Shown one piece after another: positions 1-64,000 of a stretch of DNA of 64,000 bases. The stretch comes from Naegleria gruberi. Taxonomy: Eukaryota. The position numbers and the translations under genes were made by a program. How positions within the stretch are numbered: position 1 is the first letter of the stretch; each line of letters opens with the position of its first letter. The stretch lies in the NCBI GenBank assembly GCA_000004985.1, contig GG738876.1. One strand, written 5' to 3'. The notes beneath the pieces are model-generated. The model saw only the letters and a list, made by a program, of their open reading frames with translations. It was not told where the DNA came from and searched no databases.

Positions 1-662
1 GGCAGTCTTGTTTGCCAAGAACTTTTTAACTAGATATTTTCATATCAAAGTAATTGCAGTGTGCTCTGAGAGGAATGTATCAGTTGTGAAACAACTTGGT
101 GCAGATGGAGTAATTGACTACACCAAGACAAGTGCAGCATTGGGAAATAATACCTATCACTCAGGAGATGAAAAATTGAGTATTTTCCAAACTCTTAAAA
201 AGGATTTCAATATTGATTTTGTAGATATGATTATGGACTGTGTTGGAGGATACTATTACTATGACGATTTAACTAGACACTTGAAATGTCTGAGTGATGA
301 TGGACGCAGAACATATCATGTAGCAATAGCTCCACCAGGACCTCTAGAAGTTACATTCTCAAGCATTCCTTCCATTCTGTGGTATATTGTCAAGAATAAG
401 GCAAAGAGTTGGTGGTCAGCTCAGAATCCGTATTATTTCTTCTTTTCCACCAGTCCAGATAATCCAAGAATATTGAAATTTCTCTCAAGTGAACAAGTGT
501 GTCCAATCTTTACAAAGATTCCAATCACTAAATTTACATTAGAAGATATCCAGGTAAGTAATACTAGTAGAATACACAGTTTTGTTACAAATACTATAAT
601 AGAGAGCTGATGAGTTGATGGAATCACAACGAACAGTTGGTAAAATTGTTATAAACATGTAG
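1..662 (+). CDS. Zinc-type alcohol dehydrogenase / MDR-superfamily oxidoreductase, 5' end truncated by the window edge. Exons 1..553 and 603..662, with a 49-bp GTAAGT..AG intron at 554..602.
   Basis: The translation is a paralog of the complete gene at 29583..30761; both share the VCSEKN..LGAD..IDYTKTS..DCVGGYY.YDD block. Splicing restores a C-terminus LMESQRTVGKIVINM that matches MMKSKKTVGKIVVNI of the paralog. The donor GTAAGT follows the EDIQ codons directly. Confidence 0.75.
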
Positions 663-824
663 TATTTCGACCCATCCTGATAAAATCAATTCAAATCTTG
701 ATGATTGAAATCTATGTATTTTGATTCACATTTGTTATCTTCCTCTTTCCTGATGATACAAAGCTTGGTGTGCACAATTTATTGCTTTTCAAATGAAATT
801 GACAACCTTATTGGAGTAGCATGA

Positions 825-1882
825 TTACAAGTTATGCTTCTTGAAAGCTTCATATCCCTCAACGAATGCTTGAATTGCATCTTGTTTTCTTTGTTGATAT
901 GTGGTTTCGTCTTCATTATGTCCCTTCATTGGAATGTAACTGAAATCGGAAAATGAATACATGTACATTTCGTGCCCTGTTTTGAAAGCATATCTTCCAA
1001 GTATTGGTTGGGCACAAACCTTTCTAAAGAATTCCTCACCCTTTGAAATTATTTCACACATTGCATACAAGCCTGAATCGTCTGAAATATTTCATATTCA
1101 TAATTAGGAACAAATATAAACAATAACATACCCTCAAAATAGATCCCAAAAGCATCCTTTCCACTTACGTATAATTTGTGCTGAGCGTTTCTAAATTGAC
1201 TTGCAATCTTATCAATTTGGTCAAGCAAACAATTCTCCACAATTATTTCAAAGACCTTATCTTCATCTGTATTAGATGCCTCAACAATCCACCAGAACAA
1301 TCTCTCCTCATGTCTAGTTATAAACCTCCTCCTCAACAACTTGATCTTCAAGCCATAAAACTCATTCAAATACTCTAATCTCTTGGTGTAGATTGGAAAC
1401 TCCTCTCTCATAGCCTTCTCATACCTTCTATCCTCCACTGATAATAGATAGCACTTCTTGGAGACTAATTGACTTCTTTGCAATGACTCTACATCAAGGA
1501 AATCGAATATGAGTGAAAGCAACTCATCCGGACACTCTACACCATTCAATTGAATCATTCCTATATGTGGCTCCTTTACCAATGATGATGACAATGTAGT
1601 AGAAGAAGAATCTGAATTTGGTTGCTCTTTTACAAGCTTTCCCTTCGACAAAGCCTCATCCAACAAGGCTACAAGTTTCATTTGTTCTTGATCGAGCTTG
1701 GGACGTTTAGCTTGCTTTGATTTTGAGCTTTCTTTTCTTTTCATTTTTTTTGACTTTTTGAGGATGTTTGTACCATGGTTGAAATTTAGGCTTTGGGTTG
1801 AATGAAAACAAAGGCTTTGAATGTCAACAATCAAGTTTTGAAAAAATTGAGAGTGCTTTGTAATACATTTTTGTATGAACAT
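825..1882 (-). CDS. Hypothetical protein with a Lys-rich N-terminus and an F-box-like motif. Two exons, complement(join(825..1081,1132..1882)).
   Basis: ORFs 1049..1882 and 825..1070 join in frame through a 50-bp intron with donor GTATGT and acceptor TTTCAG at 1082..1131. The motif PDELLSLIFDFLDVESL is F-box-like. Confidence 0.55.
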
Positions 1883-1974
1883 TGTTCACAAGTAGTGGAA
1901 CTTAGTGCCATTCATTGTCTTTTCAAAATTGCTTACTCTCCAATCTTTAATATTTCTCATCCAACTCTTTTCCA

Positions 1975-3102
1975 ATGAAAAAAATGCAAAATGAATCTTC
2001 TCTTCCTATAAGTGGTGATGATGAACAACTAGAATATTTGGACGAGGGGATGATAATTATGGAGGCCAATTTGGAGAAGGATGTTAAATGTTCTCTGATT
2101 AAAGATTGGTCATTGAATGAAAATATTCTCATTGGAAGAGGACAAGTTATTGGATTTCGGGAAAATCAAGAAGATTTTGAGAAGATCTTGATAGGAAAAG
2201 AGACAATTTTGTGTGGAGTATTTGATGGACATTGTGGTGATGCTTGTGCTCGATTCATCTCATCTAAATGTTTAGATGAAATTTCACAAAATATTAAATT
2301 ATTAAATAATAATATTAGTACTAATACAACAATTAATAGTGATAACAGCAATCAAAATCAAATATTAAATATTAATGAACAAGTATTAGAAGAAACATTT
2401 GCAAAATTGCAATCCGACTATATTCAATTCAGAGAAGAAATTAATTCCACCACTACCACTAATTCATCAAATAACAATAATAATACTCTAACACCAGAAA
2501 CAACAGCCTTACCACCCGAGAATAGCACTTCAACTAACCGTGAGGAAGACATTATTTCCCTAGAGTGTGGCACTACAGCAAATATAATCCTTCTCTCCTC
2601 ACATAATCCCTCAACAATCTACAGTATCAATTGTGGTGATTCACGAGCTATTTACTTTAATGGTACCAAGACGATAATGTTAAGTAGAGATCATAAACCT
2701 AATGATTTGGATGAAAATAGCAGAATTAAAAAGCTTGGTGGACATATTGATGAAGAAAGTGGAAGAATTGATGGTTTTCTTTCTTATTCTAGGTCATTTG
2801 GCGATTTAGATTACCAACCAATTGTTTCCTATTCGCCAGAATTAAAAATCATGGAGAGACAAGAAAAGAAATCTGGAGCTGAATTTATTTTAATCGCCAC
2901 AGATGGTTTATTCGAAGGGTTTAAATCTAATGAGGAGTGTACTCATTACATTACTGAATTTTTACAATCACACAATTATAATGCCGAGAATGCAACCATT
3001 GTAATTAGTGAGCTTATTGGTTCCATGTTGGATTATTGTGTGAATGAGCTCGAATCGATGGACAATGTAACACTGCAATTAGTCATGTTCATGCATAAAT
3101 AA
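1975..3102 (+). CDS. Protein phosphatase 2C (PPM family).
   Basis: PP2C motifs are visible: GVFDGHCG, NCGDSRA, DHKP, RSFGD and ATDG. The core is interrupted by Asn/Thr-rich low-complexity insertions. Confidence 0.85.
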   Translation: MKKMQNESSLPISGDDEQLEYLDEGMIIMEANLEKDVKCSLIKDWSLNENILIGRGQVIGFRENQEDFEKILIGKETILCGVFDGHCGDACARFISSKCLDEISQNIKLLNNNISTNTTINSDNSNQNQILNINEQVLEETFAKLQSDYIQFREEINSTTTTNSSNNNNNTLTPETTALPPENSTSTNREEDIISLECGTTANIILLSSHNPSTIYSINCGDSRAIYFNGTKTIMLSRDHKPNDLDENSRIKKLGGHIDEESGRIDGFLSYSRSFGDLDYQPIVSYSPELKIMERQEKKSGAEFILIATDGLFEGFKSNEECTHYITEFLQSHNYNAENATIVISELIGSMLDYCVNELESMDNVTLQLVMFMHK

Positions 3103-4073
3103 GTGACCAATCAATGTTGAGAAATAACACCATTTTTACATCTTGATGTATAGCCTAGTTAGTTTGGTTTTCATTTTCACCAGATTTGGGTCGGTAGTCA
3201 TCTAGGTTTGATTTAACGTTGATATGAAAGAGATGTCATCTCTCTTGACAGTTTCCTCTTGTTTCGAATTTATCATTCACGTGATACATTTTTGAATCTA
3301 ACTTTTGAAATAAAGATATTACATATTGGTATATTGAATTCAAATTAGGCCAGTTCTACTTTCGGCAGGTCGAAAAACATGGTTCAACAGATGTTGTAAA
3401 AACTACATCATATTGTCTCTGTTTTGCCTATCTCTAAGGAATTTTAAATCTCGTATTGATGGCAGATTGTTGTATTCAATTCAATGACAAACTATTACAT
3501 TATGTTGTTTAAATACTGTTAATGTTCTACAACACTAACAAAGCAAATGAAGACTTCCAAACAAGTAATTGTTACATTCCTAATACAATTGTTGAGCCAA
3601 TCTTAAATAACAATCTCAAAAACAGTATTTTCAACAAACGTCAGAAACGACTTCATGCTCCGTAACCGAGGAAGAGTTTTGACCTCTTTTGTGAACACAT
3701 CATTAAAAAGCTAAAAATCTCGTTGAATGAGATCATCTCAAATTTGCTATCTCGCCACTTTTGGCAATTTTTAACCCATCGTTGTTGCTTGTATTTTTCA
3801 CTGTGCTGACCAACAGCAATTAATTTCTCTCGTGAAAGGCTTTAAATTCACTTCGATAATTTCCAAGCAGCGCTCAACACAAAAAAATCAATCAACACAT
3901 TAAAAGCAAATTGCCTTGCTGAAAAAGAGAAGAATTAGCCTCCTCTCTCTACCTTGCGCATTATTATCTAGAATTAATTCATAGCCAATCTACCAATACA
4001 AAGCATCGACCTCTACTGCTTTCAAATATTAGCATATTCTCTTTTAGCATATTCACAATATACGGTTAACCAA

Positions 4074-4994
4074 ATGCCAACTGCACAACATCCTATTATT
4101 CAACACTCTGACTATGATGATCATCATTTGTCTTCAGATGAAATAACAACATTTAATTGTCAATCAGATAAGAAGATTTCAAGCAGATATACACAATTGC
4201 GAAAGCAGTTGAGATCCTGTGAACATTTCAAAGAAAATTACTTTGTTCTCGAAGTGAACAAGCCTAACAAAGCATCTCAGGATAACAATACCTTAGAAAA
4301 GAAGAAGAGAAAGAAGAGACAAACAGCTGCCGAGGACCATCCACATCCAGACGAAAGTCTTTCGAATGATGACGGCTCAGAAGAAATGAAAAAAAAGAAG
4401 AGAAAGTCATCCAAAACAACAAGTACTCAACCAGCAGCTGCTCAAACAATAGAAGACAAAGTTGCCATTCATACCTCTCCAACCAATAATATCAATGCCA
4501 CTACCATTTCATCTAACAACTCCTCAACCACCATGCAAATTACCACTTCCACTACTTGTGTAAATAATGAACAACAAACACCAACCTCTAATACAGAAAC
4601 AGGCAACCAACAAGTGTCACCTCAATTGAATGATGGATTGGTTCTCCAATTAATGGGTTTGCTTCAAAATAATAATGCTTCCAATCCAACTTGCAATAGT
4701 AATCAAATGACACTAGAAGGTTTAGAATTGCAAATCAAATTGTTGCAGAGATTGCAAGAGACAATTAACTTACTTAAAGGATCGAGTCAACTACAAATGA
4801 TAGTGCCATCTCAGGAAAGTATGCCAACAATGAATTCAAATAGCTCAATGCCATCGATATCATCATCCGAAGATATATTTCAAATACTAGACTATGGAGA
4901 CTGCCCAGATAACAATAATCAAAGTTTTCCAGTTGAAATGACTGGTTTTGCCAGTTGTGAAGATTTTGCTGAATTGTTGAACGGTTTCATCTAA
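4074..4994 (+). CDS. Hypothetical Ser/Thr/Asn-rich low-complexity protein.
   Basis: A 306-aa ORF starting with an A-rich ATG context. No recognisable domain. Confidence 0.45.
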   Translation: MPTAQHPIIQHSDYDDHHLSSDEITTFNCQSDKKISSRYTQLRKQLRSCEHFKENYFVLEVNKPNKASQDNNTLEKKKRKKRQTAAEDHPHPDESLSNDDGSEEMKKKKRKSSKTTSTQPAAAQTIEDKVAIHTSPTNNINATTISSNNSSTTMQITTSTTCVNNEQQTPTSNTETGNQQVSPQLNDGLVLQLMGLLQNNNASNPTCNSNQMTLEGLELQIKLLQRLQETINLLKGSSQLQMIVPSQESMPTMNSNSSMPSISSSEDIFQILDYGDCPDNNNQSFPVEMTGFASCEDFAELLNGFI

Positions 4995-5158
4995 TCTGCT
5001 TATGTACTAATAAAAACACTGTAAATTGCTACTAATTAAGAAAGATCCTAAATAGTTGAATTCTAAATTTCACTTGAAACGTTTGCCACTTTTCCAAATA
5101 TATTCCATCGCCCATTTAGTAAATATTGAGGTAAGTTGTGAAATTAGACAAAATGAGT

Positions 5159-6418
5159 TTATTGGAGATGTTTGTTAAGTTTGCTAAATGGAGTAACATC
5201 AAGGACCAGATTTGGTAGATCAGACTTTTCACATATTGCCACGTTTAACTCTGGACTAAAGACCTGAATAAGTTCCTTGGTTGAAACCTCAAGAATGTGA
5301 TGAAAATCTGAATCGAGTTCGAGAGGAACATGGTCCTTCTCATCAAGAGTAAATAAATGTATCTTCTTGGTCATACCCTCGAACTTTGGATGGAGCAGTT
5401 CAGTTGCTACCTTCAGCAGAGGAATGATTGCAGATTTTTCCACTTGTTCTTCAGAACTCTTTGTTACAAATTGTTTAAAGTTTCTCTTAATGTCAGTAGT
5501 GTTGCCAATGTATACAATTTTTGTCTTTTCAGAATTTGAGACCGTGATGGCATAGAGTGTGACACATCTATTGATATCCAGAACATGTCTATATAATTCA
5601 GAGAAGAGTAAATAGTATTGTTTTAAAACTGCATTGTAAGGTGTTGTGTCAACGTGAAGACTATGATTTGGAGAGAGATTTTGATGTTCTATAAAGCTTT
5701 CCACAGAGAGTGCACCTTCTCTTTGCCATTGTTCCAATCTTTCCTTGGTTTGAGTATTTACATAATTTTTCAAAAGAGAAATCATTTCTTCCTTTTCACT
5801 AATTTGCCCAATATCTGTTTTAAAGGAATTGTACTTTAAATGAGCGTGAGGATGGTGACTAATCACATTTTCAATCTCCTCTCTTTCTTCATTACCTTGC
5901 TCCAAAAGACTCAGTAATTGAGATTTGTAATTTTCTGCTGAGAGTAATACTCTGTGCAAATCATCGAGAACATCAATCAATCTGGTCTTATCACCAATTG
6001 AAGGTAATTTAGTTTCATATTTTTCACGTAATTCTTCCAACTTTTGCAAGAGTTTTTCAAAATGTTTAACTCTATCCAAAGTAGTTGCACTTGTTGATTT
6101 GTCTTCATCATCACCAATACAAACCGAGTGTTCAATTGCCCACTGATCTTCTTCAATATTATCCTTAAATTGAACTAATTTTTCCTTTACAATTTGATAA
6201 AGTTTTAATTGTTCCTCAACCAAGGCTTGTTCATAATAATAAACACAATCATAGACAAGCTTTGAAAATTCCTCTCCGTACACATTATTCATACAATCGG
6301 ATAAGATATTGATAGAGTTTTGAAGTGATGAGAATCGATGCAAGACTTCCGGTTGAATCATTTCATACAAATGAATGGAAGTCAAATGACGTGGAATTAC
6401 TACTTGTTGTTGAGACAT
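5159..6418 (-). CDS. Hypothetical protein of 419 aa, predicted helical/coiled-coil.
   Basis: A long uninterrupted ORF with coding-like composition, divergent from the adk promoter region. No domain recognised. Confidence 0.5.
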   Translation of the reverse strand: MSQQQVVIPRHLTSIHLYEMIQPEVLHRFSSLQNSINILSDCMNNVYGEEFSKLVYDCVYYYEQALVEEQLKLYQIVKEKLVQFKDNIEEDQWAIEHSVCIGDDEDKSTSATTLDRVKHFEKLLQKLEELREKYETKLPSIGDKTRLIDVLDDLHRVLLSAENYKSQLLSLLEQGNEEREEIENVISHHPHAHLKYNSFKTDIGQISEKEEMISLLKNYVNTQTKERLEQWQREGALSVESFIEHQNLSPNHSLHVDTTPYNAVLKQYYLLFSELYRHVLDINRCVTLYAITVSNSEKTKIVYIGNTTDIKRNFKQFVTKSSEEQVEKSAIIPLLKVATELLHPKFEGMTKKIHLFTLDEKDHVPLELDSDFHHILEVSTKELIQVFSPELNVAICEKSDLPNLVLDVTPFSKLNKHLQ

Positions 6419-7067
6419 TTTTTTTGCTTAGAGTTTTGAGAACACTTTTAGATGGTTTCTTATTTGGAAATATTAGGCTTGTTGTTTTGGTCAATTATGA
6501 AAATTTGTTCTATTTGATGTAATTTGATGAGATTTTATTAATAATGGAATGTTTATTATAATTTAATATTAACAATAAATTAGCAAGTAAATTTAATATT
6601 CATTGTATTAAATTAATAAATTGATCCTGATCAAAAATGTATACAATTCCGATCATATTCCCTCTGTCAAAACCCTTATCATTTTGATATTAATAATTTC
6701 GCCTTTTCATTCCTCATGATCAACTTGATCTTTCAAAATATGAGGCAATTCTACCTTACCTTACAATATCAATCCATTTTTTCCTCATTATTATCAACCA
6801 AACCCTTCAACTACCAAATTCAGTCCTATTGCAAATATTTCCAAAAAGGACTTTGTAAAGCAAAGCGAAAAGCCACAACAACCTTCCTCACTACTGTAAA
6901 TTTTCATTCCGTTGCTGTTGTTCTTAAGCGCTTATTGCTGATAATATCTAGGGCTTGATCAGATTGATGCTTGCATACAAAGAGAGCTCTCTGATGACGA
7001 GTTTCAAGTGTGATAAAAGTAATGATAATTCACCATCAAATCGAAAAGAAAAACAAAATCTGAAAAA

Positions 7068-7901
7068 ATGAACAAAATCGTTTCTTCATCGACACTCACT
7101 GCCACTAACCAAATTGTTCAATCTGGTGTTGTTGCTTCTAGATTGTTCAAATCTACTAGATTTTTACGTCAAGCAGCTGCTTCTTCTACAACTAGTTCTG
7201 ATTTGCCAGTTTTTACTAAAGGTGTCTTGTTAGTTGGTAGACCAGGTGCCGGAAAGGGTACTTATGCATCAAGAGCTGCTGAAAAGCTTGGTATTCCTCA
7301 TATTGCTGCTGGTGATATTATCAGAGAAGAAATCAAGGCTGGTAGTGAATTTGGTAAGAAGGTCAAGGAATATACATCAAAGGGTGAATTGGTTCCTGAT
7401 GAATTAGTTATGGAATTGTTGGTTGATAGAATTTCAAAGATTCGTCAAGCCAATGCCGGAAGAGGTTTCTTCTTGGATGGTTTCCCTCGTACTCTCAATC
7501 AAGCTGTTGCTCTTGATGCCATCAGTGACAAGATCAAACTTGATCTCGTTATTAACTTGCATCAAGATGAAGATATTATCATTGCCAAGACTGTTAATAG
7601 AAGAATTTGTTCTAAGTGTGGTACTGGATACAATTATGCTCACATCAAGAGAGATGGTCTCGATATGCCACCACTCGTTCCAAAGGTTGAAGGTGTCTGT
7701 GATACATGTGGTGCTAAGGACTCTTTGATTCAAAGAGATGACGATAAGGAAGAAGTTATTGTCAAGAGATTGGCTGAATATGAAAAATTAACTTCACCAT
7801 TGTTGTCTTTCTATGAAAAGAAGGGTTTGTTGAAGAATTTCATTGTTAATGGTGGTGCTAAGGCCTTGTTACCATCTTTCCTCAAGCTTTTGCAAGATTA
7901 A
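7068..7901 (+). CDS. adk: Adenylate kinase, long form with a Cys4 zinc-binding LID, and an N-terminal extension of about 60 aa that is a putative organellar targeting peptide.
   Basis: P-loop GRPGAGKGT, NMP-binding region and the GFPRT motif. The LID contains CSKCG...CDTCG (four Cys). Confidence 0.9.
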   Translation: MNKIVSSSTLTATNQIVQSGVVASRLFKSTRFLRQAAASSTTSSDLPVFTKGVLLVGRPGAGKGTYASRAAEKLGIPHIAAGDIIREEIKAGSEFGKKVKEYTSKGELVPDELVMELLVDRISKIRQANAGRGFFLDGFPRTLNQAVALDAISDKIKLDLVINLHQDEDIIIAKTVNRRICSKCGTGYNYAHIKRDGLDMPPLVPKVEGVCDTCGAKDSLIQRDDDKEEVIVKRLAEYEKLTSPLLSFYEKKGLLKNFIVNGGAKALLPSFLKLLQD

Positions 7902-8150
7902 TTTTGTACACTCGGAATTTGTAAAATATAATTTTTGTATTAATTTGTGTTTGGATTGCATATATTATTAATAATGGGTTGTTGTATGCATTTGTGGAAT
8001 TGCTTGCAGTTCTGAAATCGATTTGAGGAATTTTTCACATAATGTGAAATAATATGATTGTGAAATCTAATAAATGGTATTTCGCAATGATATTATTTCA
8101 CAAAAGGAAAGTTTATTACCACCACTTGATTTGAACAGTAGATGATGAAT

Positions 8151-9362
8151 TTATTGAATTTCACTGTACTTTTTGTTTCTTCTCAAACAACAAATCATTG
8201 CAACAATAGTAATAATTCCAACCACTATCAACAATGCTCCAAAAGCAGATGCAGTCACTGCAACTATAATTGTACTCTCATCAACAGGAATCTTTCCAGA
8301 ACTTTGGTGTGGTGTTGATGAACTGATTGTCTTAATGGTCTTGACCATAATGGTGACAGATTTTACATCATTTCCAATAGTATCATCACATGTGAGTGTT
8401 CCTTCCTTGAGATTGACTTTGGATCGACCATTATCTACATAACTATTAGTTCTCTCCTTTTGGTAACCACAAGCAAGAGTTTCAATTTGCAAAGTTTCAT
8501 TAAATTGTTTCGAATAATAATCTAATAACTTGTCTGCATCAAAGTAGAATACATAATTTCTCAAACCATATCCATTATAATCTAATTTTTGATTCTCTGA
8601 TCCAATTACATTGAACTTGTAAAGTGAAATATAGGAAGGATTAGGATAATTAATTTGATCAGTGACAGCAACCATCTTGTATCTTAATGGATTTCCTATT
8701 GGAATGGATCCATAAAAATTGTAATAATACACATCAAGTGTTTGATTCAAAGAAGTGTCCATTTCATAGTTGACCACTTGAGGATATGAAATGTTGACAT
8801 AGGTGTTCATTTCTGATTTTTGAGTAATAAACTTGCCGAAAGTTCCCATGTAGAGAATGTTATTTTGGAGGGTATTTTGATAATCTCTAAATGTTGCGTT
8901 TACTGTCTTGACGAATATTCTTTCTCTAATTTCGTTCGGCATTGGTACGAAACTATTCGAATTATCTAACAATAATAAATTCAAATAATCAGGAACTGCA
9001 TTAAAGACACCCATAAAGTAGGACAGGTACAAGAAGAACGTATCATCCTCTCCATACCATGCATTAGTCAAATTCAATGAATAAACCCCAAATAAAGTCA
9101 ACTCATCTGCAGACGAAACATTTACAATCGGATACTTTTTGAAACTATTCATTTCTTCATCACTGTATTGATGCATAACCAAGGAGCCACCAATTCCATC
9201 TCCAATAAACTTCATCCCAATTGCAGCAAGTGATTCTGTTGAGAATAATAAATTGGACGAATTGAGTGGAAAACTTTCATCAAATTGTTGAGCGTTAACA
9301 GTGAAGAGCAATAAACAGAGTACTAGAAAAAGTAATATTTGGCAACTGTGTGTTGATTTCAT
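8151..9362 (-). CDS. Type I membrane glycoprotein, hypothetical.
   Basis: N-terminal signal peptide MKSTHSCQILLFLVLCLLLFTVNA, many NxS/T sites, and a C-terminal TM segment followed by a short basic tail. Confidence 0.6.
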   Translation of the reverse strand: MKSTHSCQILLFLVLCLLLFTVNAQQFDESFPLNSSNLLFSTESLAAIGMKFIGDGIGGSLVMHQYSDEEMNSFKKYPIVNVSSADELTLFGVYSLNLTNAWYGEDDTFFLYLSYFMGVFNAVPDYLNLLLLDNSNSFVPMPNEIRERIFVKTVNATFRDYQNTLQNNILYMGTFGKFITQKSEMNTYVNISYPQVVNYEMDTSLNQTLDVYYYNFYGSIPIGNPLRYKMVAVTDQINYPNPSYISLYKFNVIGSENQKLDYNGYGLRNYVFYFDADKLLDYYSKQFNETLQIETLACGYQKERTNSYVDNGRSKVNLKEGTLTCDDTIGNDVKSVTIMVKTIKTISSSTPHQSSGKIPVDESTIIVAVTASAFGALLIVVGIITIVAMICCLRRNKKYSEIQ

Positions 9363-9580
9363 TTTTTAATTTCACAATTTCACTTTGTCTGTCGAAGTTT
9401 GTTTTTATTTCGAATGTTCTAATATCAAAACACCACCTTGAACTCCTTACGAGGTGTCTGCTTTTCACTTCTTCTACCCGTACTGGAAAGTTGGTTGTAT
9501 CCATTGAAAACTGAAAGGTCAAGTCTTGGAACTTATGTTGAGTTCTGTAAATAATGTTTAGAATGAAATTAACCCACAGT

Positions 9581-12262
9581 TTATTCTACCAAGTTTGGTA
9601 GATGAATAATCTTTCTGATCAATTTAGGAGCATGTTTGATGCTCAAACGTGATGATTCGGTGCAGTTATTAATTCTAGTAAATGTCAAGCTTCGTAAGTT
9701 AGGGGCTACAATATTGAAATCCACTGCAACTGTATGAACTGAATCAATATAAATATGTTGAATGGCATGATGTGTTTCATCTCCTAATTCCAATCTCAAA
9801 GTGTCTCTTATCTTGGAGAGTTCTAGTTTTTTAAGTGATGGCAAAGAATGCAAATTCAAGGCTAAATTAGTGAAAATTGAATCAGTAAGTTGCAGATTTT
9901 TCAAGTTTTGTAAATTGAAACCATCATGCAATGCTGGAATGGCAAAAGACATTTTAATGTCCTCTATGGAGCGACTTGTCTTGCTATCCAGTATTATCCT
10001 CTTTTCAGTGGATGGCTGTGGTGTATACTTGTTTGCACTGGTGCAATGCACTTGTTTTAGGGAAGTGCAATTATTGATAGCAGTCAGACCTCCCAATTCA
10101 TCTGTTTCTACCCTCATTTCCCTGAGATACTGATTTGAGATACTTCTGTTATTGTTTATATCTCGAGCAACATAGGTTTTAACATTGAAAAAGTTGAAGA
10201 CACTCAAGTCCTCAACATTGGTTGTGTACCCTTTGAGTCCAGTTTTCAACCATTCAAAGTTAACAGAGAGGGCATCCACTCTATGGAATCGATGAATGCT
10301 CTCTGATAAACCATCGACAACACTTGGTGGAATCTGATCTTGGAAGAATAGCTTGATTTGTTGGAGTGAAAGTTCTGAGGCATTTCTTGGTATGTATGGA
10401 GAAATATCGTGCTCTGGAACATGGGCCAAGTTCAAATTAAAGTAAACATGCATTTGGTCTAATTTACCAATTGTTGCATTGAAACTAACGGTAGAGACGG
10501 CAACTTTGGATTCCATCTTGACAACAAGAAGGTCAACCTTTTCCAAGTCAATGTGGTAGGTTCTCAACTCGTGGGGTATTTTACCTTCATTAGGATAGCT
10601 AAATGTTAGTTTCTTTACATAATTTCCCTTCAAGACTAGAGAGTTTGGAATTCCAATAATGGTTGTATGTTGTGGAGCTCTATCAATTTGAATATCAGTC
10701 TTACTGCATGCAATTTTCAGCTTCTTCATTGATGGATGATTCTTGATGATAAGCTTGCTTGAAGATTTTTCATTATCATCCCAATCATATGAGTAGGAAA
10801 AGTTTAACAGACTCGAATGCTTTTCCATCCAGAAATCAATTAGATCGCTCTCATTATTATCTCTCTTCTCTGGGAAGTATTCAAATGTTTCGAGAATTGG
10901 AAATGGCTTTTGGTTAGAAGTAATGGAGAGTTGCAACTTGTAAACATGGAAATAAGTAAGGAACGGTAGGAAGGAACCATCAAGAATGGCATGAACTGGC
11001 ACATCAACAAAGTTATTCAAACCCAAATGTCTGAGACTTCTTGGGAGAGGAACTTGAGATGGAGAAAAGGTAAGTGTATTGGCTTCATTATCTTCCTCAC
11101 CAGAGTAAATGTACAATGTTAGTTTTTTCAGGCAAGTTAGTGAGGAACAAAGAGTTTTCCATGTATCACTCATTAAAGTTTGAATACTGATTTCTAGATT
11201 TAGTCTAGTCAATCTATTGGAAAGGGTTTGAATATTGTTGTAAATGATTGGTGAAGAAATATCTAAACCTCCTTCCAGTTCAATTCCTCTCAGTTGTTGG
11301 CTCGTAGAAAGTATCTGAGATATTTTACCTAGATCCTCCTTCTTTGATTGAACGAGTGAGGAGAGTGCTGACAAGTGTTCAATCTCTGAAGAGTGAGTTT
11401 GAATGAAATTCTCAAATGCAAAGACAGTACTGCTAATTTTCAAATCTCGTAACGTTTCGAAACGATTAAATATTTGGTCTGTAGTTGGTTTTCCATAGTA
11501 ATTCATATCTTCTATATAGTTGGTCAAGTCTTTTGGTGAAGCATTCTCAACACTTTCTCTAGCTGTCAGAAAAGTAACATTATTAACTTTTGGGAAATGA
11601 TTAGCCCATGTTAACATTCTACCTTGAAGATTTGTATTGTTGGAAAGAAGAGGAATTGGAATTACTAGGTTTTGAATCATGCTGACATCACAAAGAGTTT
11701 CAATAAATGAAACGAATTGATTAGTCAACTCTGATTCACTCGAGAAGTAAAAAGATGAATTTCCATCATATCTTTTCACCACTAAATCTATATTTCTAAA
11801 CTTTTCATCACACAACACTGCAAAGCAAGTAGTACTATAATTATCTGGCATGAATGACTTGACAAAATGATGAAGATCAGCAATTTTATCATACCAAATA
11901 AACCAATTGAAGTAAATCTTTTCTCTGAGTGTCTTATTTACATGAAGCAGAGGAATAATAACAGAAGCCATCGAGCTACTAAATTTATCCTCCACAAGGT
12001 ATTTACATATAAGTGCCAAGACTTCGTGTGGCAAATCCGAAAGATTTTCAAAGTATGACGTTTGTACAGAAGAGTAATCCTGATGAGGACAAGAATAATC
12101 GATCAACAAGTGAGCATTCTCTCCTAAAAGGTGAGATGTCAGTGTTGTTGTTTCTTCTTGTTGAATTACTTCCAAGGAGCCTAAAGACATGATGATGTTA
12201 TTATTGTACAGTAATGTATTAGATATTCTCCAAAATAGTTTCGGAGTGTTATCAGACGACAC
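9581..12262 (-). CDS. Large hypothetical protein (about 890 aa) with an N-terminal F-box-like motif and leucine-rich regions.
   Basis: Long ORF. The motif LPHEVLALICKYL is F-box-like. Downstream are repetitive L-rich segments. Confidence 0.55.
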   Translation of the reverse strand: MSSDNTPKLFWRISNTLLYNNNIIMSLGSLEVIQQEETTTLTSHLLGENAHLLIDYSCPHQDYSSVQTSYFENLSDLPHEVLALICKYLVEDKFSSSMASVIIPLLHVNKTLREKIYFNWFIWYDKIADLHHFVKSFMPDNYSTTCFAVLCDEKFRNIDLVVKRYDGNSSFYFSSESELTNQFVSFIETLCDVSMIQNLVIPIPLLSNNTNLQGRMLTWANHFPKVNNVTFLTARESVENASPKDLTNYIEDMNYYGKPTTDQIFNRFETLRDLKISSTVFAFENFIQTHSSEIEHLSALSSLVQSKKEDLGKISQILSTSQQLRGIELEGGLDISSPIIYNNIQTLSNRLTRLNLEISIQTLMSDTWKTLCSSLTCLKKLTLYIYSGEEDNEANTLTFSPSQVPLPRSLRHLGLNNFVDVPVHAILDGSFLPFLTYFHVYKLQLSITSNQKPFPILETFEYFPEKRDNNESDLIDFWMEKHSSLLNFSYSYDWDDNEKSSSKLIIKNHPSMKKLKIACSKTDIQIDRAPQHTTIIGIPNSLVLKGNYVKKLTFSYPNEGKIPHELRTYHIDLEKVDLLVVKMESKVAVSTVSFNATIGKLDQMHVYFNLNLAHVPEHDISPYIPRNASELSLQQIKLFFQDQIPPSVVDGLSESIHRFHRVDALSVNFEWLKTGLKGYTTNVEDLSVFNFFNVKTYVARDINNNRSISNQYLREMRVETDELGGLTAINNCTSLKQVHCTSANKYTPQPSTEKRIILDSKTSRSIEDIKMSFAIPALHDGFNLQNLKNLQLTDSIFTNLALNLHSLPSLKKLELSKIRDTLRLELGDETHHAIQHIYIDSVHTVAVDFNIVAPNLRSLTFTRINNCTESSRLSIKHAPKLIRKIIHLPNLVE

Positions 12263-13485
12263 TTTAATCTAATTGACAATGCGCACAACCACCACAAGCA
12301 ATCAATGATTGTTAAACAAGTCTCCTCGAGTGTTGTTCAACTATATTGTTCTAGAACGTGTGTTGTTCTTTTTTTACTTTTTATTTCAAGCTGGAGAAAT
12401 TTCATGGGAAGACGCAAAGAGATGCGGAAGGTTTTTTTGGTTTGGAAAAATCTACGAAAACTTCCAAGGTTTTGTTGTCGGGTTGGAAATATTTTTCCAG
12501 ATTTTTCAAGGGAGTGGATTGGATTGAGGAGAAACATTGTTTAGAGTTTCGCCTATTCCAAGGGAAAGATATATTGATTGTAGATTTGCATGTCCCTTAG
12601 TGTAGATGATCTTGAAATGAAAAAAGAAACATTTTGGGATTGTGTTGTTTGAGGATTTGTTGTAAACTCATATAGTATTGAGAATCGTATAAAAATAATA
12701 TCATTTCAATCAATTTACTAATTTACTGTAGATCAATAGTTTAAAAATGTGATGGAAGGATCAGGTCAATTTTTTTCACAGCGATCCAAATCTCATTCTT
12801 CCAGTCTTCTGCCACTTCTAAGAGCGAATGTTTTGTTGCTGAATAGATTGCTGAATAATTCCAAACTATTGACATGTTAAAAGGTGTTATTCTTGAAGGA
12901 GGAACGAGATCTCATTATTCTTTTATTTAGTAGTATTCTTGCTTGTTTGCTTTCCAAATTGAACTTGCAATAAAAATCAAATATGAAGAAAATAAATAAA
13001 TATTTAAAAAAAAATGGTGCAACATCAATGAAGGATGTGTATTCACCCTCTTGATGATAATTTCCAGCAACAGAACATAAATCCCAACAATTAGTAGATC
13101 AAGAATATCTGAATAAGAATATCGGAAAGTGTTTTTGAAAATAATAAGAGCTTTGGAAAATATTTTGTGAAATCTCTGCGTATTGGTGATTCACCATAGA
13201 TCTATTGATCTGATACCGTTCATATGAAAGATTTGGAACCAGAAATATCACACAAAATTGGAAAATAGTTTTGGAAAGTAATTTTGAACACTTTCAAGTT
13301 GTTTCCAAAGTTGAAATGAGCCTCGAATTTTCCAATTACCACTAATCTTTAAACACCAACAATGGAAAGTTTATATTTTTAGAATTTAAAATATTTCCCT
13401 AATTGGTGTTTGTTAGTTATTGTAACAATACAAATTTAAAATCAATAGGTAACTATTAGAAAGAGAGGAAAAAAACGAAAAGAAA

Positions 13486-14235
13486 ATGCCAACCCCATCC
13501 GTCGGTACAACTAGACACACCACACCTCAAAGACACCATGTCTCGAGATTATTGAATAATAATAAGAAACTGTTGGATCAAAGTCAAGGTGTTGGAGTTA
13601 AATCCAAAATTCCAACTGCAGAACTTGAAAATAGATTTTCAAAACTGACTCATTTACTTTATGATACGAACGTTAAATTCAAAGATTTGAATGAGCATGT
13701 TTATCCTTTGATTCATGAGGATATTACATTTACAGATCCTTGGCAAACCATCACTGGAAAATCTCAATTTGTGGCCCAATTGAAAGGTTTTCATAGTGCC
13801 ATATTCTTTACTTATGATACTTTACAATTATCAGTTCAAGTAAATGAGAATGAAGAAAGTGGAAGGGTTATTGTTGATGGTTGGATGTATTTGAATCAAG
13901 TCAAGTACATTACAGGAACAATTCCATTGAGAACTGTACTGGTTTATGATTTTGTTTTCAATGGAGATGGTGACACTTTTCTCATCACTGATTTGGAAGA
14001 AATGTGGAGTTTGGGCGATTTAATTGAAAAAATTCCAATCATTGGATGGTTTTACAATTTATTTAGATTTGGTGCTGGATTTTTCTTTACCATCTTCTTC
14101 CTTATTTGCACTTTTATTGCACTACGTTTACCCTTTTCAAATGTGAGTGGTCAACCAAGTGGTAAGAATACTTCTAGTGGTGGCAAGAAGAGTTCCATTT
14201 GTAGCTCGTTGAATCCTCTCAATTTTGCAAAATAA
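13486..14235 (+). CDS. Hypothetical protein with a C-terminal hydrophobic anchor.
   Basis: A 249-aa ORF with a C-terminal TM-like stretch FFFTIFFLICTFIAL. Confidence 0.45.
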   Translation: MPTPSVGTTRHTTPQRHHVSRLLNNNKKLLDQSQGVGVKSKIPTAELENRFSKLTHLLYDTNVKFKDLNEHVYPLIHEDITFTDPWQTITGKSQFVAQLKGFHSAIFFTYDTLQLSVQVNENEESGRVIVDGWMYLNQVKYITGTIPLRTVLVYDFVFNGDGDTFLITDLEEMWSLGDLIEKIPIIGWFYNLFRFGAGFFFTIFFLICTFIALRLPFSNVSGQPSGKNTSSGGKKSSICSSLNPLNFAK

Positions 14236-14451
14236 ATAGTTGTGATAATAGTATTGAATCTTATGATTAGTTTCCAAATTTATTAAAAACACCTTTCGTA
14301 GCGAAAATCACCACTCAGCACATGTGGTGATTCCACCAAAAAACAAACTTAAAGTCTTTTTATAGAACTCAAACTAAATTACTAAAAATGATTTCAAAAC
14401 ATTTGGCATCCGTTAAAATATGCCCTATTAACAATCACCAAAAAAAAAGAG

Positions 14452-16209
14452 ATGAGTGCTACAACTACTCCCACAACTACTGCAGTGGCTAATAACAGTT
14501 CAAATTCTGCTACTTCACCAACAGTAGCTGTCAAGAGCACTAATGGTTCGAATACATCATCAAATAATGCCAATAATTCAGCTTCGGATTATTATGTATC
14601 ATCAAAGAAGGGACTGGCAAATAATAGGGTGGAATCATCTAGTAGTGGAGAAAGATGGAATTCAATAGAGTTGAGTGATGTTGCTGCTAGTGGCAATACT
14701 TCAACTATTCCAGCATCGTTATCGATGGAAAATGAGCAACACAGTGATGATCATCATAGTGACAGTACAATAGAACCTCATCCACTTGATGCACATACTC
14801 ATACTATTGGAAACTATGCACAATTGGATCAGGAAAGTTCAAAACCGAAACTTGCAAGAAATCCATACATTTCACTTCTATTTCATAATAAGAGATTTTT
14901 AATTATTTGGATGGCAGGTGTCTTGTCAGGAATGGGAAATTATTTTTCAGAAATTGGTATTGTTTATGAAGTGGAAGAACGTACAACTGTTGGATTTGTT
15001 ACGAGTGGTGTTTTTATTTCAATCTTTTTACCTTCATGTGTTGCTACTCCATTTGCTGGTGTAGTTTCTGATATTTTCGATAGACGAAAGGTCTTGATTG
15101 TGTGTAATTTTTTGAGAGCTATTTTGGCTTTCGTTTTGGTGGCTGGTCCATTCATTACCAATACGAATGCACTCTTTGGTTTTTACTATACTATACTTGC
15201 TATGATTTTCTTTATTAATGCATTTTACGATGCTTCGAGAGGATGCATGATGCCACTCTGTGTCGATCACAATGATTTGGTTGCATGTAATGCATTGGAT
15301 AGTTTGACATGGTTGTTTTGCTCGTATACAGGTGGTGCCATTGGTGGAGCTGTGAGAGTTGCATTTGGATTGATTACTTGTTATGTATTGAATGGCATCT
15401 TGTTTATTGGTGCCTTAATGTTGTCCATCTGGTTGTTGTGGTTCCCTGATTTGAATCCACCGAAACCAGCCGACTTCCCAACTAAACCAATACCAATGAT
15501 GAAACACTCTCTGAAGGAATTAATTGCTGGATTCAAATTATTATTCAGTGGAAAGGGTTACTTGTTGAGTTTTGTTGTTATGAAATTATTGGGATCATCA
15601 GTTTGGGCCAGTATTGAATTTATCAATGTCAAATTATCGGAACTTCCAATGTTGAGCTTATTCAACAATGGTGAGCAAGGTATTCAAATGACCAACACTA
15701 TTGCCTACTGCTTGTTTGGTATTGGTTCAGGTTTAGCACCAATGCTTTTCGAATTATTCTTTGGAAATAGAATTAGAAGATCATTGAGGAGTGCATTCTG
15801 GACTCGTGTTGTAATTTTGGCTTCATTCTTTGCAATTTCTATGGGTTTCTTATTAATGTGCTTTACCTATCATGCCTCAATGTTCATTATTGCCAATTGT
15901 ATTCTTGGCTCAGCAGGAGGTGTCATGTGGGTTTACTCAATGTCAGCAATCGAACATTTAACGCCTAATCATTATTTGGGAAGAATTACTGCCTTTGATA
16001 TTTGTTTTGGATTTGGATTGGGACAAGCCATTGGTGTCATGATTCCTTCTCCATTACTCTATGATATTATAGGTATTAAGGTTCCTCACATCTTTGCCAT
16101 TGTCATGTTTGTTCTCTCTTGGATGTTGTTCTGTTTAACAATTGTCTGGTTCTATTTTACAAGAAAGATTCACCAACATTTTGTTGTGCATGATGATGAT
16201 CACCACTAG
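14452..16209 (+). CDS. Major facilitator superfamily transporter with about 12 TM segments, paralog of 31650..33302.
   Basis: Multi-TM hydropathy. About 85% aa identity to the second copy across the transporter core. The N-terminus is Thr/Ser/Asn-rich. Confidence 0.75.
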   Translation: MSATTTPTTTAVANNSSNSATSPTVAVKSTNGSNTSSNNANNSASDYYVSSKKGLANNRVESSSSGERWNSIELSDVAASGNTSTIPASLSMENEQHSDDHHSDSTIEPHPLDAHTHTIGNYAQLDQESSKPKLARNPYISLLFHNKRFLIIWMAGVLSGMGNYFSEIGIVYEVEERTTVGFVTSGVFISIFLPSCVATPFAGVVSDIFDRRKVLIVCNFLRAILAFVLVAGPFITNTNALFGFYYTILAMIFFINAFYDASRGCMMPLCVDHNDLVACNALDSLTWLFCSYTGGAIGGAVRVAFGLITCYVLNGILFIGALMLSIWLLWFPDLNPPKPADFPTKPIPMMKHSLKELIAGFKLLFSGKGYLLSFVVMKLLGSSVWASIEFINVKLSELPMLSLFNNGEQGIQMTNTIAYCLFGIGSGLAPMLFELFFGNRIRRSLRSAFWTRVVILASFFAISMGFLLMCFTYHASMFIIANCILGSAGGVMWVYSMSAIEHLTPNHYLGRITAFDICFGFGLGQAIGVMIPSPLLYDIIGIKVPHIFAIVMFVLSWMLFCLTIVWFYFTRKIHQHFVVHDDDHH

Positions 16210-16915
16210 AGAGTTAGTTAACATTTTGTAAATAAATTCTTGAATCGACATTTTACGGAAATCATAATTGAGTACAGAGAAATTTTCCTTTCACCCTACC
16301 CAGCCCTGAATCAATGTAAATCTTTCCAATTGTTTAAAACAGTAAACAAATAGCATTGTTGTAATGGTGTCGCCATCTTCCCCGAATATAATACTTTACA
16401 ATTCAGTTTTGGAGAGCATTGCACAAAAACCATCCAACTTTTCACCTGTATTCCATCCACATCAATACCTCGAATCAAAACGTCTTTTTAGATTCTTTCC
16501 TTTCAGTGCATTCCATCATGTCAACCATCCAACATTCTTAAAGAAAAACACAAAAAAACAACAACACTATCACAATCCCATTGTGTTATAATAACATCAT
16601 CAGCTTCGTGTTCTGCTCAGAGTCGTGGTTATTATTTTGCTCTGCATTTCATAGTTCCACTCTAATTAGTTGTGCAGGTGTACTATTCCCTTTTTCTACT
16701 CCGCTTCCTGTTGTAATTTTGTTGTTTCCAAGAGGAGCGAGAGGTTCTTTACCATTTATTCAACTCCAACATCACATCTATTTGGAACCACATACAGATT
16801 TAAAAAATAGAACACTGTATTGTGTTGGATTTGGTATCTTCATCATCATTTCTTAATAGTTCATCAACACAAAACAAATTTCTTTATCTGTACTTCTATT
16901 AAAATTCATTAAGAA

Positions 16916-19339
16916 ATGAGTCAGACATTAGCATCAACCATCTATCACAACAATACCATCGGTCTGCTTAACTATACCGATTCACAGACATTGCTGACGG
17001 AATTTGTTCGATTCAGTGCTTTTAAATTATATGGTAATGTCTTTCATTATACCTACGTAGATGATCACTTCTATTCGGTAGGCTTCATTCTCGGCATGAT
17101 ATCATTGGGAATTTTTATCGTCTTTGTGTTACCTTGCCAATTGGCTGTAAATATTCTGTATGGAATTCGGGCGCGAAAAATATTGAAAAAAAACAGAAAC
17201 AACTCATCGATAGAGACTCCACCCTCATCGGCTTCCTCTGGTGATGCTAGTGTAAATAAGGAAGAAAAGAAGAATAATACTGATAAATATACCTTTAGAG
17301 AAACACTGAAGAAAGCATGGTATGAATATGTTTTACTTGAGGGTGTGGCGAGGGCTACTCCTTCCTTTGTGATGGTCGTTTTTATTTGCTTAGTGATTTG
17401 GTTAACGAGTGCCTTTTCAAAGATACATTTTGCTGGAGCTGCAGTCTTGATGGCAATTACAATGACAATGTGGTTGATTCAGTGGGTATTGTTTGATTTA
17501 GGAACATTTACGTATGAAGTACTGAGGAGTTTTTCAACAAGATTTGGAAAGAGCAAAACATCGGAAGTAACTAAGGATCAAGAATTGAAAAATGTAGATG
17601 TGACAACATCAACCACATCAACCATGAATATTAATCAGAGCACAACAGCAATTGTTCCACCTTCGAATGATAGTTCATCTCATCATCATCACTCTGAACA
17701 TCGTTTCGGTGGATTAGTTAAGGATATTTCATTTGGATATGTTAAATCTTTGGCCAATCCTCTATTTAGAAGACATCCCTTATTAGGTGTACTTATAGTA
17801 TTCATCTTCTTCTTTGTTACTTTTCTGATATTTTTGGTTGTCAATGGTGTAACAGCAGACTTTTGTGTTGCCTACGATCCGATTGAAATCAGTACACTGG
17901 CCACTAGAGCTGGTGATTCTACTAGGTGTAAATCGGGCACTATCTGTTTTACTTACATGACGATTTCAGCAGATATTTCATCGGAAATGATTGTCAATTT
18001 TCAAATAGATGCAAAACAGCTCAACAGCTCTTTTGTTTATTATGGAACATTTGACCCTAATGCCGAGTTTCAATTCGATTCTAAGACAGCCTTAAAGGCT
18101 AATGCAAATTGCTTCAAAATGACTGTCATTGAAATTGATAGATGGCAATGTTATGTTAATTTGAGAGGATTGCAGTCTTCATCATCCTACTATGTCAAGA
18201 GTGCATTTACAGGAAAAGATTATACTGCCACTAGTGTCACTTTTGAGGATAGCAATGTATACAAGTTTAGAACAGCACCAAGTGCCTCTTCTCCTGATAG
18301 AATTGTTTCCTTCTTGAATGGAGGTGATTTAGCTTGGGGAACCAATTTCTTGTCCTTAGTTAAACTGATTCCTCCAACAGGAAAGAACATTTCAACAGCT
18401 CCCTATTTCTTTATGGTGGGTGGCGATGTTGCATACGATAATGGATGTGCCTACTGTTATATGAGATGGGAGAGTTGGTTCTCAAATTGGGCCAAATATA
18501 TGGTCGTTCCTCTTCAACACACCTCCTCAGTGTCACACACCTATACTCTGCCTCTAGCCTCTTGCGTTGGTAATCATGAGGCTGGAAATTTCAAAAGACC
18601 AAGATCTGACGATGCCTTCTATATCAGATATTTCCCTCATGAATTGGAGGGAGATTCTTCTAATTTGATTGTTTCTGACCCTCAATATACCAGAAAGTTA
18701 CAACACGTCCACTATCTCTCTTCCCACACATTGCTAATGGTGTTGGACTCTTGGGTTCACGAATCTCCAGAGCAACAAGTCTCATACATTGTCAATTACT
18801 TCAATGCTTTAGATCCATCAAAGTACAAGAACAGAATGGTTACGATTCACGAGGGAATTTATGCCTCCTCTTCTGAATTGAGCCCAATGACTGCAGCAAT
18901 GAGAGAACAATGGGAGGCCCTCTTCTTGAAGTATAACATTACACTAGTCTTGGAGAATCACGTTCACACCTACAAGCAAACCTATCCTCTCAGATTTGGT
19001 AAGGTGATGGATACTAAGGCTGATCCTTTAAATTCAAGAGCTGGAGCCGATAATGATTATTATTATGAAAGAAATATTTATAATGGATTAGGAAAGGAAG
19101 AAGAAAAGGGAATTATCTATGTTGGAGATGGAAGCTTGGGTGCACATTTTTATGGTGACAAGCTCTTGTTTGGAGATCCAATGTTCAGACAATTAGGAAT
19201 AATAACTCATTTCCACCATATCATTACTCATGATACAAATAGCGTTCCAACTATTGAGTTGACAGCTTATGGATATGATTCATCAACCGGAGACTCTTAC
19301 AGAGTTAGTGGTTCTGGTTTGACAATTAAAACTTTCTAA
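16916..19339 (+). CDS. Membrane-anchored purple-acid-phosphatase-like metallophosphoesterase.
   Basis: Calcineurin-like phosphoesterase motifs GGDLAWG, GGDVAYDNG and GNHEAG. The N-terminal roughly 300 aa carry several predicted TM helices. Confidence 0.7.
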   Translation: MSQTLASTIYHNNTIGLLNYTDSQTLLTEFVRFSAFKLYGNVFHYTYVDDHFYSVGFILGMISLGIFIVFVLPCQLAVNILYGIRARKILKKNRNNSSIETPPSSASSGDASVNKEEKKNNTDKYTFRETLKKAWYEYVLLEGVARATPSFVMVVFICLVIWLTSAFSKIHFAGAAVLMAITMTMWLIQWVLFDLGTFTYEVLRSFSTRFGKSKTSEVTKDQELKNVDVTTSTTSTMNINQSTTAIVPPSNDSSSHHHHSEHRFGGLVKDISFGYVKSLANPLFRRHPLLGVLIVFIFFFVTFLIFLVVNGVTADFCVAYDPIEISTLATRAGDSTRCKSGTICFTYMTISADISSEMIVNFQIDAKQLNSSFVYYGTFDPNAEFQFDSKTALKANANCFKMTVIEIDRWQCYVNLRGLQSSSSYYVKSAFTGKDYTATSVTFEDSNVYKFRTAPSASSPDRIVSFLNGGDLAWGTNFLSLVKLIPPTGKNISTAPYFFMVGGDVAYDNGCAYCYMRWESWFSNWAKYMVVPLQHTSSVSHTYTLPLASCVGNHEAGNFKRPRSDDAFYIRYFPHELEGDSSNLIVSDPQYTRKLQHVHYLSSHTLLMVLDSWVHESPEQQVSYIVNYFNALDPSKYKNRMVTIHEGIYASSSELSPMTAAMREQWEALFLKYNITLVLENHVHTYKQTYPLRFGKVMDTKADPLNSRAGADNDYYYERNIYNGLGKEEEKGIIYVGDGSLGAHFYGDKLLFGDPMFRQLGIITHFHHIITHDTNSVPTIELTAYGYDSSTGDSYRVSGSGLTIKTF

Positions 19340-19506
19340 TATTTTTACTTAACACCCAATGAATTTGAGGAATTGCTCTATTAAATTGATTTTTCAGAAT
19401 GATCTCCGTAGTTAACTTATCTTTTTGTTCGCTTGAATTATTAATGATTTTATTTGAAAATTACCACTATTCAATATTTTCATGCTATTTAATTATATTT
19501 TAAATT

Positions 19507-21372
19507 CTAATGATTAATCTTGTCACCTTTAACGTTATCTTTGAGATCACTTCTTGGTTTGAGTGAAATCTTCAAATTTCCAGGTCTGACAGTAATTCCA
19601 GGAATGTCTGTAACTTTATCCAATGGATCTTGTTCATTATTCAATAGTTCCAATTCGTAGAATTGTAAAATTCTACACAAGATTGAAAATGCTTCAATTT
19701 CTGCAAATTTATAACCCTATTAAATTTCAATAAAAATATTCTAAACTAAACTTACAATCTATTTCAATAAATTAGGACAAATAGTTTTAAAATTCGAATA
19801 CTTACACACTTTCTATTTCCCATAGAGAATGGAACCCATGTAAAATCATGTTGAATCTTTGATTGTTCCTCAGCATTCATTGGAAACCTTTCTGGAATAA
19901 ACTCATTAGGTTTCTCCCAATATTTTTCATTTCTATTCGTACTGAAAATATTAATCATCACTGTACTTCCCTTTGGAATAGTAAACTCTCCAATAGTAGT
20001 CGTTTTCTTTGCAATTCTAAAAACATTGACAACTGGTGGATGCAATCTCAAAGCTTCCATCACAATTGCATTCAAATAATGCATTTGATTGTAATCTTCA
20101 TAGGTAGGAGCTCTATTTCCAATCAATCTATCAATTTCTTCTCTTGCTTTCTTTTGAATTTCAGGTCTTTTTGCTAGCTCATAACAAACATAGGCAGAAC
20201 TTGAAGCTGTCGTCTATAGTTTCGTATATAATATGAATTGATGAATAATAGAAAGTCCAATAAATACGAACCTCATGTCTATTATAATAAATTAGGACAA
20301 ATAGTTTTAAAATTCGAATACAAACCCTGCAAGCGCGAAGATAAATGAATCTGCTTTGAGTTCAGAACGTGAAAGTAAGCCATTTTGAAGAACGTTGGCC
20401 TCTACTAACATACTCAATAAATCTCTTCTCTTATTAGATTCAGTTTCGTCTGTAGTTTGGAGATTAGTTTCGTATTCTTTGATACGTTCTTCAATGATTC
20501 GATCTAAAGTAGAAGAAACAATTTCCTCTGCTTCATTGACTTTAAAGTATTTTCTAGCCATTTTGGCAAAAATTGAACTTCCCAGGAATCGTCTAATAAT
20601 CAAACCTTTGGATAAAGTAGTTTCCATTGATTTTCTAAATACTTTTCCTTCAGGATTTGGATTATCACTTTCGAATATAGAAAAGTCCAATCCAAATAAA
20701 TGCTGCCTTTCCCAAAACATCTGTTCATTCCATTAATTTAATCACACAATTCCATTATAAATTTAAATTCGAAACTATAAACTCACCCAAAGTAATATCA
20801 CTAAAATCAGCAGTCGAATCAATCAACACACCAGCACCAACACTTCCACTCTTAATTTCCTTATCCCATTTCGTTCTTCTCATCAAATCAACACTCTCAC
20901 TCGCAACCAAAGCAACAAATTCCAAATTTTTAGGTGAAAATGCAGAATTTGCAACTCTGTGATGATTTTTCCAAGTTTCAGAGTTTGCATCCAAAGCAGA
21001 CAAAATATTAACTCCAAAAAGGTTGAATGGATCGTACATATCAGGTTCCTTGACAAAGTTGTGTCCTTTGGCTACGAGCAGTTCTTTGAGAAGATCACGA
21101 TCACAAATGGAGATGAGATTAGTTTTGAGCATTGAGACACGAACTGTTTTGGTTTTGGAATCTCCCTTCTCTTGGGTGAGTTGATACATGGAATGATGAG
21201 AGCCAAGGAAGAAGTGAGAGGCAATGATTGGAACTCTCTTGACAAAATTCATTAATTGCCATGATCCTGGAATGTTTTTGACTTTCGAATAGTTTTGATA
21301 GAGACGAAAGGATAAACTGATCAGTGCAGTTAGCAAGATGGCTAATAGCGTGTACGCAACAAGTGCAAACAT
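19507..21372 (-). CDS. Cytochrome P450, multi-exon. Exons include 19507..19716, micro-exon 19756..19758, 19806..20213, micro-exon 20272..20278 and 20326..about 20720. Exon 1 ends at 21372; the exon 1/2 junction near 20721..20776 is unresolved.
   Basis: Exons align to the + strand P450 paralog: membrane anchor, I-helix AGHETT restored only if the 7-nt micro-exon is included, EALRLHPP, and heme loop FSMGNRKC-I-G restored only if the 3-nt micro-exon ATT is included. Stop codon at 19507..19509. Confidence 0.65.
19759..19805 (-). repeat. Introner-like 47-nt intron, copy 1: GTAAGTATTCGAATTTTAAAACTATTTGTCCTAATTTATTGAAATAG.
   Basis: 43 of 47 nt are identical to the second intron at 20279..20325 in the same gene. 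It has its own GT..AG and sits 3 nt upstream of a conserved intron. Confidence 0.7.
20279..20325 (-). repeat. Introner-like 47-nt intron, copy 2: GTTTGTATTCGAATTTTAAAACTATTTGTCCTAATTTATTATAATAG.
   Basis: Near-identical to copy 1. It lies at the AG|HE I-helix position where the paralogous P450 (48880..48917) is uninterrupted. Confidence 0.7.
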
Positions 21373-21542
21373 TTTTTTTAGTATGAGAAAGCAAGTGGAT
21401 GATCAATTCGTTCTGACATGATTGCTGCACTTTCATGAGAAGTTGGATCAATTCTCCGAAAGAAACCGAAAGGGTAAATTATTCACAATTTTGTACCATT
21501 TCATACCCTTTTGTAAACCTTCTACAAATTGCAATTAACACT

Positions 21543-22415
21543 TCATAAAAAACTATAATCTCTAAATAAACAATTCCCCTTAATTTTGACATCAACTGAC
21601 AGTAATTGTTCCAAATCACTCAAATATTCGAGTCCTTGAATACTAATCTCATTCTCACTTATATCGAGTTTAGTCAATTGTATCAATTTGTTAATGTGTT
21701 TACATCCCTCATCCCCAATATAATTACTGGCAATATTAAGGTTAGTTAATTGAGTCAATTTACCAATGTATTTGGTTCCCAAAGCAGTAATATTATTCTC
21801 AGAAATGTCAAGATATGTTAAATGCTTCAATTGACTGACTTGTTTAGCTCCCTCATCACCAATTTCATTCTGACTAATATCAAGTTTAGTCAATTGATTC
21901 ATCTCACCAATGTATATAGCACCTTCAACACCAATATTGTTGCAACCTATTTTAAGATTTTTCAATTTTTTCATAATTCCACTAATGATCTTTGCTCCTT
22001 CCACTCCAACATTATTATTTCTAATATTGAGATGAGTCAATCGATTCATCTCTTGCAACTTTTTACAATCAAATACCACATCAGAAGGAACATCAACATT
22101 GTATTCCAGCTTGAGACGTGTAATATTAGGTAAGAATTGGCTTCCAACTTGGAATTTTGAATTACTTTTACATGAAAGGGAAAGAGTTGATCGTTCGGAG
22201 GTGATGATTTTCAACCACTGCTTTGAAACCAATGAACAACTCAGCACGAGAAAGGTAAAATCTCGAGGGAGAAAGGATAAGATTTCACCCAGTACATCAT
22301 CAGAGAATATAGAATCAGGATCTTGTGAGAGTTTCTTCCGTTTTGTTTGGTCGTCTTTAATGTTTGAAATATGGTAAGATTGGTGATCATCAAATTCTCT
22401 TACTCTCTTTATCAT
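21543..22415 (-). CDS. F-box-like plus RNI-type leucine-rich-repeat protein, paralog of 59765..60721.
   Basis: N-terminal motif DDVLGEILSFLP, then tandem roughly 24-aa repeats of the form L..L.I..N.IG.EGAK.I. Confidence 0.75.
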   Translation of the reverse strand: MIKRVREFDDHQSYHISNIKDDQTKRKKLSQDPDSIFSDDVLGEILSFLPRDFTFLVLSCSLVSKQWLKIITSERSTLSLSCKSNSKFQVGSQFLPNITRLKLEYNVDVPSDVVFDCKKLQEMNRLTHLNIRNNNVGVEGAKIISGIMKKLKNLKIGCNNIGVEGAIYIGEMNQLTKLDISQNEIGDEGAKQVSQLKHLTYLDISENNITALGTKYIGKLTQLTNLNIASNYIGDEGCKHINKLIQLTKLDISENEISIQGLEYLSDLEQLLSVDVKIKGNCLFRDYSFL

Positions 22416-22592
22416 TTTTTTTAAATAAACTTGAAATTGAGAGAGTATTACAATTCACTCACTACTTCTTGCCAACTTTCTAAATTCTTCTCATATTCAT
22501 TATCATGAAGGCTTTGAAATTAAATTCAACAAATCTTCATCATCAAAGGCTTCATCAAAAAATTTGACAAATAAAATATTAGGAAGAACAAT

Positions 22593-23753
22593 ATGAGCGA
22601 TTTCAAAAGTATCAAGAATAAACTCTCATCCCTGAGAGCCAAGATTAAATCGGAAAGCACTGCTACAACTACCACTAGTACTTCATCAGCCACAACAAAA
22701 ACAACACCATCACCTGTTGCTGCTGCTACAAGTACTGAAAAGAAGATAAAGGCTACTGAACCTGTTGCCACACCATCAACAACAACTCCAGCAACAACCA
22801 AAACTGAACAAGCAACATCAGCTACAACAACAACAACACCAGCAGCTGATAAGAAGAAGAATAACAACAAGAAGGCTAAACAACAAAAGCCAAAGGCTAA
22901 TAAGAAGGCTGCTTCAACAACAACTCCATCCGAGGATAAGAAGGCTACTGAATCTGTCACTACCACACCAACAACAAATTCAGAAGAATCATCATCCACA
23001 ACAACAACAGAAAAGCCAAAGCCTGCTATTAAAAAGTCATCAGCCAAACAAAACAAGGAAAAGAAACAAGGAGTGAAGAGAAAACAAGAAGATGGCTCTG
23101 AAGAATCATCAGAAACAAAGGAAGCAAAGAAGACTGATAAGAAGAAGAATAAGAATAAGAAATCAAAGAAGGCTATCAAGGCTGCAATTAAAACTTTTGT
23201 CTTGAAATTGGAAATTGATAATACCTTAATTAATGAAGAGAAGATTAAGGAATGCTTCCCTGAACAAAATGCAATTATTAGAATGGGACCTAGAATGATT
23301 CTGATTCAATTCCCTACTGAAGAAGTTGCATTGAAATATTTAACATCTGCAAGTGGACAAGTTGAAAAGAATAATAGAACTGTGATTAATGGAGAAAAAT
23401 TCAAGATTACCAAACATACTGTTAAGGAAATTTTCAATCCTCGTTGGTATGATGTTAAACCACGTGTTACTGAAGGTGTTTCACTTGGTTTGGAACCAGG
23501 TCAAAAAGTCAATGGAAAGTTTGGAGCATATTTGGAATTGCATTTGAAGGAAAAACTTGGAAATGATGTCAATACTTCAATTTCTGATATGGAAAAGGGA
23601 GTCACTGTTTTCTTTGATGATAAAACAACAGAACAAAAATTCAAATCAATGCTTCATAATGGTGAATTCAAGGTTCCAGCTGAATATATCAATGATAAAA
23701 AGAAGAAGGGTACTTCTTCTAAAGGACCAGCTAAGAAGAAGTTCAAGAAATAA
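22593..23753 (+). CDS. Lys/Thr/Ser-rich highly charged protein, possibly nucleolar, hypothetical.
   Basis: A 386-aa ORF. Low-complexity T/K/A-rich N-terminal half and a globular C-terminal half. The antisense ORFs here are low-complexity artefacts. Confidence 0.55.
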   Translation: MSDFKSIKNKLSSLRAKIKSESTATTTTSTSSATTKTTPSPVAAATSTEKKIKATEPVATPSTTTPATTKTEQATSATTTTTPAADKKKNNNKKAKQQKPKANKKAASTTTPSEDKKATESVTTTPTTNSEESSSTTTTEKPKPAIKKSSAKQNKEKKQGVKRKQEDGSEESSETKEAKKTDKKKNKNKKSKKAIKAAIKTFVLKLEIDNTLINEEKIKECFPEQNAIIRMGPRMILIQFPTEEVALKYLTSASGQVEKNNRTVINGEKFKITKHTVKEIFNPRWYDVKPRVTEGVSLGLEPGQKVNGKFGAYLELHLKEKLGNDVNTSISDMEKGVTVFFDDKTTEQKFKSMLHNGEFKVPAEYINDKKKKGTSSKGPAKKKFKK

Positions 23754-23995
23754 ACAATTTGTGAATTGTTTATCAAAGATGTTGAGAGAAGGTTTGTTGA
23801 ACCAAGTCAGTTTTATTCTAATTACAAATAATCTCTGTACTTTCCAAAACAAACCATTTAGCACCTTTCAACATCAATGTCTACAATATGGATCTTGACA
23901 TGTCTAAGGTAGAAGACAAATTTCACACGTCAACATTGACAACAAATTCAAGAAACAAAGAGTAACTTGAAGAAAAAAAATTCCAGTCTCCAGTA

Positions 23996-26900
23996 ATGAG
24001 AATTGTTACTCAAAAGCAAAGAAGATGGGGTAAACAAACTTCCCATCAACTACAGTCATTGTTAAAAACAGCACTCGTGGTGATAACACTGTTAGTATTG
24101 ACCCTTCAAAACTTATTCGAAACTGTACAGGGTGAACAACAAGTTTCCTTCACATTAGATTCTAACAAACTCATCTGTTCGGATTCTTCAAGCTACAACA
24201 GCACAATCTTTTTAAATTCATGCCAAGAAGTGCTTGGTTCAGCCTTCACTAGTAAATTATCCAGCACAACCATTGACAATCCTTCGTCCTATTCTTCCCT
24301 AGTGAGTTGTTACTTTAATTCGGATAAAAAACTTGTGGCAGAGCTTGGCTATGGCTATGAAATTCAAGATATTTTCAAAGGAGAAACTTACTACGATGCC
24401 TTTGGAAGGAAAATAGCGATTATCATCGTTTCACAATTGAAATGTAGTTTTCAAATTTCAAAGCTACAGTACATGTACTTGATTAATGTAGTAGATTGTG
24501 GAAGTAATGTTGCCAAAATTACCTACTCTCTCACTCACGCAAATGCTGATTTACCCAAATATTCAACATTTTCACATCCAATGATGGCTATTCCCTTTTC
24601 AAATAATTATATTAACAATGGTAGACCGGATGTTACTTTTAATCTTGCTACCCAAGCACTCACATATAGTACTTCAAAAGCAAGTGACCAAACCTCAGTT
24701 ACTACTGGTGGTGTTATTGAGTATGGAACTACTACTTTGGTTGGAAATCAAGGATATACACAATTTTTTCTGAATGAAAGCTCAATTGACTCATACACAA
24801 CAACATTTGAACAACCTACTCCTAAAACATTGTATAATTATCTATTAATCAAACAGAATAGAGATGTTGTGGATGTAACAACCTTTGCATCTGGGTATAA
24901 TTACAAATTCTCCTCATCATCAGGTTATTCGAAAACAATATATACTTCATTTTCATACAAGTCAGATTGTTACTACTTGTCAGGAGGTGATAAAACTCAT
25001 CACAAAACACAGGATTTAACAATTAGTATACAGTCAACTGATTTGGAAAGATGTCCATTATATGCTTTACAATACATTTTTGATGGGAATGCTAAAACTA
25101 AAACGAGTAGCACGACATATGCTGCATCTTCACTAACAGATGGTTCAGAAAAGACTGTTACAGTAACTTTGGTTCAACCAACTGGTGGATACGTTGGTGC
25201 GTTCAGAACAACTGTGAGAATTGGAATTTTCCCTGCCATGATGAGACCAGTTTATTTCCCTATTGCACAAACAACTGGACAAAAGCTAACACTTCAATCC
25301 ATTATCGACATTCCTAATCTCACGACCTCTTTAATTTCATGTCAATTGATTGTTGCAACAGGAACTAATGAATATACTTCAAATTCAATTACCTATGATT
25401 ATACTCCAAATTCAATTCAAGTTCAAAATTACAAAACCTATTCGATTATATCGGTTTCAATTACTGTTGGAAATCCTGGAACTTCTTACAAGATTAGAGT
25501 CAATTATAATGGAGATACAAAACATTACAATGATTTCCAAATTTCTCCACAATCAAAACCAAACCTATTGGGTATTTGTAAAGTATCCACAGTTGAATCG
25601 AACCCAATAGCCTACGAGACATTTTTTGGTATTTATTGTGAAAATTATGCAGATTTTGACTTTAGATCAATGAAAATTCAAGTATTGAACGATCAATCAC
25701 AATCAATTTTGACCTTATCCAATACCAAGTACACTCGTATTTTTGCGAGATTACCAAAATCAGCAACAGGTAAATCAAATACTGTCTTGTTTACATTGAC
25801 AGATAGCACAGGAGCTGTATTTGAGTTTAAGGATACCTATAAAGCTTCCATGTGGAGCGACACTAATTTGATTAGTACAGTAGATTTCTACATCAAGTCC
25901 AAGCAAGTGAGAAACTATCAAACAGCCAATAATATTGCAATTTTGTTGGACATTCTTGCAGATTATTGTAAGAGGAATACATTATCTTCTTCTGAGATGG
26001 TTACTGTGAAGGGAATTGTTCGTTATGCCATAAATGAAACATTTAACATTAGAGATACTTTCCATCCTAATGTTTATCCTGAGGCTACTGAATTATTGTT
26101 TGGATTATTTAGAGAATCAACTAATTTGGCGAATTATCTAGGATTTTCAGAGTTTAATGACAAATTGAAGGAAATTCTCTCATTTATGACAAGTTATGTA
26201 AGAAAATCATCCTTTTCCAGCACTGATTATAATTTCTTGATAGATTACATGTCAAGACTTGTGGATAATGGAAATCAAACAACTACTGATCCATCTGCTG
26301 TTTCAACTTTGAAGAAAAACATTGATGGATTGACTAATATCGCCAGCAAGAATTCTCCATTCAAGAGTGATTATTTTTCATATCAATCTCAGACCTTCTA
26401 CTCATCAGATGAAATTGCTTCAAATCAAGTGAATTTGGAAAATAGTTGGGTTAGAGTGTTGTTTGGATCTGAGGTGGCCAATTTGGTAAAATCTCAATCA
26501 CAATACGATTTGGAAACAAGTTTATACAAGAAGTATATTGTGGAAAATAATGTTACACTCCCAGTTATTGCCTCTATCAGTTTGAAGAGACAAGATAGCT
26601 CTGTGGTTAATGTTACTGGATTACAGACACCAGTATTAATATATTTCAACATGGATCTAATTAATTCAACAATGGCAAATCAATATAGAAACTATCAATC
26701 GAGAATTTCATGTTATTACTTGAATGAGTTGACAAGCAAGTGGGCCAATGATGGTCTAACAACAGAGATTATCACTGAAAATGGTCAAACTGTTGTCAAG
26801 TGTTCTTCCACTCACCTTACTTCATTCACAATATTCTCAGACTTGTTCAATACTACAGGTAGTAACACAAATACCCCATCAACAGATAGAAATGGACTAG

Positions 26901-28032
26901 ATGTTGGGGCAAGGGTAGCCATTGGCGTTTCAATTTCAGTATTCTTCCTCATTTTGATAATTGTGATTGTAATTATTATCATTGTAATTATATGTTGTCG
27001 TGTGAAAAAAGGCAAAAATAGTCAGAGCAATGTTTCTGATTCTGTCCAGGAAACCAATCCAATCACCAAGAGTTATGTAGAATTGAATCCAGTCTCCAAC
27101 TCTGATTCTGGTCCATCATTGTTTATTAGTGATTACAAGTCAGTGAGAGAGCCTTCATCCTCGAAACAATACGATACTACCAGTGGAAGTTCATTTACCT
27201 CAGAGCCAACCAGCTCACTCATGACTTCAACAAGTGGAAACTCTGTTATTGGAAAGAAGTATGAAATTTTGGAAAAGATTGGCCAAGGAGCATTCGGGGC
27301 TGTATTTAGAGCTAAAAATCTAGCCTATACTGGAAGATCTGGAGAATATCAATATGTTGCCATTAAAAAGATTCAGCTTTCTGGCCTCTCTGAAATGAAT
27401 GACAAATTCAAAGAGGCGGTCAACATGTTCAAGATTAGAAATGAGCATTTAGTTTGTTTGGAGGATGCTGTGGTGGACGAAACGACCATGTCACTCTACT
27501 TGGTCATGCAATATTATTCTCAAGGAGATTTGGACAAGTTTATCAAAAGCAAGCAACTCTTATCTGAGAGCATTCTGAAACAAATTATTGAACAAGTATG
27601 TGAAGGATTGAAATATTTGGAAGAGGAACGTAACATGCTCCACAGAGATATCAAACCTTCCAATATTTTCCTATCCAGCTATGATGGAAACAATATCAAG
27701 ACAGTGCTCAGTGATTTTGGATTGGCTAAGGAAAATAACATGATGTCAAGTGTTTCATTCGCTGGAACTCCATACTACATGTCTCCACAGGCCTTAATTG
27801 GAACCAAGTATAGCTTTAATGCAGATATCTTTAGTTTGGGATGTACCATTTTCATTCTCATCACTCATGACATGTCTCAATCCATAGCTCAATTATATTT
27901 CCAACATCAGGGCAATTTCTCTGAGGTTTATTCCTTCATTACCAACTCTATCCGTCAACATTCGAATGAACAATTCCAATACAGTGATGAATTCGTTCAG
28001 CTCTTATTTGCATTGATGGAATTTGATCCCAA
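23996..28032 (+). CDS. Receptor-like single-pass transmembrane Ser/Thr protein kinase with a roughly 950-aa ectodomain that ends in a GPS-like motif. The 3' end is truncated by an assembly gap.
   Basis: N-terminal hydrophobic signal or anchor; a Cys- and NxS/T-rich ectodomain; ...C..W...G...T..C.STHLTSFTIF immediately before the TM segment VAIGVSISVFFLILIIVIVIIIIVII. The kinase subdomains are GQGAFGAV, VAIKK, HRDIKPSN, DFGLAKE and GTPYYMSPQ. Confidence 0.75.
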
Positions 28033-28181
28033 NNNNNNNNNNNNNNNNNNNNNNNNNNNNNNNNNNNNNNNNNNNNNNNNNNNNNNNNNNNNNNNNNNNN
28101 NNNNNNNNNNNNNNNNNNNNNNNNNNNNNNNNNNNNNNNNNNNNNNNNNNNNNNNNNNNNNNNNNNNNNNNNNNNNNNNNN
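28033..28181. other. Assembly gap, a run of N.
   Basis: 149 consecutive N. The ORF-track protein spanning it (X residues) is an artefact that fuses two genes. Confidence 0.99.
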
Positions 28182-28186
28182 TAACA

Positions 28187-29545
28187 ATGTTGTGGATTGA
28201 AAAGGTTGGTGCAGTTGGAGGACAACTTGTTGCTGGATTTCAACCCGAATGTATGATTTGCAGAGAAACAATCAACAATGGAGAGGTTTGTATTGGCATG
28301 AGGAAGGTTCATGATTTGGCTATTCACTTTCCCTATCATCCGAGAAGATTTCTCGAAGAAGAGGAAAGGCTTCGTTCCGATGATCATCCATTCAATGAAA
28401 ATTATTTTGATGATTGCAAACAGGACAATGATTATGTACATACTGATTGTTATCCGTACCAATTGGTGAGGCCGTATGCTTGTATGTTTGATGATTCATC
28501 ATCGAATGCTTCTCATGCAGAACAAAAGCAAATTCATAAGTTGATTTCTGATTGGCAATATGGCTATAGAACATTGAATGCCAAGACAAAGAAGAGAAAA
28601 GCAGATAATGGTGATGAAAGTGAGAAGAAAACAAAGACTTCAAAGAGTACTGCAACAAAAAGGAAGAGAAAGACAAAGAAGGAATCAACAGACAGTGCAT
28701 CATCATCAACTAGTACCCCTGGAGGAAGTAGTAGTGGTACTACTGATTACAGTTGGATGAATGCTATTGATTGCACTAATGTGGATTCACCTTACTTGTT
28801 TGGACTCTCAGATGATGCTTGGTATGAAATTCTATCCTATCTACCTCATTATTCAATTGTGAAGGCCTCACAATCATGTAAGGCATTGTACCTTTATTCG
28901 AATAGGAGTATTCTTTGGGAGAATTTGGCAAGCAAAACTATTTGTCCTAATGCAAAACAAGTCCAACAGGAATACTTTCCAACTCTTACTGATGACTTTA
29001 AAAAGGTTTTCAGATTATTGTACAATAATTGTTGTGTAATTTGTGGAGATTATATCAGAAAAGGTGAAGACCTAGATAATAGAAAGAGTTTGTACAGATC
29101 AAAAGGTGGTATTATTGTAGAATCTAATCCATTTTATTATAATTTTATGATTGATCAGTGTCATTGCTCAACATGTTCAGAATCACCACTCATCAATACC
29201 TTTACAAGAACAAATGCCAAGACGCTTTATAGGGTTACAGATACTGAACTAGGGTGTACTAGAAATTTTGCAAAGCCTAACCCTTATTCTCCATCTGTTG
29301 CTATGGGAATATTCCTAGAGTTACAAGTTAAAATATTTCATTTACAGAAAGTGGAAGAAGAATTGAGGAAAAATTTCAAAAAATCAAAAACACATCCAAA
29401 ATCAGATTATTTAAAAATTATTGACAAGGCAAAACGAGGAGATTATGGAAAGGATTGTAAATTATATATTTTCTTAAATGATTCGAATAAGAAGATTTGT
29501 AAAGATAAGGCTATTTATACTTATATTGATGAATTGAGTCCATAA
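28187..29545 (+). CDS. Hypothetical F-box-like, Cys-rich protein. The 5' end is uncertain and possibly truncated by the gap.
   Basis: The ORF resumes right after the gap. The motif LSDDAWYEILSYLP is F-box-like. It carries Cys-rich CxxC pairs and a Lys-rich NLS-like stretch. Confidence 0.5.
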   Translation: MLWIEKVGAVGGQLVAGFQPECMICRETINNGEVCIGMRKVHDLAIHFPYHPRRFLEEEERLRSDDHPFNENYFDDCKQDNDYVHTDCYPYQLVRPYACMFDDSSSNASHAEQKQIHKLISDWQYGYRTLNAKTKKRKADNGDESEKKTKTSKSTATKRKRKTKKESTDSASSSTSTPGGSSSGTTDYSWMNAIDCTNVDSPYLFGLSDDAWYEILSYLPHYSIVKASQSCKALYLYSNRSILWENLASKTICPNAKQVQQEYFPTLTDDFKKVFRLLYNNCCVICGDYIRKGEDLDNRKSLYRSKGGIIVESNPFYYNFMIDQCHCSTCSESPLINTFTRTNAKTLYRVTDTELGCTRNFAKPNPYSPSVAMGIFLELQVKIFHLQKVEEELRKNFKKSKTHPKSDYLKIIDKAKRGDYGKDCKLYIFLNDSNKKICKDKAIYTYIDELSP

Positions 29546-29582
29546 GTCAAAAAAAAGATTTGAGATTCTATCATGGTATTTA

Positions 29583-30761
29583 TTAAATATTTACAACAAT
29601 TTTTCCAACAGTTTTCTTTGATTTCATCATTTGCATTGCTTGTGTCGCTTCATCCAATTGGAAAACATTTAAATTCATCAAGCTGAAATTATTATCAGGT
29701 GTCAAAATGTTATGCATAAGGAAGGCAAATTCCTTTGGCTTTTTACCAAAGAAATTAACTAGACCATATTTAGGCGAACCTTTTGAGATTAAGGCAGAAC
29801 AAATGGTTGTTATCATATAATAAGCAGTGGAACAAATGGTTGAAAAATTGAGGGCAGCAGCACCTGGTGGAACTAGACAAGCATACACTACTTGATCCTC
29901 TGCTTTTCTACAATCCAAATGTTGCTTGACATCATCATAGAAATAGTAACCTCCAACACAATCTATAACCATATCGACATACTCTTCACCAAAGTCTCTT
30001 CTCAATACTTGGCAGACACTTGGTAACCCAGAAGTACTCGATGAGTGATATTCATTATTTCCATCCTTTGCACTTGTTTTGGTATAGTCAATTATTTCAT
30101 CAGCTCCCAAAGATTTAACATATTCAATATTCTTTTCTGAACACACAGCATAAATTGTCAAATCCAAAATCCTTTTCAAGAATTTACTGGCCATCAATAC
30201 AGCCATACTTCCGCAACCACCAGCTGCTCCAATAATCAACAATTTGAATTGTTTCTTTGGCTTTTCACTTGAATTAAGCAATTCTGGCTTTTCCATACAT
30301 TCCTTAATCAGAGCATCAATCTTTGGATGATGTGTATAGGCAGTAAATATAGTTCCACCAATTGTAGGAAATGCAGCAGCTTGCAAATCAGTCATTTCCT
30401 TTGGTTTCAAAATCAAATCATCCTCCTCAAATTTACAAAACTCTGCCAAGGTTCCAGTTTTGGCACCAGGTAATGAACCAACCACTTCATCACCAACTTG
30501 AAATTTCGTCACCAATGAACCAACCTTTTCAACAATTCCACTTCCGTCCAATCCCAAAATTAATGGAAACTCCTTCGGAAAGAGCAATTTTACAGCTCCA
30601 CTCGACATGTGGCCATCACCAGCATTCAAACTAGCAGCCTTGATCCTAACTAACACTTCCCTCTCCTTCAAATCTTGATCATTCAATTCAAAATCATTTC
30701 TTGATACAAATTCAGGTGATTCGGAATAACCTTCCAAAATTTGAGCTCTCATCTTGGTCAT
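29583..30761 (-). CDS. Zinc-type alcohol dehydrogenase / MDR oxidoreductase, a complete single-exon paralog of the gene at 1..662.
   Basis: 392 aa. GroES-like N-domain and a Rossmann fold with IIGAAGGCGS. Confidence 0.8.
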   Translation of the reverse strand: MTKMRAQILEGYSESPEFVSRNDFELNDQDLKEREVLVRIKAASLNAGDGHMSSGAVKLLFPKEFPLILGLDGSGIVEKVGSLVTKFQVGDEVVGSLPGAKTGTLAEFCKFEEDDLILKPKEMTDLQAAAFPTIGGTIFTAYTHHPKIDALIKECMEKPELLNSSEKPKKQFKLLIIGAAGGCGSMAVLMASKFLKRILDLTIYAVCSEKNIEYVKSLGADEIIDYTKTSAKDGNNEYHSSSTSGLPSVCQVLRRDFGEEYVDMVIDCVGGYYFYDDVKQHLDCRKAEDQVVYACLVPPGAAALNFSTICSTAYYMITTICSALISKGSPKYGLVNFFGKKPKEFAFLMHNILTPDNNFSLMNLNVFQLDEATQAMQMMKSKKTVGKIVVNI

Positions 30762-31084
30762 TTTGTTATTTCAACTAAAATATTATTATATTGTTATTAT
30801 TATGTACTATTGCTTTAGGGACAAAATCTAATGATCAAGTAAAACTTGTTATTTGATGTTTGCGTATTTTTTTTTCTTACTTTTGAATGAAATATTCATC
30901 AGCGCACTATTTAAGGTTTTTGGCGGGAAATAATTGTCCTGCATTAAATGAAACACGTGTTTCACATAAATTCAATCAATTGATACTTGACTAATTGGAA
31001 AGTGAGATGTGAATGAGAAAGAATGTGGAAGAAACACGTAAACCACATCAAAAAACATGTGTTTCTTCTATTTGGTTTTTCACT

Positions 31085-31396
31085 GGGATGTAAATTTGAA
31101 ATTGATTACAAAAATAAATTACAAAATTGTTGTAAGTTTCAATTTTTGAGCATGTATTAATTTTATAAACCACAATTTGCTATTCATTCCAATAGAGATC
31201 AATTCTACTACCTCGAAAACTATGATTATTTAATTGGGAATTACATTAGTTTCTTATAAAAAGATGCTTAGACCTAATTGTCAACCTTTCTGTCGTTTGT
31301 GAGCACAATCGTGTTCAACAAAGATGGCTGGGTTTCAATTAAGGTAATGTGGTGGTGTGAAATGTTGTCATGCCGATTGATGAACTGCTGTAATTC
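31085..31396 (+). repeat. Dispersed roughly 310-bp repeat family, copy C.
   Basis: Shares a conserved 5' end (GTAAATTTGAAATTGATTACAAAAATAAATT) and 3' end (GATGAACTGCTGTAATTCTTTT) with the copies at 40018..40330 and 42236..42550. The middle has diverged. Confidence 0.7.
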
Positions 31397-31649
31397 TTTT
31401 AACTGTTTGCTGAATTTTAATGTTTTTTACTGAAACACTATTAAAGTTGATTTCTCTAATTCTGAGCAGGTTGAAACAGCATCTTCTTGTGAAGAAACAT
31501 TGGAACAAAGTTAAAGGAAATGGATCGAATGTAACTACATTTTTTTGCTTAAGTAATATTCTAAACAGAAACCTTTCCCTTATTTCCTTTCTTGTAAATT
31601 TTTTGAAAACATTAATTTTATTTACAATTTGATAATTCATTGTAATAAT

Positions 31650-33302
31650 TCAATGCGACATTACTTCTTCATGATGCTCTTCAACAGTGTGATGTTGGTG
31701 AATATTCTTTGCCAAATAAAACCAAACAATAAATAGGCAGAAAATCAACCAAGAAAATACAAACATTACCAAACATAGTAATTGTGGTGTTAAAATTCCA
31801 AAAATATCATACAAGAAAGGAGAAGGAATCAAAACACCAATGGCTTGACCTATTCCATATCCAAAACAAATATCAAAAGCTGTAATTCTTCCCAAATAAT
31901 GATTAGGTGTCAAATGTTCGATTGATGACATGGAATAAACCCACATGACACCTCCTGCTGATCCAATAAAGAATTCAGCAATAATAAACATACTGGCATG
32001 GACACTGAAAGACATGAGTAAGAATGCAGCTGGGAAAACCAAGAAAGATCCAAGAATTATGAAACGAGTCCAGAATGCACTCCTCACTGATCTTCTTATA
32101 CGATTTCCAAAAGTTAATTCGAATAACATTGGAGCTAAACCTGATCCAACGCCAAATAGACAGTAAGCAATGGTATTAGTGAGCTTGGCTCCTCCTTCAT
32201 CATTAAATAATTGCATTGATGGTAATTCGGATAATTTAACATTGATAAATTCAATACTGGCCCAAACTGATGATCCCAATAATTTCATAACAACAAAACT
32301 CAACAAGTAACCCTTTCCACTGAATAATAACTTGAAGCCAGCAATTAATTCCTTCACAGAATGTTTCATCATTGGTAATGGTTTAGTTGGGAAATCGGCT
32401 GGTTTCGGTGGATTCAAATCAGGGAACCACAACAAGGCAATTGACAATGCCAACGCAATCAAGAACAAAACTCCATTCAATACATAACAAGTAATCAATC
32501 CAAATGCAACTCTCACAGCTCCACCAATGGCACCACCTGTATACGAACAAAACAACCATGTCAAACTATCCAATGCATTACACGCGACCAAATCATTGTG
32601 ATCGACACAGAGTGGCATCATGCATCCTCTCGAAGCATCATAAAATGCATTAAGGAAAAATATTAAGGCAAGGATGATGTAATAGAAGGAGAAGAGGACT
32701 GCCTTATTTTCCATAAAGCAACCACCAATGAGGACGAAAGCTAGAATGGCTCTCAGGACATTGCAGACAATCAAGACCTTTCGTCTATCGAAAATATCAG
32801 AAACTACACCTGCGAATGGAGTAGCAACACATGACGGTAAAAAGATACAGAGAAATACAGCACTTGTGGCAAATCCAACAGTTGTACGTTCTTCCACTTC
32901 ATAAGCAATACCAATTTCTGAAAAGTAATTTCCCATTCCTGACAAGACACCTGCCATCCAAATAATTAAAAATCTCTTATTATGAAATAGAAGTGAAATA
33001 TAGGGATTTCTTGCAAGTTTCGGCTTTGAACTTTCCTGATCCAATTGTGCATAGTTTCCAATAGTATGTGGTGCTTCCAAACTTTCCATTGACGGTCTAG
33101 GTTCAGAGTTTAGTTCAATATCGTCCAATGATTTTCTAGATAAATCCTGATCATGACTTGTCGCTTCATCATGATCTTCAATGGAAATCCTCTCTCCACC
33201 TGCAACCACTCCTCCATCCTCTTGATTCCAATCTTCATCTCCTCTTGCATGTCTTTGTTTGTCCATCACTTTCAATTCTTCTTCCATTTTTGTTGTGGTC
33301 AC
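31650..33302 (-). CDS. Major facilitator superfamily transporter, paralog of 14452..16209.
   Basis: 550 aa and about 12 TM segments. Internal nucleotide stretches are about 97% identical to the other copy. The N-terminus is acidic and unrelated. Confidence 0.75.
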   Translation of the reverse strand: MTTTKMEEELKVMDKQRHARGDEDWNQEDGGVVAGGERISIEDHDEATSHDQDLSRKSLDDIELNSEPRPSMESLEAPHTIGNYAQLDQESSKPKLARNPYISLLFHNKRFLIIWMAGVLSGMGNYFSEIGIAYEVEERTTVGFATSAVFLCIFLPSCVATPFAGVVSDIFDRRKVLIVCNVLRAILAFVLIGGCFMENKAVLFSFYYIILALIFFLNAFYDASRGCMMPLCVDHNDLVACNALDSLTWLFCSYTGGAIGGAVRVAFGLITCYVLNGVLFLIALALSIALLWFPDLNPPKPADFPTKPLPMMKHSVKELIAGFKLLFSGKGYLLSFVVMKLLGSSVWASIEFINVKLSELPSMQLFNDEGGAKLTNTIAYCLFGVGSGLAPMLFELTFGNRIRRSVRSAFWTRFIILGSFLVFPAAFLLMSFSVHASMFIIAEFFIGSAGGVMWVYSMSSIEHLTPNHYLGRITAFDICFGYGIGQAIGVLIPSPFLYDIFGILTPQLLCLVMFVFSWLIFCLFIVWFYLAKNIHQHHTVEEHHEEVMSH

Positions 33303-33668
33303 AAAATTGTAAATATTAATTAAAAAAGATGTGTTTGGTTATGTGGTGATAATTAAACAAGTGTTGGTTGTTGTGTTGTTTTTTTTGTTTTTTGAATTGG
33401 CGTAATTTTAGAATCCTTAAATAAATTCAATAAGTCCTAAGGACCGCGGCTTTGCTAAACGTTGCTCGTCCTGCATTGTTGGACTTTACAATGGAAATAT
33501 AATTGGAAAAGGCGACAATTCAGGTAACAACAAATATATTATTAAATTTTCGATGCTGATTTATCAAATCTATTTGCATTCTAATTAAGATAATGGAATG
33601 TGTGGTTTCATTGGAAGTGTTGGCAAATGAAATAATAAGAATTTTGAATTGTAATTTCACACACAAAT

Positions 33669-36005
33669 TTATTTTCTTTCATATCTTCTAAAACGAAGGG
33701 CAAGATAAATGGCAATTCTCAAAATTAGTAACATTCCCAATAGAATGAGAACGTTACCCCAAATTGGAATATGATTACTTCCTTCAAAGAAATAATTAAG
33801 AGCTGACTCTCCAGATTTGTAACATGCTTCAGATGCAATGGCAGATACAGTTTGATTCCAATTGAGTTCGGAACACAACTTTTCAGTGTATGGTTCAAGT
33901 GAAACAAGTTGATTTCCAATCGTGATGGCGCTTCCATTATTGAATGAGCAAATTTCAGTCATGTTAAAACTTGAGAGTGTTTTGGAAGAAGTAGAGCATT
34001 CAAAGGCCATTCTACTCAACTCAACCTGTGCCAATGCATGCACAGAATATCTGAATAAACTAGTGTATGCAAATGGATAGAACCATCCTCCGATTTGTGT
34101 ATTTCTTATAAGGAAACCACTGAAACACCTGTCATAAACGTTAAAATTAGAAATGGTCAGTCCAATACGTATTTAAAATGTCCAAACTTACATCCAAACA
34201 GTCATTACAACAGATATTACTAAATTTCCAACATCTACTGATTCAAAGAGGGCTCCAACAAATAATCCAATAGATTCACTCAACCATTGAACAATAATCA
34301 TAATACCAGCAAAAATGAAAAAGTTTCCAGGATTATTTTGAAATCCAATCAGCCAATAGGCACAAATTAAATTCACCACTGGAAAAATAGCTTCCACTGG
34401 TATGTGAACAATAGAATAGGAAGCATAATAGGTGAATGTTCCATAGAGATTTGATTCTCGTTCTCTAGTGAAAAGTAATCTCTGTTGAGGGAATGTAGCC
34501 ACAACTGATGCTGCAGGAACAAATGAAATGGCAGCCACAATAAAGAAAATAGCACTAATTCTATCAGTGATACCTTGTTGATCTGTAGCTAGTTTGAAAT
34601 ACAAGAGTCCACAAAATATTCCAAGAAATACAGATTGAAACAGTTCAGAAAGTAGAATCATTGGATCTCTGAATGTTGTCCTCAAATTTCTATAAATTAA
34701 AACCAAAAGTTTAAGAATATTCTCCACCAAGTAGGCATTGAGTGAGAATTTGTCATCATCCTGCGAGTCTGCTTTGCTCAATATGGTATTGGATGGAGAT
34801 TGATACAGATTACTATAAAACTTTGCAAGCCAATCAATTCTATTCTTAATCACATCCAATTCGTTTGATAATTGTTCCTTTGCTGACTTTCCTTCATTAT
34901 CAATCAAAATTTCTATGGCTGATTCAGATTTTTCTACAGCATGCAAATTGATAGCAGAGGCAGACATTAATTTTTCTTGCTTCAAGAATGGATTAGAAAC
35001 AATGGAAATGAGAAAATCTGCAGGATTGGTGTCCTCTGGCATTGGATATCCAACCATTTTCAAATAGTTTTTAACTTGAGCAACTGGTCCTGAATAAACA
35101 AGTTTGCCATGTGCCAAGAGGATTACATTGTCGAATAAGCTAAACAATGCTGAAGAAGGTTGATGTACAGTGGCAACAATGGTCTTGCCTTGATCGTGAG
35201 CCAAGGTCTGGAGCTTTTTTCCAATTTCAAGTGCTGTATATGAATCCAATCCAGAGCTATATTCATCCAACAATAACAAATCTGGATTATTAATTAATTG
35301 AATAGAGAGTGAAGTTCTCTTTTTCTGACCACCTGAGGCTCCCTTCTTTTGTTCAGTTCCAATCTTAACCTTCCTATGTGAATAAAGTCCAATATCATTC
35401 TCTACTTTGAAAGTTCTCTCACTACATGATTTCCAAATCTCAGTCAACTTGTTTCCCTTTTTGTGTTTGTACTTGAGCAGAGAAGATTCCATCAAAATTT
35501 CATGAATCGAATCTGTTGCCCTTTTTGAAAATTAAGTTATTATTCTTCTCAATACTTACAGCAAAATATCATCCTGAAAGACATAGCCACCTTGCTTTTG
35601 AAATAATTTCTTTGTCAATGGTTGACCTTTAAATGTAACAGTGCCTGTACATTCCTTAGGATTCGAAACTCTTCTAGAAATTATATCTAAAAGTGAACTT
35701 TTACCACCTCCAGAGCCACCAATTATCATTGTGAGTTGACCAGATGGTATTGTACATGAAATCTCACTCAAAATTTGTTTCTTCTTCTTTTTAAATCCTA
35801 AACCATCTAAAACCAAAGCATGTGTTGAATTGTAATTTGGTAACTGAAAATCAAAGCCTTGTTGTTGTTGATTTTTAATAACAACCACTTCATCTAATAA
35901 ACTACCCGATGATGAGGATGAAGTTGTTGTTGTGGTTGTGTTTGTTTGTTGTTCTATAAGAGCCGATGATGAGGCTTGTTGCAATTCAATTTCTCTAGTC
36001 ATCAT
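33669..36005 (-). CDS. ABC transporter, G-family half-transporter (NBD then TMD). Three exons, complement(join(33669..34128,34192..35520,35560..36005)).
   Basis: Walker A GGSGGGKSS, ABC signature SGGQKKR and Walker B LLLLDE, followed by six TM helices. Both introns are GTAAGT..AG (39 and 63 nt) and the spliced frame is continuous. Confidence 0.8.
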
Positions 36006-36302
36006 TGATCGGAAGAGTATATATTCTTTTTTATGATTTAATTTTAATACTAAATGGCCGCTTCTTAAAGGAATGTGGTTGATGAGATGATCCGTTCAAT
36101 GTTTATGTTGGATTCATGGTATTAATACTAGAAGCTTCCAGCAGCCAGGACATTCTCGAGATGCATGTGCTCGGAGTGGCGCCAATTTATTTCTAGTTTG
36201 CCGTTACGATATTTGAGTTTTTAATTAGATTTTTAAAATATTTATTTTAAAAAGAAAAAAATGGGTGACTGCTTGCAGCATTATGTTTGGCTAGATTTAT
36301 CA

Positions 36303-37715
36303 TCATTGTCGATAAATAAAACCTTCAATATCACACAATCGTGCGTAGTATCTTTTCATCAATGATGGTTCTCTTTCTTGCAACTTGTTCCATACTTCAT
36401 CACCACTATAATCGGAACACTCGAGGAGGTACTCCAAAAAGGTTAAATCCAAACCACCATCACGAGCATTGAACATGGAGTAATAGACACGTTCATCATC
36501 ATGAATACCAATTTCCTCTGCCTTAAATTTGGGAGGAAGACCTCTATAATTGCGAAATAGCTCGAGCATTGCCACTAATTTCTCATAAGCACCTTCTCTT
36601 ATCTTGGTGATGATTATTTGTCTGATGAGCTCGGTTTGATAGGTCTTGTATGGTTTGGATTGGAGGAAAATATTAAGATAGGGTTTCACCTTTTGGAATG
36701 ATTCATATTCTTGATATTGAGAAAATATATGTTCCAACTTGTAATATCTAACAATGTATGCTTCTAGTTGAGGATTTTCAATATCAAATATTCTTTCACA
36801 TTTTCCAAGTCTCTCACCTAAAAGTACATATACTCCTCTTGGTGATCTTTTTGAAACTTCCTCAATTGCAATTTGAAAGAAATCAAACCTTGCATTGAAT
36901 AATTCTGAGAGGTCGTGACGATATGGCATACGTAATGAGATACGTTTCATCATTTCACGAAACAAGCAACAACTACAATCTTCAAGATTTGGTATCTGGG
37001 TAATGGGAATCTTTTCAAAGAGTTCGAGTGTTGGATTTTTTAGTATGGAAATTTCAATGCACTCTAGGTCATAATTGACAGTTTTCAAAAGAGCATTATG
37101 AAAACTTGATCCATAATTGAAATTCTCACTTTGCAGTACCCTCTCCACTCCTTTCGAATAAATATGAGACAATTTCGCAAAGTTTACCAAAAAGTCCCTT
37201 GTACAAACTTCCATATCACTTCGAGGAATGTAATTCAAATTCCTACAAAACAAAATTTCCTTAACATCTTGACTATTCAAGCACCACTTAATTTCTTGAA
37301 AACTAATTCTAAAGTGGTGAAACAAATAATACCACTCATGTGCCATTATTCTCATCAGAACAACCTGACAAGAGGCAACATTTTCCAAAAATTCATCATC
37401 CTCCAATTTCCTTCTCAATTGTTTTGCTCTCTTCTTATAGATTCCTCTCATTCCCTTCGGACTCTGCTGATAATTGTGAAAATCATCATTCGGAAGAATT
37501 AATTCAGACTCGTGTTGAAGAGAGGAGGCTACTAAATCTTCATATCTACTAGCTGTCTGTTCTAGAAAGCATCTAATATGTCGTAGCCAATTTATTTGTT
37601 GTGTCTCAATGATGGAGAACCAATTCTTGTTAACCAACGCTGCTCGGAGAAGTAAATCACCAAGTGGAAGGAAGGAAAGAATTTCACTGATGCAATCATC
37701 ACCTGGTTCAATCAT
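36303..37715 (-). CDS. F-box domain protein, hypothetical.
   Basis: The N-terminal motif ISEILSFLPLGDLLLRAALVNKNWFSII is an F-box consensus. 470-aa ORF. Confidence 0.6.
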   Translation of the reverse strand: MIEPGDDCISEILSFLPLGDLLLRAALVNKNWFSIIETQQINWLRHIRCFLEQTASRYEDLVASSLQHESELILPNDDFHNYQQSPKGMRGIYKKRAKQLRRKLEDDEFLENVASCQVVLMRIMAHEWYYLFHHFRISFQEIKWCLNSQDVKEILFCRNLNYIPRSDMEVCTRDFLVNFAKLSHIYSKGVERVLQSENFNYGSSFHNALLKTVNYDLECIEISILKNPTLELFEKIPITQIPNLEDCSCCLFREMMKRISLRMPYRHDLSELFNARFDFFQIAIEEVSKRSPRGVYVLLGERLGKCERIFDIENPQLEAYIVRYYKLEHIFSQYQEYESFQKVKPYLNIFLQSKPYKTYQTELIRQIIITKIREGAYEKLVAMLELFRNYRGLPPKFKAEEIGIHDDERVYYSMFNARDGGLDLTFLEYLLECSDYSGDEVWNKLQEREPSLMKRYYARLCDIEGFIYRQ

Positions 37716-38224
37716 TATTTTTTTTTGTAATGTTTTTTTGTTGATCTTTTCTTAATTGAATGTGAATTGAATAGTTTACAACAAGATCCAATCGTGTGGA
37801 ATGGTTTATTAAATAGATTTAAAGATAAAATGGATTGTTCTTAATGCTGTCTTTAGGATCATTTCTGGTCAAACTTTTTGCGTCATTTGACTTTTTGGCA
37901 TGTAATAAGCAAGTTGGCATTTTGACAGATCCATTCCAATTATAATACAAATGAGTTTGAAGGTTAGCTCAATAATAGTATCCAAATTAATTTTAAATTC
38001 TTTTTCTTCCTTCACAACCTGTATCTTCATATTTTGGTAAAAGTTACTTGACTTTTGTTTAATTTCATATCTGACAGGTTTGCTCTGTCCCATGTTACTT
38101 GAAATTCTACAAGAATTCAAATAAAATTCTCAACATCAACTGCCCCAAACTTTTGTCCCTCATCAAAATCGAATTATCAATACTCGGATGCTGTCAATTT
38201 GATTAATGTGTTGAATTCTAATCA

Positions 38225-38530
38225 AATCCATTCTTTGTCAGTGGTGAAAGCTATGGTATGTTTCAACAAAATATTTGTCGATCTAAATTGACTATTTTCA
38301 GGTGGTAATTATGTTCCATTGCTCGCCAGAGAAATTTTAAAGTACAATACTAACAGTCAAAAGAAGATTTCATTCAAAGGATTGAGTGTTGGTAATCCAA
38401 CAATGGATAATGATTTGGATGCTAATGCCTATCTCCCATTCATGTTCCATCATGCTTTGGTTGGAAGTGAAGAATTTGATCTCTATCAAAAACAATGTCC
38501 AAACTTTAATACGGCTTTGATTGGTTGTAC
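38225..38530 (+). pseudogene. Relic or fragment of a serine carboxypeptidase (S10) gene.
   Basis: Encodes ..NPFFVSGESYG | 46-nt GTATGT..TTCAG intron | GNYVPLLAREIL..FKGLSVGNPTMDNDLDANAYLPFMFHHALVGSEEFD, which is the S10 active-site Ser region plus following block. There is an in-frame stop 3 codons upstream. The N-terminal and C-terminal catalytic regions are absent. Confidence 0.6.
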
Positions 38531-38606
38531 AATTCATACATGGATTTATTTTTATTGGAAAGGTTACAATTCCAATAAAAATAAATCCTTTCAAATAATA
38601 AATATT

Positions 38607-39897
38607 TCATTGAAAAATTATAATATCCGAAAGATTGCCATCAATTACTCTATTCTTAAGATTTTCTCCTTGTTCCTTCAGATTCTTTGATTCTGAATTT
38701 GTTTCCCAATAAGCAATTAAATTGTCTCTTGCTGAAGTTATTTGAAGATGTTGATTTGGTTTTGGATTGGTAACTTTGTGAATGAGTTTGAATTTTGATT
38801 GAGAATCTAAGGAGTAAATTTGTGAATTATTGATCACTAGGAAAAAGGTTTTGTTTGAGCTACACATTCTACAGGAAATAACAGGTTCACCACATATTTT
38901 AGCAAGGTTGCTATGAAACTTATCAACCAAATATAAATTGAATTTGTCTGGAAATGTTGAATAAATTAGTAGTATCTCAAATATACTTACTTGTGAGATA
39001 AATCCAACTGTAATAGGATGCACAAATGTCTATAAAGTATTCATCTTCTCCCATTAAACTTATTGGTGCCAATTGTTTCATCATTGGCAAATTATTACCA
39101 TTATTTCCCATAGAATATCCACAATAGAAAATATTGTGATCCCTTGTTAAGGCAATAATATTGTGATCTCCATTCACTGTCTTGGTAAAGAAAGGTTCTT
39201 TGCACTCATTGGAAGGGTCAAGACAACAACATTGGATAGCTGGAATATTATTATCACTAGATGGTTGAGCTATCTCAAAAAATTGATTACTTCCACATGC
39301 CAAAAGCCTTCCATGTGATGTCAGAAAACAACAAGTAAATGCAGCACATGAAGTCTTTGTAATAAATTCCCCATCTTGTAATTGAAAATCCTCCAAGCAA
39401 GTCCATTCAATTTCTGAATTCTCAATTCCACTCTGTGAAAAAGTCTCAACTCTTTCTGTAAATTTTGTTTTCCTCACTCCAAACTCATTCCTATTCGCTG
39501 AATAACAAACAAACACTCTCGTTCTAATTAAATTCATCCCACCAGTACTTCCAGCACCACCACCACTAACAGATTGAAGCACCAAAACACAAGCATGATA
39601 ACTGACACTAATATTCACAATTCTTTCATTTGGAAATTTAAAGCTAATTTTATAATATTTCCAATTCCTGTTTTTATCAAGAGAAAATACTTCATCATCT
39701 TCCGACACTACAAAACAAGTTAATTCTCTACAGGAAATAAATTTAATTCTCCCAAATCGTTGCAAGTAATTGTTCGGAATGTTTGATGTTGGTTGATTTT
39801 TAAATCGGCTACTAGTAACGGTGTTGGTAAAAAATTCGATGGAATCTTGATAATGATTGAAGAGAGAAAATGTTTCTGCTGTTAGATTTAGAGACAT
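38607..39897 (-). CDS. Hypothetical repeat protein, possibly RCC1-like beta-propeller. Two exons, complement(join(38607..38947,38991..39897)).
   Basis: ORFs 38977..39939 and 38607..39023 join in frame through a 43-nt GTAAGT..CAG intron. Gly/Cys-rich repeat segments (GRLLACGSNQ, NIIALTRDHNIFYCG). The start is placed at the A-rich ATG at 39897; an alternative upstream ATG exists at 39939. Confidence 0.55.
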
Positions 39898-40017
39898 TTT
39901 TTTGTGAACTTTTACAATTTTTATTCCATGTGTACACAACTATATATTGTATTGCTGTTTCTGATCTAGTTAGAAAGAAAAGGAAAGGTAAAGAATATAG
40001 AAAGATGAAGAAAAAAA

Positions 40018-40330
40018 AAGAATTACAGCAGTTCATCAATTGGCACACAGATTTTGTGCCAACACATTACCTAAAGCGTAACCCTTCAATCAAAGGTACA
40101 CGAGCTACACAATGACCGTCAGATTTTGCTTTTAGTCTGAGCATCTTTTTTATTAGAAACTAATGTAATTCCCAATTGAATTGTAATTGTTTTCAAGGTA
40201 ATAATCATGAACGCAATAAGAATGAATATCAAATTGTGGTTTTATTCTTTTTAAAATGTTGCACATTTTCAATCCCCAAACTGAAACTACAAATTTTGCA
40301 ATTTATTTTTGTAAGCAATTTCAAACAATC
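40018..40330 (-). repeat. Dispersed roughly 310-bp repeat family, copy A, inverted relative to copies B and C.
   Basis: This is the reverse complement of 42236..42550 with a few substitutions. On its own strand it ends in a T-run. Confidence 0.75.
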
Positions 40331-40600
40331 CATATTATTTGCGAACAACCTAATATTAGAATTGTTCTCAATTATCAATAGTCAGAATTGTAATAACTGA
40401 TATTTGGATCAAGAGTCAATGATGACATTTGTTAAATTTTTTGTAAAGTTTCATGTTCCGATTTTCAAAACCTTCCAATCAAGCAAAAACGGAAGGTTTG
40501 GAAAATCGAATAAGTTGAAACGAAACAATTTTTTGTTTTCCAACACAAAAAAAAACTAAAATCTGATCACAACATAACAACAACAAGAAGCTTCTTTAAC

Positions 40601-41266
40601 ATGATGATGGACCCGGAAACAGCCAGGTTGAAGGCCTATTTTGATGATTATTACGATCAATTCATTGATGGCCACATGGATGAGAATTTTACTAATACCA
40701 ATATTGACCATTACATTTCAACTCTTTTCAGCCGAATGGAATCAGATAAACCACCACTACCACCTGCGACTGTTGCCACTGAATGTGTTATTAGTATTGC
40801 AAATGAGAAGGATGATAGTCATAATTGTAACAATAAGATCATCATTGAATTATTAAGCTCCTTCTACTTGCAAACTCGTCGTGATCAACAAGAGGTTGAA
40901 ATTTGTGTCTACTTTGAAAAAACAAATGCAGAGCAGTGGCAACGAGTGTTTACTGCCACTGCTACCCTTGAAAAGAAGGGTCGATATAATATGAAAGCTT
41001 TTAGCAGAAAAGAACTCAAGAAGAGGCTTAAAGATCAACCTGGGTATAAGGTAAATCAAAAAGACAAATTCTATTTAGTGATTGGTCAATTCAAATTCGT
41101 ACTGGTTTCGAAACAACGTGATAAGGTACCAAAATGGCACAATCTAATTGTTGTCAGTAATAGAGAAGTCGTTTCTTCCGAATACTCTTTCACTAATTTC
41201 ACTAATAAGGCCCTTATCCCAGAATTCAACTTTGCTAAAGTTAATGATCAGCTTAGCTTTCATTGA
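40601..41266 (+). CDS. Hypothetical protein of 221 aa.
   Basis: A complete ORF between the inverted repeat copies. No domain recognised. Confidence 0.45.
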   Translation: MMMDPETARLKAYFDDYYDQFIDGHMDENFTNTNIDHYISTLFSRMESDKPPLPPATVATECVISIANEKDDSHNCNNKIIIELLSSFYLQTRRDQQEVEICVYFEKTNAEQWQRVFTATATLEKKGRYNMKAFSRKELKKRLKDQPGYKVNQKDKFYLVIGQFKFVLVSKQRDKVPKWHNLIVVSNREVVSSEYSFTNFTNKALIPEFNFAKVNDQLSFH

Positions 41267-41560
41267 TGAGTTCGATTGCCAATACTACTTATAATTAGTT
41301 TAGTTTGGTGATCACTACATACTTTATATATTCTATATGTATCCATTCCTCTATCTATCCATACTATATATATTACTATCTATCCATCCAAGAGTATTCG
41401 AAATTTCAATTAATGGTAGTGGTTGGTGTTATTTAGAACCCATTTGAATAACAAGCGAACCACTACCATTAATTGGAATTTTGATTGCTGCAGATGTTCA
41501 TGCTAGTATCTATAATCCATCCTTATTCAAATCCAGTCTTATTGATTGGTAATTTTCAAT

Positions 41561-42052
41561 TTTATGCATTAAAACCTGTAGGGACATCATCAATCAAACA
41601 CCTTACAGAGTGAAAGATAACAAGGAACTGATCTGTGATTAGTTTCTTGTTGAGTGGACCAAAGAGTGAGGTTGTCCAAACAATAACATAAGGCAACTTC
41701 TCTCATCCACTCTATTCGAATTGCTGTTATGCCATTCGAATCACAGCTGTACTCATTAGGGAGCATTAGTCTATTTTCGATTAAGTAATTGAGTATTTGC
41801 AATCTGTTGCTTGTCGCTGTTGGTAAAGTTTCAGATAATATCATACTTATTACACCTTAGTGATAGATCCATGATTAGTTTTCAGTTTACTATTTAATTT
41901 GGGCAACTTACTTTCCTTAATGTTATTGTTTGGACAACCTCACTCTTTGGTCCACTCAACAAGAAACTAATCACAGATCAGTTCCTCGTTATCTTTCACT
42001 CTGTAAGGTGTTTGATTGATGATATCCCTACAGGTTAATGCATATAAAACTA
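41561..42052. mobile_element. Foldback / MITE-like non-autonomous element with about 130-bp terminal inverted repeats.
   Basis: 41561..41692 is the near-perfect reverse complement of 41920..42052, with 2 to 3 mismatches. A roughly 230-bp non-coding core lies between. No ORF. Confidence 0.75.
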
Positions 42053-42235
42053 ATAAAAATTGATTCAAATCAATTTGAATTTATTTGTTTAATTATTTTT
42101 CCTTGAAAATCTTGGAAAATCTTCAAATTATTCTGCCGAGATTTGCAGCGAATATTGACTCCTTGTTTGAATATCAACCATAAAGAACAATTAGAATTGT
42201 TTCATTCAATTTTTCAATATATAGGTGAAAGAAAA

Positions 42236-42550
42236 AACTGTAAATTTGAAATTGATTACAAAAATAAATTTCAAAATTTGTAGTTTCAGTTTGGGGATTG
42301 AAAATGAGCAACATTTTAAAAAGAATAAAACCACAATTTGATGTTCATTCTTATTGAGTTCATGACAATTACCTTGTAAATATCACTATTCAATTGGGAA
42401 TTACATTAGTTTCTAATAAAAAAGATGCTCAGACTAAAAGCAAAATCTGACGGTCATTGTGTAGCTCGTGTACCTTTGATAGAAGGGTTACGCTTTAGGT
42501 AATGTGTTGGCACCAAATCTGTGTGCCAATTGATGAACTGCTGTAATTCT
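42236..42550 (+). repeat. Dispersed roughly 310-bp repeat family, copy B.
   Basis: Same family as copies A and C. Ends in CTGCTGTAATTCTTTTTTTT. Confidence 0.75.
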
Positions 42551-42716
42551 TTTTTTTCTTCATCTTTCTATTCTTTACCTTTCTTTTACATTCTAACATC
42601 TCTGATATTCGAAACTTGAAAGTTTTCATTTAATTTCGAATTGATTGGAACGAAACAATCATTTTTGAATTTAATAGAACTTTCTCAAAATCAATCAATT
42701 TCAATTGACCAAAAAA

Positions 42717-43631
42717 ATGTCTCAAGACAATCTCACAGATGAAGAATCGACATATTTCATTAGAAATTATCCATTAACTCATCCTTTCATCATGGCACAC
42801 TATAAGAAACAACGAACCATTCCTGTATTGGCTGCTCCTCTTTCTAGTTTTGCAGTTAGTTGTGCTACCATCTCGTACTTTGCCTTTAGTTTAACCTTTC
42901 CCGAGAAGAGATTAGTAATGGATTATGTACATGATGAATATTCGAATAATGGAAGTGGAAAGCCCAGATATAGTGGTGGAATTGTGGATGTGGTGAGGAA
43001 GATTTATGCTGAAGAAGGAATTGCTGGAGTTTTGGGGAAGAAAGAGGCTGTAGCAGCATTGATTGAAATGGGAGCTACCATTGGATATTTTGCAACTATT
43101 GGAAATGTTGTGAAATCTTTTACTGTACCGAATAGTTGGTTAGAATTTGCTATTGACACTTTCTTAATGAATACTGTGATTCATCCAATTTTAGTCGTTT
43201 CGTTTGCCCTTCATAAGAGATTTGACGACAAAACGAAAGATAATAGGGGATTTATTGAGACTGCAAAGAAGATTTATTCAGAAAGTGGTGTGAAAGGATT
43301 TTATCGTGGTTTTGGTTGGTCTTTTTTATTCCACCTTGAAAAGGTTTACAAAAAAGGTTTAGCTTGGGTAATTCGTTCAGGAGTGGAATTTTTTCTTGAC
43401 ATTGAACATGAAAACTTGGATGCTGAAACACACTTTACATTGAAACATATTGAAATTAATTTAGTTAAAATCCTTTACGATGTGATAATGCCATTCTCAT
43501 CATCCTTGGGTAGATATGTTGGAGATCAGGGAGCTACCTATTCCAATTACTTTGATTGTGTGAAAAAGACTTACCAACAAGAAGGATTGAAAGGATTGTA
43601 TAAGGGTTCATGGGTGGCAATCTTTTTGTAG
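42717..43631 (+). CDS. Divergent mitochondrial-carrier-family-like protein.
   Basis: Repeated G..G.Y+G-type signatures (GVKGFYRGFGWSF, GLKGLYKGSWVAI) and amphipathic helices. The ATG is preceded by an A-run. Confidence 0.5.
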   Translation: MSQDNLTDEESTYFIRNYPLTHPFIMAHYKKQRTIPVLAAPLSSFAVSCATISYFAFSLTFPEKRLVMDYVHDEYSNNGSGKPRYSGGIVDVVRKIYAEEGIAGVLGKKEAVAALIEMGATIGYFATIGNVVKSFTVPNSWLEFAIDTFLMNTVIHPILVVSFALHKRFDDKTKDNRGFIETAKKIYSESGVKGFYRGFGWSFLFHLEKVYKKGLAWVIRSGVEFFLDIEHENLDAETHFTLKHIEINLVKILYDVIMPFSSSLGRYVGDQGATYSNYFDCVKKTYQQEGLKGLYKGSWVAIFL

Positions 43632-43671
43632 TCTATCACCAAGAAGCTCTTTACAAGGGTGTATTTTGATG

Positions 43672-46600
43672 TTAAAACTTTAATCCTAACTGTTCCAACA
43701 TTTTTTTCATCTTTGCATGCTCCCTTCTCAATTGTTCCACTTCATCAATTTCCTCCATAATGATTGATGATGACTCTGCATTGTTGGTAGTAATAACTTC
43801 ATTGAATGGAATGTCCAAATCTCTGAATCTTTCCTTCATTGATTCATAAATATCCTTCTCCTCAATAATGAGTGGAAAATTTTGTCCAAAATAATTTAGT
43901 GTTAGTAAATTGGCCTTTACAAGGAATGGATTCTCTAACAGTATATTGGTGGCCGTTAAGGTTGTACTCAATTTCTCATCTACCATTTTCTTTATGAGTT
44001 TGAAGAACATGGAAAATGGTTTAAAATGTTCAAAGTTTTCCACACATGCAAGACAATTATCGTAATATTCGCATTTTTCTTTCAATAATCTCAAAATTTC
44101 ATCTCTCGACTCTCTATAGTTGTGAATTGTGGTGAGTGGATTTAATATTACTTCAATAAGAGTGCAGCCCAAACTCCAGAAATCAACTTCCTTTCCATAA
44201 TGATGATTCAAAACGCTTGGTGATTGATATCTGGGAGTTCCGTTTCCATATGACGTAGAAAATTGAGCATCCACAATTCTTGCCAATCCAAAATCTCCTA
44301 AAACATAATATTTCAAATCATTGGTAAAGTGGAAGAGAATATTTTCTGGTTTGATATCACGATGGATCATTGAATGTCTTTCATGAATGTGAATGAAGGC
44401 ATTCATTATGTGAATCGTCACATCAGAAATTAATGAAAGTAGATGTATGGCAAACTTTGAAGGAGAATAATCGAAAATTAATTTCTCATGGAAAATTTCA
44501 ATTTCATCTCTAAGAGTTCCTCCATTCATGTATTCCATAACTAGACATTCAGGGTCACAATCTTTCAATTTTGTTTTACTTTTTACCAAGCTGATACAAG
44601 TAACAATGTTTGGGTGATATCTGCATTTTTCCATCATTTTGAACTGTTTAAATAATAATGACTTTTTAGTCCTCATAATATTGCTACTTACCTCATCGAA
44701 TTTAGTTGTGCTCAATCCACTATCATCAAATTTGTAGAATTTGAAAACAAATAAACGTTTGGATTGGATGTGATAAAAAATGAATACTTTTCCTTGACTT
44801 CCTGTTTTCCCAAATTCCTTGATTTGCACAAATTCAGATTCCCGTTCTCTATTCAATAATAGAGATTCCTTTGATTCTCTTTCATTTTCGACAGTAATTA
44901 TAAAGGGTGTTGGTTCAGTAAATGATAAATATTCATCACTCTCATAAGATACTTGTGGCCTTGATTCTGCATTTGTAATATATGCTGAAAGAAATCCATA
45001 GTATTTCCCTTTCTCAAGTTCTGAAATTGGATATTTATGGAATGGAATAGAATTTTGTGTTACCCATGTCAATAAATTGGTTTGTTGTGTCATATCCTCT
45101 TCCAATAGTGATTTTCCGTTTACCAAGAAATCAAGTATTTTGATAAGAACTCTTTCATAATATTCCTTATCACTTCCCTTTTTTCCATTTTCAATAACTC
45201 TGTAGAGAAGATTTCTTTGGTAAGCATCTTTCTTTTCAACAAGTTGCTTCACAAGCTCACCCAAATTTTCAGAATATCCCATCTGTTCCAATAAATATTG
45301 AGCCACTTTGAAATATCCGTGCTCGATGGCTAAATCTACTGCTCTCAATCCGTTTCGTGTCTTTGTGTCCATGGAAAGCTTATACTTTTCCACCAACAAC
45401 TTGACTATTTCTAAAGCTCCAACAACTGATGCTCCATGAAGGAAAGTATTTCCCTCCAAAGTGGTCATGTTATTATCTGCTCCACGATCCATTAACCATT
45501 CAACAATATTGGCCTTGCCATAATATATCGCATAGTTAACAGGACTGGAATGTTTAACATTGGTAATTTGATTCATTAGCTTGTGCAGAGTTTCTTTTGA
45601 AAGTTTGGTTTCCAAATATTCCAAAACATTCAAGTGACCATGAATAGCTGCAGCATGAAGGATATTCTCACCATTGTTATCAATTTGTGGATCAGCGCCA
45701 TGTTCCAACAAAAATTGAAGACATTCCAATTGGCCCATAGTACTAGCTTGCAAAACAGGTGGTTGATAGGGATGAGTAGAGAAGTTTGGATCCACCTGCA
45801 AGTCTTCTATCAAATACTTTAAAATATCAATTCTTCCAACAGAACAAGCAGCAGATAGGCATCTTTGTACTGATTTTAGGTTGGTTTGCATAAAATCATC
45901 TCTTCTTGGCAAAACCAATTTGAAAATAGAGACATCCAAGCTGTTGAGTGGCACATATTCTAGAGGGAGGTTTCCAGATTTGTCAATTTTCAATGCCAGA
46001 TGAGGATATTTTTGTAGAATATACTCTATGAGATCCTTATTCTTTGATCCAATACTCAAGTGGGCAATATTCTTGTCTGCTTGGTATTCAACCTGTTCAG
46101 GATTAATATTTAATTCCTCGATAAGATACTTGACAATTCTTAAATGACCAAAATTGGCTGCCGTTGAGAGACAATCCAATTGGTTAAATTGACGTAATGT
46201 GAAAGTCTCCTTGTATTTGGTCAAATATTGTAATATTTCTAAATGGCCAAGTTCAGCATAAAGATTGGGAAAGTTTGCATTTGAGTTATTCAAATAGTAA
46301 AATCCATTCCTCATGAAATAATCTGCCAAATAAATATTCAATCCAAGTTCGGCACACCACAAAGTTGGATACTTGTTATTCACATCTTTGAATTTCTCAA
46401 CTGGATATTTATCCCTATTTGAAAGGAAATAGTAGAGAATTTTCATAGATCCATACATGGATGCCAAATGGTAACATGTTGGTTTCCTTGGATGATTGGC
46501 AGGTTCTAACAATGAAATTTCATTATGAATTGAAAGAATGTACTCGAAAATTTCCACTTGATCATAAATTGAAGCTAAAAACAGTGGAGAATAACCATCT

Positions 46601-47397
46601 ATATCTGAGCAAGAACAACTCAAGCCACCTTGTTGTTCATCAGCAATTAAATACTTGAAAATTGATAATGATCCATGCATGGCAGAATAATGCAAAACAT
46701 TCCTGCCTCTATGATCTATAAATTGCAAAGCCTCCTTGCCAAATTTTCCAACCAATTGTTGGAAAAGGCTTAAATTATCATTCATTGAAGCAATCATTAG
46801 AAGATTTCTACCCTCGGAATCTCTCATATCCTTCAAACTCTCCCAACATTCTTCAATCCACTCGAGAGGCACCATAAACAACAAATGCAATGGATGGCAC
46901 TCTTTGCAATCAATCACTGATTTTTCTGCTAATTTACACAATCTAACAAAAGACTCCTTCTCTTGTTTCACAATGGCATTCACGAACAATTGATGAACAT
47001 TATCATCATGATTAAATTTCTTTACATTGATCAATATTTCAACCATTGATTTCCTCTCGGAAATAATCATCCAATCTAACCAATTAAAATCCACGAGAGA
47101 AATTGACAAATCTACCAACTTGGTCAAATAAAACAATCTCAAGATGAAATTTGCTAAACTTGACTTTCTTCTCGTGATTAACTTGTTCAGGTAATTGTTT
47201 AATTTTCCCTCCAACATTAAGTAATTAATTAAATTTTGATTTAAATATAAATTCTGACCAACATTGATTGTATGTTGCTCATCCGAACAATTTCTCAGCA
47301 AGGCATTGGGTGAATCCTCCACGTACGCCTTCTCAAAGAGTAGAATTTCAGTGTTGAAATGATCTTCAAGAGGTGAAGGAGTGACTTTTCTTTCCAT
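43672..47397 (-). CDS. Ankyrin-repeat-containing Ser/Thr protein kinase, 1241 aa.
   Basis: Many ankyrin-like repeats (G..LH.A...GH...V..LL) in the N-terminal two thirds. The C-terminal kinase domain has HRDIKPENILF, GDFGLAR and the APE region. Confidence 0.8.
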   Translation of the reverse strand: MERKVTPSPLEDHFNTEILLFEKAYVEDSPNALLRNCSDEQHTINVGQNLYLNQNLINYLMLEGKLNNYLNKLITRRKSSLANFILRLFYLTKLVDLSISLVDFNWLDWMIISERKSMVEILINVKKFNHDDNVHQLFVNAIVKQEKESFVRLCKLAEKSVIDCKECHPLHLLFMVPLEWIEECWESLKDMRDSEGRNLLMIASMNDNLSLFQQLVGKFGKEALQFIDHRGRNVLHYSAMHGSLSIFKYLIADEQQGGLSCSCSDIDGYSPLFLASIYDQVEIFEYILSIHNEISLLEPANHPRKPTCYHLASMYGSMKILYYFLSNRDKYPVEKFKDVNNKYPTLWCAELGLNIYLADYFMRNGFYYLNNSNANFPNLYAELGHLEILQYLTKYKETFTLRQFNQLDCLSTAANFGHLRIVKYLIEELNINPEQVEYQADKNIAHLSIGSKNKDLIEYILQKYPHLALKIDKSGNLPLEYVPLNSLDVSIFKLVLPRRDDFMQTNLKSVQRCLSAACSVGRIDILKYLIEDLQVDPNFSTHPYQPPVLQASTMGQLECLQFLLEHGADPQIDNNGENILHAAAIHGHLNVLEYLETKLSKETLHKLMNQITNVKHSSPVNYAIYYGKANIVEWLMDRGADNNMTTLEGNTFLHGASVVGALEIVKLLVEKYKLSMDTKTRNGLRAVDLAIEHGYFKVAQYLLEQMGYSENLGELVKQLVEKKDAYQRNLLYRVIENGKKGSDKEYYERVLIKILDFLVNGKSLLEEDMTQQTNLLTWVTQNSIPFHKYPISELEKGKYYGFLSAYITNAESRPQVSYESDEYLSFTEPTPFIITVENERESKESLLLNRERESEFVQIKEFGKTGSQGKVFIFYHIQSKRLFVFKFYKFDDSGLSTTKFDEVSSNIMRTKKSLLFKQFKMMEKCRYHPNIVTCISLVKSKTKLKDCDPECLVMEYMNGGTLRDEIEIFHEKLIFDYSPSKFAIHLLSLISDVTIHIMNAFIHIHERHSMIHRDIKPENILFHFTNDLKYYVLGDFGLARIVDAQFSTSYGNGTPRYQSPSVLNHHYGKEVDFWSLGCTLIEVILNPLTTIHNYRESRDEILRLLKEKCEYYDNCLACVENFEHFKPFSMFFKLIKKMVDEKLSTTLTATNILLENPFLVKANLLTLNYFGQNFPLIIEEKDIYESMKERFRDLDIPFNEVITTNNAESSSIIMEEIDEVEQLRREHAKMKKMLEQLGLKF

Positions 47398-47897
47398 TTT
47401 TTAATGATAGATGTTCTGGTCATCAAGATATGGATAATTATTGGTTGTCATTGATAAGGGAGAGTACAAGATGAATCCTATGGCTTTTCTCTTTGTTCGG
47501 ATGTTTCTCTTCTTTCACAAGTTCTTGTTTGTTGGTAGGAAGGAAAAATTGAAACATTTTTTTCCAAGTTGAATTGATTAAGGCGCGAAATTTATTAAAT
47601 TATTTTCAATTTAATAATTGTAAATACATGTATTGAAAGGTACTGTACATTATTGTTCATAGGTTACTCGGAAAACAATTCCTTCTTTAAATTCCCTCAG
47701 AGGATATTTAAGATGAGCTACTTCATTTCAAAAAAGTAAATTTCCAAGTCGTCATCCATTCGGAGAAAACCATCAACTCAAAGGATATTAAATACTCGTG
47801 TCCTAAATACCCTCTGCGCTTATTTACTATCCAATCAACTAAATGCATTTATGAACACAAGTTAGAGTGGAAACTTCAAGAAACAATTCAAAAAAAA

Positions 47898-49615
47898 ATG
47901 TATCTTATTGAACTGTTGCTTGCAATTCTACTTGTCATTGCAACCATTATCATTGTGAGAGTTTATACGAGTTATAGAAAGGTTTCACACATTCCTGGAG
48001 GTTGGCAAATAACCAGTTTTCTATTTAGAATTCCAATTGTGGCAGAGTATGTCTTTATTAATAATCCGAGAAGAATTCTTCAATTGGTAAAGGAGAAGAG
48101 TGAGAAGGAGAATGGAAATGTTGTGAGAGTTAGTTTGATGGGTAGAAATATTGTCTATATCAATGATAAAGAGTTACTGAAAGAGGTTATTGTGACGAAA
48201 GGTCATAATTTCCCAAAACATAAGGCGCCTTATGAAGGATTTACTATATTTGGTGAGAATATATTGACCATTGAGGATTCTGCTGATGAAAATTTAAGAA
48301 ATCATCACAAGGTTTGTTCCCCTGCATTCACAAATCAAAATTTGGAATATCTTGTAGATTATTCTTCTAAAAGTATCGGAAAGTTGTTCGATAGATGGCA
48401 GAAACAAACTAAAGAATACACAATCAATGGAAAAACTGTACAAGGTTACTCACCTGCAGATATCAAGAATGATTTCAGTGATTTGACTCTTGATATTTTA
48501 GGACAAGTTGGTTTTGGTTTGGATTTTGACATTTTCTCTGCTAATGAACATTCTGAAGGCATTGAATTTAGAAAAAGTCTTGAATTACTTTTCACAACTG
48601 GTGTATTTGTTAAATTATATGTTGGAATGAATCCTCTCCTTAAATGGGCTCATCCACTAGCTCAACAATATTTTGGAATTGACCATGCATTGAAGTATGT
48701 GAGTTCCAAATTGGATGACATGATTTCTGTGAGAAAGAATGAAATTGAACATCAATTTAGTTTATCTGGTGAAGGTTCTGATAGAAGAGACTTGTTGAGT
48801 TGCTTGATTGAAGCAAATTATCTTCAAAAAGGTTTATTGACTGATGATGAAGTCAAGTCTGATGCGTTTATTTTTTCGCTAGCCGGCCACGATACTACTT
48901 CAACAACCTTCCAATGGGTAAGTTTTAATTTTTTTATTGTTATTTAAATTTTTTTTATTTTTTTAAAATTTTCAAATTCCATAAATAGTGTTGTTATGAA
49001 TTAGGAAAGAGATTGGATGTTCAACAAAAAGTTCGTGAAGAAGTCAATTCCATCTTGAAAGGAAGAAAGCCAGTCTTTGATGACTTTACCGAAATGAATT
49101 ATTTGAATTGTGTTGTTATGGAAACTTTAAGATTGCATCCACCAGTTCCAGCTGGTTTCCGTGTGGCCAAGAAATCAACCAACATTGGAAAATATCAAAT
49201 TCCAAAGGGTACCATTATTGCACTCGATTTGGCTAATACCAATTGGAATGAAAAACATTGGGAGAAACCTTTCGAATTTATTCCAGAAAGATTTGCTATG
49301 AATTTTGATGAAAGACAAAAAACTGAAAGTGATTTTACGTGGGTTCCATTCTCTATGGGTAACAGAAAGTGCATTGTAAGTTTGAAAATCTATATTTCAT
49401 TTATTTAGGCATTTAAATAATTCCAAATTTGTAAATTTTAGGGATTTAAATTTTCCAGATATGAATTATTCACCCTATTGAGCAATATGATGCAAAAATA
49501 TGAAATTATCACATTGAATGATGAATCTAATCCAAAAGATAGAGTATATGAAGTCCCTGGTCCAACCATCAATCCAGGAAATTTAAGATTGCTATTTAAG
49601 GAAATTTCCAATTAA
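47898..49615 (+). CDS. Cytochrome P450, three exons: join(47898..48917,48989..49375,49442..49615).
   Basis: N-terminal anchor, I-helix AGHDTTS, ETLRLHPP, PERF, and heme loop FSMGNRKC-I|G with an intron after Ile. Both introns are GTAAGT..AG. Confidence 0.85.
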
Positions 49616-49680
49616 TTAAAAAAATAATTTAATAAATAAATTGAGAAACACAAGAAATCAAATCTTGATCTCAAGTTGAA

Positions 49681-50883
49681 CTACCACATTTGGAATAAAT
49701 CATCAGCATTTGTTGGTAACATTGTGAGTCTCTTCTTCTTTTGCTCTATAAAATCTTGCAAGTCAACTGGATCACTATTTGCTGGACTCACGTCACTTTT
49801 TCTTGGAGTTCTATTAGAAAAACTATTCAATGGAGTGGATGTAATCGTACCAGGTGTTGGGAGTGGTCTTTCCTTAAGAGGTTTTCCACTAATTTGAACG
49901 GTTGGAGTTGTTGGAAGATTCGTCTTTTCCTTTTCAAGTTCCTTATTGAGAAAATCATTTCGTTCTTGTTTAATCTTATCCATCAGATTGCTGGTGTGGA
50001 GAGTTTTAATGTTAGTGCCTGTTACTGTTGATGTGCTTGGTTTTGGTGAGGTTAGTGCTGAGCTAGTGGTATAGTCAACATTCGAATAAGATTTCGAATG
50101 GACTGGACTTGAAGGTAATTGTACGGATTCTCTTTCTTTTCTTATCATATTTTCCAATAATTCTAAACGTTTCATTTCTTCTTCTCTCAATAATCTTAAC
50201 AATTCTTGTAAGCGATCTTCTTCAGAATTCGACCAATTTTCGGATGAAGAAGGTGTGAATCGAATAGACTTTCTTTCAAATAATTGCATTGCTTCCTTGT
50301 AATTTGATGAATCCAACTTTTCATTTTCAAATTGTTGCAATAATTTTGAGAATCTTTCTGTCATTTTACTGTCAGCTGTCGAGACATTCTTTCTAATATT
50401 GAAATTTCTCTTAACTCTGTCATGATGGAAAGCTGTGGTGGATTGTTGTTTTGGTTTTCTTTCAATTCTTGCAATTTTCTCGCTTACACTTGAAGTTGGT
50501 GGAGAGTTTCCTCCAGTTTCGGTTAATTGTTCGAAATTACCAATTGTCTTTCTGATGGAAGAATTAGTTTTGATATTTCTTGAAATTCTGTGATCCGAAG
50601 ATGGGGAATGATTCTTTGGTGATGAAGATAAATTTGGTGAAGAGGACATTCTATTCAAATTATTATTCGAATGTGGTTTAATCATCACAGAGGAAGAATT
50701 TGAACGATTTAATATTGGTACATTCGAATCATCCTTTGCTGATGGTTGAGTTGGCGATGATCCTTGCTTTTCAAAAATGTCAATTCTTTCTTTCGTCTTG
50801 TTGGAAATCGAAACTGTATGTCTCTTATTCGAATCATCAAACTTTTGAGCAAGGGATGAAACTTTTTTCACTCCAGGTGACAT
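49681..50883 (-). CDS. Hypothetical Ser/Pro/Asn-rich protein with a central charged, coiled-coil-like segment.
   Basis: 400-aa ORF. Low-complexity composition. Confidence 0.45.
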   Translation of the reverse strand: MSPGVKKVSSLAQKFDDSNKRHTVSISNKTKERIDIFEKQGSSPTQPSAKDDSNVPILNRSNSSSVMIKPHSNNNLNRMSSSPNLSSSPKNHSPSSDHRISRNIKTNSSIRKTIGNFEQLTETGGNSPPTSSVSEKIARIERKPKQQSTTAFHHDRVKRNFNIRKNVSTADSKMTERFSKLLQQFENEKLDSSNYKEAMQLFERKSIRFTPSSSENWSNSEEDRLQELLRLLREEEMKRLELLENMIRKERESVQLPSSPVHSKSYSNVDYTTSSALTSPKPSTSTVTGTNIKTLHTSNLMDKIKQERNDFLNKELEKEKTNLPTTPTVQISGKPLKERPLPTPGTITSTPLNSFSNRTPRKSDVSPANSDPVDLQDFIEQKKKRLTMLPTNADDLFQMW

Positions 50884-51056
50884 GTTGTGATAGGATTGGT
50901 GTAAATTTTTTTCTTATTGGCTTGACGAAACCTTTCTAATAACTTTGCTAAGACTGCGGAGTGCAAAAACGACAATTTTTTGAGAATCATTGAAAAGGAT
51001 CCAAGAACCAAATCAGGCCAATAATTAAAGGTATTTAATGGATATTAAACGGCGAA

Positions 51057-51404
51057 ATGAAAGGTCCGAAAATCAATATTTTCAAAAAGAGATTCTTTAA
51101 GATTGAAGGTCATAATCTAATATATCAAACGGATAGTAAGGATTGCAAAGCTCTTGGTTCAATTGATTTGAGAACAGCTCTCACTGATATTGCTCCTGAA
51201 AAATCGAGTAATAAGAGAAAATATGTTTTCAGAGTAGAAATTCCAGGAAGAACCTACTTTATGTCAGCACCATCCAAATTGGAATGGAGAAGGAAATGTT
51301 ATGGATTAGTTCTTTCACTTTCTAATTTGTTAATTTATATGAAGAACTGTAAAGCAGTTATTGTAAACTTCAAAATATTCCGCATTCCAATGATATTCTA
51401 TTGA
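51057..51404 (+). CDS. Small PH-domain-like protein. The 3' end is uncertain and an intron is possible.
   Basis: KRFFKIEGHNLIY...YVFRVEIPGRTYFMSAPSKLEWRRKC resembles the PH-domain fold consensus with a C-terminal Trp. Confidence 0.4.
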   Translation: MKGPKINIFKKRFFKIEGHNLIYQTDSKDCKALGSIDLRTALTDIAPEKSSNKRKYVFRVEIPGRTYFMSAPSKLEWRRKCYGLVLSLSNLLIYMKNCKAVIVNFKIFRIPMIFY

Positions 51405-51531
51405 AAATTGTTGAATTTAAACTTTCCACTGCTTTCTAATAATAAATTGACCTTTCGTCCATCATCAACTCCAAATAGTTCATCAATTAATTCATTGTAA
51501 TCAATAATTGTTCAACTTTCCACAAAAAAAA

Positions 51532-53040
51532 ATGTCTCAATTTCCACTCCCAATCTCCCACTTTCTCATCCGAAACCAAGTTGAATTTCTTCTTCTCACC
51601 TCCGATGGTAAACTCTTCATCTCCCCTCACATGCACAATACTCGTCACATTCACATGATCCGATCACAATATTTACAAGATTTATCATCCGAAAATTTTT
51701 ATATCACAATGACGGATAGAAATTTACATCAGAAAGATGTCGTGATGGAAAATACAAGTCTTGTAGAGTTTCGGTTGAAATCAATTGATTTGCTAAATGT
51801 GGAGAAGGTTAAGAAGATGAATGAGAATAGGAATGAGAAGGTGATTTTGATTAATGATGCTCATCAGGTTATTGGAAAGAATGTTAATGGAAAGGTTTCG
51901 TATTTGAGTGAAATGGAAAGTTTGATAGTGAGAGCATCAAGTTGGGAACCAATTATTTTGGAAAATTGGATATATGCTACAGAAATGTATCCTGCCTTGG
52001 ATTTCTTATGGAATTGTGAGAGAGTGAGATGTTTCAGTGTGTCTGTGAATGGAAATATTTCTCTAGTCACTGAATCAAACTCAATTTATATATTTGGAAA
52101 TGTGGAAAATTTTATTGGAAAGAAGTGTGAATTCAGAGGAGAGTACGAGAGAGATGGATTGAGATTTGTTCGATTGAGGCCACCAAAATTGGCCTGCACA
52201 AAGAGTCAATATTGTGAGAATGAATTTTCCACGAGTAATGACTTTCAAATCACTCAGATAGAATGTGGAATTTCACATGTTATTGTGCAATGTAAGAATA
52301 GAGATATTTATGTGGTGGGAGAAAATTCTGCCATGCTCATTGGATTGGAACATCGATCTCTGTATAGAATGTTAACTCCTCTTAGAATTTCTGTATTGAA
52401 CGATCTTGAGTATGTGGTGCAAATTGTTTGTTTGACATCTTGCACTCTTTTCTTGACAAGTGAAGGTCGCGTCCTATTTACTGGATCGTTTAAGAGCAAA
52501 TCAAATGGAATTGAAGTATTTAAACAACTAGTGGGAAGAGTTTCTAAAATTTCAGGAGAATCTTCATATGTCGCATTCCTAATGGAAGACAATCAAACAA
52601 TTTGCTTGTTTAATGTATCTCTACGATTTGGAGAAATGATTTTTGAAACAAATTTGGAAAAGGGTCAAATTGCTGACATTAATTGTTCTTCTTCTGGAAT
52701 TGAAATATTAACAAGTGAGGGAGACATTGAGAATATTTGCTTTTCCCACCAAGGAATGAAAGATATGGATGAAAACTATGGAATGATTCCAACAAAGGTG
52801 GTACCAGTCACTGTGAAAGAATGCTACAATATTACACCTTATTATTTCGAACACACAGAAAGTGACCTCTCTCCAATTCATCCCTGTACAAGAATTGCCC
52901 AATTTCTCATTTACAATCAAACACCATCCTACATTACAAGTATAGAAACAAGAAATGTCAAATATTTCAAAGAAAATTTACATTCAAATTTGAAATCCCT
53001 CTTAGAAACCTTCTCTGATATATCACTTTCCACAATTTAA
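51532..53040 (+). CDS. Hypothetical protein, possibly RCC1-like / beta-propeller repeats.
   Basis: Long ORF starting at an A-rich ATG. Repeated hydrophobic beta-strand-like segments with Gly turns. Confidence 0.5.
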   Translation: MSQFPLPISHFLIRNQVEFLLLTSDGKLFISPHMHNTRHIHMIRSQYLQDLSSENFYITMTDRNLHQKDVVMENTSLVEFRLKSIDLLNVEKVKKMNENRNEKVILINDAHQVIGKNVNGKVSYLSEMESLIVRASSWEPIILENWIYATEMYPALDFLWNCERVRCFSVSVNGNISLVTESNSIYIFGNVENFIGKKCEFRGEYERDGLRFVRLRPPKLACTKSQYCENEFSTSNDFQITQIECGISHVIVQCKNRDIYVVGENSAMLIGLEHRSLYRMLTPLRISVLNDLEYVVQIVCLTSCTLFLTSEGRVLFTGSFKSKSNGIEVFKQLVGRVSKISGESSYVAFLMEDNQTICLFNVSLRFGEMIFETNLEKGQIADINCSSSGIEILTSEGDIENICFSHQGMKDMDENYGMIPTKVVPVTVKECYNITPYYFEHTESDLSPIHPCTRIAQFLIYNQTPSYITSIETRNVKYFKENLHSNLKSLLETFSDISLSTI

Positions 53041-53315
53041 TCCTCAATCCACTCATCCCATTCAAATTTCCTCAATAAATCCTCTCCTAATCTTTAGTTC
53101 ACCTTCAACAATGAAAACGCCATTCTTCAACAAGGCAAAAACTTTTCATTGTAAAATCTGTCGCCCCTCCTTCAACAATTTTTTGGTTGGTTCCAATTTT
53201 TTCCAACCGCTCTTGTTCCCGTAATCATCAGGGTGAATAATTGGTGAAAAATTAAAAAATACCTCAACAATATTTAACAAACTCTTTCCCGAATATATAA
53301 TAATACCTAATTACA

Positions 53316-54926
53316 ATGGCCAACAAGACTAAACGTCCACAACAACAAGATGAATGGGAAGATGAATCTACCCTCAAGAAGGTTCCAGTTACCTTGTTGA
53401 GTGGTTTCTTGGGAGCAGGTAAGTAATTTCACATTGTCATCTTTGTATTCGATATTGATGATGTTTCTTGTGATTGTGAAATGGAAATTGGATAGGTAAG
53501 ACAACACTGCTGAGACACATCCTAAAGAATAGAAATAACCTCAGAGTTGCTGTAATTGTCAATGATATGGCTGCATGTAAGTAATTTCCCCTCCATTCAA
53601 TTTTTCACACCAACATCATGGTCAATTGCTGCAAATTTTAACACAACATGTTGAAATTCAATTCAATCACCACCAACAGTGAATATTGATGAAGCTCTTG
53701 TCGAAAAATCAGGAGTCAAACTCAAACAATCAGAAGAGAAACTTGTCTCGATGAAAAATGGTTGCATTTGCTGCACTCTTCGTGAAGATTTACTCGTAGA
53801 ATTATATGAATTGGCACAAGAAGGAAAGTTCGATTATTGTGTGATTGAATCGACGGGAATTGGTGAGCCAATGCAAGTGGCAGAAACTTTCACATTCGAT
53901 GTTGGTATTCAAATTGAACAAGACGAAAAGAGTGGAAAGAGAAAGAAGAAGAACAAGAAGGAAAAGAAGACTTTCATCTTGTCAGATTTTGCACAATTGG
54001 ATACTTGTGTGACAGTGGTAGATTGCAACAGTTTCTTCCAAGATTTGAAATCAGTCGAAACATTGGCCGAAAGATACAACAAGCAAAATGATGAAGAATA
54101 TGAAAGAAATTTGGCAAACTTGCTGATTGACCAAATTGAATTTGCCAACGTCATCCTCTTAAATAAGACAGATCTCGTCACTCCGGACGAATTGACCAAG
54201 ATTAAGGGTGTCATTTCCAAACTAAACCCAGACGCAACCGTACACGAAACCCAAAACTCTACCGTTCCATTGGAGAAGATTTTAAACACTGGACTATTTG
54301 ACTTTGAAAAGGCAGCATGCAATCCAGGTTGGCTTAAAGAAATTCGTGGCTCTCACAATCCTGAAACTTTAGAATATGGCATCTCCAGTTTCGTCTATAG
54401 ACGTAGAAAGCCATTCAACACCAAACTCTTATTCGATTTCTTCTATTCTGAAAAGTACATGCAACAAAACGTGCTCAGATCGAAAGGTTACTGTTGGCTT
54501 AATACAAGAAATGATTACTGCGGAGATTGGGAACAAGCAGGAAACCAAATTACCATCCACGATGGAGGACTTTTCTTTGCAGCACTCGGTGAAGAACAAG
54601 GAAAATCAATGTACGGAGAGGAAGTCTTTGAAAGGGTCAAGAAGGAGGATTTTAAGGACGGAGTTGGGGATCGTCGTCAGGAGTTGGTGATTATTGGACA
54701 GAATTTGAATGAGGAGGAAATAACTAAGAGATTGGATGCCTTATTGATTAGTGATGAAGATTTTGCTAAGGGAGTTGAGTATTATTCAACTCAATTGTGT
54801 GGTGATGAGGGATTATTTGCTCCGTTCAATAGTTTTGAACAAAATGAAGAGATGGAATGGGAAACTGATGAAGAGGAAGAAGAAAAGGTTGTACCAGAAA
54901 AAAAGAAGAATCAAAAGAAGAAATAA
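53316..54926 (+). CDS. CobW/COBW-domain GTPase (metallochaperone family). Three exons: join(53316..53418,53496..53576,53680..54926).
   Basis: Splicing reconstitutes the P-loop GFLGAGKTTLL across intron 1 (GTAAGT..ATAG). The GCICCT motif and the CobW C-terminal domain are present, with an acidic tail. Confidence 0.8.
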
Positions 54927-54970
54927 ATATTTTGTAAATAATTAAATAATTTAAATATTTATTAAAAAAA

Positions 54971-56182
54971 ATGAATGAAAGCGAAAAGAAGAGAAAATTT
55001 GATGAATTTAATGAAGCGAATAATTGTATTGAATCGTCATCAGCATCAGCACCATTAATTGGTTTATCTTCGGAAGAGTTTCATCTCCAAGTAGTAGAGG
55101 AAAATAATTTAAAAACTTCATCATCGGAAGAAGAAACAACGAAGAAGGCTTTGCCATCATTAGTAGATACATCCTCTCCATCATCAAAATTATTTACCAT
55201 TCTCTATCAGGATAAAGACGTAGTCATCATTGATAAGCCTCCAAATTTAAGGCTCTACGCAAGTGAACATTATTCAATGGAAACGGTAGAAAAACTTGCA
55301 AAGGAACAATTTGCTTCCATGTTGATGGATAAGGACCCACAGAATTCTTGTTCTTCTTCTGGTAAAATTGAGGATGATAATTCTTGTAAAGGAAGTAATA
55401 AGAAAAGGAAAATTCAATCACGTACTGGTAGTAGTGATGAGAGGAAAATTAGATTTCCTCACCGATTGGATATGGCCACTTCTGGAGTGTTGTGTTTGAG
55501 CATGACAAGGGAGAGCTGTGCTTGTTTGAGTACAAGTTTTGAAGACAAGACGAGTAGGAAGTTTTATTTGGCCTTGTTGAGTGGAGATGTGAATTTGGAA
55601 GAGTTGAAAATGAATGAAAAATTGAGGAATAATGTCAAGGTCGTGAATGAAAATGATTGCTCGAAAATTATCATAACATCATTCATTGGAAGAGATGATG
55701 GAGGAAATAATGAAAATGAAGAGTATGATCCAACTGGAAGAGGATTTGTCATGAAACAAACATTGGAAAAACCTATTGAAGATTTGAGTAAATACAAGAC
55801 TAAGCAGGAGAGACAGCAACATCAATTTAGAGAAGGGACGTCAGAGATGATCATTCTCAGTTATGGACAAGTGGAAAATAAGCCAGTTACAAAGGTGCTG
55901 CTGAGGCCACTCTCTGGTAGAAAACATCAATTGAGATTGCATTCACTCCTCTTAGGACATGCCATTATTGGAGATGAAATGTATGGAGAAAATGATGGAT
56001 TTTCAAGATTAATGTTACATGCCTATTCGTTGCAAATTCCAATTGATAAGGAATATCTTTCAGGAGAGAAGAGTAAACGAAGTATCAATGTGAGAACACA
56101 AGATCCATTTGACAAGATTTATGTGGAAAAGCAAGTATTGGTAGATGAATCTAAATTGGTAGAAATTTTGGGAACTAGATAG
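54971..56182 (+). CDS. RluA-family pseudouridine synthase.
   Basis: Catalytic motif [11 protein letters not shown] and a conserved C-terminal RluA block ([17 protein letters not shown]). Confidence 0.8.
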
Positions 56183-56232
56183 TTATTAATTCTAGATAGT
56201 TATTCAAACTTGTTCTTGTTATGAAAATTTTA

Positions 56233-59200
56233 TTAACAAATGATGGATAGGCATGCCATTATCAAAAGCGCAACCAAAACCAGAGAAACATGTGCAATAG
56301 GAGAGGCATGTGAAAGAGATTGAGACGGATTGATAATATTACTAACTTCTAGTTCAATATTTTCACCAGTAACAACCAGAGCATAACTCTGTGGTCTGAA
56401 AATGTAACTTGCCGACACCTTAATGATAATTCCAACACTGCTTTCATCAATCCAAACTTGTTCAACATTATTTCTAAAATCACGTTCTCCTGCTGTTGAT
56501 CCAACACCACTATTCTTTTCCTTGAGTTGTGAATTTCCGTAATATTGTTGAGTTCCAACTTGTACCAATAAATCCAAATCATTGACAAGTTGGCTAGAGG
56601 AAGAAGGACTTCCTGGATAATCTGCCCACACCAATGTTATTTTCACATTTGAAATCTTATTCTTCTCATTCAAAGCTTTCAAATAATAATAGTGATAGGT
56701 TTTCACACTATCAATAACTGGATCTCCAAATTCGGTGGTAACATTTGTGCTTCCAACTTGAGTATTGAATCGATTATCTGTATTATGAATGTGTTTCACT
56801 CTTCCAATTTGAAGAATTCTCTTACTTTCCTCAAATGCAAGCACTTTATCCAATTGAACTCTTCCAAATCCTTGATAGAAGCATCCAATTTCAGTACGTG
56901 GCAAAATTTTGAAAGAGGTCAGATAGTCATTACTCACTGTCTGTAAATCAGTTCCAGAATTAATGACTGAGGCCTTCAATAAGGCAGATGATGGAATAAA
57001 ACCATCCTGTGCTTGTTTCTTCTTACTTGGATAATAGCCCTCTCTGTAATATTGACGAACGATAGCAACAAGACCAGCTGTTGTTGGTGTGGCCATACTG
57101 TTGTTTTGTACAATTGATTGATAAATTAATTGATAGATTAAATACTATTTTCAAAATATTAAACTAACCTTGTTCCACGAGTTGCTCTGATGGCATCAAC
57201 TGGCGATTTGTAAGTATCTGAACAAGTCAATCGAGGTGAATATTTTGTACTGCTGTATGATCTGGCACTCAAAACGTCAGCTCCAGGAGCATTCACGTCA
57301 GGTTTAATTCTCAAATCTGGTGTTGGTCCTCTACTGGAAAATGTTGCCATCGAATCAATTTGTAGACCTTTTGTATTGAGTGAATCAAAGACACACTTTC
57401 CACAAAACCTGTCTCCACTAGCACCAGCAGCACATCCACAATTTCCAGTTGCATAACTAATATTCGATCTGGCACAGAAACCATCCGTTGAACAAACATT
57501 GAAATCAGTCATGAAGAATGCACACTCCTCCACGGCAACACTACAATTGAGAGATGCCAAAATTTCCTTCCTAATATCATCCAAAGCAGGTGGTTGTTTG
57601 AACATTAATTCGTGTTCTCTTCTGGCCTGGAATGAATTATGACTTGCTCCAACTGCCAATCCATTCTTTGTTTGAGCTTGAGCTCCAATTGACTTGAATC
57701 CATCATTTCCTGAATTTCCAGCTGAGAAGAGAACTATCAAATCCTTGTGTTGCCAAATATATCGATCAGTGTACATGGCATAGAGATTGTAAGAAGTTCC
57801 TCCTCCCCAACTATTGGTCTGAATTCTACTATTCATCATTTCATATGTGAATATGTGAACACTCTTGTGTGGCTCCAATGGTTGATAGGTGGCACCTCTC
57901 CTCTGTGGACAAGTTGAGTTGGCATAACTCTTACAGGCACATCCTGGAATGGAATCACATGTGCATCCACCTGGTTTGGCACATCCCAATTGAACGAGTG
58001 CCAACTTGGCCTCTGAGGCAATTCCACGATAATCGTACAGTTCTGGAATTGAGGAATATCCAGCAACAGTTGCAGCAACATGAGTTCCATGATCATAATC
58101 ATTCGAATTGAGATCGATTAAACCAAAATGCATTTTGACTTTTCGATGATTGGACGAAAGATTAATATTTGACTCATTCAGAGTTCTAATTTGCTCAACC
58201 TTCTCATTAGGATCATAAAAGAAACAAGATAATGTGTCAAACGTTCCATCCACAACAGTAATCACTTCATCTTTCCCAGTTAATCCATTAAAATATGATT
58301 TCCCCTGTTCTGGAACTGCATCCGATCCATAATTAATAATTCTCTTTGAATACTTGTTCATTTCATAATTGGCATGCATTGGTTCAATCCAAATAACTGA
58401 AGATAACTTTCCAATTTCATAAGCAATAGCAAGAGCATGGTCTTTCCTCACAGTTATGGCAATACTCTCAGAATGTTCGACTAATTTGGAAATTATCAAT
58501 TGACCATTGTTAATGGATTGAGTGAAATGTCTCAATTGTTCACTCACTGTTTCAATTTCTTGATTCATTTCAAGGAGAATGGTCATGGAAATGAATTGTA
58601 TTGGAGTTTCTTGTTGGGATTTTGTAGATTCTGAACTTTCTTGGGATTGAGTTTCTAATAATTCTTGATCTTGAAATTCGCCAATGTGAAACTTGAAAAT
58701 TGGATCAATTTGACCTATCCATTCGATATTGTCATTAGAAAGTAAATCTTTAACATTCTCCAAGCTAGCTCTCATGGAAAATGTGTTCATTGCCAAATGC
58801 GAAACCTTTCCGCTTTCCAATAAACTTTCGTCCATTGAATTTCTCAGCAGAATTGGTTTCTCAACGTTTCTACATTTAAAAAGAATGTGGAAATTATAAT
58901 CACCCAAACTGGAATGATCCACATTCCTTTCCTTGTTATTGTGAATGAACGGATTCGAATAGTGTAAATAATTTCTTCTAATTTCGTTGATATTTCTAAT
59001 ATTTTGCAAAGATGATAGAGTAAACATATTCTTTTGGTAAATATCATCCAAAGCCTTCATTCCCAATCTTTTCAAATTTTCTTCTCCTCTCAAAATCCCT
59101 CCATTCATACGAAAGGTTTCGTCTAATGATTTTGTCAAGTAATTACTTTCGTCTAACTGCAACTGTAAACCATCAACATTCGATGCTGCAAGTGTTACAC

Positions 59201-59267
59201 TCCACAACATGCACTGGAAGAATAGAATACACAAGAGACCAAATAATTCGAAAGGTTTGGAGGACAT
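56233..59267 (-). CDS. Subtilisin-like serine protease (S8) with signal peptide and C-terminal TM anchor. Two exons, complement(join(56233..57097,57169..59267)).
   Basis: His motif HGTHVAA and Asn region SAGNSG. The catalytic Ser motif GTSMATP is reconstituted across a 71-nt GTTAGT..ACAG intron, where the Ser codon is split AG|T. Confidence 0.8.
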
Positions 59268-59496
59268 TTTTTTTAACTTCCGAAATGATGTTCTCCTTTG
59301 AATTGTTTCATTGATTTTTAGGAGATATTTGTTTGATTTAGTTGGGATAAAAGGATGTTTATTGGTCGATTTAGTAATTGAATGGTTTATTGTATGTTGA
59401 AATTATTAGAAATGAAGAAGTTATTGACATGGGGTAAAATAGAGAACTTGTTGAATGTTTGTTTTTGTTTAACATTTTATATTCATAAAATGTGAA

Positions 59497-59567
59497 TCGG
59501 GTGTGGTATAGTGGTAGCATTCCAGACTGTCACTCTGGCGACCCGGGTTCAATTCCCGGCACTCGAG
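59497..59567 (+). tRNA. tRNA-Asp(GUC): tRNA-Asp (anticodon GUC).
   Basis: Cloverleaf: acceptor TCGGGTG/CACTCGA, anticodon stem CCAGA/TCTGG with loop CTGTCAC (U33 G34 U35 C36 A37), T arm CCGGG-TTCAATT-CCCGG, D-loop AGTGGTA. Closely resembles eukaryotic tRNA-Asp-GTC. Confidence 0.9.
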
Positions 59568-59573
59568 ATCAAA

Positions 59574-59578
59574 TTTTT
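59574..59578 (+). terminator. Pol III oligo-T terminator for tRNA-Asp.
   Basis: TTTTT lies 7 nt after the discriminator base. Confidence 0.5.
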
Positions 59579-59764
59579 ACTTCATCACTGTATTTTACTT
59601 TTCAATATTGTCATAATATCAAGAAAAGCATCTAATCTACCTAATTCTGAAATTTCATATGATCATCTCTTAAAACCATATAGAAAATAACCTCGTACTA
59701 AACTGACCTATTTTATTCAAAAATATCTTCTCTAATTGAACTTTGAATTTTCATTTTAAAAAAA

Positions 59765-60721
59765 ATGATTAAACCCAATACCACATCGTCCCTCGATCAT
59801 GAAAATAATCACAACTCCACTAGAAGTGTCATACAACAAGATGATTCGGAATCTAAACCAATCCAACTCTCAGAAAATCTGCATTTCAATTATTTGTACC
59901 TATCGGACGATGTAATTGGTGAAATTCTATCTTTTCATGATGATTTTCAATTTGTAGTAATGAATTGTGCATTGGTTTCAAAACAGTGGTTGAAAGTCAT
60001 TTCGGAACGATCAAAACTTTCATTGGAATGGAATAACTTGAAGAAATTGAAGGGAAGATTTTTACAGAATATCACAACTTTCACAGTGAGGGCTATTGAA
60101 GGAATTGGATTGATTAGTGACATACTGAAACAATTGAAATTTCTGGATATTTCTACTAATGCTATTGGATATAAAGGAGCTAGATATATTGGCCAATTGG
60201 AACAATTAAATCATCTTGAAATTAGAAATTGTAATATTGGAGTGGAGGGAGATAAATATATTCGTCAATTGCAACATTTGACTCATCTTGATATTGGATG
60301 CAATAACATTGGTGATGAAGGAGTCAAATATATTAGTCAATTGAAACCATTAACTAATCTAAATGTTTATTTAAATAATATTGGTGTTGAAGGAGCGAAA
60401 TATATTAGTGAGCTTAAACAATTAACTCATCTTGATATTGGGTGCAATGACATTGGTGGTGAAGGTGCCAAATATATTGGTACACTTGAAAATGTAACTC
60501 ATCTCAGTATGTCAGATAATAATATTGGTTGTGAAGGTGCAAAATATATTAGTGGAATGAAACATCTAAGTTTTCTCGATATTGCTACCAATCGTATTAG
60601 AGATGAGGGAGCGAAATATATTGGTGAAATGGAACAATTATCATTTCTGTTTATGAGATACAATATTATTAGTGATGAAGGAGCAAAATATTTAAGCGAA
60701 AGAGGATTCAATAATTGTTGA
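59765..60721 (+). CDS. F-box-like plus RNI-type leucine-rich-repeat protein, paralog of 21543..22415.
   Basis: N-terminal motif DDVIGEILSFHDD..VSKQWLKVI. About nine tandem 24-aa repeats of the form L.HLDIG.NNIGDEGAKYI. Confidence 0.75.
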   Translation: MIKPNTTSSLDHENNHNSTRSVIQQDDSESKPIQLSENLHFNYLYLSDDVIGEILSFHDDFQFVVMNCALVSKQWLKVISERSKLSLEWNNLKKLKGRFLQNITTFTVRAIEGIGLISDILKQLKFLDISTNAIGYKGARYIGQLEQLNHLEIRNCNIGVEGDKYIRQLQHLTHLDIGCNNIGDEGVKYISQLKPLTNLNVYLNNIGVEGAKYISELKQLTHLDIGCNDIGGEGAKYIGTLENVTHLSMSDNNIGCEGAKYISGMKHLSFLDIATNRIRDEGAKYIGEMEQLSFLFMRYNIISDEGAKYLSERGFNNC

Positions 60722-60800
60722 TCTAGAGAAATGCAACACACTCTAGTTTCCAAAAATGTGTGTTTAATGTATATGTTCAAATGATATATTTCAAAAAATA

Positions 60801-61871
60801 TCATTCTCCAATAAATTTAAGACCAATATCAGATCTAATCTTATCCATAATTTTCAATGTGTTAATTGTTACATTAGACGAAACTATTTCACTCTCGAGT
60901 TTACTTTCTAATAAACAATCAATGACATGTTCAATTTCGTATGCAAGTCCTTCAGAATTAGGGAAATTAAATTGTGAAAATTCAGTTTTTCCATAAAGTG
61001 GCTCTTCTAATTCAATAGTTTCGTGACCTTTCGAATAATTTGTCCAAGTCAACTTGGTAGGACAACAATGCATACCACCTAAATGAATTTTACCTAAACT
61101 TCCATGAATAGTTGCACTACTATCCAAGAATGCATTAATACTTGTCGAAACCTTTCCAATTCTATTTCCAGAAAATTTAAATTGACATTCCACACTTTCG
61201 TCCACATTATTAACAAATGTTCCAATCGATTGAATAGTTTCTGGTGAGAAATCATTCATCACCATACAAACGAAAGAAATAGGATAAATTCCACAAGCCA
61301 ACAATGCACCTCCTCCCAATGAATTTTCAATTAATCCACTATTCGAAACATGATTATTCTTAAAACCCAATTGAGCATGAATCAAATGAACCTGTCCAAT
61401 CTCTCCACTTTCGATCAATTGTTTAGCCTTCTTGAAAAGTGGAAAGAATGGCATCCAATTAGCTTCCATCAAGAATAATTTTCTTTCTCTTGCCATTTCG
61501 AATAATTCACTAGCTTGTTTTTCATTCAAGGTAAAAGTCTTTTCGCATAGAACTGACTTTCCACTTTCCAAACACAATTTAACATTTGAATAATGTTCGG
61601 AATTTGGTGTTGCAACATAGACAATGTCAATATTCGAATCTTGCAACATTTTTTCATACGAATCGAAACTCTTTCCAATATCGTGTTCCTTTGCAAATTG
61701 ATCAGATTTTGATGAATTTCTCGATGCTACTCCATAAATTCTACACTCCCGAATGGTTTCGTATTTTGTTGACTTATTTTCATGATGAAATTTATGCATG
61801 GATTGAAAAGCAAGTGAAAAATCATGAGCTATACGCCCTGTTCCCATTATTCCAAACGAAACTCGTCTCAT
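60801..61871 (-). CDS. Gfo/Idh/MocA-family NAD(P)-dependent oxidoreductase, dimeric dihydrodiol dehydrogenase-like.
   Basis: N-terminal Rossmann motif GIMGTGRIA, the EKP-like CEKT motif and the C-terminal alpha/beta domain. Confidence 0.75.
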   Translation of the reverse strand: MRRVSFGIMGTGRIAHDFSLAFQSMHKFHHENKSTKYETIRECRIYGVASRNSSKSDQFAKEHDIGKSFDSYEKMLQDSNIDIVYVATPNSEHYSNVKLCLESGKSVLCEKTFTLNEKQASELFEMARERKLFLMEANWMPFFPLFKKAKQLIESGEIGQVHLIHAQLGFKNNHVSNSGLIENSLGGGALLACGIYPISFVCMVMNDFSPETIQSIGTFVNNVDESVECQFKFSGNRIGKVSTSINAFLDSSATIHGSLGKIHLGGMHCCPTKLTWTNYSKGHETIELEEPLYGKTEFSQFNFPNSEGLAYEIEHVIDCLLESKLESEIVSSNVTINTLKIMDKIRSDIGLKFIGE

Positions 61872-63795
61872 CTCTTTAATTCACTCCACAGAAAATGTGC
61901 AATTCCAAATTGTTCCAATTTTTTTTTTCACTTTTGAAAAATCTTATTGTAAAAAATTTTTAAGAATCCCAATAGTGCGCCCTTCTCCAACCCTTATCAT
62001 CCTGTGATGGAAGTTGTAAATGGATGCAGTTGATATCTTTGAGATGATGGATCAGAAAGAATCTTTCAGAGATATGCATATGAACAATAGACACATCTAT
62101 GTCAATAAGTATAATTGGTGAGAGATGTGCGTTCGATACTTACTGCAGTATCGTTTACCAAATCTTGCAGATTCTTATTCCACCACCACCAAGGGAATAA
62201 TTTCAGTTAGCATGCTTTGCCTCTCGAACAGCTGTAGATTTTTTTCATTGAATAGTTTTTTTATTGAATTTATCCTATTTCTTGGGATCACTTTACAATA
62301 ATATATTATCGAAAGCAAGAAATAATAAAAAGAGAAGTGGTATATGATTCTTACATTTTGAAAACATCCTGCCAATCTTGCTCAGTTATTTCAATTTGTG
62401 TCTTTAAAACTGTCAAACGACATAATTATAAAATGGCTCATTTCCATTTATGTGAAAAGTTTAACAAAAGAAATACCTCAATGATTCGTAAGGAGATTCT
62501 TGATGATTCTTTTTGATATCTAAGATTTGGAATGATCGTTTATCCTGAAGTAACACCTTCAATCAAACTAAACTCCCAAGATTACAATTTTTTTCATTAT
62601 TCACCATTGGTTGACCATTGAAATGATTCTCAATGGGCAGTGCAACAATATTATTGAAAGTTCTAGATGCAATTTTGTAACACATTCGTATTTACTTCTT
62701 TCCAACATCATTAGTGTTCCATACCGAATGTTATGTTCACATACCAAATGGAATTGTTGTACCTCCCAAATCATATTCAATAATCATTGTCATCTTTAAC
62801 ATGTTATTTACATATTGTATATTCTCTCATAAGAATCCATTAGTTTAGTTTATCCTTGGTTGACTTGTTGAGATTCTGTTTCAATAACTGTTCAGAACTT
62901 TAAAGATTTTCAGATAACACTTGCTAAATCATCAAAAGACTTCCTTGTTGTGTGAATTTTCTCACCAAACGTGTGAAAACTATCCATTAAAACCAAATTT
63001 CTTTTATTTAGACCATCACCTGCCAAAAATCAATAACAATCCCATTCAGAAACCACTAACCGTTTTATTATTGAATTTTGACATTTTTTCATAAATGTCT
63101 AGTTTTTATAAAAGTATCCTACCACTTTTTAGTATCACTTCAACCATTTTCATATCGACACTTGAAAGGTTTTCCTACGGAAAAGTGATGGACTTGCAAT
63201 TTATTCTAATACCGAACAGCGCTTTGATCAAAAACCTCAAGAGCAACCTCGATTAACCAAGACTTTCTCCTCTTGCTTTTTGATTATATTTTCACAACAG
63301 TTGGTCGATGCAGAGATTTTGAGCGTTTAAAATGATCTTGGTGTTGAAACTCTGAGGGAACTAACACTTTGAAAAAAACAACTTGATACCCAACCATTCA
63401 ACGGTTTTAATATTTTGTGCCGGCAATAACACACAACACTCAGAAGAAGAAGCGTTATCTTATATATTGAAACATTAATCTGTTGATCATATTATCAATA
63501 GTGATTTTGTGTGCGCTTTTATATTTGATTCATTATCATCAACAAGAAGACTGTTGTTGAAATTTTGCTACCTCATTAATCATTCCTTTTCCCTCTCCCG
63601 TAAATATTTATCTTTAAACGTTTGTGTTCTCTCTCCTTTCAAGAAGAAGCAAAAACCAGAAGAATAATAACAACAACAATACCTTTCCCTATCTCCCATC
63701 AACACGTGTAAACAGCCCTTTCAATATTTCAGCACATAATATTGCTAAATAGACCTCCCTGCTAACATTACTTCCATAATATACTACTCGAAAAC

Positions 63796-64000
63796 AATGT
63801 CCTCATCAATTGCCCTGAATAATTCTAATACCTCTACCACTACTACTACCAATCCTCCTTTTGATATTTCCAAGCTTGTTACTCAAGCAGTTTTGTTACC
63901 TTCCTCCTCATCGTCATCCTTCCATAACAACCTCCCTAAATCATCATCATCATCCCCCTGTGCATTGGATAATAATACCAATGAACAACAACAACAACAA
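63796..64000 (+). CDS. 5' end of a Ser/Thr/Gln-rich low-complexity protein that continues beyond the window.
   Basis: The ATG at 63796 opens a frame that runs to the window end (MSSSIALNNSNTSTTTTTNPPFD...). Confidence 0.35.

What the first reader, a model, noticed from the sequence alone, without database searches (positions are those of the whole stretch)
14452..33302. Recent duplication or gene conversion between MFS transporter paralogs, with an ADH paralog pair nearby
The MFS genes at 14452..16209 (+) and 31650..33302 (-) contain internal stretches that are about 97% identical at the nucleotide level, including synonymous positions. For example 15230..15350 and the reverse complement of 32521..32640 show 3 differences in 120 nt. 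Their N-terminal roughly 110 codons are unrelated, and other segments are only about 80% identical. The second MFS copy is immediately followed by a Zn-ADH gene (29583..30761) whose paralog lies at the window start (1..662). This pattern suggests a duplicated MFS-ADH cassette with ongoing gene conversion.
Basis: seen in the sequence. Interest (0 to 1): 0.5.

Follow-up and report, generated by a model that had tools for sequence, protein, structure and literature searches.

The report
Gene conversion between two transporter paralogs
Two old, oppositely oriented copies of a membrane-transporter gene lying 15 kb apart in the amoeba Naegleria gruberi have had patches of their sequence overwritten by each other (gene conversion); this is a clean new example of a well-known process, and the nearby dehydrogenase genes are not part of it.

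Summary
MFS copy A (14452-16209, +) and copy B (31650-33287, -) align over 14800-16179 / 33068-31692 at 83% nucleotide identity. That average hides a sharp mosaic. Six tracts of 33-206 nt are 91-98% identical, and the blocks between them are only 51-68% identical.

An ortholog of B from a related Naegleria in a metagenome (Bp) settles the cause. Synonymous divergence between B and Bp is uniform: 0.46 in the tracts and 0.45 in the blocks. Between A and B it is 0.115 in tracts 1-5 and saturated in the blocks. The closest pair is (A,B) in the tracts and (B,Bp) in the blocks, each with 100% bootstrap support. In the tracts, 22 sites carry a state shared by A and B while Bp and paralog C share another, against 3 such sites in the blocks.

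This is interlocus gene conversion between ancient paralogs, after the split from the Bp lineage. It is not a recent duplication.

The "MFS-ADH cassette" idea fails. The two dehydrogenases are only 41% identical as proteins, are not collinear with the MFS genes, and Bp has a different downstream gene. The third MFS paralog sits on another scaffold.

This is an ordinary mechanism in a new, well-resolved instance.

The parts
14452..16209 (+). MFS copy A, intronless CDS of 585 aa. It is 100% identical to P0001, which NCBI names 'DUF894 domain-containing protein' of N. gruberi.
31650..33287 (-). MFS copy B, intronless CDS of 545 aa starting at the ATG at 33287. It equals XP_002675818.1 of N. gruberi NEG-M, on the same 396,977-nt contig as A.
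14452..14799 (+). N-terminal low-complexity extension of A (116 codons), with no homology to the N-terminus of B
33069..33287 (-). N-terminal extension of B (73 codons). It is unrelated to that of A but conserved with the ortholog Bp.
14800..14998 (+). Conversion tract 1 in A. Partner in B is 33068-32870. 5 mismatches in 199 nt.
32870..33068 (-). Conversion tract 1 in B
15022..15101 (+). Conversion tract 2 in A. Partner in B is 32846-32767. 3 mismatches in 80 nt.
32767..32846 (-). Conversion tract 2 in B
15215..15395 (+). Conversion tract 3 in A. Partner in B is 32653-32473. 4 mismatches in 181 nt.
32473..32653 (-). Conversion tract 3 in B
15433..15638 (+). Conversion tract 4 in A. Partner in B is 32435-32230. 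7 mismatches in 206 nt.
32230..32435 (-). Conversion tract 4 in B
15775..15807 (+). Conversion tract 5 in A. Partner in B is 32096-32064. 1 mismatch in 33 nt. Short and weakly supported on its own.
32064..32096 (-). Conversion tract 5 in B
15910..16052 (+). Tract 6 in A. Partner in B is 31961-31819. 13 mismatches in 143 nt, significantly more diverged than tracts 1-5 (Fisher p=0.0015). Probably an older or partial conversion.
31819..31961 (-). Tract 6 in B
15102..15214 (+). Largest early unconverted block in A (60% identity to B 32766-32654). The other unconverted blocks are 14999-15021, 15396-15432, 15639-15774, 15808-15909 and 16053-16206. These blocks are enriched in hydrophobic transmembrane helices.

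Best explanation
A and B are two functional, ancient paralogs of a Heterolobosea-specific MFS_3 / DHA3-like transporter. They lie tail to tail, 15.4 kb apart, on one N. gruberi chromosome.

Non-reciprocal homologous recombination (interlocus gene conversion) between these inverted copies has homogenised short tracts of about 80-206 nt. The tracts sit in the parts of the gene where purifying selection kept the two copies similar. The faster-evolving, mostly transmembrane-helix blocks escaped and have diverged to saturation, and they now act as barriers that bound the tracts.

The last homogenisation of tracts 1-5 dates to about a quarter of the synonymous divergence from the Bp lineage (dS 0.115 against 0.466). 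Tract 6 is older.

Shown: the mosaic, the difference in silent-site divergence, the switch in topology, and the uniform rate between orthologs.

Inferred: that conversion has been recurrent rather than a single event. Without conversion the tracts would be only about 75% identical, as A-C is, which is probably too low to start conversion anew. Also inferred: that sequence divergence, rather than selection, sets the tract boundaries. If there was only one phase, B to A is the simplest direction. Under recurrent homogenisation the direction cannot be determined.
For: - Mosaic of six tracts at 91-98% identity and six blocks at 51-68%.
- Nei-Gojobori dS for A-B is 0.148 over all tracts and 0.115 [0.06-0.18] in tracts 1-5. 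In the blocks pS is 0.81, which is saturated. For the orthologs B-Bp, dS is 0.46 in the tracts and 0.45 in the blocks, so silent-site rate and constraint are uniform along the gene.
- In a triplet bootstrap the closest pair is (A,B) in 100% of replicates for the tracts and (B,Bp) in 100% for the blocks. Four of the six tracts individually reach at least 99.5% or about 91%.
- Site patterns are clustered: z=-5.9 with 0 of 100,000 permutations as extreme, and p=0.0008 with synonymous sites only.
- 22 tract sites carry a state shared by A and B while Bp and paralog C share another, against 3 such sites in the blocks.
- Tracts 1-5 are homogeneous in divergence (chi-square p=0.94).
- In the blocks, a protein NJ tree gives (A,(B,Bp)) 89% and (C,N. 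lovaniensis,N. fowleri) 97%, with the A-B distance equal to the A-C distance. The duplication is therefore old.
- Both copies are intact. dN/dS is 0.06-0.17 in all comparisons.
- The blocks are intrinsically faster-evolving: dN for C-N. lovaniensis is 0.188 in the blocks against 0.112 in the tracts. 61% of block residues fall in predicted transmembrane helices, against 27% of tract residues.
- Naegleria genomes encode RAD51, DMC1, MSH2/6 and PMS (PMC9928731).
Against: - No ortholog of A from another lineage is available, so the direction of conversion and the choice between single and recurrent events remain inferred.
- Bp is a single 2.4-kb metagenome contig of unknown species. Its orthology rests on full-length alignment, including the N-terminus, and not on synteny.
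- There is no GC3 excess in the tracts, so no signature of GC-biased conversion.
- Tract 5 (33 nt) and tract 6 are individually weak.
- The HMM segmentation was fitted to the same A-B mismatches that it then summarises. The tests that use Bp are independent of it only in part.
Confidence: 0.9

Rival explanations
1. A recent tandem or inverted duplication (dS about 0.1), followed by very fast localised divergence of some blocks through positive or relaxed selection, with no conversion.
For: The blocks are the less constrained, mostly transmembrane parts of the protein. A and B share a 3-4-codon insertion relative to C and to the N. fowleri and N. lovaniensis orthologs.
Against: - Synonymous sites in the blocks are saturated between A and B (pS 0.81), while B-Bp dS there is only 0.45. 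Selection on amino acids cannot do that.
- In the blocks B groups with Bp, not with A, in 100% of bootstraps.
- The N-terminal coding regions and flanks are unrelated.
Confidence: 0.02
2. The near-identical tracts reflect nucleotide-level constraint, such as RNA structure, an overlapping antisense gene or extreme codon bias, rather than sequence exchange.
For: The tracts coincide with the regions most conserved at protein level in the whole family. An antisense ORF exists at 15037-15414.
Against: - The same tracts have ordinary silent divergence between the orthologs B and Bp (dS 0.46) and saturated dS between C and N. lovaniensis (1.5).
- A-B is closer than B-Bp only in the tracts.
- No Rfam family is present there.
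Confidence: 0.02
3. Reversed history: A arose recently as a copy of the conserved domain of B, and its divergent blocks were then overwritten by conversion from another, now unseen, divergent paralog. This is still gene conversion, but with a different resident and donor.
For: The block sequences of A are about equally far from B and from C, as expected if they came from a separate lineage.
Against: - No fourth paralog of N. gruberi was returned. The search found only A, C and P0002, whose cluster was later shown to include B.
- The N-terminus and both flanks of A are non-B, so the resident locus is the divergent one.
- This history needs six independent incoming tracts plus loss of the donor.
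Confidence: 0.04
4. Assembly artefact: a chimeric consensus built from reads of two paralogs.
For: There is only one public assembly of this strain. The exact proteins are not on record in independent assemblies.
Against: - Twelve alternating segments of 23-206 nt within 1.4 kb are much shorter than a Sanger read, so each read would span divergent anchor blocks that place it unambiguously (inference).
- The tracts are not identical: they differ at 2-4% with a low dN/dS, as expected for real evolving loci.
- Bp, from an independent sample, has the same B-type blocks.
Confidence: 0.02

Closest known systems
Interlocus (ectopic) gene conversion between linked paralogs, as described for primate globin genes, the yeast CUP1/HIS3 inverted-repeat assays and human Y-chromosome palindrome arms (from general knowledge, not tested here)
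   Same: Short tracts of near-identity that include silent sites, gene-tree discordance between tracts and flanks, paralogs a few kb apart on the same chromosome, an inverted orientation, and tract ends bounded by diverged sequence.
   Different: The host is a heterolobosean amoeba in which no sexual cycle has been observed. The tracts are unusually short and numerous: six within 1.4 kb, separated by blocks diverged to saturation. No GC-biased signature is detectable.
Alpha-tubulin multigene family of N. gruberi, about eight exceptionally similar segments (PMC2115128)
   Same: Same organism, and paralogs kept very similar at nucleotide level, which suggests concerted evolution.
   Different: That family is uniformly similar across its copies. 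Here only patches are homogenised, and an orthologous outgroup allows conversion to be demonstrated and dated. I read only the abstract and the reference list of that paper.
MFS_3 / DHA3-type efflux transporters (Pfam PF05977; TIGR00900; the enterobactin exporter EntS; Mef macrolide efflux pumps)
   Same: A Pfam MFS_3 match above the gathering score, and full-length alignment to TIGR00900, EntS and Mef profiles.
   Different: - Scores are far below every curated NCBIfam cut-off: 89-104 bits against 319.6 for TIGR00900, and 38-46 against 324 for EntS.
- Identity to bacterial relatives is only 24-29%.
- The proteins have a eukaryote-type disordered N-terminal extension and a His-rich C-terminal tail.
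- The substrate is unknown.

Membership tests
Interlocus gene conversion between paralogs | Tracts of significantly elevated identity between paralogs, clustered along the alignment beyond chance | tested here: met
   HMM segmentation. Longest identical run 92 nt, against a maximum of 78 in permutations. Runs test z=-5.9.
Interlocus gene conversion between paralogs | The elevated identity extends to synonymous sites and is not explained by local constraint, using an ortholog as control | tested here: met
   A-B dS is 0.115-0.148 in the tracts and saturated in the blocks. B-Bp dS is 0.46 and 0.45 respectively.
Interlocus gene conversion between paralogs | Phylogenetic incongruence: paralogs group together inside the tracts, orthologs group together outside them | tested here: met
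   (A,B) in 100% of replicates in the tracts and (B,Bp) in 100% in the blocks. 22 tract sites carry a state shared by A and B while Bp and paralog C share another, against 3 in the blocks.
Interlocus gene conversion between paralogs | Donor and acceptor identified, with the direction of transfer | tested here: inconclusive
   B-Bp dS in the tracts equals that in the blocks. This fits either B to A or recurrent homogenisation. No A ortholog is on record.
Interlocus gene conversion between paralogs | Direct observation of the event, such as polymorphic tracts in a population or experimental recombination | not testable with these tools
   Only one N. gruberi assembly is available here.
Major facilitator superfamily, MFS_3 (PF05977) | Pfam profile match above the gathering score | tested here: met
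   MFS_1 scores 75-78 bits (cut-off 33.4). MFS_3 scores 46-48 bits (cut-off 27).
Major facilitator superfamily, MFS_3 (PF05977) | Twelve transmembrane helices arranged as two six-helix halves | tested here: inconclusive
   A crude Kyte-Doolittle scan finds 10 strong hydrophobic segments and misses weaker ones. No structure was predicted.
DHA3 subfamily (TIGR00900) / enterobactin exporter EntS (NF007792) | Score at or above the curated NCBIfam cut-off | tested here: not met
   89-104 bits against 319.6, and 38-46 bits against 324. The proteins resemble these families but cannot be filed as members.
   41% amino-acid identity over 170 aa, 64% nucleotide identity over 295 nt, and no near-identical tracts.
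   ADH1 (1-662, +) lies 14 kb upstream of A (+) with about eight ORFs in between. ADH2 (-) lies downstream of B (-).
   Bp is followed by an unrelated convergent ORF that has no match in the window.
Zinc-dependent alcohol dehydrogenase (for ORF 29583-30761) | Catalytic Zn ligands: the Cys of the GxCxxD region and the His-Glu of the GHE motif (criterion from general knowledge of the MDR superfamily) | tested here: not met
   Reading the translation, the protein has 'LGLDGSG' where Zn-ADHs have 'GHEGAG', and no Cys at the first ligand position. Pfam hits are ADH_N and ADH_zinc_N_2, with ADH_zinc_N below its cut-off. It is better described as a zinc-independent, quinone-oxidoreductase-like MDR protein.

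The most novel reading that the evidence does not exclude
The mosaic may be a steady state kept by selection rather than a passive relic. Recurrent conversion would keep the shared core of the two transporters identical, meaning the loops, motif regions and cavity-forming segments. Selection would reject any conversion that enters the transmembrane blocks carrying copy-specific substrate or partner specificity. The locus would then be a natural reporter of active ectopic homologous recombination in an amoeba with no observed sex. It would give a tract length of at most about 200 nt and a rate estimate, and crossovers between the inverted copies might flip the 15.4-kb segment between them.
Probability: 0.2. 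Interest if true: 0.45.

Novelty: new member of a known kind. Interest (0 to 1): 0.3.

Why it matters
- It shows that homologous recombination has acted ectopically in the nuclear genome of N. gruberi since the lineage split from a close relative. This is relevant to the open question of recombination and sex in Naegleria.
- It is a caution for dating paralogs. The whole-gene identity of 83% suggests a young duplicate, but the unconverted blocks show that the duplication is as old as the divergence of the Naegleria species compared here.
- It gives a rough upper bound on conversion tract length in this organism of about 80-206 nt.
- It removes a false lead, the MFS-ADH cassette.

The mechanism itself is textbook, so the general significance is modest.

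Tried and rejected
- Exact look-ups of A (twice) and of B in the contig index found nothing. I could therefore not confirm the mosaic in an independent assembly, nor read beyond the window.
- A metagenome scan with a family alignment, meant to find an A ortholog, returned only 51 distant loci at 23-36% identity and no additional Naegleria copies.
- Synteny: no window ORF other than the MFS genes matches the N. fowleri, N. lovaniensis, C or Bp loci at E<=1e-8. This gives no positional orthology.
- The flanks of Bp do not align with the flanks of B in the window, at nucleotide or translated level.
- GC-biased conversion: GC3 is not higher in the tracts.
- Exchange with paralog C: no window has A-C or B-C identity above the C-N. 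lovaniensis level, and dS is about 1.5.
- The first bootstrap with Biopython timed out. I replaced it with my own NJ code.
- The protein-level tree of the tracts is uninformative for A/B/Bp because there are too few substitutions. I used nucleotide triplets instead.
- The PDB sequence search found no relative.
- Literature: I found no paper on these genes or on paralog conversion in Naegleria.
Full report
**Source and genes.** The window has 34% G+C. Copy A (14452-16209, +, 585 aa) is 100% identical to P0001, which NCBI names a 'DUF894 domain-containing protein' of Naegleria gruberi, on a 396,977-nt contig. Copy B read from the ATG at 33287 (31650-33287, -, 545 aa) is XP_002675818.1 of strain NEG-M on the same contig. 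Both match Pfam MFS_1 and MFS_3 (PF05977) above the gathering scores. They also align end to end with the TIGR00900 (DHA3), EntS and Mef profiles, but far below the curated cut-offs. They are therefore MFS efflux-type transporters of unknown substrate. They resemble DHA3/EntS proteins but cannot be filed as members.

The family as recovered here comprises three N. gruberi copies (A, B and C; C is P0003, on a different 1.0-Mb scaffold), one copy each in N. fowleri and N. lovaniensis, two in Willaertia magna, and two metagenome sequences. The next relatives are bacterial, at 24-29% identity.

**Checking the observation.** blastn aligns 14800-16179 with 33068-31692 at 83% identity with one 3-nt indel, and finds nothing alignable in the N-terminal coding parts or the flanks. 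The repeat finder gives the same inverted arms.

A codon-aware match string and a two-state HMM show twelve alternating segments. Six tracts are 97.5, 96.3, 97.8, 96.6, 97.0 and 90.9% identical: 14800-14998, 15022-15101, 15215-15395, 15433-15638, 15775-15807 and 15910-16052. Six blocks are only 51-68% identical.

It is not chance. The longest identical run is 92 nt, against a maximum of 78 in 20,000 permutations.

**What causes it.** The key was P0002 ('Bp'), a 544-aa protein on a 2.4-kb metagenome contig. Bp aligns with B along its whole length, including the N-terminal extension that A lacks, at 86.7% nucleotide identity. It is therefore an ortholog of B from a related Naegleria.

Sliding windows show that B-Bp identity is roughly flat (0.80-0.95). 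A-B identity swings between 0.55 and 1.00, and it exceeds B-Bp exactly in the tracts.

Nei-Gojobori estimates make this quantitative:

| Comparison | Tracts | Blocks |
|---|---|---|
| B-Bp | dS 0.46 | dS 0.45 |
| A-B | dS 0.148 (0.115 [0.06-0.18] in tracts 1-5) | saturated (pS 0.81) |

Silent-site rate and constraint are therefore uniform along the gene. What changes from segment to segment is how closely A and B are related.

In a triplet bootstrap the closest pair is (A,B) in 100% of replicates for the pooled tracts and (B,Bp) in 100% for the pooled blocks, and most individual segments are decisive. The two informative site patterns are strongly clustered: z=-5.9, with 0 of 100,000 permutations as extreme, and p=0.0008 using synonymous sites only. 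Polarising with paralog C, 22 tract sites carry a state shared by A and B while Bp and C share another, against 3 such sites in the blocks. The simplest reading is that these are changes made after the split from the Bp lineage that are now present in both paralogs. Polarisation with C is noisy, because A-C synonymous sites are nearly saturated (dS about 1.5). Together these results are the classical signature of interlocus gene conversion.

**Age of the duplication.** In the unconverted blocks a protein NJ tree gives (A,(B,Bp)) at 89% and (C, N. lovaniensis, N. fowleri) at 97%. The A-B distance is 0.53. That equals the A-C distance and exceeds C-N. lovaniensis (0.33) and C-N. fowleri (0.49). 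The N-terminal 116 codons of A and 73 codons of B are unrelated, and so are the flanks. The duplication is therefore old, and 'recent duplication' is rejected. Both copies are intact, with dN/dS of 0.06-0.17, so both appear functional.

**How it most likely works.** A and B are convergent inverted repeats with 15.4 kb between them. Homologous recombination between them, resolved without crossover, copies short stretches from one into the other.

The tracts fall in the parts of the protein that are conserved across the whole family. For the C-N. lovaniensis pair, dN is 0.112 in the tracts and 0.188 in the blocks. By a crude hydropathy scan, 27% of tract residues lie in transmembrane segments, against 61% of block residues.

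My inference is a feedback loop. Where purifying selection kept the copies similar, conversion could continue and kept them nearly identical. Where they drifted apart, mismatch-dependent rejection stopped conversion, and those blocks now bound the tracts. Without conversion the tracts would be only about 75% identical, judging from A-C in the same columns. That is probably too low to start conversion anew, so I favour recurrent homogenisation over a single late event.

Tracts 1-5 are homogeneous in divergence (chi-square p=0.94). Tract 6 is significantly older (Fisher p=0.0015). The direction cannot be fixed. Equal B-Bp dS in tracts and blocks fits either B-to-A transfer or continuous homogenisation. 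No GC3 excess marks the tracts.

**Rivals.**
- Local selective constraint is excluded by the B-Bp control.
- A recent duplication with fast local divergence is excluded by the saturated silent sites and by the (B,Bp) grouping in the blocks.
- A reversed history, in which A is a recent copy of B later overwritten by an unseen paralog, needs a fourth paralog that the search did not return. It also conflicts with the non-B N-terminus and flanks of A.
- A mis-assembly is unlikely, because the segments are far shorter than a read and the tracts differ by 2-4% with low dN/dS. Independent resequencing would still be the formal test, since the exact-sequence look-ups found no second assembly.

**The ADH part of the finding.** ORF 29583-30761 (-) and the fragment at 1-662 (+) are both MDR-superfamily dehydrogenases. 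They share only 41% amino-acid identity over 170 aa and 64% nucleotide identity over 295 nt, with no near-identical tract. ADH1 lies 14 kb upstream of A with about eight ORFs in between. ADH2 lies downstream of B after an 890-bp spacer. This is not the arrangement of an inverted cassette. Bp is followed by an unrelated convergent gene. The cassette idea is not supported.

Reading its sequence, ADH2 lacks the GHE motif and the Cys ligand of zinc-dependent ADHs. It is better called a zinc-independent, quinone-oxidoreductase-like MDR protein. The sequence is; the criterion is from general knowledge.

**Comparison with what is known, and novelty.** Gene conversion between linked paralogs, including inverted ones, is textbook biology. 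Naegleria genomes encode the recombination and mismatch-repair genes required (PMC9928731). Very similar multigene families have been noted in N. gruberi (PMC2115128). I found no paper on these genes or on paralog conversion in Naegleria.

This is therefore a new, unusually well-resolved member of a known kind. It is useful as evidence of recombination in this amoeba, and as a warning against dating the duplication from whole-gene identity, but it is not surprising. Interest 0.3.

Noticed in passing
window 39969-40325, 42245-42597 and 31089-31400: A non-coding repeat of about 350 nt. Two copies form a 94%-identical inverted pair flanking ORF 40601-41266 (221 aa). A third copy, 74% identical, sits in the spacer between ADH2 and MFS copy B. 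It could be a mobile or repetitive element with terminal inverted repeats. No long ORF runs through it and no Rfam family matches.
   Followed up: partly
window 41560-41696 and 41912-42048: A second, inner inverted repeat (95% over about 137 nt) inside the same 2.6-kb unit.
   Followed up: no
MFS family: window 14452-16209 and 31650-33287; loci L007-L057: Among the hits returned, the only eukaryotic members of this family are from Naegleria and Willaertia. The next relatives are bacterial or metagenomic MFS_3 proteins at 23-36% identity that share the motifs NALDSLTW and FFxNAFY. This may be an ancient horizontal acquisition; no phylogeny was made.
   Followed up: partly
C-termini of A (about 16170-16206) and B (about 31653-31700), and all homologs: Every family member ends with a conserved IHQHH motif followed by a His/Asp/Glu-rich tail, which suggests metal binding. 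The N. fowleri ortholog lies next to a hemerythrin gene.
   Followed up: no
L003 10001-11871 and L004 10001-11626, compared with the window copies: The N. fowleri ortholog has one 134-nt intron (after CDS nt 463) and the N. lovaniensis ortholog one 69-nt intron (after CDS nt 268), at different positions. All three N. gruberi copies and Bp are intronless.
   Followed up: partly
window 23996-29545 (+): An uninterrupted 1849-aa ORF that combines a protein kinase domain with an F-box and a weak GPS-motif hit, an unusual architecture.
   Followed up: no
window 1-662 (+): The ADH1 fragment changes frame at about 560-615. Its last 15 codons, similar to the C-terminus of ADH2, are in another frame, which implies a short intron near the 3' end.
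   Followed up: no
window 34188-35495 (-): The ORF carries the end of an ABC_tran domain plus an ABC2_membrane domain (ABCG type). It is evidently one exon of a larger intron-containing gene that continues upstream.
   Followed up: no
window 59765-60721 and 21543-22415; also 49092-49371 against 19807-20086: Further dispersed similarities of 74-77% nucleotide identity inside the window. They suggest other paralog pairs or repeats, and none shows near-identical tracts.
   Followed up: no
L001 (metagenome contig ERZ929261): An environmental contig encodes a protein identical over all 511 residues to N. gruberi paralog C. N. gruberi-like amoebae are therefore present in public metagenomes and could supply the missing A ortholog.
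   Followed up: no

What the first reader, a model, noticed from the sequence alone, without database searches (positions are those of the whole stretch)
19717..20325. Two copies of a 47-nt introner-like intron in one P450 gene, each next to a micro-exon of 3 or 7 nt
Seen in the sequence. On the minus strand the intron at 19805..19759 and the intron at 20325..20279 are both exactly 47 nt and 43 of 47 identical, sharing the core TATTCGAATTTTAAAACTATTTGTCCTAATTTATT. Each has its own GT..AG. Copy 1 sits 3 nt upstream of a conserved phase-0 intron that is also present in the + strand paralog. The result is a 3-nt micro-exon ATT (19758..19756) that is required to rebuild the heme-loop C-I-G. Copy 2 interrupts the I-helix at AG|HETT, where the paralog at 48880..48917 is intron-less. 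It is followed by a 7-nt micro-exon ACATGAG (20278..20272) and a further 58-nt intron with donor GTTCGT. Only inclusion of both micro-exons restores the P450 consensus (AGHETT and FSMGNRKCIG) in frame. This pattern fits recent intron gain by a proliferating introner-like element, which I am not aware has been described for this lineage. It may also be a case of recursive or nested splicing.
Basis: partly seen in the sequence, partly recalled or inferred. Interest (0 to 1): 0.8.

Follow-up and report, generated by a model that had tools for sequence, protein, structure and literature searches.

The report
Duplicated 47-nt intron in Naegleria P450
One cytochrome P450 gene of the amoeba Naegleria gruberi contains two near-identical 47-base introns, each lying a few bases upstream of an older intron so that exons of 3 and 7 bases are left between them; this is a tidy example of an intron copied within its own gene, and I found no evidence that it belongs to a spreading "introner" family.

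Summary
There are two 47-nt GT..AG units on the minus strand (20325-20279 and 19805-19759). They are 43/47 identical with a 36-nt exact core, and they are the only copies in the window. The window is Naegleria gruberi NEG-M.

- **Already annotated.** The five-intron model with the 7-nt and 3-nt micro-exons is in the public annotation (XP_002675814.1 reads ...AGHETT... and ...NRKCIG...).
- **Missed frameshift.** It frameshifts the reference gene and splits it into two annotated models.
- **Independent allele.** A 99.2%-identical environmental contig lacks that duplication. It carries both units unchanged and gives an intact 534-aa P450 only if both units and both micro-exons are spliced as proposed.
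- **Neighbouring introns are older.** Their positions are shared with a paralog or with other Naegleria. The two 47-nt positions are unique to N. gruberi.
- **Unit properties.** It has no target-site duplication, no inverted termini and no stable fold. Homology stops at GT and AG.
- **No family found.** A published screen found no introners in this genome.

Best reading: a same-gene intron duplication, probably RNA-mediated, which is a known category that I did not find reported for this lineage. The introner-family reading is unsupported. No transcript data could be examined.

The parts
19507..21372 (-). Cytochrome P450 gene (ATG 21372, stop 19507-19509). Annotated in N. gruberi NEG-M as two split models, NAEGRDRAFT_69123 (N-terminal, 205 aa) and NAEGRDRAFT_69122 (C-terminal, 287 aa).
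   Evidence: Pfam PF00067 is precomputed for both models
20279..20325 (-). 47-nt intron copy 2 (GTTTGT...CTAAT...ATAG). It splits AG|HETT in phase 2 at a position unique to N. gruberi.
20272..20278 (-). 7-nt micro-exon ACATGAG (completes Gly and encodes His-Glu of AGHETT).
20214..20271 (-). 58-nt older intron i3 (GTTCGT...TATAG), phase 0 after AGHE. The position is shared with a Naegleria-like ortholog (L002) and lies 2 nt from that of L003/L004.
19759..19805 (-). 47-nt intron copy 1 (GTAAGT...CTAAT...ATAG), between Cys and Ile of the heme loop in phase 0, at a position unique to N. gruberi.
19756..19758 (-). 3-nt micro-exon ATT (Ile of FSMGNRKCIG).
19717..19755 (-). 39-nt older intron i5 (GTAAGT...AATAG), phase 0 after C-I. 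The position is shared with the in-window paralog (49376-49441).
20721..20786 (-). 66-nt intron 1 (GTGAGT...AACAG), phase 1, also absent from all compared homologs. It has a weak, unproven similarity to the 47-nt unit (TTCGAATTT, AAATTTATAAT).
20698..20701 (-). 4-nt tandem duplication ATTT that frameshifts the NEG-M reference allele. It is absent from the environmental contig L006.
47898..49616 (+). Paralogous P450 (XP_002675740.1) used to polarise intron positions. Its introns are at 48918-48988 and 49376-49441.
28895..28951 (+). Stretch of a kinase/F-box ORF that shares TATTCGAAT and, 30 nt further on, an 18-nt exact match (AAAACTATTTGTCCTAAT) with the 47-nt unit, sense to sense. It is a possible source of part of the unit; this is unexplained.

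Best explanation
The two 47-nt units are genuine spliceosomal introns produced by duplication of an intron within one gene ('same-gene intron duplication'). They are not members of a proliferating introner family.

An intron with a consensus-like donor (GTAAGTAT), a CTAAT branch-like site 13 nt from its end and a TAG acceptor was copied into a second site of the same P450 gene. Both copies lie in the sense orientation, 7 nt and 3 nt upstream of the donor of an older intron. This created two tandem intron pairs separated by micro-exons of 7 and 3 nt.

The mature mRNA therefore needs five splicing events. Within each pair, the acceptor of one intron and the donor of the next are only 3-7 nt apart, so the two introns are presumably removed one after the other (inferred).

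The most likely copying route is RNA-mediated intron transposition: the excised intron is reverse-spliced into the gene's own pre-mRNA, which is reverse transcribed and recombined into the locus. This route is inferred, not shown. It would explain why homology ends exactly at GT and AG, the absence of a target-site duplication, the sense orientation and the same-gene location. It might also explain the closeness to sites where spliceosomes already assemble.
For: Shown:
- The copies are 43/47 identical with a 36-nt exact core. Flanking exon sequence is unrelated, and homology stops at the GT and at AG(+A). There is no TSD (only a 1-nt boundary ambiguity for copy 2) and no TIR.
- Unit length and signals match other short introns of the window: 39-71 nt with GTAAGT(A/T)T donors.
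- Neither position carries an intron in N. lovaniensis (intronless ortholog), N. fowleri (intronless), another N. lovaniensis paralog, Willaertia, three environmental relatives or the in-window paralog. The two neighbouring introns are at shared positions.
- The annotated protein XP_002675814.1 equals the C-terminal 287 aa of the five-intron, two-micro-exon model.
- Contig L006 (ENA ERZ929261) is 99.24% identical over 2.6 kb and carries both units and both micro-exons unchanged. It lacks the frameshift and yields a complete 534-aa P450 with AGHETT, ExxR, PERF and FSMGNRKCIG only under this model.
- Between the two alleles the coding sequence has 2 of 13 substitutions although it makes up 61% of the aligned bases (binomial P = 0.0009). 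This is consistent with purifying selection on a spliced, functional gene.
- Two uniform random insertions would both land within 7 nt upstream of a pre-existing donor with P of about 1e-4.

Precedent: same-gene duplicated introns are a described class in fungi (82 cases), about half without exon duplication and attributed to transposition within the same transcript. Three are reported in C. elegans, and near-identical introns in Oikopleura (PMC3609843).
Against: - No transcript, EST or RNA-seq evidence could be examined. The annotation may rest on protein homology rather than cDNA.
- The NEG-M reference allele is frameshifted, so in that strain the gene may be decaying.
- Reverse splicing followed by recombination has never been directly demonstrated for nuclear introns, and it does not obviously predict insertion next to a donor.
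- The four differences between the copies are two dinucleotides. At each one, one copy resembles its own neighbouring intron. The unit also shares 18 + 9 nt with a kinase ORF 8.6 kb away (0 of 5000 shuffles reach 18 nt). Both facts fit a DNA-level patchwork origin at least as well.
- The complete N. gruberi genome could not be searched for further copies.
Confidence: 0.55

Rival explanations
1. DNA-level origin. The unit was assembled and/or copied during double-strand-break repair (templated 'filler' synthesis with template switching, as proposed for Daphnia intron gains). It was patched together from nearby sequences, and it works as an intron because the patch happens to carry GT, a branch site and AG.
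For: - An 18-nt exact match plus a collinear 9-mer to the kinase/F-box ORF at 28895-28951; 0 of 5000 shuffles reach 18 nt.
- The 3' end of copy 1 shares the 11-mer TTTATTGAAAT with the adjacent intron i5 (empirical p = 0.001). The donor of copy 2, GTTTGTATT, resembles the adjacent i3 donor GTTCGTATT (p = 0.02).
- The differences between the copies are confined to two dinucleotides near the ends.
Against: - Homology between the copies ends exactly at the splice sites, which a DNA-level copy has no reason to respect.
- There are no flanking microhomologies or direct repeats.
- The same patch would have to be used twice.
- The empirical null for intron-to-intron similarity was mostly coding DNA, so those p-values are optimistic.
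Confidence: 0.2
2. One reading: a member of a mobile introner-like family that is proliferating in N. gruberi and happens to have hit this gene twice.
For: - The unit carries its own splice signals and creates new introns at new positions.
- A third lineage-specific intron in the same gene (intron 1) has weak similarity to it (p 0.02-0.05).
- The whole genome was not searchable with the tools available.
Against: - Only two copies in 64 kb, both in one gene.
- No TSD or TIR, and no stable structure (z +0.9 and +1.0).
- At 47 nt it sits inside the 39-71 nt range of the ordinary introns found in this window, whereas fungal introner-like elements are described as longer than regular introns.
- N. 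gruberi NEG-M is scored as lacking introners in the 3,325-genome screen of Gozashti et al. 2022 (Suppl. Table 4), and both introns are in the annotation that such a screen would use.
- Metagenome and viral scans gave only one chance hit.
Confidence: 0.1
3. Two old, originally unrelated introns at these positions were made alike by gene conversion of their cores.
For: - The identical stretch is an internal 36-nt tract, and the ends differ.
- Intron positions in this family are extremely variable, so old lineage-specific introns are plausible.
Against: - Conversion needs prior homology.
- Both units are exactly 47 nt and also match at positions 1-2 and 43-47.
- No relative shows an intron at either site.
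Confidence: 0.07
4. The gene is a dead pseudogene and the units are unspliced insertions. The GT..AG ends and restored motifs only reflect the fact that any insertion leaves its flanks intact.
For: - The NEG-M reference has a frameshift and is annotated as two fragments.
- There are no transcript data.
Against: - The environmental allele has no frameshift and no other defect over 534 codons.
- The coding sequence is significantly less diverged than its surroundings (P = 0.0009).
- The copies differ from each other by 4/47, whereas the two alleles differ by about 1% outside the coding sequence. The insertions therefore predate the allele split, yet the ORF stayed intact.
- The unit has a full donor, branch-like and acceptor set.
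Confidence: 0.05

Closest known systems
Same-gene duplications (SGD) of near-identical introns, non-segmental type (van der Burgt et al. 2012; Collemare et al. 2013, PMC3609843), with similar cases in C. elegans and Oikopleura dioica
   Same: Two near-identical regular-sized introns lie in one gene at positions absent from relatives. The flanking exons are not duplicated, and the introns have no special fold. Such cases are interpreted as intron transposition within the same transcript.
   Different: This case is in a heterolobosean (Discoba), for which I found no report. Both copies abut older introns and create 3-nt and 7-nt micro-exons. The unit also shares an 18-nt stretch with a nearby coding sequence.
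Introners / introner-like elements (Micromonas, Aureococcus, fungi, dinoflagellates; Gozashti et al. 2022, PMC9860276)
   Same: A repeated sequence that brings its own splice signals and creates new introns.
   Different: Introners occur in tens to thousands of copies in unrelated genes. They often have TSDs and TIRs (transposon type), or are longer than normal introns with stable folds (fungal ILEs). Here there are two copies in one gene, 47 nt long, with no TSD, TIR or fold. The host genome was scored introner-free.
Spliceosomal twin introns (stwintrons) and other complex intervening sequences of fungi (e.g. PMC7138796, PMC8469720)
   Same: Two U2-type introns lie packed at one place and must be removed by consecutive reactions. 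A link to duplication of a donor element has been proposed.
   Different: In a stwintron the internal intron interrupts the donor, branch site or acceptor of the external one, and no exon lies between them. Here the introns are tandem and 3 or 7 coding bases remain in the mRNA.
Ultra-short micro-exons (1-15 nt) of plants and animals (e.g. PMC8831610)
   Same: Exons of 3 and 7 nt that encode invariant residues and are easily mis-annotated.
   Different: Those micro-exons are mostly ancient and conserved. These two appear to be recent by-products of an intron insertion just upstream of an existing donor.

Membership tests
Introner / introner-like element family | Many near-identical copies in introns of unrelated genes of the same genome | tested here: inconclusive
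   Only 2 copies in the 64-kb window, both in one gene. No real hit in the JGI metagenome or viral collections. The published screen lists NEG-M with ie = 0. The full genome was not searchable with these tools.
Introner / introner-like element family | The element supplies functional splice sites, so that insertion creates an intron | tested here: met
   GT..AG ends, a GTAAGTAT or GTTTGTAT donor and CTAAT 13 nt from the 3' end. An intact ORF results only if the units are removed. Splicing itself was not observed.
Introner / introner-like element family | Transposon hallmarks (target-site duplication, terminal inverted repeats) or, for fungal ILEs, greater length than regular introns and a stable predicted fold | tested here: not met
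   No TSD; terminal inverted identity is 3-4 of 12. MFE is -1.4 and -0.6 kcal/mol with z +0.86 and +1.02. At 47 nt the unit is within the range of ordinary local introns, 39-71 nt.
Same-gene intron duplication (SGD), non-segmental | Near-identical introns within one gene | tested here: met
   43/47 identity with a 36-nt exact core, 520 nt apart in one P450 gene.
Same-gene intron duplication (SGD), non-segmental | Flanking exon sequence is not duplicated together with the intron | tested here: met
   Alignment of 30-nt flanks shows no similarity beyond the unit, apart from one shared A after the AG.
Same-gene intron duplication (SGD), non-segmental | The positions are novel relative to orthologs and paralogs (a gain, not retention) | tested here: met
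   Absent in L001, L002, L003/L004, L008, L009, L010 and the in-window paralog. All of these are distant relatives, so the timing is only 'within the N. gruberi lineage'.
Stwintron | The internal intron interrupts the donor, branch point or acceptor of an external intron, and the two are excised consecutively with no exon between them | tested here: not met
   ACATGAG and ATT between the introns are coding and are kept in the annotated protein.
Recursive splicing | A zero-length exon (juxtaposed AG|GT) used as an intermediate within one long intron | tested here: not met
   The acceptor and the next donor are separated by 3 or 7 nt, which are needed in the mRNA.
Cytochrome P450 (Pfam PF00067) | Pfam match plus the I-helix AGxET, ExxR, PERF and FxxGxRxCxG motifs | tested here: met
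   PF00067 is recorded for P0129 and P0131. All four motifs are present in the 534-aa product.

The most novel reading that the evidence does not exclude
The 47-nt unit is a minimal introner that is, or recently was, mobile in Naegleria. It would propagate by a spliceosome-coupled route with a preference for landing a few bases upstream of existing 5' splice sites. Intron 1 of the same gene would be an older, decayed copy. At 47 nt it would, as far as I know, be an unusually short introner, and I found no introner reported in Discoba in the papers searched.
Probability: 0.1. Interest if true: 0.8.

Novelty: new member of a known kind. Interest (0 to 1): 0.45.

Why it matters
Recent intron gains whose source sequence can still be recognised are rare outside the few lineages that have introner families. 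This case has exact GT/AG boundaries, no target-site duplication, two copies in one gene, and an intact allele in a wild relative.

Both copies lie 3 and 7 nt upstream of older donors (chance about 1e-4). That hints that existing splice sites, or the spliceosomes on them, guide where new introns land, and it shows one way ultra-short micro-exons can arise.

On the practical side, the reference strain's copy is split into two annotated 'genes' by a 4-nt duplication. The pair should be merged or flagged.

Tried and rejected
- **Metagenome and viral scans.** A scan of JGI metagenome contigs with the 22-nt junction core gave one hit in a 52% GC contig with unrelated flanks, which is chance. The viral-contig scan gave nothing.
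- **N. gruberi genome not reachable.** Look-ups of N. gruberi proteins in the contig index (P0121, P0017) returned 'not on record', so the rest of the genome could not be sampled.
- **Kinase/F-box search.** A protein search with the C-terminus of the kinase/F-box ORF, meant to find a paralog encoding YSN-F-KTICPN as a source of the unit, gave no hits, not even to itself.
- **First homology search.** With cutoff 1e-30 it did not return the N. gruberi models, and I wrongly concluded for a while that the gene was unannotated. A second search with the N-terminal 327 aa found them.
- **Tandem or segmental duplication.** Considered and rejected as the origin, because no exon sequence is duplicated and the Ile codon occurs only once.
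- **TSD models.** Models built on the shared GTAAGT or GTTYGTATT would require ancestral genes lacking Ile or His-Glu. The paralog and all orthologs contradict this.
- **Protosplice-site preference.** Not seen. The insertion sites are GTGT|ATT and CAGG|ACA.
- **Relationship to intron 1.** Similarity to the unit is only p 0.02-0.05, so it is left open.
- **Other tandem-intron patterns.** Other matches in the window are at chance level and not in a coding context.
- **Literature.** No paper links Naegleria with introners, intron duplication or micro-exons. Nothing was found on PRJEB11402.
Full report
**1. What is in the sequence.**

I read the minus strand of 19000-22500 and built the gene model by script. 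The cytochrome P450 gene runs from ATG 21372 to the stop at 19507. Its five GT..AG interruptions are:

| Intron | Coordinates (minus strand) | Length | Ends |
|---|---|---|---|
| i1 | 20786-20721 | 66 nt | GTGAGT..CAG |
| copy 2 | 20325-20279 | 47 nt | GTTTGT..TAG |
| i3 | 20271-20214 | 58 nt | GTTCGT..TAG |
| copy 1 | 19805-19759 | 47 nt | GTAAGT..TAG |
| i5 | 19755-19717 | 39 nt | GTAAGT..TAG |

The 7-nt exon ACATGAG (20278-20272) lies between copy 2 and i3. The 3-nt exon ATT (19758-19756) lies between copy 1 and i5.

The two 47-nt units are 43/47 identical and differ only at positions 3-4 (AA/TT) and 41-42 (GA/AT). The 35-nt core occurs exactly twice in the window, against zero expected. 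No other stretch of the window resembles the unit beyond 11-mers, with one exception described in section 6.

**2. Where the window comes from and what was already known.**

Several ORFs of the window are identical to Naegleria gruberi NEG-M proteins on a 396,977-bp scaffold: EFC42992, EFC42993, EFC43076, EFC43079 and EFC43081. The + strand paralog as I modelled it equals XP_002675740.1.

The target gene is annotated, but as two separate models:
- NAEGRDRAFT_69123 (XP_002675815.1, 205 aa) ends by reading through into intron 1.
- NAEGRDRAFT_69122 (XP_002675814.1, 287 aa) starts at an internal Met.

The second model is exactly the C-terminal 287 residues of my five-intron model. It contains ...FALAGHETTASS... 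and ...FSMGNRKCIGYKF.... The public annotation therefore already uses both 47-nt introns and both micro-exons. I could not determine whether that model rests on cDNA or on protein homology.

**3.

In the reference, the sequence after intron 1 reads GCAGC-ATTT-ATTT-GGATTGGAC. Every homolog has K-A-G/A-F-G-L-D-F at this place. A 4-nt tandem duplication (20701-20698) therefore shifts the frame, and this explains the split annotation.

A protein 99.5% identical to the N-terminal model led to an ENA metagenome contig (L006: ERZ929261 / ERR1078381, 2614 nt) and a matching Logan contig (L007). L006 aligns to window 21923-19305 at 99.24% identity. Its properties are:
- It lacks the ATTT duplication.
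- It has both 47-nt units, both micro-exons, i1 and i3 without a single change.
- It has one change in i5, two changes in the coding sequence, and ten substitutions plus two indels in about 750 nt of flank.
- Spliced with the five-intron model, it gives an uninterrupted 1605-nt CDS and a 534-aa P450 with all signature motifs.

Only 2 of the 13 substitutions fall in the CDS, although the CDS is 61% of the aligned bases (P = 0.0009).

The two copies differ from each other by 4/47, whereas the two alleles differ by about 1% outside the CDS. The insertions are therefore several times older than the allele split, yet the ORF has remained intact. This is the strongest available argument, short of cDNA, that the units are spliced out and the micro-exons are included.

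**4. Which introns are old and which are new.**

- The i5 position (C-I|G, phase 0) is shared with the in-window paralog, which is 47% identical.
- The i3 position (AGHE|TT, phase 0) is shared with a Naegleria-like Logan contig (L002). It lies 2 nt from the intron of two metagenome contigs, L003 and L004.
- No homolog has an intron at either 47-nt site or at the i1 site.

The homologs examined were:
- the closest ortholog in N. lovaniensis, which is intronless (1443 nt for 480 aa);
- an N. fowleri relative, also intronless;
- a second N. lovaniensis gene with one intron, at GFG|LDF;
- a Willaertia gene with one intron, after AGHETT|.

Overall the family shows five different intron positions within about 40 nt of the I-helix motif and three within 10 nt of the heme cysteine. 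Intron turnover in this family is high.

**5. Properties of the unit.**

- Homology between the copies stops exactly at the GT and at the AG (plus one shared A).
- There is no target-site duplication (only a 1-nt boundary ambiguity at copy 2) and there are no inverted termini.
- It has no stable fold (z-scores +0.86 and +1.02).
- It carries CTAAT with the putative branch A 13 nt from the 3' end.
- Other probable introns of the window are 39-71 nt with GTAAGT(A/T)T donors, so 47 nt is ordinary here.
- If insertion sites were uniform along the CDS, the chance that both fell within 7 nt upstream of an existing donor is about 1e-4.

**6. Odd details that no explanation fully covers.**

(a) At each of the two dinucleotide differences, one copy resembles its own neighbouring intron. 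Copy 2 has GTTTGTATT against GTTCGTATT in i3. Copy 1 has TTTATTGAAAT, which matches an 11-mer in i5. The empirical p-values are 0.02 and 0.001, but the null was largely coding DNA.

(b) Unit positions 18-35 (AAAACTATTTGTCCTAAT) match exactly a stretch of a 1849-codon kinase/F-box ORF at 28934-28951, sense to sense. TATTCGAAT lies 30 nt upstream there and 3 nt upstream in the unit. None of 5000 shuffles of the unit reaches an 18-nt match.

(c) Intron 1, which is also lineage-specific, shares TTCGAATTT and AAATTTATAAT with the unit, but only at p 0.02-0.05.

**7. Interpretation.**

The data fit a category already described in fungi: same-gene duplications of near-identical introns. About half of those cases lack exon duplication and are attributed to intron transposition within the same transcript. 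A few cases are reported in C. elegans, and near-identical introns in Oikopleura (PMC3609843). I commit to that reading.

- **Best explanation (overall confidence about 0.55).** RNA-mediated copying (reverse splicing into the gene's own pre-mRNA, reverse transcription, recombination) is the most likely route. It explains the splice-site-exact boundaries, the lack of a TSD, the sense orientation and the same-gene location. The copying route is inferred, not shown.
- **DNA-level patchwork origin by break repair (about 0.2).** This is the main rival, because of the details in section 6.
- **Introner family (about 0.1).** Arguments against it: only two copies in one gene; no transposon hallmarks; no special fold or length; no real hits in the metagenome or viral scans. 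In addition, N. gruberi NEG-M is listed as lacking introners in Supplementary Table 4 of Gozashti et al. 2022. Neither that paper nor its 2025 successor mentions Naegleria in the main text.
- **Nested or recursive splicing.** This does not apply. The introns are tandem and the 3 and 7 bases between them are coding. Sequential removal within each pair is a reasonable inference from the 3-7 nt spacing but is untested.
- **Gene conversion between old introns (about 0.07) and a dead pseudogene (about 0.05).** Both are minor rivals.

**8. Limits.**

- No transcript data were reachable.
- The N. gruberi genome outside the window could not be searched, because index look-ups returned 'not on record'.
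- All comparison species are distant, at no more than 64% protein identity. 'Recent' therefore means only 'within the N. gruberi lineage, before the split of NEG-M and the L006 organism'.

**9. Verdict.**

This is a new member of a known kind, and the gene structure is already in the public annotation. Interest is moderate. It is a clean, datable case of intragenic intron duplication in a lineage for which I found none reported, with an unexplained and statistically striking placement next to existing donors that created 3-nt and 7-nt micro-exons.

Noticed in passing
window 20698-20701 (minus strand): The NEG-M reference carries a 4-nt tandem duplication ATTT that frameshifts the P450. This explains its annotation as two genes (NAEGRDRAFT_69123 and NAEGRDRAFT_69122). 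A 99.2%-identical environmental contig (L006) lacks it.
   Followed up: yes
window 28895-28951 (+), inside ORF 23996-29545: A kinase/F-box ORF shares an 18-nt exact stretch and a collinear 9-mer with the 47-nt intron unit, sense to sense. The spacings are 30 nt and 3 nt. The match is significant against shuffles, but its meaning is unknown.
   Followed up: partly
L001, L002, L003/L004, L008, L009, L010 and window 47898-49616: This Naegleria/Willaertia P450 family has very variable intron positions. There are five different positions around the I-helix AGHETT motif and three around the heme cysteine, and some orthologs are intronless.
   Followed up: partly
window 39969-40325 and 42245-42597; inner pair 41573-41696 / 41913-42036; related piece 31089-31400: Long inverted repeats (94-98% complementary) flank about 2 kb that has no ORF of 250 aa or more. 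There is a second inner inverted pair and a partial third copy 9-11 kb away. This may be a foldback or non-autonomous transposon.
   Followed up: no
window 14800-16179 and 31692-33068: An inverted segmental duplication (76-88% complementary over about 1.3 kb) covers the DUF894 gene (EFC42992, 14452-16209) and the ORF at 31650-33302.
   Followed up: no
window 20721-20786 (minus strand): Intron 1 of the same P450 is also absent from every homolog examined. It shares TTCGAATTT and AAATTTATAAT with the 47-nt unit and might be an older relative, but the similarity is only marginal (p 0.02-0.05).
   Followed up: partly
window 60160-60663: Six tandem 72-nt periods (65-74% identity) lie inside an ORF, presumably leucine-rich repeats of the F-box/LRR type that is common in this window.
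   Followed up: no

Follow-up and report, generated by a model that had tools for sequence, protein, structure and literature searches.

The analyzed window, a 64-kb stretch of Naegleria gruberi DNA considered as a whole, contains three homologous copies of a ~320-bp unit, as identified by BLAST and a covariance model. We interpret these three units as paralogous genes that encode a small structured N. gruberi RNA not described before, a reading to which we assign a probability of roughly 0.55. Each unit is organized in two parts, and judged from their sequence the units look like a ~150-bp upstream promoter module joined to a ~155–161-nt RNA-coding part and an oligo-T terminator. The features of the three copies are listed below, with positions counted from the first nucleotide of the window.

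31089-31400, plus strand: copy 1, whole unit
31089..31235, plus strand: copy 1, putative upstream module, AT-rich and unstructured, containing a T5 run and a T4 run
Starting at 31095, plus strand: copy 1, block A (TTTGAAATTGATTACAAAAATAAATT)
31167-31179, plus strand: copy 1, block B (AAACCACAATTTG), 69 bp before the GGG
31236..31396, plus strand: copy 1, predicted RNA of 161 nt (GGGAAUUACA...UGUAAUUC), a three-way junction with a 16-bp terminal helix
31397..31400, plus strand: copy 1, T4 run, candidate terminator
40327-40011, minus strand: copy 2, whole unit
40174..40327, minus strand: copy 2, putative upstream module, with block B at 40242-40230, 69 bp before the GGG
40020..40173, minus strand: copy 2, predicted RNA of 154 nt
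40011..40019, minus strand: copy 2, T9 run
39969..40010, minus strand: copy 2, ~40-bp T/C-rich trailer, common only to copy 3
42239-42557, plus strand: copy 3, whole unit
42239..42395, plus strand: copy 3, putative upstream module, with block B at 42328-42340, 68 bp before the GGG
42396..42549, plus strand: copy 3, predicted RNA of 154 nt
42550..42557, plus strand: copy 3, T8 run
42558..42597, plus strand: copy 3, trailer, common only to copy 2, with an 11-bp indel in another strain

All three copies are located within 11.5 kb of the 64-kb window. Neither BLAST nor the covariance model revealed further copies in the window, and a covariance-model scan of the window with filters turned off returned unrelated hairpins only. 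The first-pass annotation had reported a three-copy repeat in this region, and our BLAST alignments recover it with positions that agree within a few bases. Copies 2 and 3 form a young pair, with a BLAST E value of 1e-127 and 94% identity across 357 bp. Copy 1 is an old copy with an overall divergence of 28–34%, and it aligns to copies 2 and 3 with an E value of 1e-49 and ~71–72% identity across 340–390 bp. The conserved 3' end followed by T4 to T9, as previously described, is fully borne out: the motif CCRATTGATGAACTGCTGTAATTC is identical in all three copies and is followed by T4 in copy 1 (31397-31400), T9 in copy 2 (40019-40011), and T8 in copy 3 (42550-42557). The description of near-identical 5' ends applies exactly to copies 1 and 3, but copy 2 departs from the quoted 5' motif by a 4-nt deletion (TGT----TTGAAATTG) and two substitutions. 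The T-run marks the limit of similarity across the whole family, but copies 2 and 3 remain alike for ~40 bp beyond it, to 39969 and 42597, with a trailer identity of ~88% in a global alignment and 75% in an ungapped one. Because this trailer occurs only in copies 2 and 3, and an extra ~26 bp upstream is common to copies 1 and 2 and absent from copy 3, the unit has no fixed termini.

No ORF is common to the copies. A 21-mer and a gapped two-block pattern each gave 0 matches in the JGI metagenomes, so no orthologues were obtained from there, and the GTDB genomes also gave 0 matches to the repeat. Among viral contigs, we found five matches to an 18-mer, none of them supported by the covariance model. 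A full-text literature search for the sequence strings of the repeat gave 0 matches.

The RNA part is well structured, with minimum free energy (MFE) z-scores of −4.33, −3.10, and −2.54 for the three copies. The z-scores of the 5' half are +0.46, +0.37, and +0.87, corresponding to folding no better than that of shuffled sequence. In the predicted fold, the two ends of the RNA pair in a 16-bp helix that closes a three-way junction. All 16 bp of the closing helix are invariant, while copy 1 has a central arm unlike that of copies 2 and 3. The same helices emerged when copy 1, copy 2, and the copy on L001, a metagenome contig from a 99%-identical sister strain, were each folded separately by MFE. 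Comparison of these folds reveals compensatory changes in two of the helices: P2b changes from AAUUG/CAAUU to AAAGC/GCUUU, with three pairs changed on both sides, and P4 changes from GGUGUGA/UCAUGCC to GGCACA/UGUGCC, with two pairs changed on both sides and two additional wobble changes. Using a MAFFT alignment with RNAalifold and a pair count, we found 94% of the cells paired and five pairs changed on both sides. Only 4–6 of 500 shuffles reach these values, a control that does not amount to a true probability, and pairing in slid controls is 32–43%. Since copy 1 and copies 2 and 3 represent only two effectively independent sequences, just a handful of pairs underlie the covariation. The first-pass annotation had suggested structural covariation among the copies as a check, and across these two independent lineages the fold is kept through compensatory changes.

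The strand that carries the T-run folds 9–19 kcal/mol better than its complement and forms many G-U pairs. The z-scores of the complementary strand are negative too (−2.4 to −3.2), and the choice of strand therefore rests on the absolute energy, the G-U pairs, and the T-run.

Between the old and young copies, conservation is distributed in blocks. The diverged interior that had been noted earlier is present, but the divergence is not uniform: perfect runs of 32, 25, and 23 nt are embedded in an alignment of 66% identity, and a column shuffle gives P = 1.5e-4 for this block-wise pattern. Within the young pair, the RNA part contains 2 substitutions across 154 nt, compared with 17 differences across 193 flank columns (~9%; Fisher P = 0.005). 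In the present strain, copy 3 has two private substitutions, both of which are located in stems and are stem-breaking. At the copy 3 locus of L001, both private positions hold the bases of copy 2, and the trailer contains an 11-bp indel.

A duplicated cis-regulatory DNA module without an RNA product, be it promoter, insulator, or origin-like, is the most credible of the alternative explanations, yet we consider it unlikely. The palindromes would then be DNA or protein-binding sites, with local segmental duplication and gene conversion accounting for the spread of the copies. Copies 2 and 3 sit 120–165 bp upstream of protein-coding genes in the same orientation, but no gene follows copy 1 in its orientation, and the neighboring genes are unrelated to one another (ADH-like and MFS, RCC1-like, and mitochondrial carrier). 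As the genes downstream of the copies are unrelated, a duplicated promoter of paralogous genes was rejected as well. The module is also favored by the 5' ends of copies 1 and 2, which face divergent genes ~275–330 bp away, by the resemblance of the invariant AT-rich blocks to factor-binding sites, and by the unequal 5' extents, which fit segmental duplication. However, the strongest constraint within the young pair falls on the structured part and not on the gene-proximal part. The intergenic DNA of the window is rich in long hairpin palindromes, as this explanation would have it, but the helices of the repeat are preserved by G-U pairs, and on the opposite strand or in DNA these pairs would become C-A mismatches; the superior folding energy of the T-run strand likewise argues against a module that acts as DNA.

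The reading as small structured-RNA genes assigns a separate role to each half of the unit. The upstream half behaves like a promoter module. Two invariant blocks, A and B, are found in this module in all copies. The spacing from block B to the GGG is 68–69 bp throughout, although the intervening sequence has diverged, and block A is positioned either 72 or 83 bp upstream of block B, a difference of approximately one helical turn. The region near −30 is A/T-rich and contains no motif conserved across the copies, and the 30 bp that precede the GGG are the least conserved stretch in the copy 2/copy 3 pair. In dictyostelids, small-RNA genes carry a CCACAA-type element (DUSE) ~60 nt upstream, which in P. 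pallidum takes a two-C form (PMC7919456). A DUSE-like reading of block B would be an analogy only.

The RNA part is free of any T4 run, and a run of T4, T9, or T8 stands directly at its end, where it adjoins the closing helix in all three copies. The T4-free stretch that ends at the terminal T-run measures 232–233 nt in each of the three copies; T4-free stretches of at least 230 nt account for 6% of intergenic gaps and are hence not rare. A tRNA-Asp gene identified by ARAGORN at 59497 in the window has a T5 run 8 nt downstream, which indicates that oligo-T termination is used in this genome. Together, the 3' oligo-T, the T4-free predicted transcript, and the upstream blocks at a fixed distance are features of type-3-like Pol III genes. 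We infer that the units are transcribed, probably by RNA polymerase III using an external promoter and the oligo-T terminator. A single Pol III transcript over the whole 310 bp is impossible, because T4 and T5 runs occur inside the upstream module and the 5' half is unstructured. The earlier proposal of a non-coding RNA family with a Pol III oligo-T end thus agrees with the structured 3' half, its compensatory changes, and the T4-free stretch, but it does not extend to the entire 310 bp.

It is quite improbable that the same RNA gene family is instead transcribed by RNA polymerase II in the manner of snRNA genes, or as a ~230-nt precursor starting near block B, with the T-run being incidental or a 3'-end processing signal. 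Such a transcript would accord with the lack of a conserved TATA at −30, with the extension of the T4-free stretch 70 nt upstream of the closing helix, and with the short T-run of copy 1, which is no longer than T4, and the similar dictyostelid upstream element serves both polymerases (PMC7919456). A 3' box could lie in the ~40 bp that copies 2 and 3 conserve past the T-run, but this trailer is not conserved in copy 1. Furthermore, the T-run directly borders the closing helix in every copy despite the 28–34% divergence of copy 1, and the repeat contains no Sm-site-like motif and has no Rfam snRNA match, all of which speaks against this alternative.

For a Pol III-transcribed gene family, we propose the following mechanism. 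Factors would bind the invariant blocks A and B upstream of the predicted RNA start, and Pol III, directed by an external snRNA-type promoter, would start near the GGG and stop at the T-run. In the folded RNA, the terminal 16-bp helix would form between GGGAAUUACA.UAGUUU at the 5' end and GAACUG.UGUAAUUCUU at the 3' end, and the structure would be completed by a central arm that is long and irregular and by a short hairpin on the 3' side. The invariant junction strands UAAUAAAAAAGAUGCUCAGAC, GGUAAUGUG, and AUUGAUGAAC are likely protein- or RNA-binding sites, in keeping with a possible role of the RNA as a ribonucleoprotein scaffold, and the 3' U-tail beside the closing helix would represent the type of end bound by La protein.

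Rfam searches of the window at gathering scores identified tRNA only, and searches of copies 1 and 3 at E≤10 returned nothing credible and no known RNA class. We also compared the predicted RNA with known classes by architecture. Y and vault RNAs are also small, with their 5' and 3' ends in a long conserved closing helix beside a 3' oligo-U and a central region that varies among paralogues. Their genes sit in small local clusters of three to four paralogues that have diverged from one another, and every gene has upstream promoter elements of its own. N. gruberi has been reported to encode homologues of the major vault protein (PMC3762200). In contrast to these RNAs, copies 1 and 3 have no Rfam Y_RNA or Vault match at E≤10, and inspection of the sequences by eye revealed neither the Ro-binding bulged-helix sequence nor a vault-type internal box A/B. 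The predicted RNA, with ~155–161 nt and a three-way junction, is also longer than a typical Y or vault RNA.

The snRNA-type genes (dictyostelid DUSE/Class I, plant USE, and metazoan PSE) have an upstream element ~60 nt before the start, to which the invariant CCACAA-containing block of the repeat, at a fixed 68–69 bp upstream of the predicted RNA start, is comparable; a 3' T-run, RNA ends paired in a stem, and a multi-copy organization are further similarities. The predicted RNA differs from dictyostelid Class I RNAs in that its host is heterolobosean, it is three times longer, and it lacks the Class I 11-nt motif; assignment as a dictyostelid Class I or DUSE gene was rejected because the host is not a dictyostelid. 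We tentatively suggest, with somewhat less than even confidence, that the predicted ~160-nt RNAs constitute a Pol III class outside Rfam that is specific to Naegleria or to heteroloboseans. This class would combine a closed architecture like that of Y and vault RNAs with an upstream promoter of the SNAPc type, and would form the RNA component of a ribonucleoprotein.

A 2008 survey lists N. gruberi for an additional whole-genome Infernal search for U1, with none reported, implying that homology searches had not yet found U1 at that time (PMC2396436). The predicted RNA resembles U1 snRNA in being ~160 nt long and multi-copy, and copies 2 and 3 contain a UUACCU string ~30 nt upstream of the closing helix. 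However, the context of UACCU varies between copies (AUUACCUUG versus ACUACCUCG), the repeat contains neither U1-70K or U1A loop motifs nor an Sm site, and in the closed architecture an Sm site could not be followed by a 3' stem-loop. None of the U1 hallmarks (5' ACUUACCU, U1-70K/U1A loops, Sm site with 3' stem-loop) is conserved among the copies, and no Rfam U1 match was found at E≤10. Judged by their motifs, U1 snRNA, RNase P/MRP, telomerase RNA, box C/D or H/ACA snoRNA, and 5S all fail to fit. A UGAUGA near the 3' end lacks a partner D box in the right place for a box C/D snoRNA, and short CR-I/CR-V-like strings occur in the wrong order in an RNA that is too small.

The least probable of the alternatives is a non-autonomous mobile element, either SINE-like or with copies 2 and 3 serving as the ~355-bp TIRs of a 2.6-kb DNA transposon that carries the ORF at 40601-41266, copy 1 being a solo remnant. 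Like SINEs, the repeat is short, non-coding, dispersed in both orientations, and equipped with a possible Pol III terminator, but only three copies are seen in 64 kb, clustered within 11.5 kb. The SINE-like alternative offered by the first-pass annotation is disfavored by the missing tRNA-, 7SL-, or 5S-derived head, A and B boxes, target-site duplications, and A-rich, poly-A, or simple-repeat tail, by the variable 5' extent (the ~26 bp of copies 1 and 2), and by block-wise selective constraint with compensatory pair changes in place of uniform divergence. Consistent with this, ARAGORN finds the tRNA-Asp at 59497 as the only tRNA in the window and no tRNA-like head in the copies, copies 1 and 3 have no Rfam match to tRNA, SRP, or 5S at E≤10, and the weak A-box-like string that copies 2 and 3 contain is not retained in copy 1. 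The transposon variant draws on the inverted arrangement of copies 2 and 3, on their 94% identity and sharply bounded similarity, and on their position on either side of an orphan ORF without a Pfam domain. L001 breaks within the repeat, and a second metagenome contig, L003, ends ~280 bp short of copy 1, both of which would suit a mobile element. Nevertheless, the ORF lacks a transposase domain, and its sole database relative is its own N. gruberi entry. As the first-pass annotation had noted for ORFs, TIRs, and target-site duplications, none is consistent in the copies: among direct repeats of at least 5 bp within ±8 bp of any boundary definition, none was consistent (the best being TTTTT or 3–4-mers), no target-site duplication was found at any tested boundary, and the head compared with the reverse-complemented tail of the unit gave only 11–19 of 40 matches, showing no inverted termini. 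A composite transposon around the domain-less orphan predicted protein at 40601-41266 (no target-site duplication), a Candida solo LTR, considered because of the 33% GC and rare CTG codons (no TG...CA end, no target-site duplication, and a Naegleria host), and a Helitron (no TC...CTRR ends, no A|T insertion site) were each rejected.

Our literature search found nothing specific on Naegleria small RNAs and little on heterolobosean small non-coding RNAs. If transcribed, the units would add a lineage-specific structured RNA to Heterolobosea and would offer an initial view of how an external small-RNA promoter is built there, with an invariant CCACAA block near −68 and a second block that shifts in spacing by one helical turn. 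This promoter signature could serve to find other unannotated small-RNA genes in the genome, and the practical impact would be modest unless the RNA belongs to a conserved particle.

The three copies of the repeat reported in the first-pass annotation were all recovered in the window by short-word BLAST:

31089-31430, + strand, copy 1
40325-39969, - strand, copy 2
42239-42597, + strand, copy 3

Copies 2 and 3 form a young pair (94% identity, E = 1e-127), whereas copy 1, the old copy, is 71-72% identical to each (E ~1e-49). The end motifs had been quoted correctly, and the 3' T-run, given as T4 to T9, reads T4, T9 and T8 in copies 1, 2 and 3. The similarity of copies 2 and 3 continues ~40 bp past the T-run into a common trailer, and ~26 bp upstream are common to copies 1 and 2 and missing from copy 3. 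Short-word BLAST found no further matches elsewhere in the 64-kb window, and no fourth copy was detected there by a covariance model of the three copies, whether its filters were at default or switched off. Scans of JGI metagenomes, GTDB genomes and viral sequences for further copies returned nothing usable.

The interior had been described as more diverged, but invariant blocks also occur inside the unit. Overall identity between copies 1 and 3 is 66% with gaps counted, yet their alignment contains perfect runs of 32, 25 and 23 nt; the longest is matched in 0.015% of column shuffles, and the total in runs of at least 15 is reached by none. Within the young pair, the 3' RNA part carries 2 substitutions in 154 nt, against 12 differences in 152 columns of the upstream module and 5 in 41 of the trailer (RNA part versus flanks, Fisher P = 0.005). 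The ENA metagenome ERZ929261 contains a 99%-identical sister strain, whose copy 3 locus has the copy-2 base at both variable RNA-part positions; the changes in copy 3 are therefore recent and private to the window strain. Each of them breaks a pair, which counts mildly against strict constraint on copy 3.

The 3' 154-161 nt have 36% GC and lack T4, and the T4-free stretch ahead of the terminal T-run spans 232-233 nt in all three copies. This part has good folding scores (z = -4.33, -3.10 and -2.54 for copies 1, 2 and 3), and when folded independently, copies 1 and 2 and the copy 3 locus of the sister strain share one architecture. In these predictions the two ends pair in an invariant 16-bp closing helix, GGGAAUUACA.UAGUUU with GAACUG.UGUAAUUCUU. 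The basal helix of a long central arm is AAUUG/CAAUU in copy 1 versus AAAGC/GCUUU in copies 2 and 3, and a 3' hairpin is GGUGUGA/UCAUGCC versus GGCACA/UGUGCC. On a MAFFT alignment, RNAalifold and pair counting returned 46 base pairs; 94% of their cells are paired, and in 5 of the pairs both sides have changed. The observed pairing values were reached by 4-6 of 500 shuffles, and partners slid by 1-3 columns paired at only 32-43%. Covariation among the copies, proposed earlier as a check, is present in helices that recur in independent folds, and the RNA fold appears to be conserved; because the independent lineages number only two, this is supportive rather than proof. The T-ending strand, with many G-U pairs, has a fold 9-19 kcal/mol more favourable than that of its complement.

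The 5' ~150 bp are very AT-rich and have no folding advantage over shuffled sequence (z = +0.46, +0.37 and +0.87). Two invariant blocks lie here, TTTGAAATTGATTACAAAAATAAATT and AAACCACAATTTG. The second stands 68-69 bp before the GGG that starts the structured part in every copy; the first precedes the second by 72 bp in copy 1 and 83 bp in copies 2 and 3, a difference of about one helical turn. Since this half contains T4/T5 runs, lacks structure and holds invariant blocks at fixed spacing, we predict that it is a promoter module.

The best-supported reading (probability about 0.55) is a family of oligo-T-ended genes for small non-coding RNAs. The earlier proposal of a Pol III-like family thus stands as to oligo-T-ended genes; it is modified in that RNA is likely for the 3' ~155-161 nt only, with the 5' half as the predicted promoter. 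Among the alternatives, that the units are non-transcribed regulatory DNA modules is unlikely, and that the same RNA is a product of Pol II or is transcribed as a longer precursor is also improbable. A mobile element is likewise unlikely: the units have no terminal inverted repeat, LTR-type ends or conserved ORF, no target-site duplication was found at any boundary definition tried for the three copies, in agreement with the first-pass annotation, and the variable upstream extent fits ordinary segmental duplication and not fixed-end transposition.

The SINE-like alternative raised earlier was not borne out either, given no target-site duplication and no tRNA-, 7SL- or 5S-like head in the units. 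Between copies 2 and 3, which are in inverted orientation, lies a 1.9-kb segment with one orphan ORF and an inverted repeat with 124-bp arms, and no transposon marks were found in this segment. The genes beside the three copies (ADH-like and MFS transporter, RCC1-like, mitochondrial carrier) are mutually unrelated, so the repeat is not a by-product of gene-family duplication.

The Rfam comparison suggested earlier gave the family no match, either in the window at gathering scores, where tRNA-Asp alone was returned, or credibly on copies 1 and 3 at E<=10. That tRNA-Asp (GTC; 59497-59567), the sole Rfam/ARAGORN match in the window, has a T5 run 8 nt downstream. U1 snRNA was rejected, its hallmarks being neither present nor conserved in the copies; a 2008 survey of spliceosomal RNAs lists an extra whole-genome U1 search for N. 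gruberi and reports none (PMC2396436). The closest functional analogues of the predicted RNA would be Y and vault RNAs, by resemblance and not membership: there too the two ends form a closing helix, the centre is variable and the 3' end is oligo-U. Their genes occur in small paralogue clusters, as the repeat family does here. In how it would work, the unit also resembles, without belonging to, snRNA-type genes whose upstream element precedes the start by ~60 nt; one example is the DUSE of dictyostelids, which in P. pallidum has two C's, like the second invariant block here (PMC7919456).

The window is gene-dense (33% GC, few introns) and encodes F-box, RCC1-like, ankyrin-kinase, MFS, ABC and P450 proteins. 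ORF 40601-41266 matches an NCBI entry, 'predicted protein [Naegleria gruberi]', at 100% identity, and the closest named relative of a second ORF is also from N. gruberi. ORFs 29583-30761 (ADH-like) and 42717-43631 (mitochondrial carrier) are intact and have no identical N. gruberi protein in the searched collection; an ENA metagenome supplies their only near-identical (99%) matches, and the reference annotation may lack these genes or model them differently. An inverted duplication, 14800-16179 and 31692-33068 (76-88% identity over four reported segments), takes in a pair of paralogous genes for MFS transporters, ORFs 14452-16209 (+) and 31650-33302 (-). Outside this duplication, ~250 bp past the stop of the second gene, lies copy 1.

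Copy 3 and the orphan ORF flank the inverted repeat 41573-41696/41913-42036, whose 124-nt arms are 96% complementary and are separated by a 216-nt spacer; its palindrome runs on into flanking ATGCATTAA/TTAATGCAT. It shows no sequence relationship to the repeat family and may represent an element of MITE-like or hairpin type. A second case of dispersed similarity, in inverted orientation, links 19807-20103 and 49075-49371 (71-81% identity) and overlaps short ORFs beside a split P450 gene, perhaps as a duplicated exon or a fragment of a pseudogene. A 44-bp direct repeat (19758-19801 and 20278-20321, 95%) has its copies 520 bp apart. ORF 59765-60721 encodes a repeat-containing protein, with a tandem array of 72-bp period at 60160-60663 (six overlapping 144-nt copies reported, 65-74% identity to the reference copy). 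Intergenic DNA also contains long near-perfect hairpin palindromes:

8043-8102, intergenic palindrome
38542-38588, intergenic palindrome
40449-40515, intergenic palindrome
41398-41484, intergenic palindrome

Their stems measure 19-27 bp, and their DNA-fold z-scores run from -4.6 to -9.9. Several lie just past the 3' end of a gene or in the interval separating convergent genes; the palindromes may serve N. gruberi as signals for 3'-end formation or termination.

What the first reader, a model, noticed from the sequence alone, without database searches (positions are those of the whole stretch)
41561..42052. Foldback MITE-like element with about 130-bp near-perfect terminal inverted repeats
41561..41692 and 41920..42052 are reverse complements with only 2 to 3 mismatches (for example GGGACATCATC against GGGATATCATC). 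They flank a roughly 230-bp core that has no coding capacity. A minus-strand 84-aa ORF (41590..41844) inside it is spurious. The high arm identity suggests recent mobility, or a hairpin-forming locus that could be a small-RNA source.
Basis: seen in the sequence. Interest (0 to 1): 0.55.

Follow-up and report, generated by a model that had tools for sequence, protein, structure and literature searches.

The report
Long hairpin repeat in Naegleria spacer
A real 490-bp non-coding hairpin-forming inverted repeat lies between two genes of the amoeba Naegleria gruberi, nested inside a larger inverted repeat; it looks like a relic palindromic transposon or a local inverted duplication, which is ordinary, and mobility could not be shown.

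Summary
Arms 41560-41696 and 41912-42052 are about 95% reverse-complementary (E = 3e-56) around a 216-nt unique loop. Either strand folds as RNA into a roughly 137-bp stem (z = -26). The window is Naegleria gruberi NEG-M.

The MITE reading is only partly supported:
- The window holds no second copy, and none appeared in the metagenome, viral or prokaryote collections. The N. gruberi genome itself could not be searched.
- No flush target-site duplication exists. The candidates are a trivial palindromic TA and a 9-bp direct repeat set 26 and 13 nt away from the arms (chance rate 1-3%).
- The 84-aa ORF is spurious.

The hairpin is nested in a 2.6-kb unit bounded by 357-bp inverted arms (39969-40325 / 42245-42597, 94%). 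That unit also holds an orphan gene and a 97-nt hairpin, and a third, 73% copy of the outer arm lies at 31089-31425. The outer arms diverge unevenly, so high arm identity need not mean recent insertion.

Best guess: a relic palindromic non-autonomous DNA transposon (0.4). The main rival is a local inverted duplication (0.3). N. gruberi has Dicer-like genes, so it would be a Dicer substrate if transcribed; this is untested. Interest is low.

The parts
41560..41696 (.). Left arm of the flagged inverted repeat
   Evidence: BLAST self-hit 41560-41696 against 42047-41912, 94.9% over 138 columns, E = 3e-56. Differences are itemised.
41697..41911 (.). Unique loop of about 216 nt, non-coding. It contains two ATTCGAAT palindromes (41714, 41734) that form a small internal stem.
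   Evidence: There is no other copy in the window (nhmmer). Its similarity to the arms is at chance level (score 30 against a genomic control mean of 30.4). The internal stem appears in the folds, and the motif positions are.
41912..42052 (.). Right arm of the flagged inverted repeat
41590..41844 (-). 84-aa ORF spanning the loop and left arm; spurious
   Evidence: The ORF is listed. It has no homologue, is not in the protein collection and therefore not an annotated N. gruberi protein, and has only a sub-threshold Pfam match at E = 0.086.
41525..41533 (.). Left copy of the 9-bp direct repeat ATTCAAATC, a candidate but non-flush target-site duplication, 26 nt outside the left arm
   Evidence: Found. 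The empirical chance rate for a direct repeat of 9 bp or more in such flanks is 1-3%.
42063..42071 (.). Right copy of the 9-bp direct repeat ATTCAAATC, 13 nt outside the right arm (counted from 42049) and itself part of a local palindrome
   Evidence: The local palindrome at 42047-42086 is I5.
41393..41489 (+). Neighbouring 97-nt hairpin (32-nt arms, 88%), about 70 bp upstream of the flagged element
   Evidence: The RNA fold is -55.7 kcal/mol on + (z = -11.2) against -34.8 on - (z = -6.5). Four of its five transition-type mismatches are G.U on the + strand. The Rfam mir-34 match scores only 25 bits against a gathering score of 53.4.
39969..40325 (-). Left arm of the enclosing outer inverted repeat (one copy of a repeat unit of about 355 nt)
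   Evidence: BLAST 39969-40325 against 42597-42245, 94.4% over 357 columns, E = 4e-156. The 176-nt core is 98% identical.
42245..42597 (+). Right arm of the enclosing outer inverted repeat
40601..41266 (+). Orphan gene B, enclosed by the outer arms and annotated as 'predicted protein' (P0007, which starts one codon later)
   Evidence: The only hit is N. gruberi's own protein. It has no Pfam domain. The AlphaFold model is unusable (pLDDT 36).
31089..31425 (+). Third, diverged copy (about 73%) of the outer repeat unit, showing that the unit belongs to a dispersed repeat family
   Evidence: BLAST E = 1e-42, the alignment with invariant blocks of 22-26 nt, and nhmmer E = 7e-86.

Best explanation
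The flagged feature is a genuine, non-coding, palindromic (hairpin-type) DNA element of about 480-530 bp. It lies in the 1.45-kb spacer between orphan gene B and a mitochondrial-carrier gene of Naegleria gruberi. The most likely origin is a relic non-autonomous cut-and-paste DNA transposon of the palindromic or foldback MITE type. On that reading it inserted either at a TA (element 41565-42042, Tc1/mariner-like) or with a 9-bp duplication (element 41534-42062, Mutator-like), into a region that already carried other repeats. Its two arms may since have been kept alike by gene conversion between closely spaced inverted copies, so they need not be young. Nothing indicates that it is active now. 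If it is transcribed through from either side, the RNA would fold into a stem of about 137 bp. N. gruberi's Dicer-like enzymes could cut such a stem into siRNAs, so any present-day effect would be a by-product of the structure.

Shown: the inverted repeat, its foldability, the absence of coding capacity, the absence of other copies in 64 kb, and the nesting.

Inferred: the transposon origin, the gene-conversion history, and any small-RNA output.
For: - It has the size, non-coding nature and long, near-identical terminal inverted repeats of a MITE.
- It sits in an unusually long, AT-rich intergenic spacer (31% GC), beside other repeats. These are a dispersed repeat family of about 355 nt present three times in the window, and a 97-nt hairpin. 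This is the pattern of a small repeat nest.
- With a TA duplication, the flanks rejoin as CAATTT-TA-TAAAAC, and the arms are then terminal (read; option listed).
- A perfect 9-bp direct repeat brackets the element, with a chance rate of 1-3%.
- The arms are not a copy of any represented protein-coding gene. No Rfam family matches. There is no target in the window. All of this argues against a dedicated hairpin gene derived from a target.
- N. gruberi has Dicer-like genes (PMC4791657, PMC10328071), and N. fowleri has Dicer and Argonaute candidates (PMC13315211).
Against: - No second copy was found anywhere I could search. Multi-copy status, the defining property of a MITE, is therefore unshown.
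- No target-site duplication lies flush with the high-identity arms. TA is palindromic and is expected at about 10% of arbitrary palindrome ends.
- The 9-bp repeat is 26 and 13 nt away from the arms, and the intervening sequence is not significantly complementary (p = 0.17-0.3).
- The two 2-nt indels lie in the outermost 20 nt of the arms, where a recently active element should be most intact.
- The neighbouring outer repeat units also lack target-site duplications (flanks).
Confidence: 0.4

Rival explanations
1. It is a locally generated inverted duplication, that is a non-mobile palindrome. On this reading a 135-bp segment of the spacer was copied in reverse orientation about 216 bp away, by template switching or double-strand-break repair. 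Gene conversion has since kept the core of the two copies alike while the edges decay. It has no function.
For: - It is single-copy wherever it could be searched.
- It has no flush target-site duplication.
- The differences concentrate at the arm edges: 2 events in 111 core nt against 6 in 29 edge nt. This test is partly circular, because the edges were defined by where the alignment ends.
- The enclosing outer repeat shows significantly non-uniform divergence (p = 0.004).
- Four of the seven inverted repeats with arms of 28 nt or more in the 64-kb window fall in this 2.6-kb stretch, which suggests a region prone to inverted rearrangement.
- The window also holds inverted paralogous gene pairs.
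Against: - There is no microhomology signature, and the parent segment is not identifiable as pre-existing unique sequence.
- The 216-nt spacer is long for fold-back priming.
- The outer repeat unit clearly belongs to a dispersed family, since a third copy lies 9 kb away. At least part of this cluster therefore arose by dispersal and not by local duplication.
Confidence: 0.3
2. It is a functional hairpin-RNA locus. The palindrome, possibly together with the 97-nt hairpin 70 bp upstream, would be transcribed and diced into siRNAs or miRNA-like RNAs that regulate other loci or silence related repeats. Its origin could be either of the two explanations above.
For: - Either strand forms a near-perfect stem of about 137 bp.
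- The neighbouring 97-nt hairpin is markedly better on the + strand (-55.7 against -34.8 kcal/mol), because 4 of its 5 transition mismatches are G.U on +. This is a weak hint of selection on an RNA read in the same direction as genes B and C.
- N. gruberi encodes Dicer-like proteins (PMC4791657, PMC10328071).
Against: - No expression or small-RNA data could be consulted.
- No target was found: nothing else in the window matches, and the arm frames match no protein.
- The two core mismatches of the large hairpin favour the opposite strand to the small hairpin, so there is no consistent transcribed strand.
- The 4:1 count has a p of only about 0.2-0.4.
- No Rfam family matches.
Confidence: 0.12
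3. It is not an independent element but an internal part of one composite 2.6-kb transposon (39969-42597), whose 357-bp terminal inverted repeats enclose gene B and both hairpins.
For: - The outer arms are long and 94% identical, with sharp boundaries.
- A third copy of the arm exists elsewhere, as a solo terminal repeat would.
- Gene B is an orphan.
Against: - There is no target-site duplication beyond a 3-bp TCT with mismatched termini.
- Gene B has no transposase or DNA-binding signature, and its structure model is unusable.
- The outer arms sit 30-120 bp upstream of the outward-facing genes A and C, so they could equally be duplicated upstream modules.
- The three inverted repeats have different centres (41285, 41441 and 41804), so they are not one decayed palindrome.
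Confidence: 0.1
4. It is an assembly artefact, such as a chimeric or fold-back clone in the Sanger draft.
For: The scaffold is a draft with a 149-N gap 13 kb away.
Against: - The arms differ by 2 substitutions and 3 indel events and are separated by 216 nt of unique sequence. Artefactual palindromes are identical and abut each other.
- Where an independent assembly of a second strain exists, it agrees with the scaffold at 98.4%.
Confidence: 0.03

Closest known systems
Palindromic or foldback-type MITEs, i.e. non-autonomous DNA transposons that are almost entirely two long inverted arms. Examples recalled from my own knowledge and not tested here: the PAL/PALTA/PALTTAA families of C. elegans in Repbase, and Stowaway-like TA-targeting MITEs.
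   Same: It is under 800 bp, non-coding, AT-rich and intergenic. Its arms of more than 100 bp are about 95% identical and make up over half the element. A possible TA target fits.
   Different: No second copy and no related autonomous element could be shown. No unambiguous target-site duplication exists. The outermost 20 nt are the least conserved part of the arms.
Non-autonomous Mutator-like elements (MULEs), which have long terminal inverted repeats and a 9-11-bp target-site duplication
   Same: The arms are longer than 100 bp, and a perfect 9-bp direct repeat brackets the element.
   Different: The 9-bp repeat is 26 and 13 nt away from the arms rather than flush with them. The intervening sequence is not significantly complementary.
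Endogenous hairpin-RNA (hpRNA) loci and MITE-derived miRNA genes of animals and plants (e.g. PMC3086885, PMC3237417)
   Same: It is a long, near-perfect inverted repeat that would fold into a Dicer-substrate stem. The host has Dicer-like genes.
   Different: No evidence of transcription, small RNAs or a target could be obtained. The arms are not derived from any detectable gene.
Drosophila Foldback (FB) elements
   Same: The inverted terminal repeats are long relative to element size.
   Different: FB arms are built of tandem subrepeats, and none are present here.

Membership tests
MITE (miniature inverted-repeat transposable element) | Terminal inverted repeats | tested here: met
   The arms are 137/141 nt at about 95% identity.
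MITE (miniature inverted-repeat transposable element) | Small (under about 800 bp) with no coding capacity | tested here: met
   The element is about 490 bp. Its longest ORF, 84 aa, has no homologue, is not annotated, and has no domain. The 44-aa arm frame gives only a spurious hit to a repeat protein.
MITE (miniature inverted-repeat transposable element) | Target-site duplication directly flanking the terminal repeats | tested here: inconclusive
   Only palindromic 2-bp options lie flush with the arms (TA at 41563-64 / 42043-44). The 9-bp ATTCAAATC repeat is not flush, and its chance rate is 1-3%.
MITE (miniature inverted-repeat transposable element) | Multiple dispersed copies with different flanks | tested here: inconclusive
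   There is no second copy in the 64-kb window or in JGI metagenomes, IMG/VR or GTDB genomes.
MITE (miniature inverted-repeat transposable element) | An autonomous partner sharing the terminal repeats | not testable with these tools
   This needs the whole genome or the Repbase/Dfam Naegleria library. No transposase gene was seen among the window's ORFs.
piggyBac-derived element | TTAA duplication flush with both ends | tested here: not met
   TTAA occurs at 41569-72 and 42035-38. However, the left copy is offset by 2 nt, and the palindrome continues outward through ATGCA and TTTTAT. The empty site would then have to be a 24-bp palindrome.
Mutator-like element (MULE) | A 9-11-bp duplication flush with long terminal inverted repeats | tested here: inconclusive
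   The 9-bp direct repeat is present but lies 26 and 13 nt from the arms. Complementarity of the flanks is not significant (p = 0.17-0.3).
Drosophila-type Foldback element | Arms composed of tandem subrepeats | tested here: not met
   TRF finds no tandem array within 41560-42052.
hpRNA / endo-siRNA hairpin locus | A long, near-perfect intramolecular RNA duplex | tested here: met
   The stem is about 137 bp. dG is -264 and -269 kcal/mol, with z = -26 on both strands.
hpRNA / endo-siRNA hairpin locus | Transcription and Dicer-sized small RNAs from the arms | not testable with these tools
   No expression data were available. Only the presence of Dicer-like genes in N. gruberi is documented (PMC4791657, PMC10328071).
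hpRNA / endo-siRNA hairpin locus | Arms homologous to a target gene or repeat | tested here: not met
   There is no other match in the window. Two arm reading frames were searched against the protein collections without a real hit. Genome-wide DNA targets were not testable.
Known RNA family (Rfam) | A covariance-model match at the gathering score | tested here: not met
   Nothing overlaps 41560-42052 at E <= 1. The neighbouring small hairpin scores 25 bits against mir-34, whose gathering score is 53.4.

The most novel reading that the evidence does not exclude
The B-C spacer could be a small-RNA-producing hairpin cluster in a discoban amoeba. On this reading the 97-nt hairpin (favoured on the + strand through G.U pairs) and the 490-nt long hairpin would be transcribed and diced. 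They would be framed by two inverted copies of a 355-nt unit that has block-wise conservation, a few compensatory pairs, and ends at a T-run, which might itself be an undescribed structured RNA. This would be a first hpRNA or miRNA-like locus described in Heterolobosea.
Probability: 0.08. Interest if true: 0.55.

Novelty: new member of a known kind. Interest (0 to 1): 0.2.

Why it matters
It matters little on its own. Palindromic repeats of this size are common by-products of transposition and of inverted duplication. The practical value is in annotation. The 84-aa ORF should not be called a gene. The B-C spacer of N. gruberi is a small nest of inverted repeats, and it is a reasonable place to look first if small-RNA data for Naegleria become available. 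Most N. gruberi repeats are still unclassified (PMC12344493), so defining this family genome-wide would add modestly to the repeat library of a key discoban model.

Tried and rejected
1. Reaching the N. gruberi scaffold or other genomic copies through the look-up of encoding contigs with window proteins. Nothing was on record.
2. Finding other copies through protein space, using the 84-aa ORF and the 44-aa arm frame against 1.84 billion representatives. The single hit, P0008, is a bacterial protein with 28 tandem FN3-like repeats. It matches an 18-residue motif many times over, so it was rejected as chance.
3. A presence/absence test in a second strain. ENA metagenome ERZ929261 holds a Naegleria contig 98.4% identical to the window, but I could not reach its contig for this locus. 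Gene B's cluster has no ENA member. My guesses for the annotated models of genes A and C were not in the collection. That was a wasted search.
4. Exact-pattern scans of JGI metagenomes, IMG/VR and GTDB genomes. All returned zero.
5. The idea that the right part of the loop is a degraded third arm copy. It looked convincing by eye but is at chance level.
6. The idea that the palindrome continues outward to 41528/42087. This is not significant.
7. Structure prediction of orphan gene B, to look for a transposase-like fold. The model has pLDDT 36, so no fold search was run.
8. The piggyBac TTAA reading. Rejected because the palindrome continues beyond the TTAA.
9. The bacterial-type promoter and terminator scan. 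It is not applicable to a eukaryote and gave no enrichment.
10. Literature searches. I found no description of this element or of Naegleria MITEs or hpRNAs. The genome paper itself is not held.

Full report
**Source and setting**

Four window ORFs are identical to annotated proteins of Naegleria gruberi strain NEG-M, all on one 396,977-bp scaffold. The window has about 33% GC and is densely packed with long, mostly intron-free ORFs. The flagged interval lies in a 1.45-kb spacer. Upstream is gene B (40601-41266, +), an orphan 'predicted protein' found only in N. gruberi. Downstream is gene C (about 42717-43631, +), a mitochondrial-carrier protein.

**Check of the observation**

The inverted repeat is real. 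The repeat finder reports arms 41573-41696 and 41913-42036 (124 nt, 96%, 216 nt apart). Gapped alignment and BLAST extend them to 41560-41696 and 41912-42047 (94.9% over 138 columns, E about 3e-56), and a profile search extends the right arm to 42052.

There is also a 1-nt indel at the loop side and two 2-nt indels in the outermost 20 nt. The loop is 216 nt, not about 230.

As RNA, the + strand folds at -263.7 kcal/mol and the - strand at -268.9. Shuffled sequences average about -107, so z = -26.

The 84-aa ORF is at exactly 41590-41844 on the minus strand. It has no relative among 5.8 billion proteins, is not in the collection as an annotated protein, and has no Pfam domain. Calling it spurious is right.

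A window-wide search for inverted repeats shows that the hairpin is nested. A much larger inverted repeat has arms 39969-40325 and 42245-42597 (357 columns, 94.4%, E = 4e-156, with a 176-nt core at 98%). It encloses:
- gene B;
- a 97-nt hairpin at 41393-41489 (32-nt arms, 88%);
- the flagged hairpin.

Four of the seven inverted repeats with arms of 28 nt or more in the 64 kb fall in this 2.6-kb stretch. The three structures have different centres (41285, 41441 and 41804), so they are not one decayed palindrome.

The outer arm belongs to a dispersed family. A third copy at 31089-31425 is only about 73% identical but shares sharp boundaries and several invariant blocks of 22-26 nt. The outer arms end 30-120 bp upstream of the outward-facing genes A (RCC1-like, -) and C (+).

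**Is it mobile?**

I could not show this.
- Neither BLAST with 7-nt words nor an nhmmer profile of the two arms finds another copy in the window. The loop is also unique.
- Exact-word scans with arm sequences found nothing in JGI metagenomes, IMG/VR or GTDB genomes.
- A second N. gruberi-like strain exists in ENA metagenome ERZ929261, where contig L001 is 98.4% identical to window 28182-30806. I could not obtain its contig for this locus.

**Target-site duplications**

A scan over all plausible boundary pairs found only 2-bp palindromic options flush with the arms. The most economical is TA. With the element at 41565-42042, the arms are terminal and the flanks rejoin as CAATTT-TA-TAAAAC. However, TA is itself palindromic and would be seen at roughly one in ten arbitrary palindrome ends.

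TTAA occurs at both ends, but the palindrome continues through it (ATGCA, TTTTAT). A piggyBac-type insertion would therefore need a 24-bp palindromic target, and I reject that reading.

A perfect 9-bp direct repeat, ATTCAAATC (41525-33 and 42063-71), brackets the element. Such a repeat arises by chance in 1-3% of comparable flank pairs from this window. It lies 26 and 13 nt outside the arms, and the intervening sequence is not significantly complementary (p = 0.17-0.3). It is a lead, not evidence.

**Does high arm identity mean recent insertion?**

Not necessarily. In the outer repeat, substitutions are significantly non-uniform: 2 in the 170-nt core against 14 in the remaining 187 nt (Fisher p = 0.004). 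A single recent duplication would not give this pattern, but a gene-conversion tract or constraint would.

In the inner repeat the differences also cluster at the arm edges. This test is partly circular, because alignment ends define the edges. Closely spaced inverted copies are known to homogenise each other (established knowledge). The 95-98% identity therefore sets no date.

**Other origins tested**

- *Inverted copy of a gene fragment* (the usual origin of hairpin-RNA loci). The 84-aa frame and the stop-free 44-aa arm frame were searched. The only hit, P0008 at E = 2e-4, is a bacterial protein with 28 tandem FN3-like repeats in which an 18-residue motif matches repeatedly. It is a chance hit.
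- *Known RNA families.* No Rfam family overlaps the element at E <= 1, and the whole window yields only a tRNA-Asp at gathering thresholds.
- *Foldback-type architecture.* There are no tandem subrepeats in the arms, so this is excluded.
- *Degraded third arm copy in the loop.* This apparent resemblance is at chance level.
- *Gene B as a transposon protein.* Gene B gives no clue to a transposon identity for the 2.6-kb unit. It has no domain, and its structure model is unusable (pLDDT 36).

**Possible function**

If transcribed, either strand makes a duplex of about 137 bp. N. gruberi has Dicer-like genes (PMC4791657 analyses an N. gruberi DCR3, and PMC10328071 includes N. gruberi in its Dicer domain scheme). 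N. fowleri has Dicer and Argonaute candidates, but RNAi is functionally untested in the genus (PMC13315211).

The neighbouring 97-nt hairpin is much more stable on the + strand (-55.7 against -34.8 kcal/mol), because four of its five transition mismatches are G.U on that strand. That is a weak hint of an RNA-level constraint. The two core mismatches of the large hairpin favour the opposite strand, and the counts are too small to carry weight. No target sequence exists in the window.

**Verdict**

- Relic palindromic non-autonomous DNA transposon sitting in a small nest of repeats: confidence 0.4.
- Non-mobile local inverted duplication homogenised by gene conversion: 0.3.
- Functional hairpin-RNA locus: 0.12.
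- Internal part of a composite 2.6-kb element: 0.1.
- Assembly artefact: 0.03.

All of these are known kinds of thing. Most N. gruberi repeats remain unclassified (PMC12344493), so this is at most a new member of a known kind. A single BLAST against the full genome, or the orthologous spacer from another strain, would settle the main question.

Noticed in passing
window 39969-40325 and 42245-42597: A large inverted repeat with 357-bp arms (94% overall, 98% in a 176-nt core) encloses orphan gene B, a 97-nt hairpin and the flagged hairpin. The arms end 30-120 bp upstream of the outward-facing genes A and C. Divergence along the arms is significantly non-uniform (p = 0.004).
   Followed up: partly
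window 31089-31425 (with 42239-42597 and 40331-39969): A third copy of the 355-nt outer unit is about 73% identical overall but has invariant blocks of 22-26 nt. The conserved part ends at GCTGTAATTC followed by a T-run (T8-9 in the two arms, T4 in the third copy). RNAalifold finds two helices kept by compensatory and G.U changes, only in the orientation that ends at the T-run. It could be an undescribed structured RNA or simply a repeat family. There are only two effectively independent sequences, no Rfam hit, and no target-site duplications.
   Followed up: partly
window 41393-41489: A 97-nt near-perfect hairpin lies 70 bp upstream of the flagged element. It is strongly strand-asymmetric (-55.7 kcal/mol on +, -34.8 on -), because its mismatches are G.U on the + strand. 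Its match to Rfam mir-34 is sub-threshold (25 bits against 53.4).
   Followed up: partly
window-wide, e.g. 41714, 41734, 19792, 20312, 50080-50827: The 8-bp palindrome ATTCGAAT occurs 17 times against 1.8 expected, and TTCGAA 45 times against 17.9. It occurs in both coding and intergenic sequence. Two copies lie 20 bp apart in the hairpin loop, and four lie in gene 49681-50883.
   Followed up: no
L001 (ENA ERZ929261, contig k127_284752) against window 28182-30806: A metagenome contig from a second N. gruberi-like strain is 98.4% identical over 2.6 kb. It runs 243 nt into the window's 149-N assembly gap (28033-28181) with AT-rich, non-coding-looking sequence. The 1849-aa ORF that the ORF listing reads across the gap (23996-29545) is therefore probably two genes.
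   Followed up: partly
window 8-610(+) / 29583-30761(-) and 14452-16209(+) / 31650-33302(-): Two pairs of paralogous genes lie in opposite orientation within the window. The zinc-type alcohol dehydrogenase-like pair is 40% identical at the protein level, and the pair of multi-pass membrane proteins is 75% identical. This indicates old inverted segmental duplication in the region.
   Followed up: partly
window 19758-19801 and 20278-20321: A 44-nt direct repeat (95%) has copies 520 bp apart in an intergenic stretch, each ending in AAATTCGAATAC.
   Followed up: no
window 37716-38976: A 1.26-kb stretch without any sizeable ORF lies between the F-box gene (36303-37715) and the RCC1-like gene A. This is unusually long for such a compact genome. 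It may hold further exons of gene A, since my intronless model of A is not the annotated protein.
   Followed up: no
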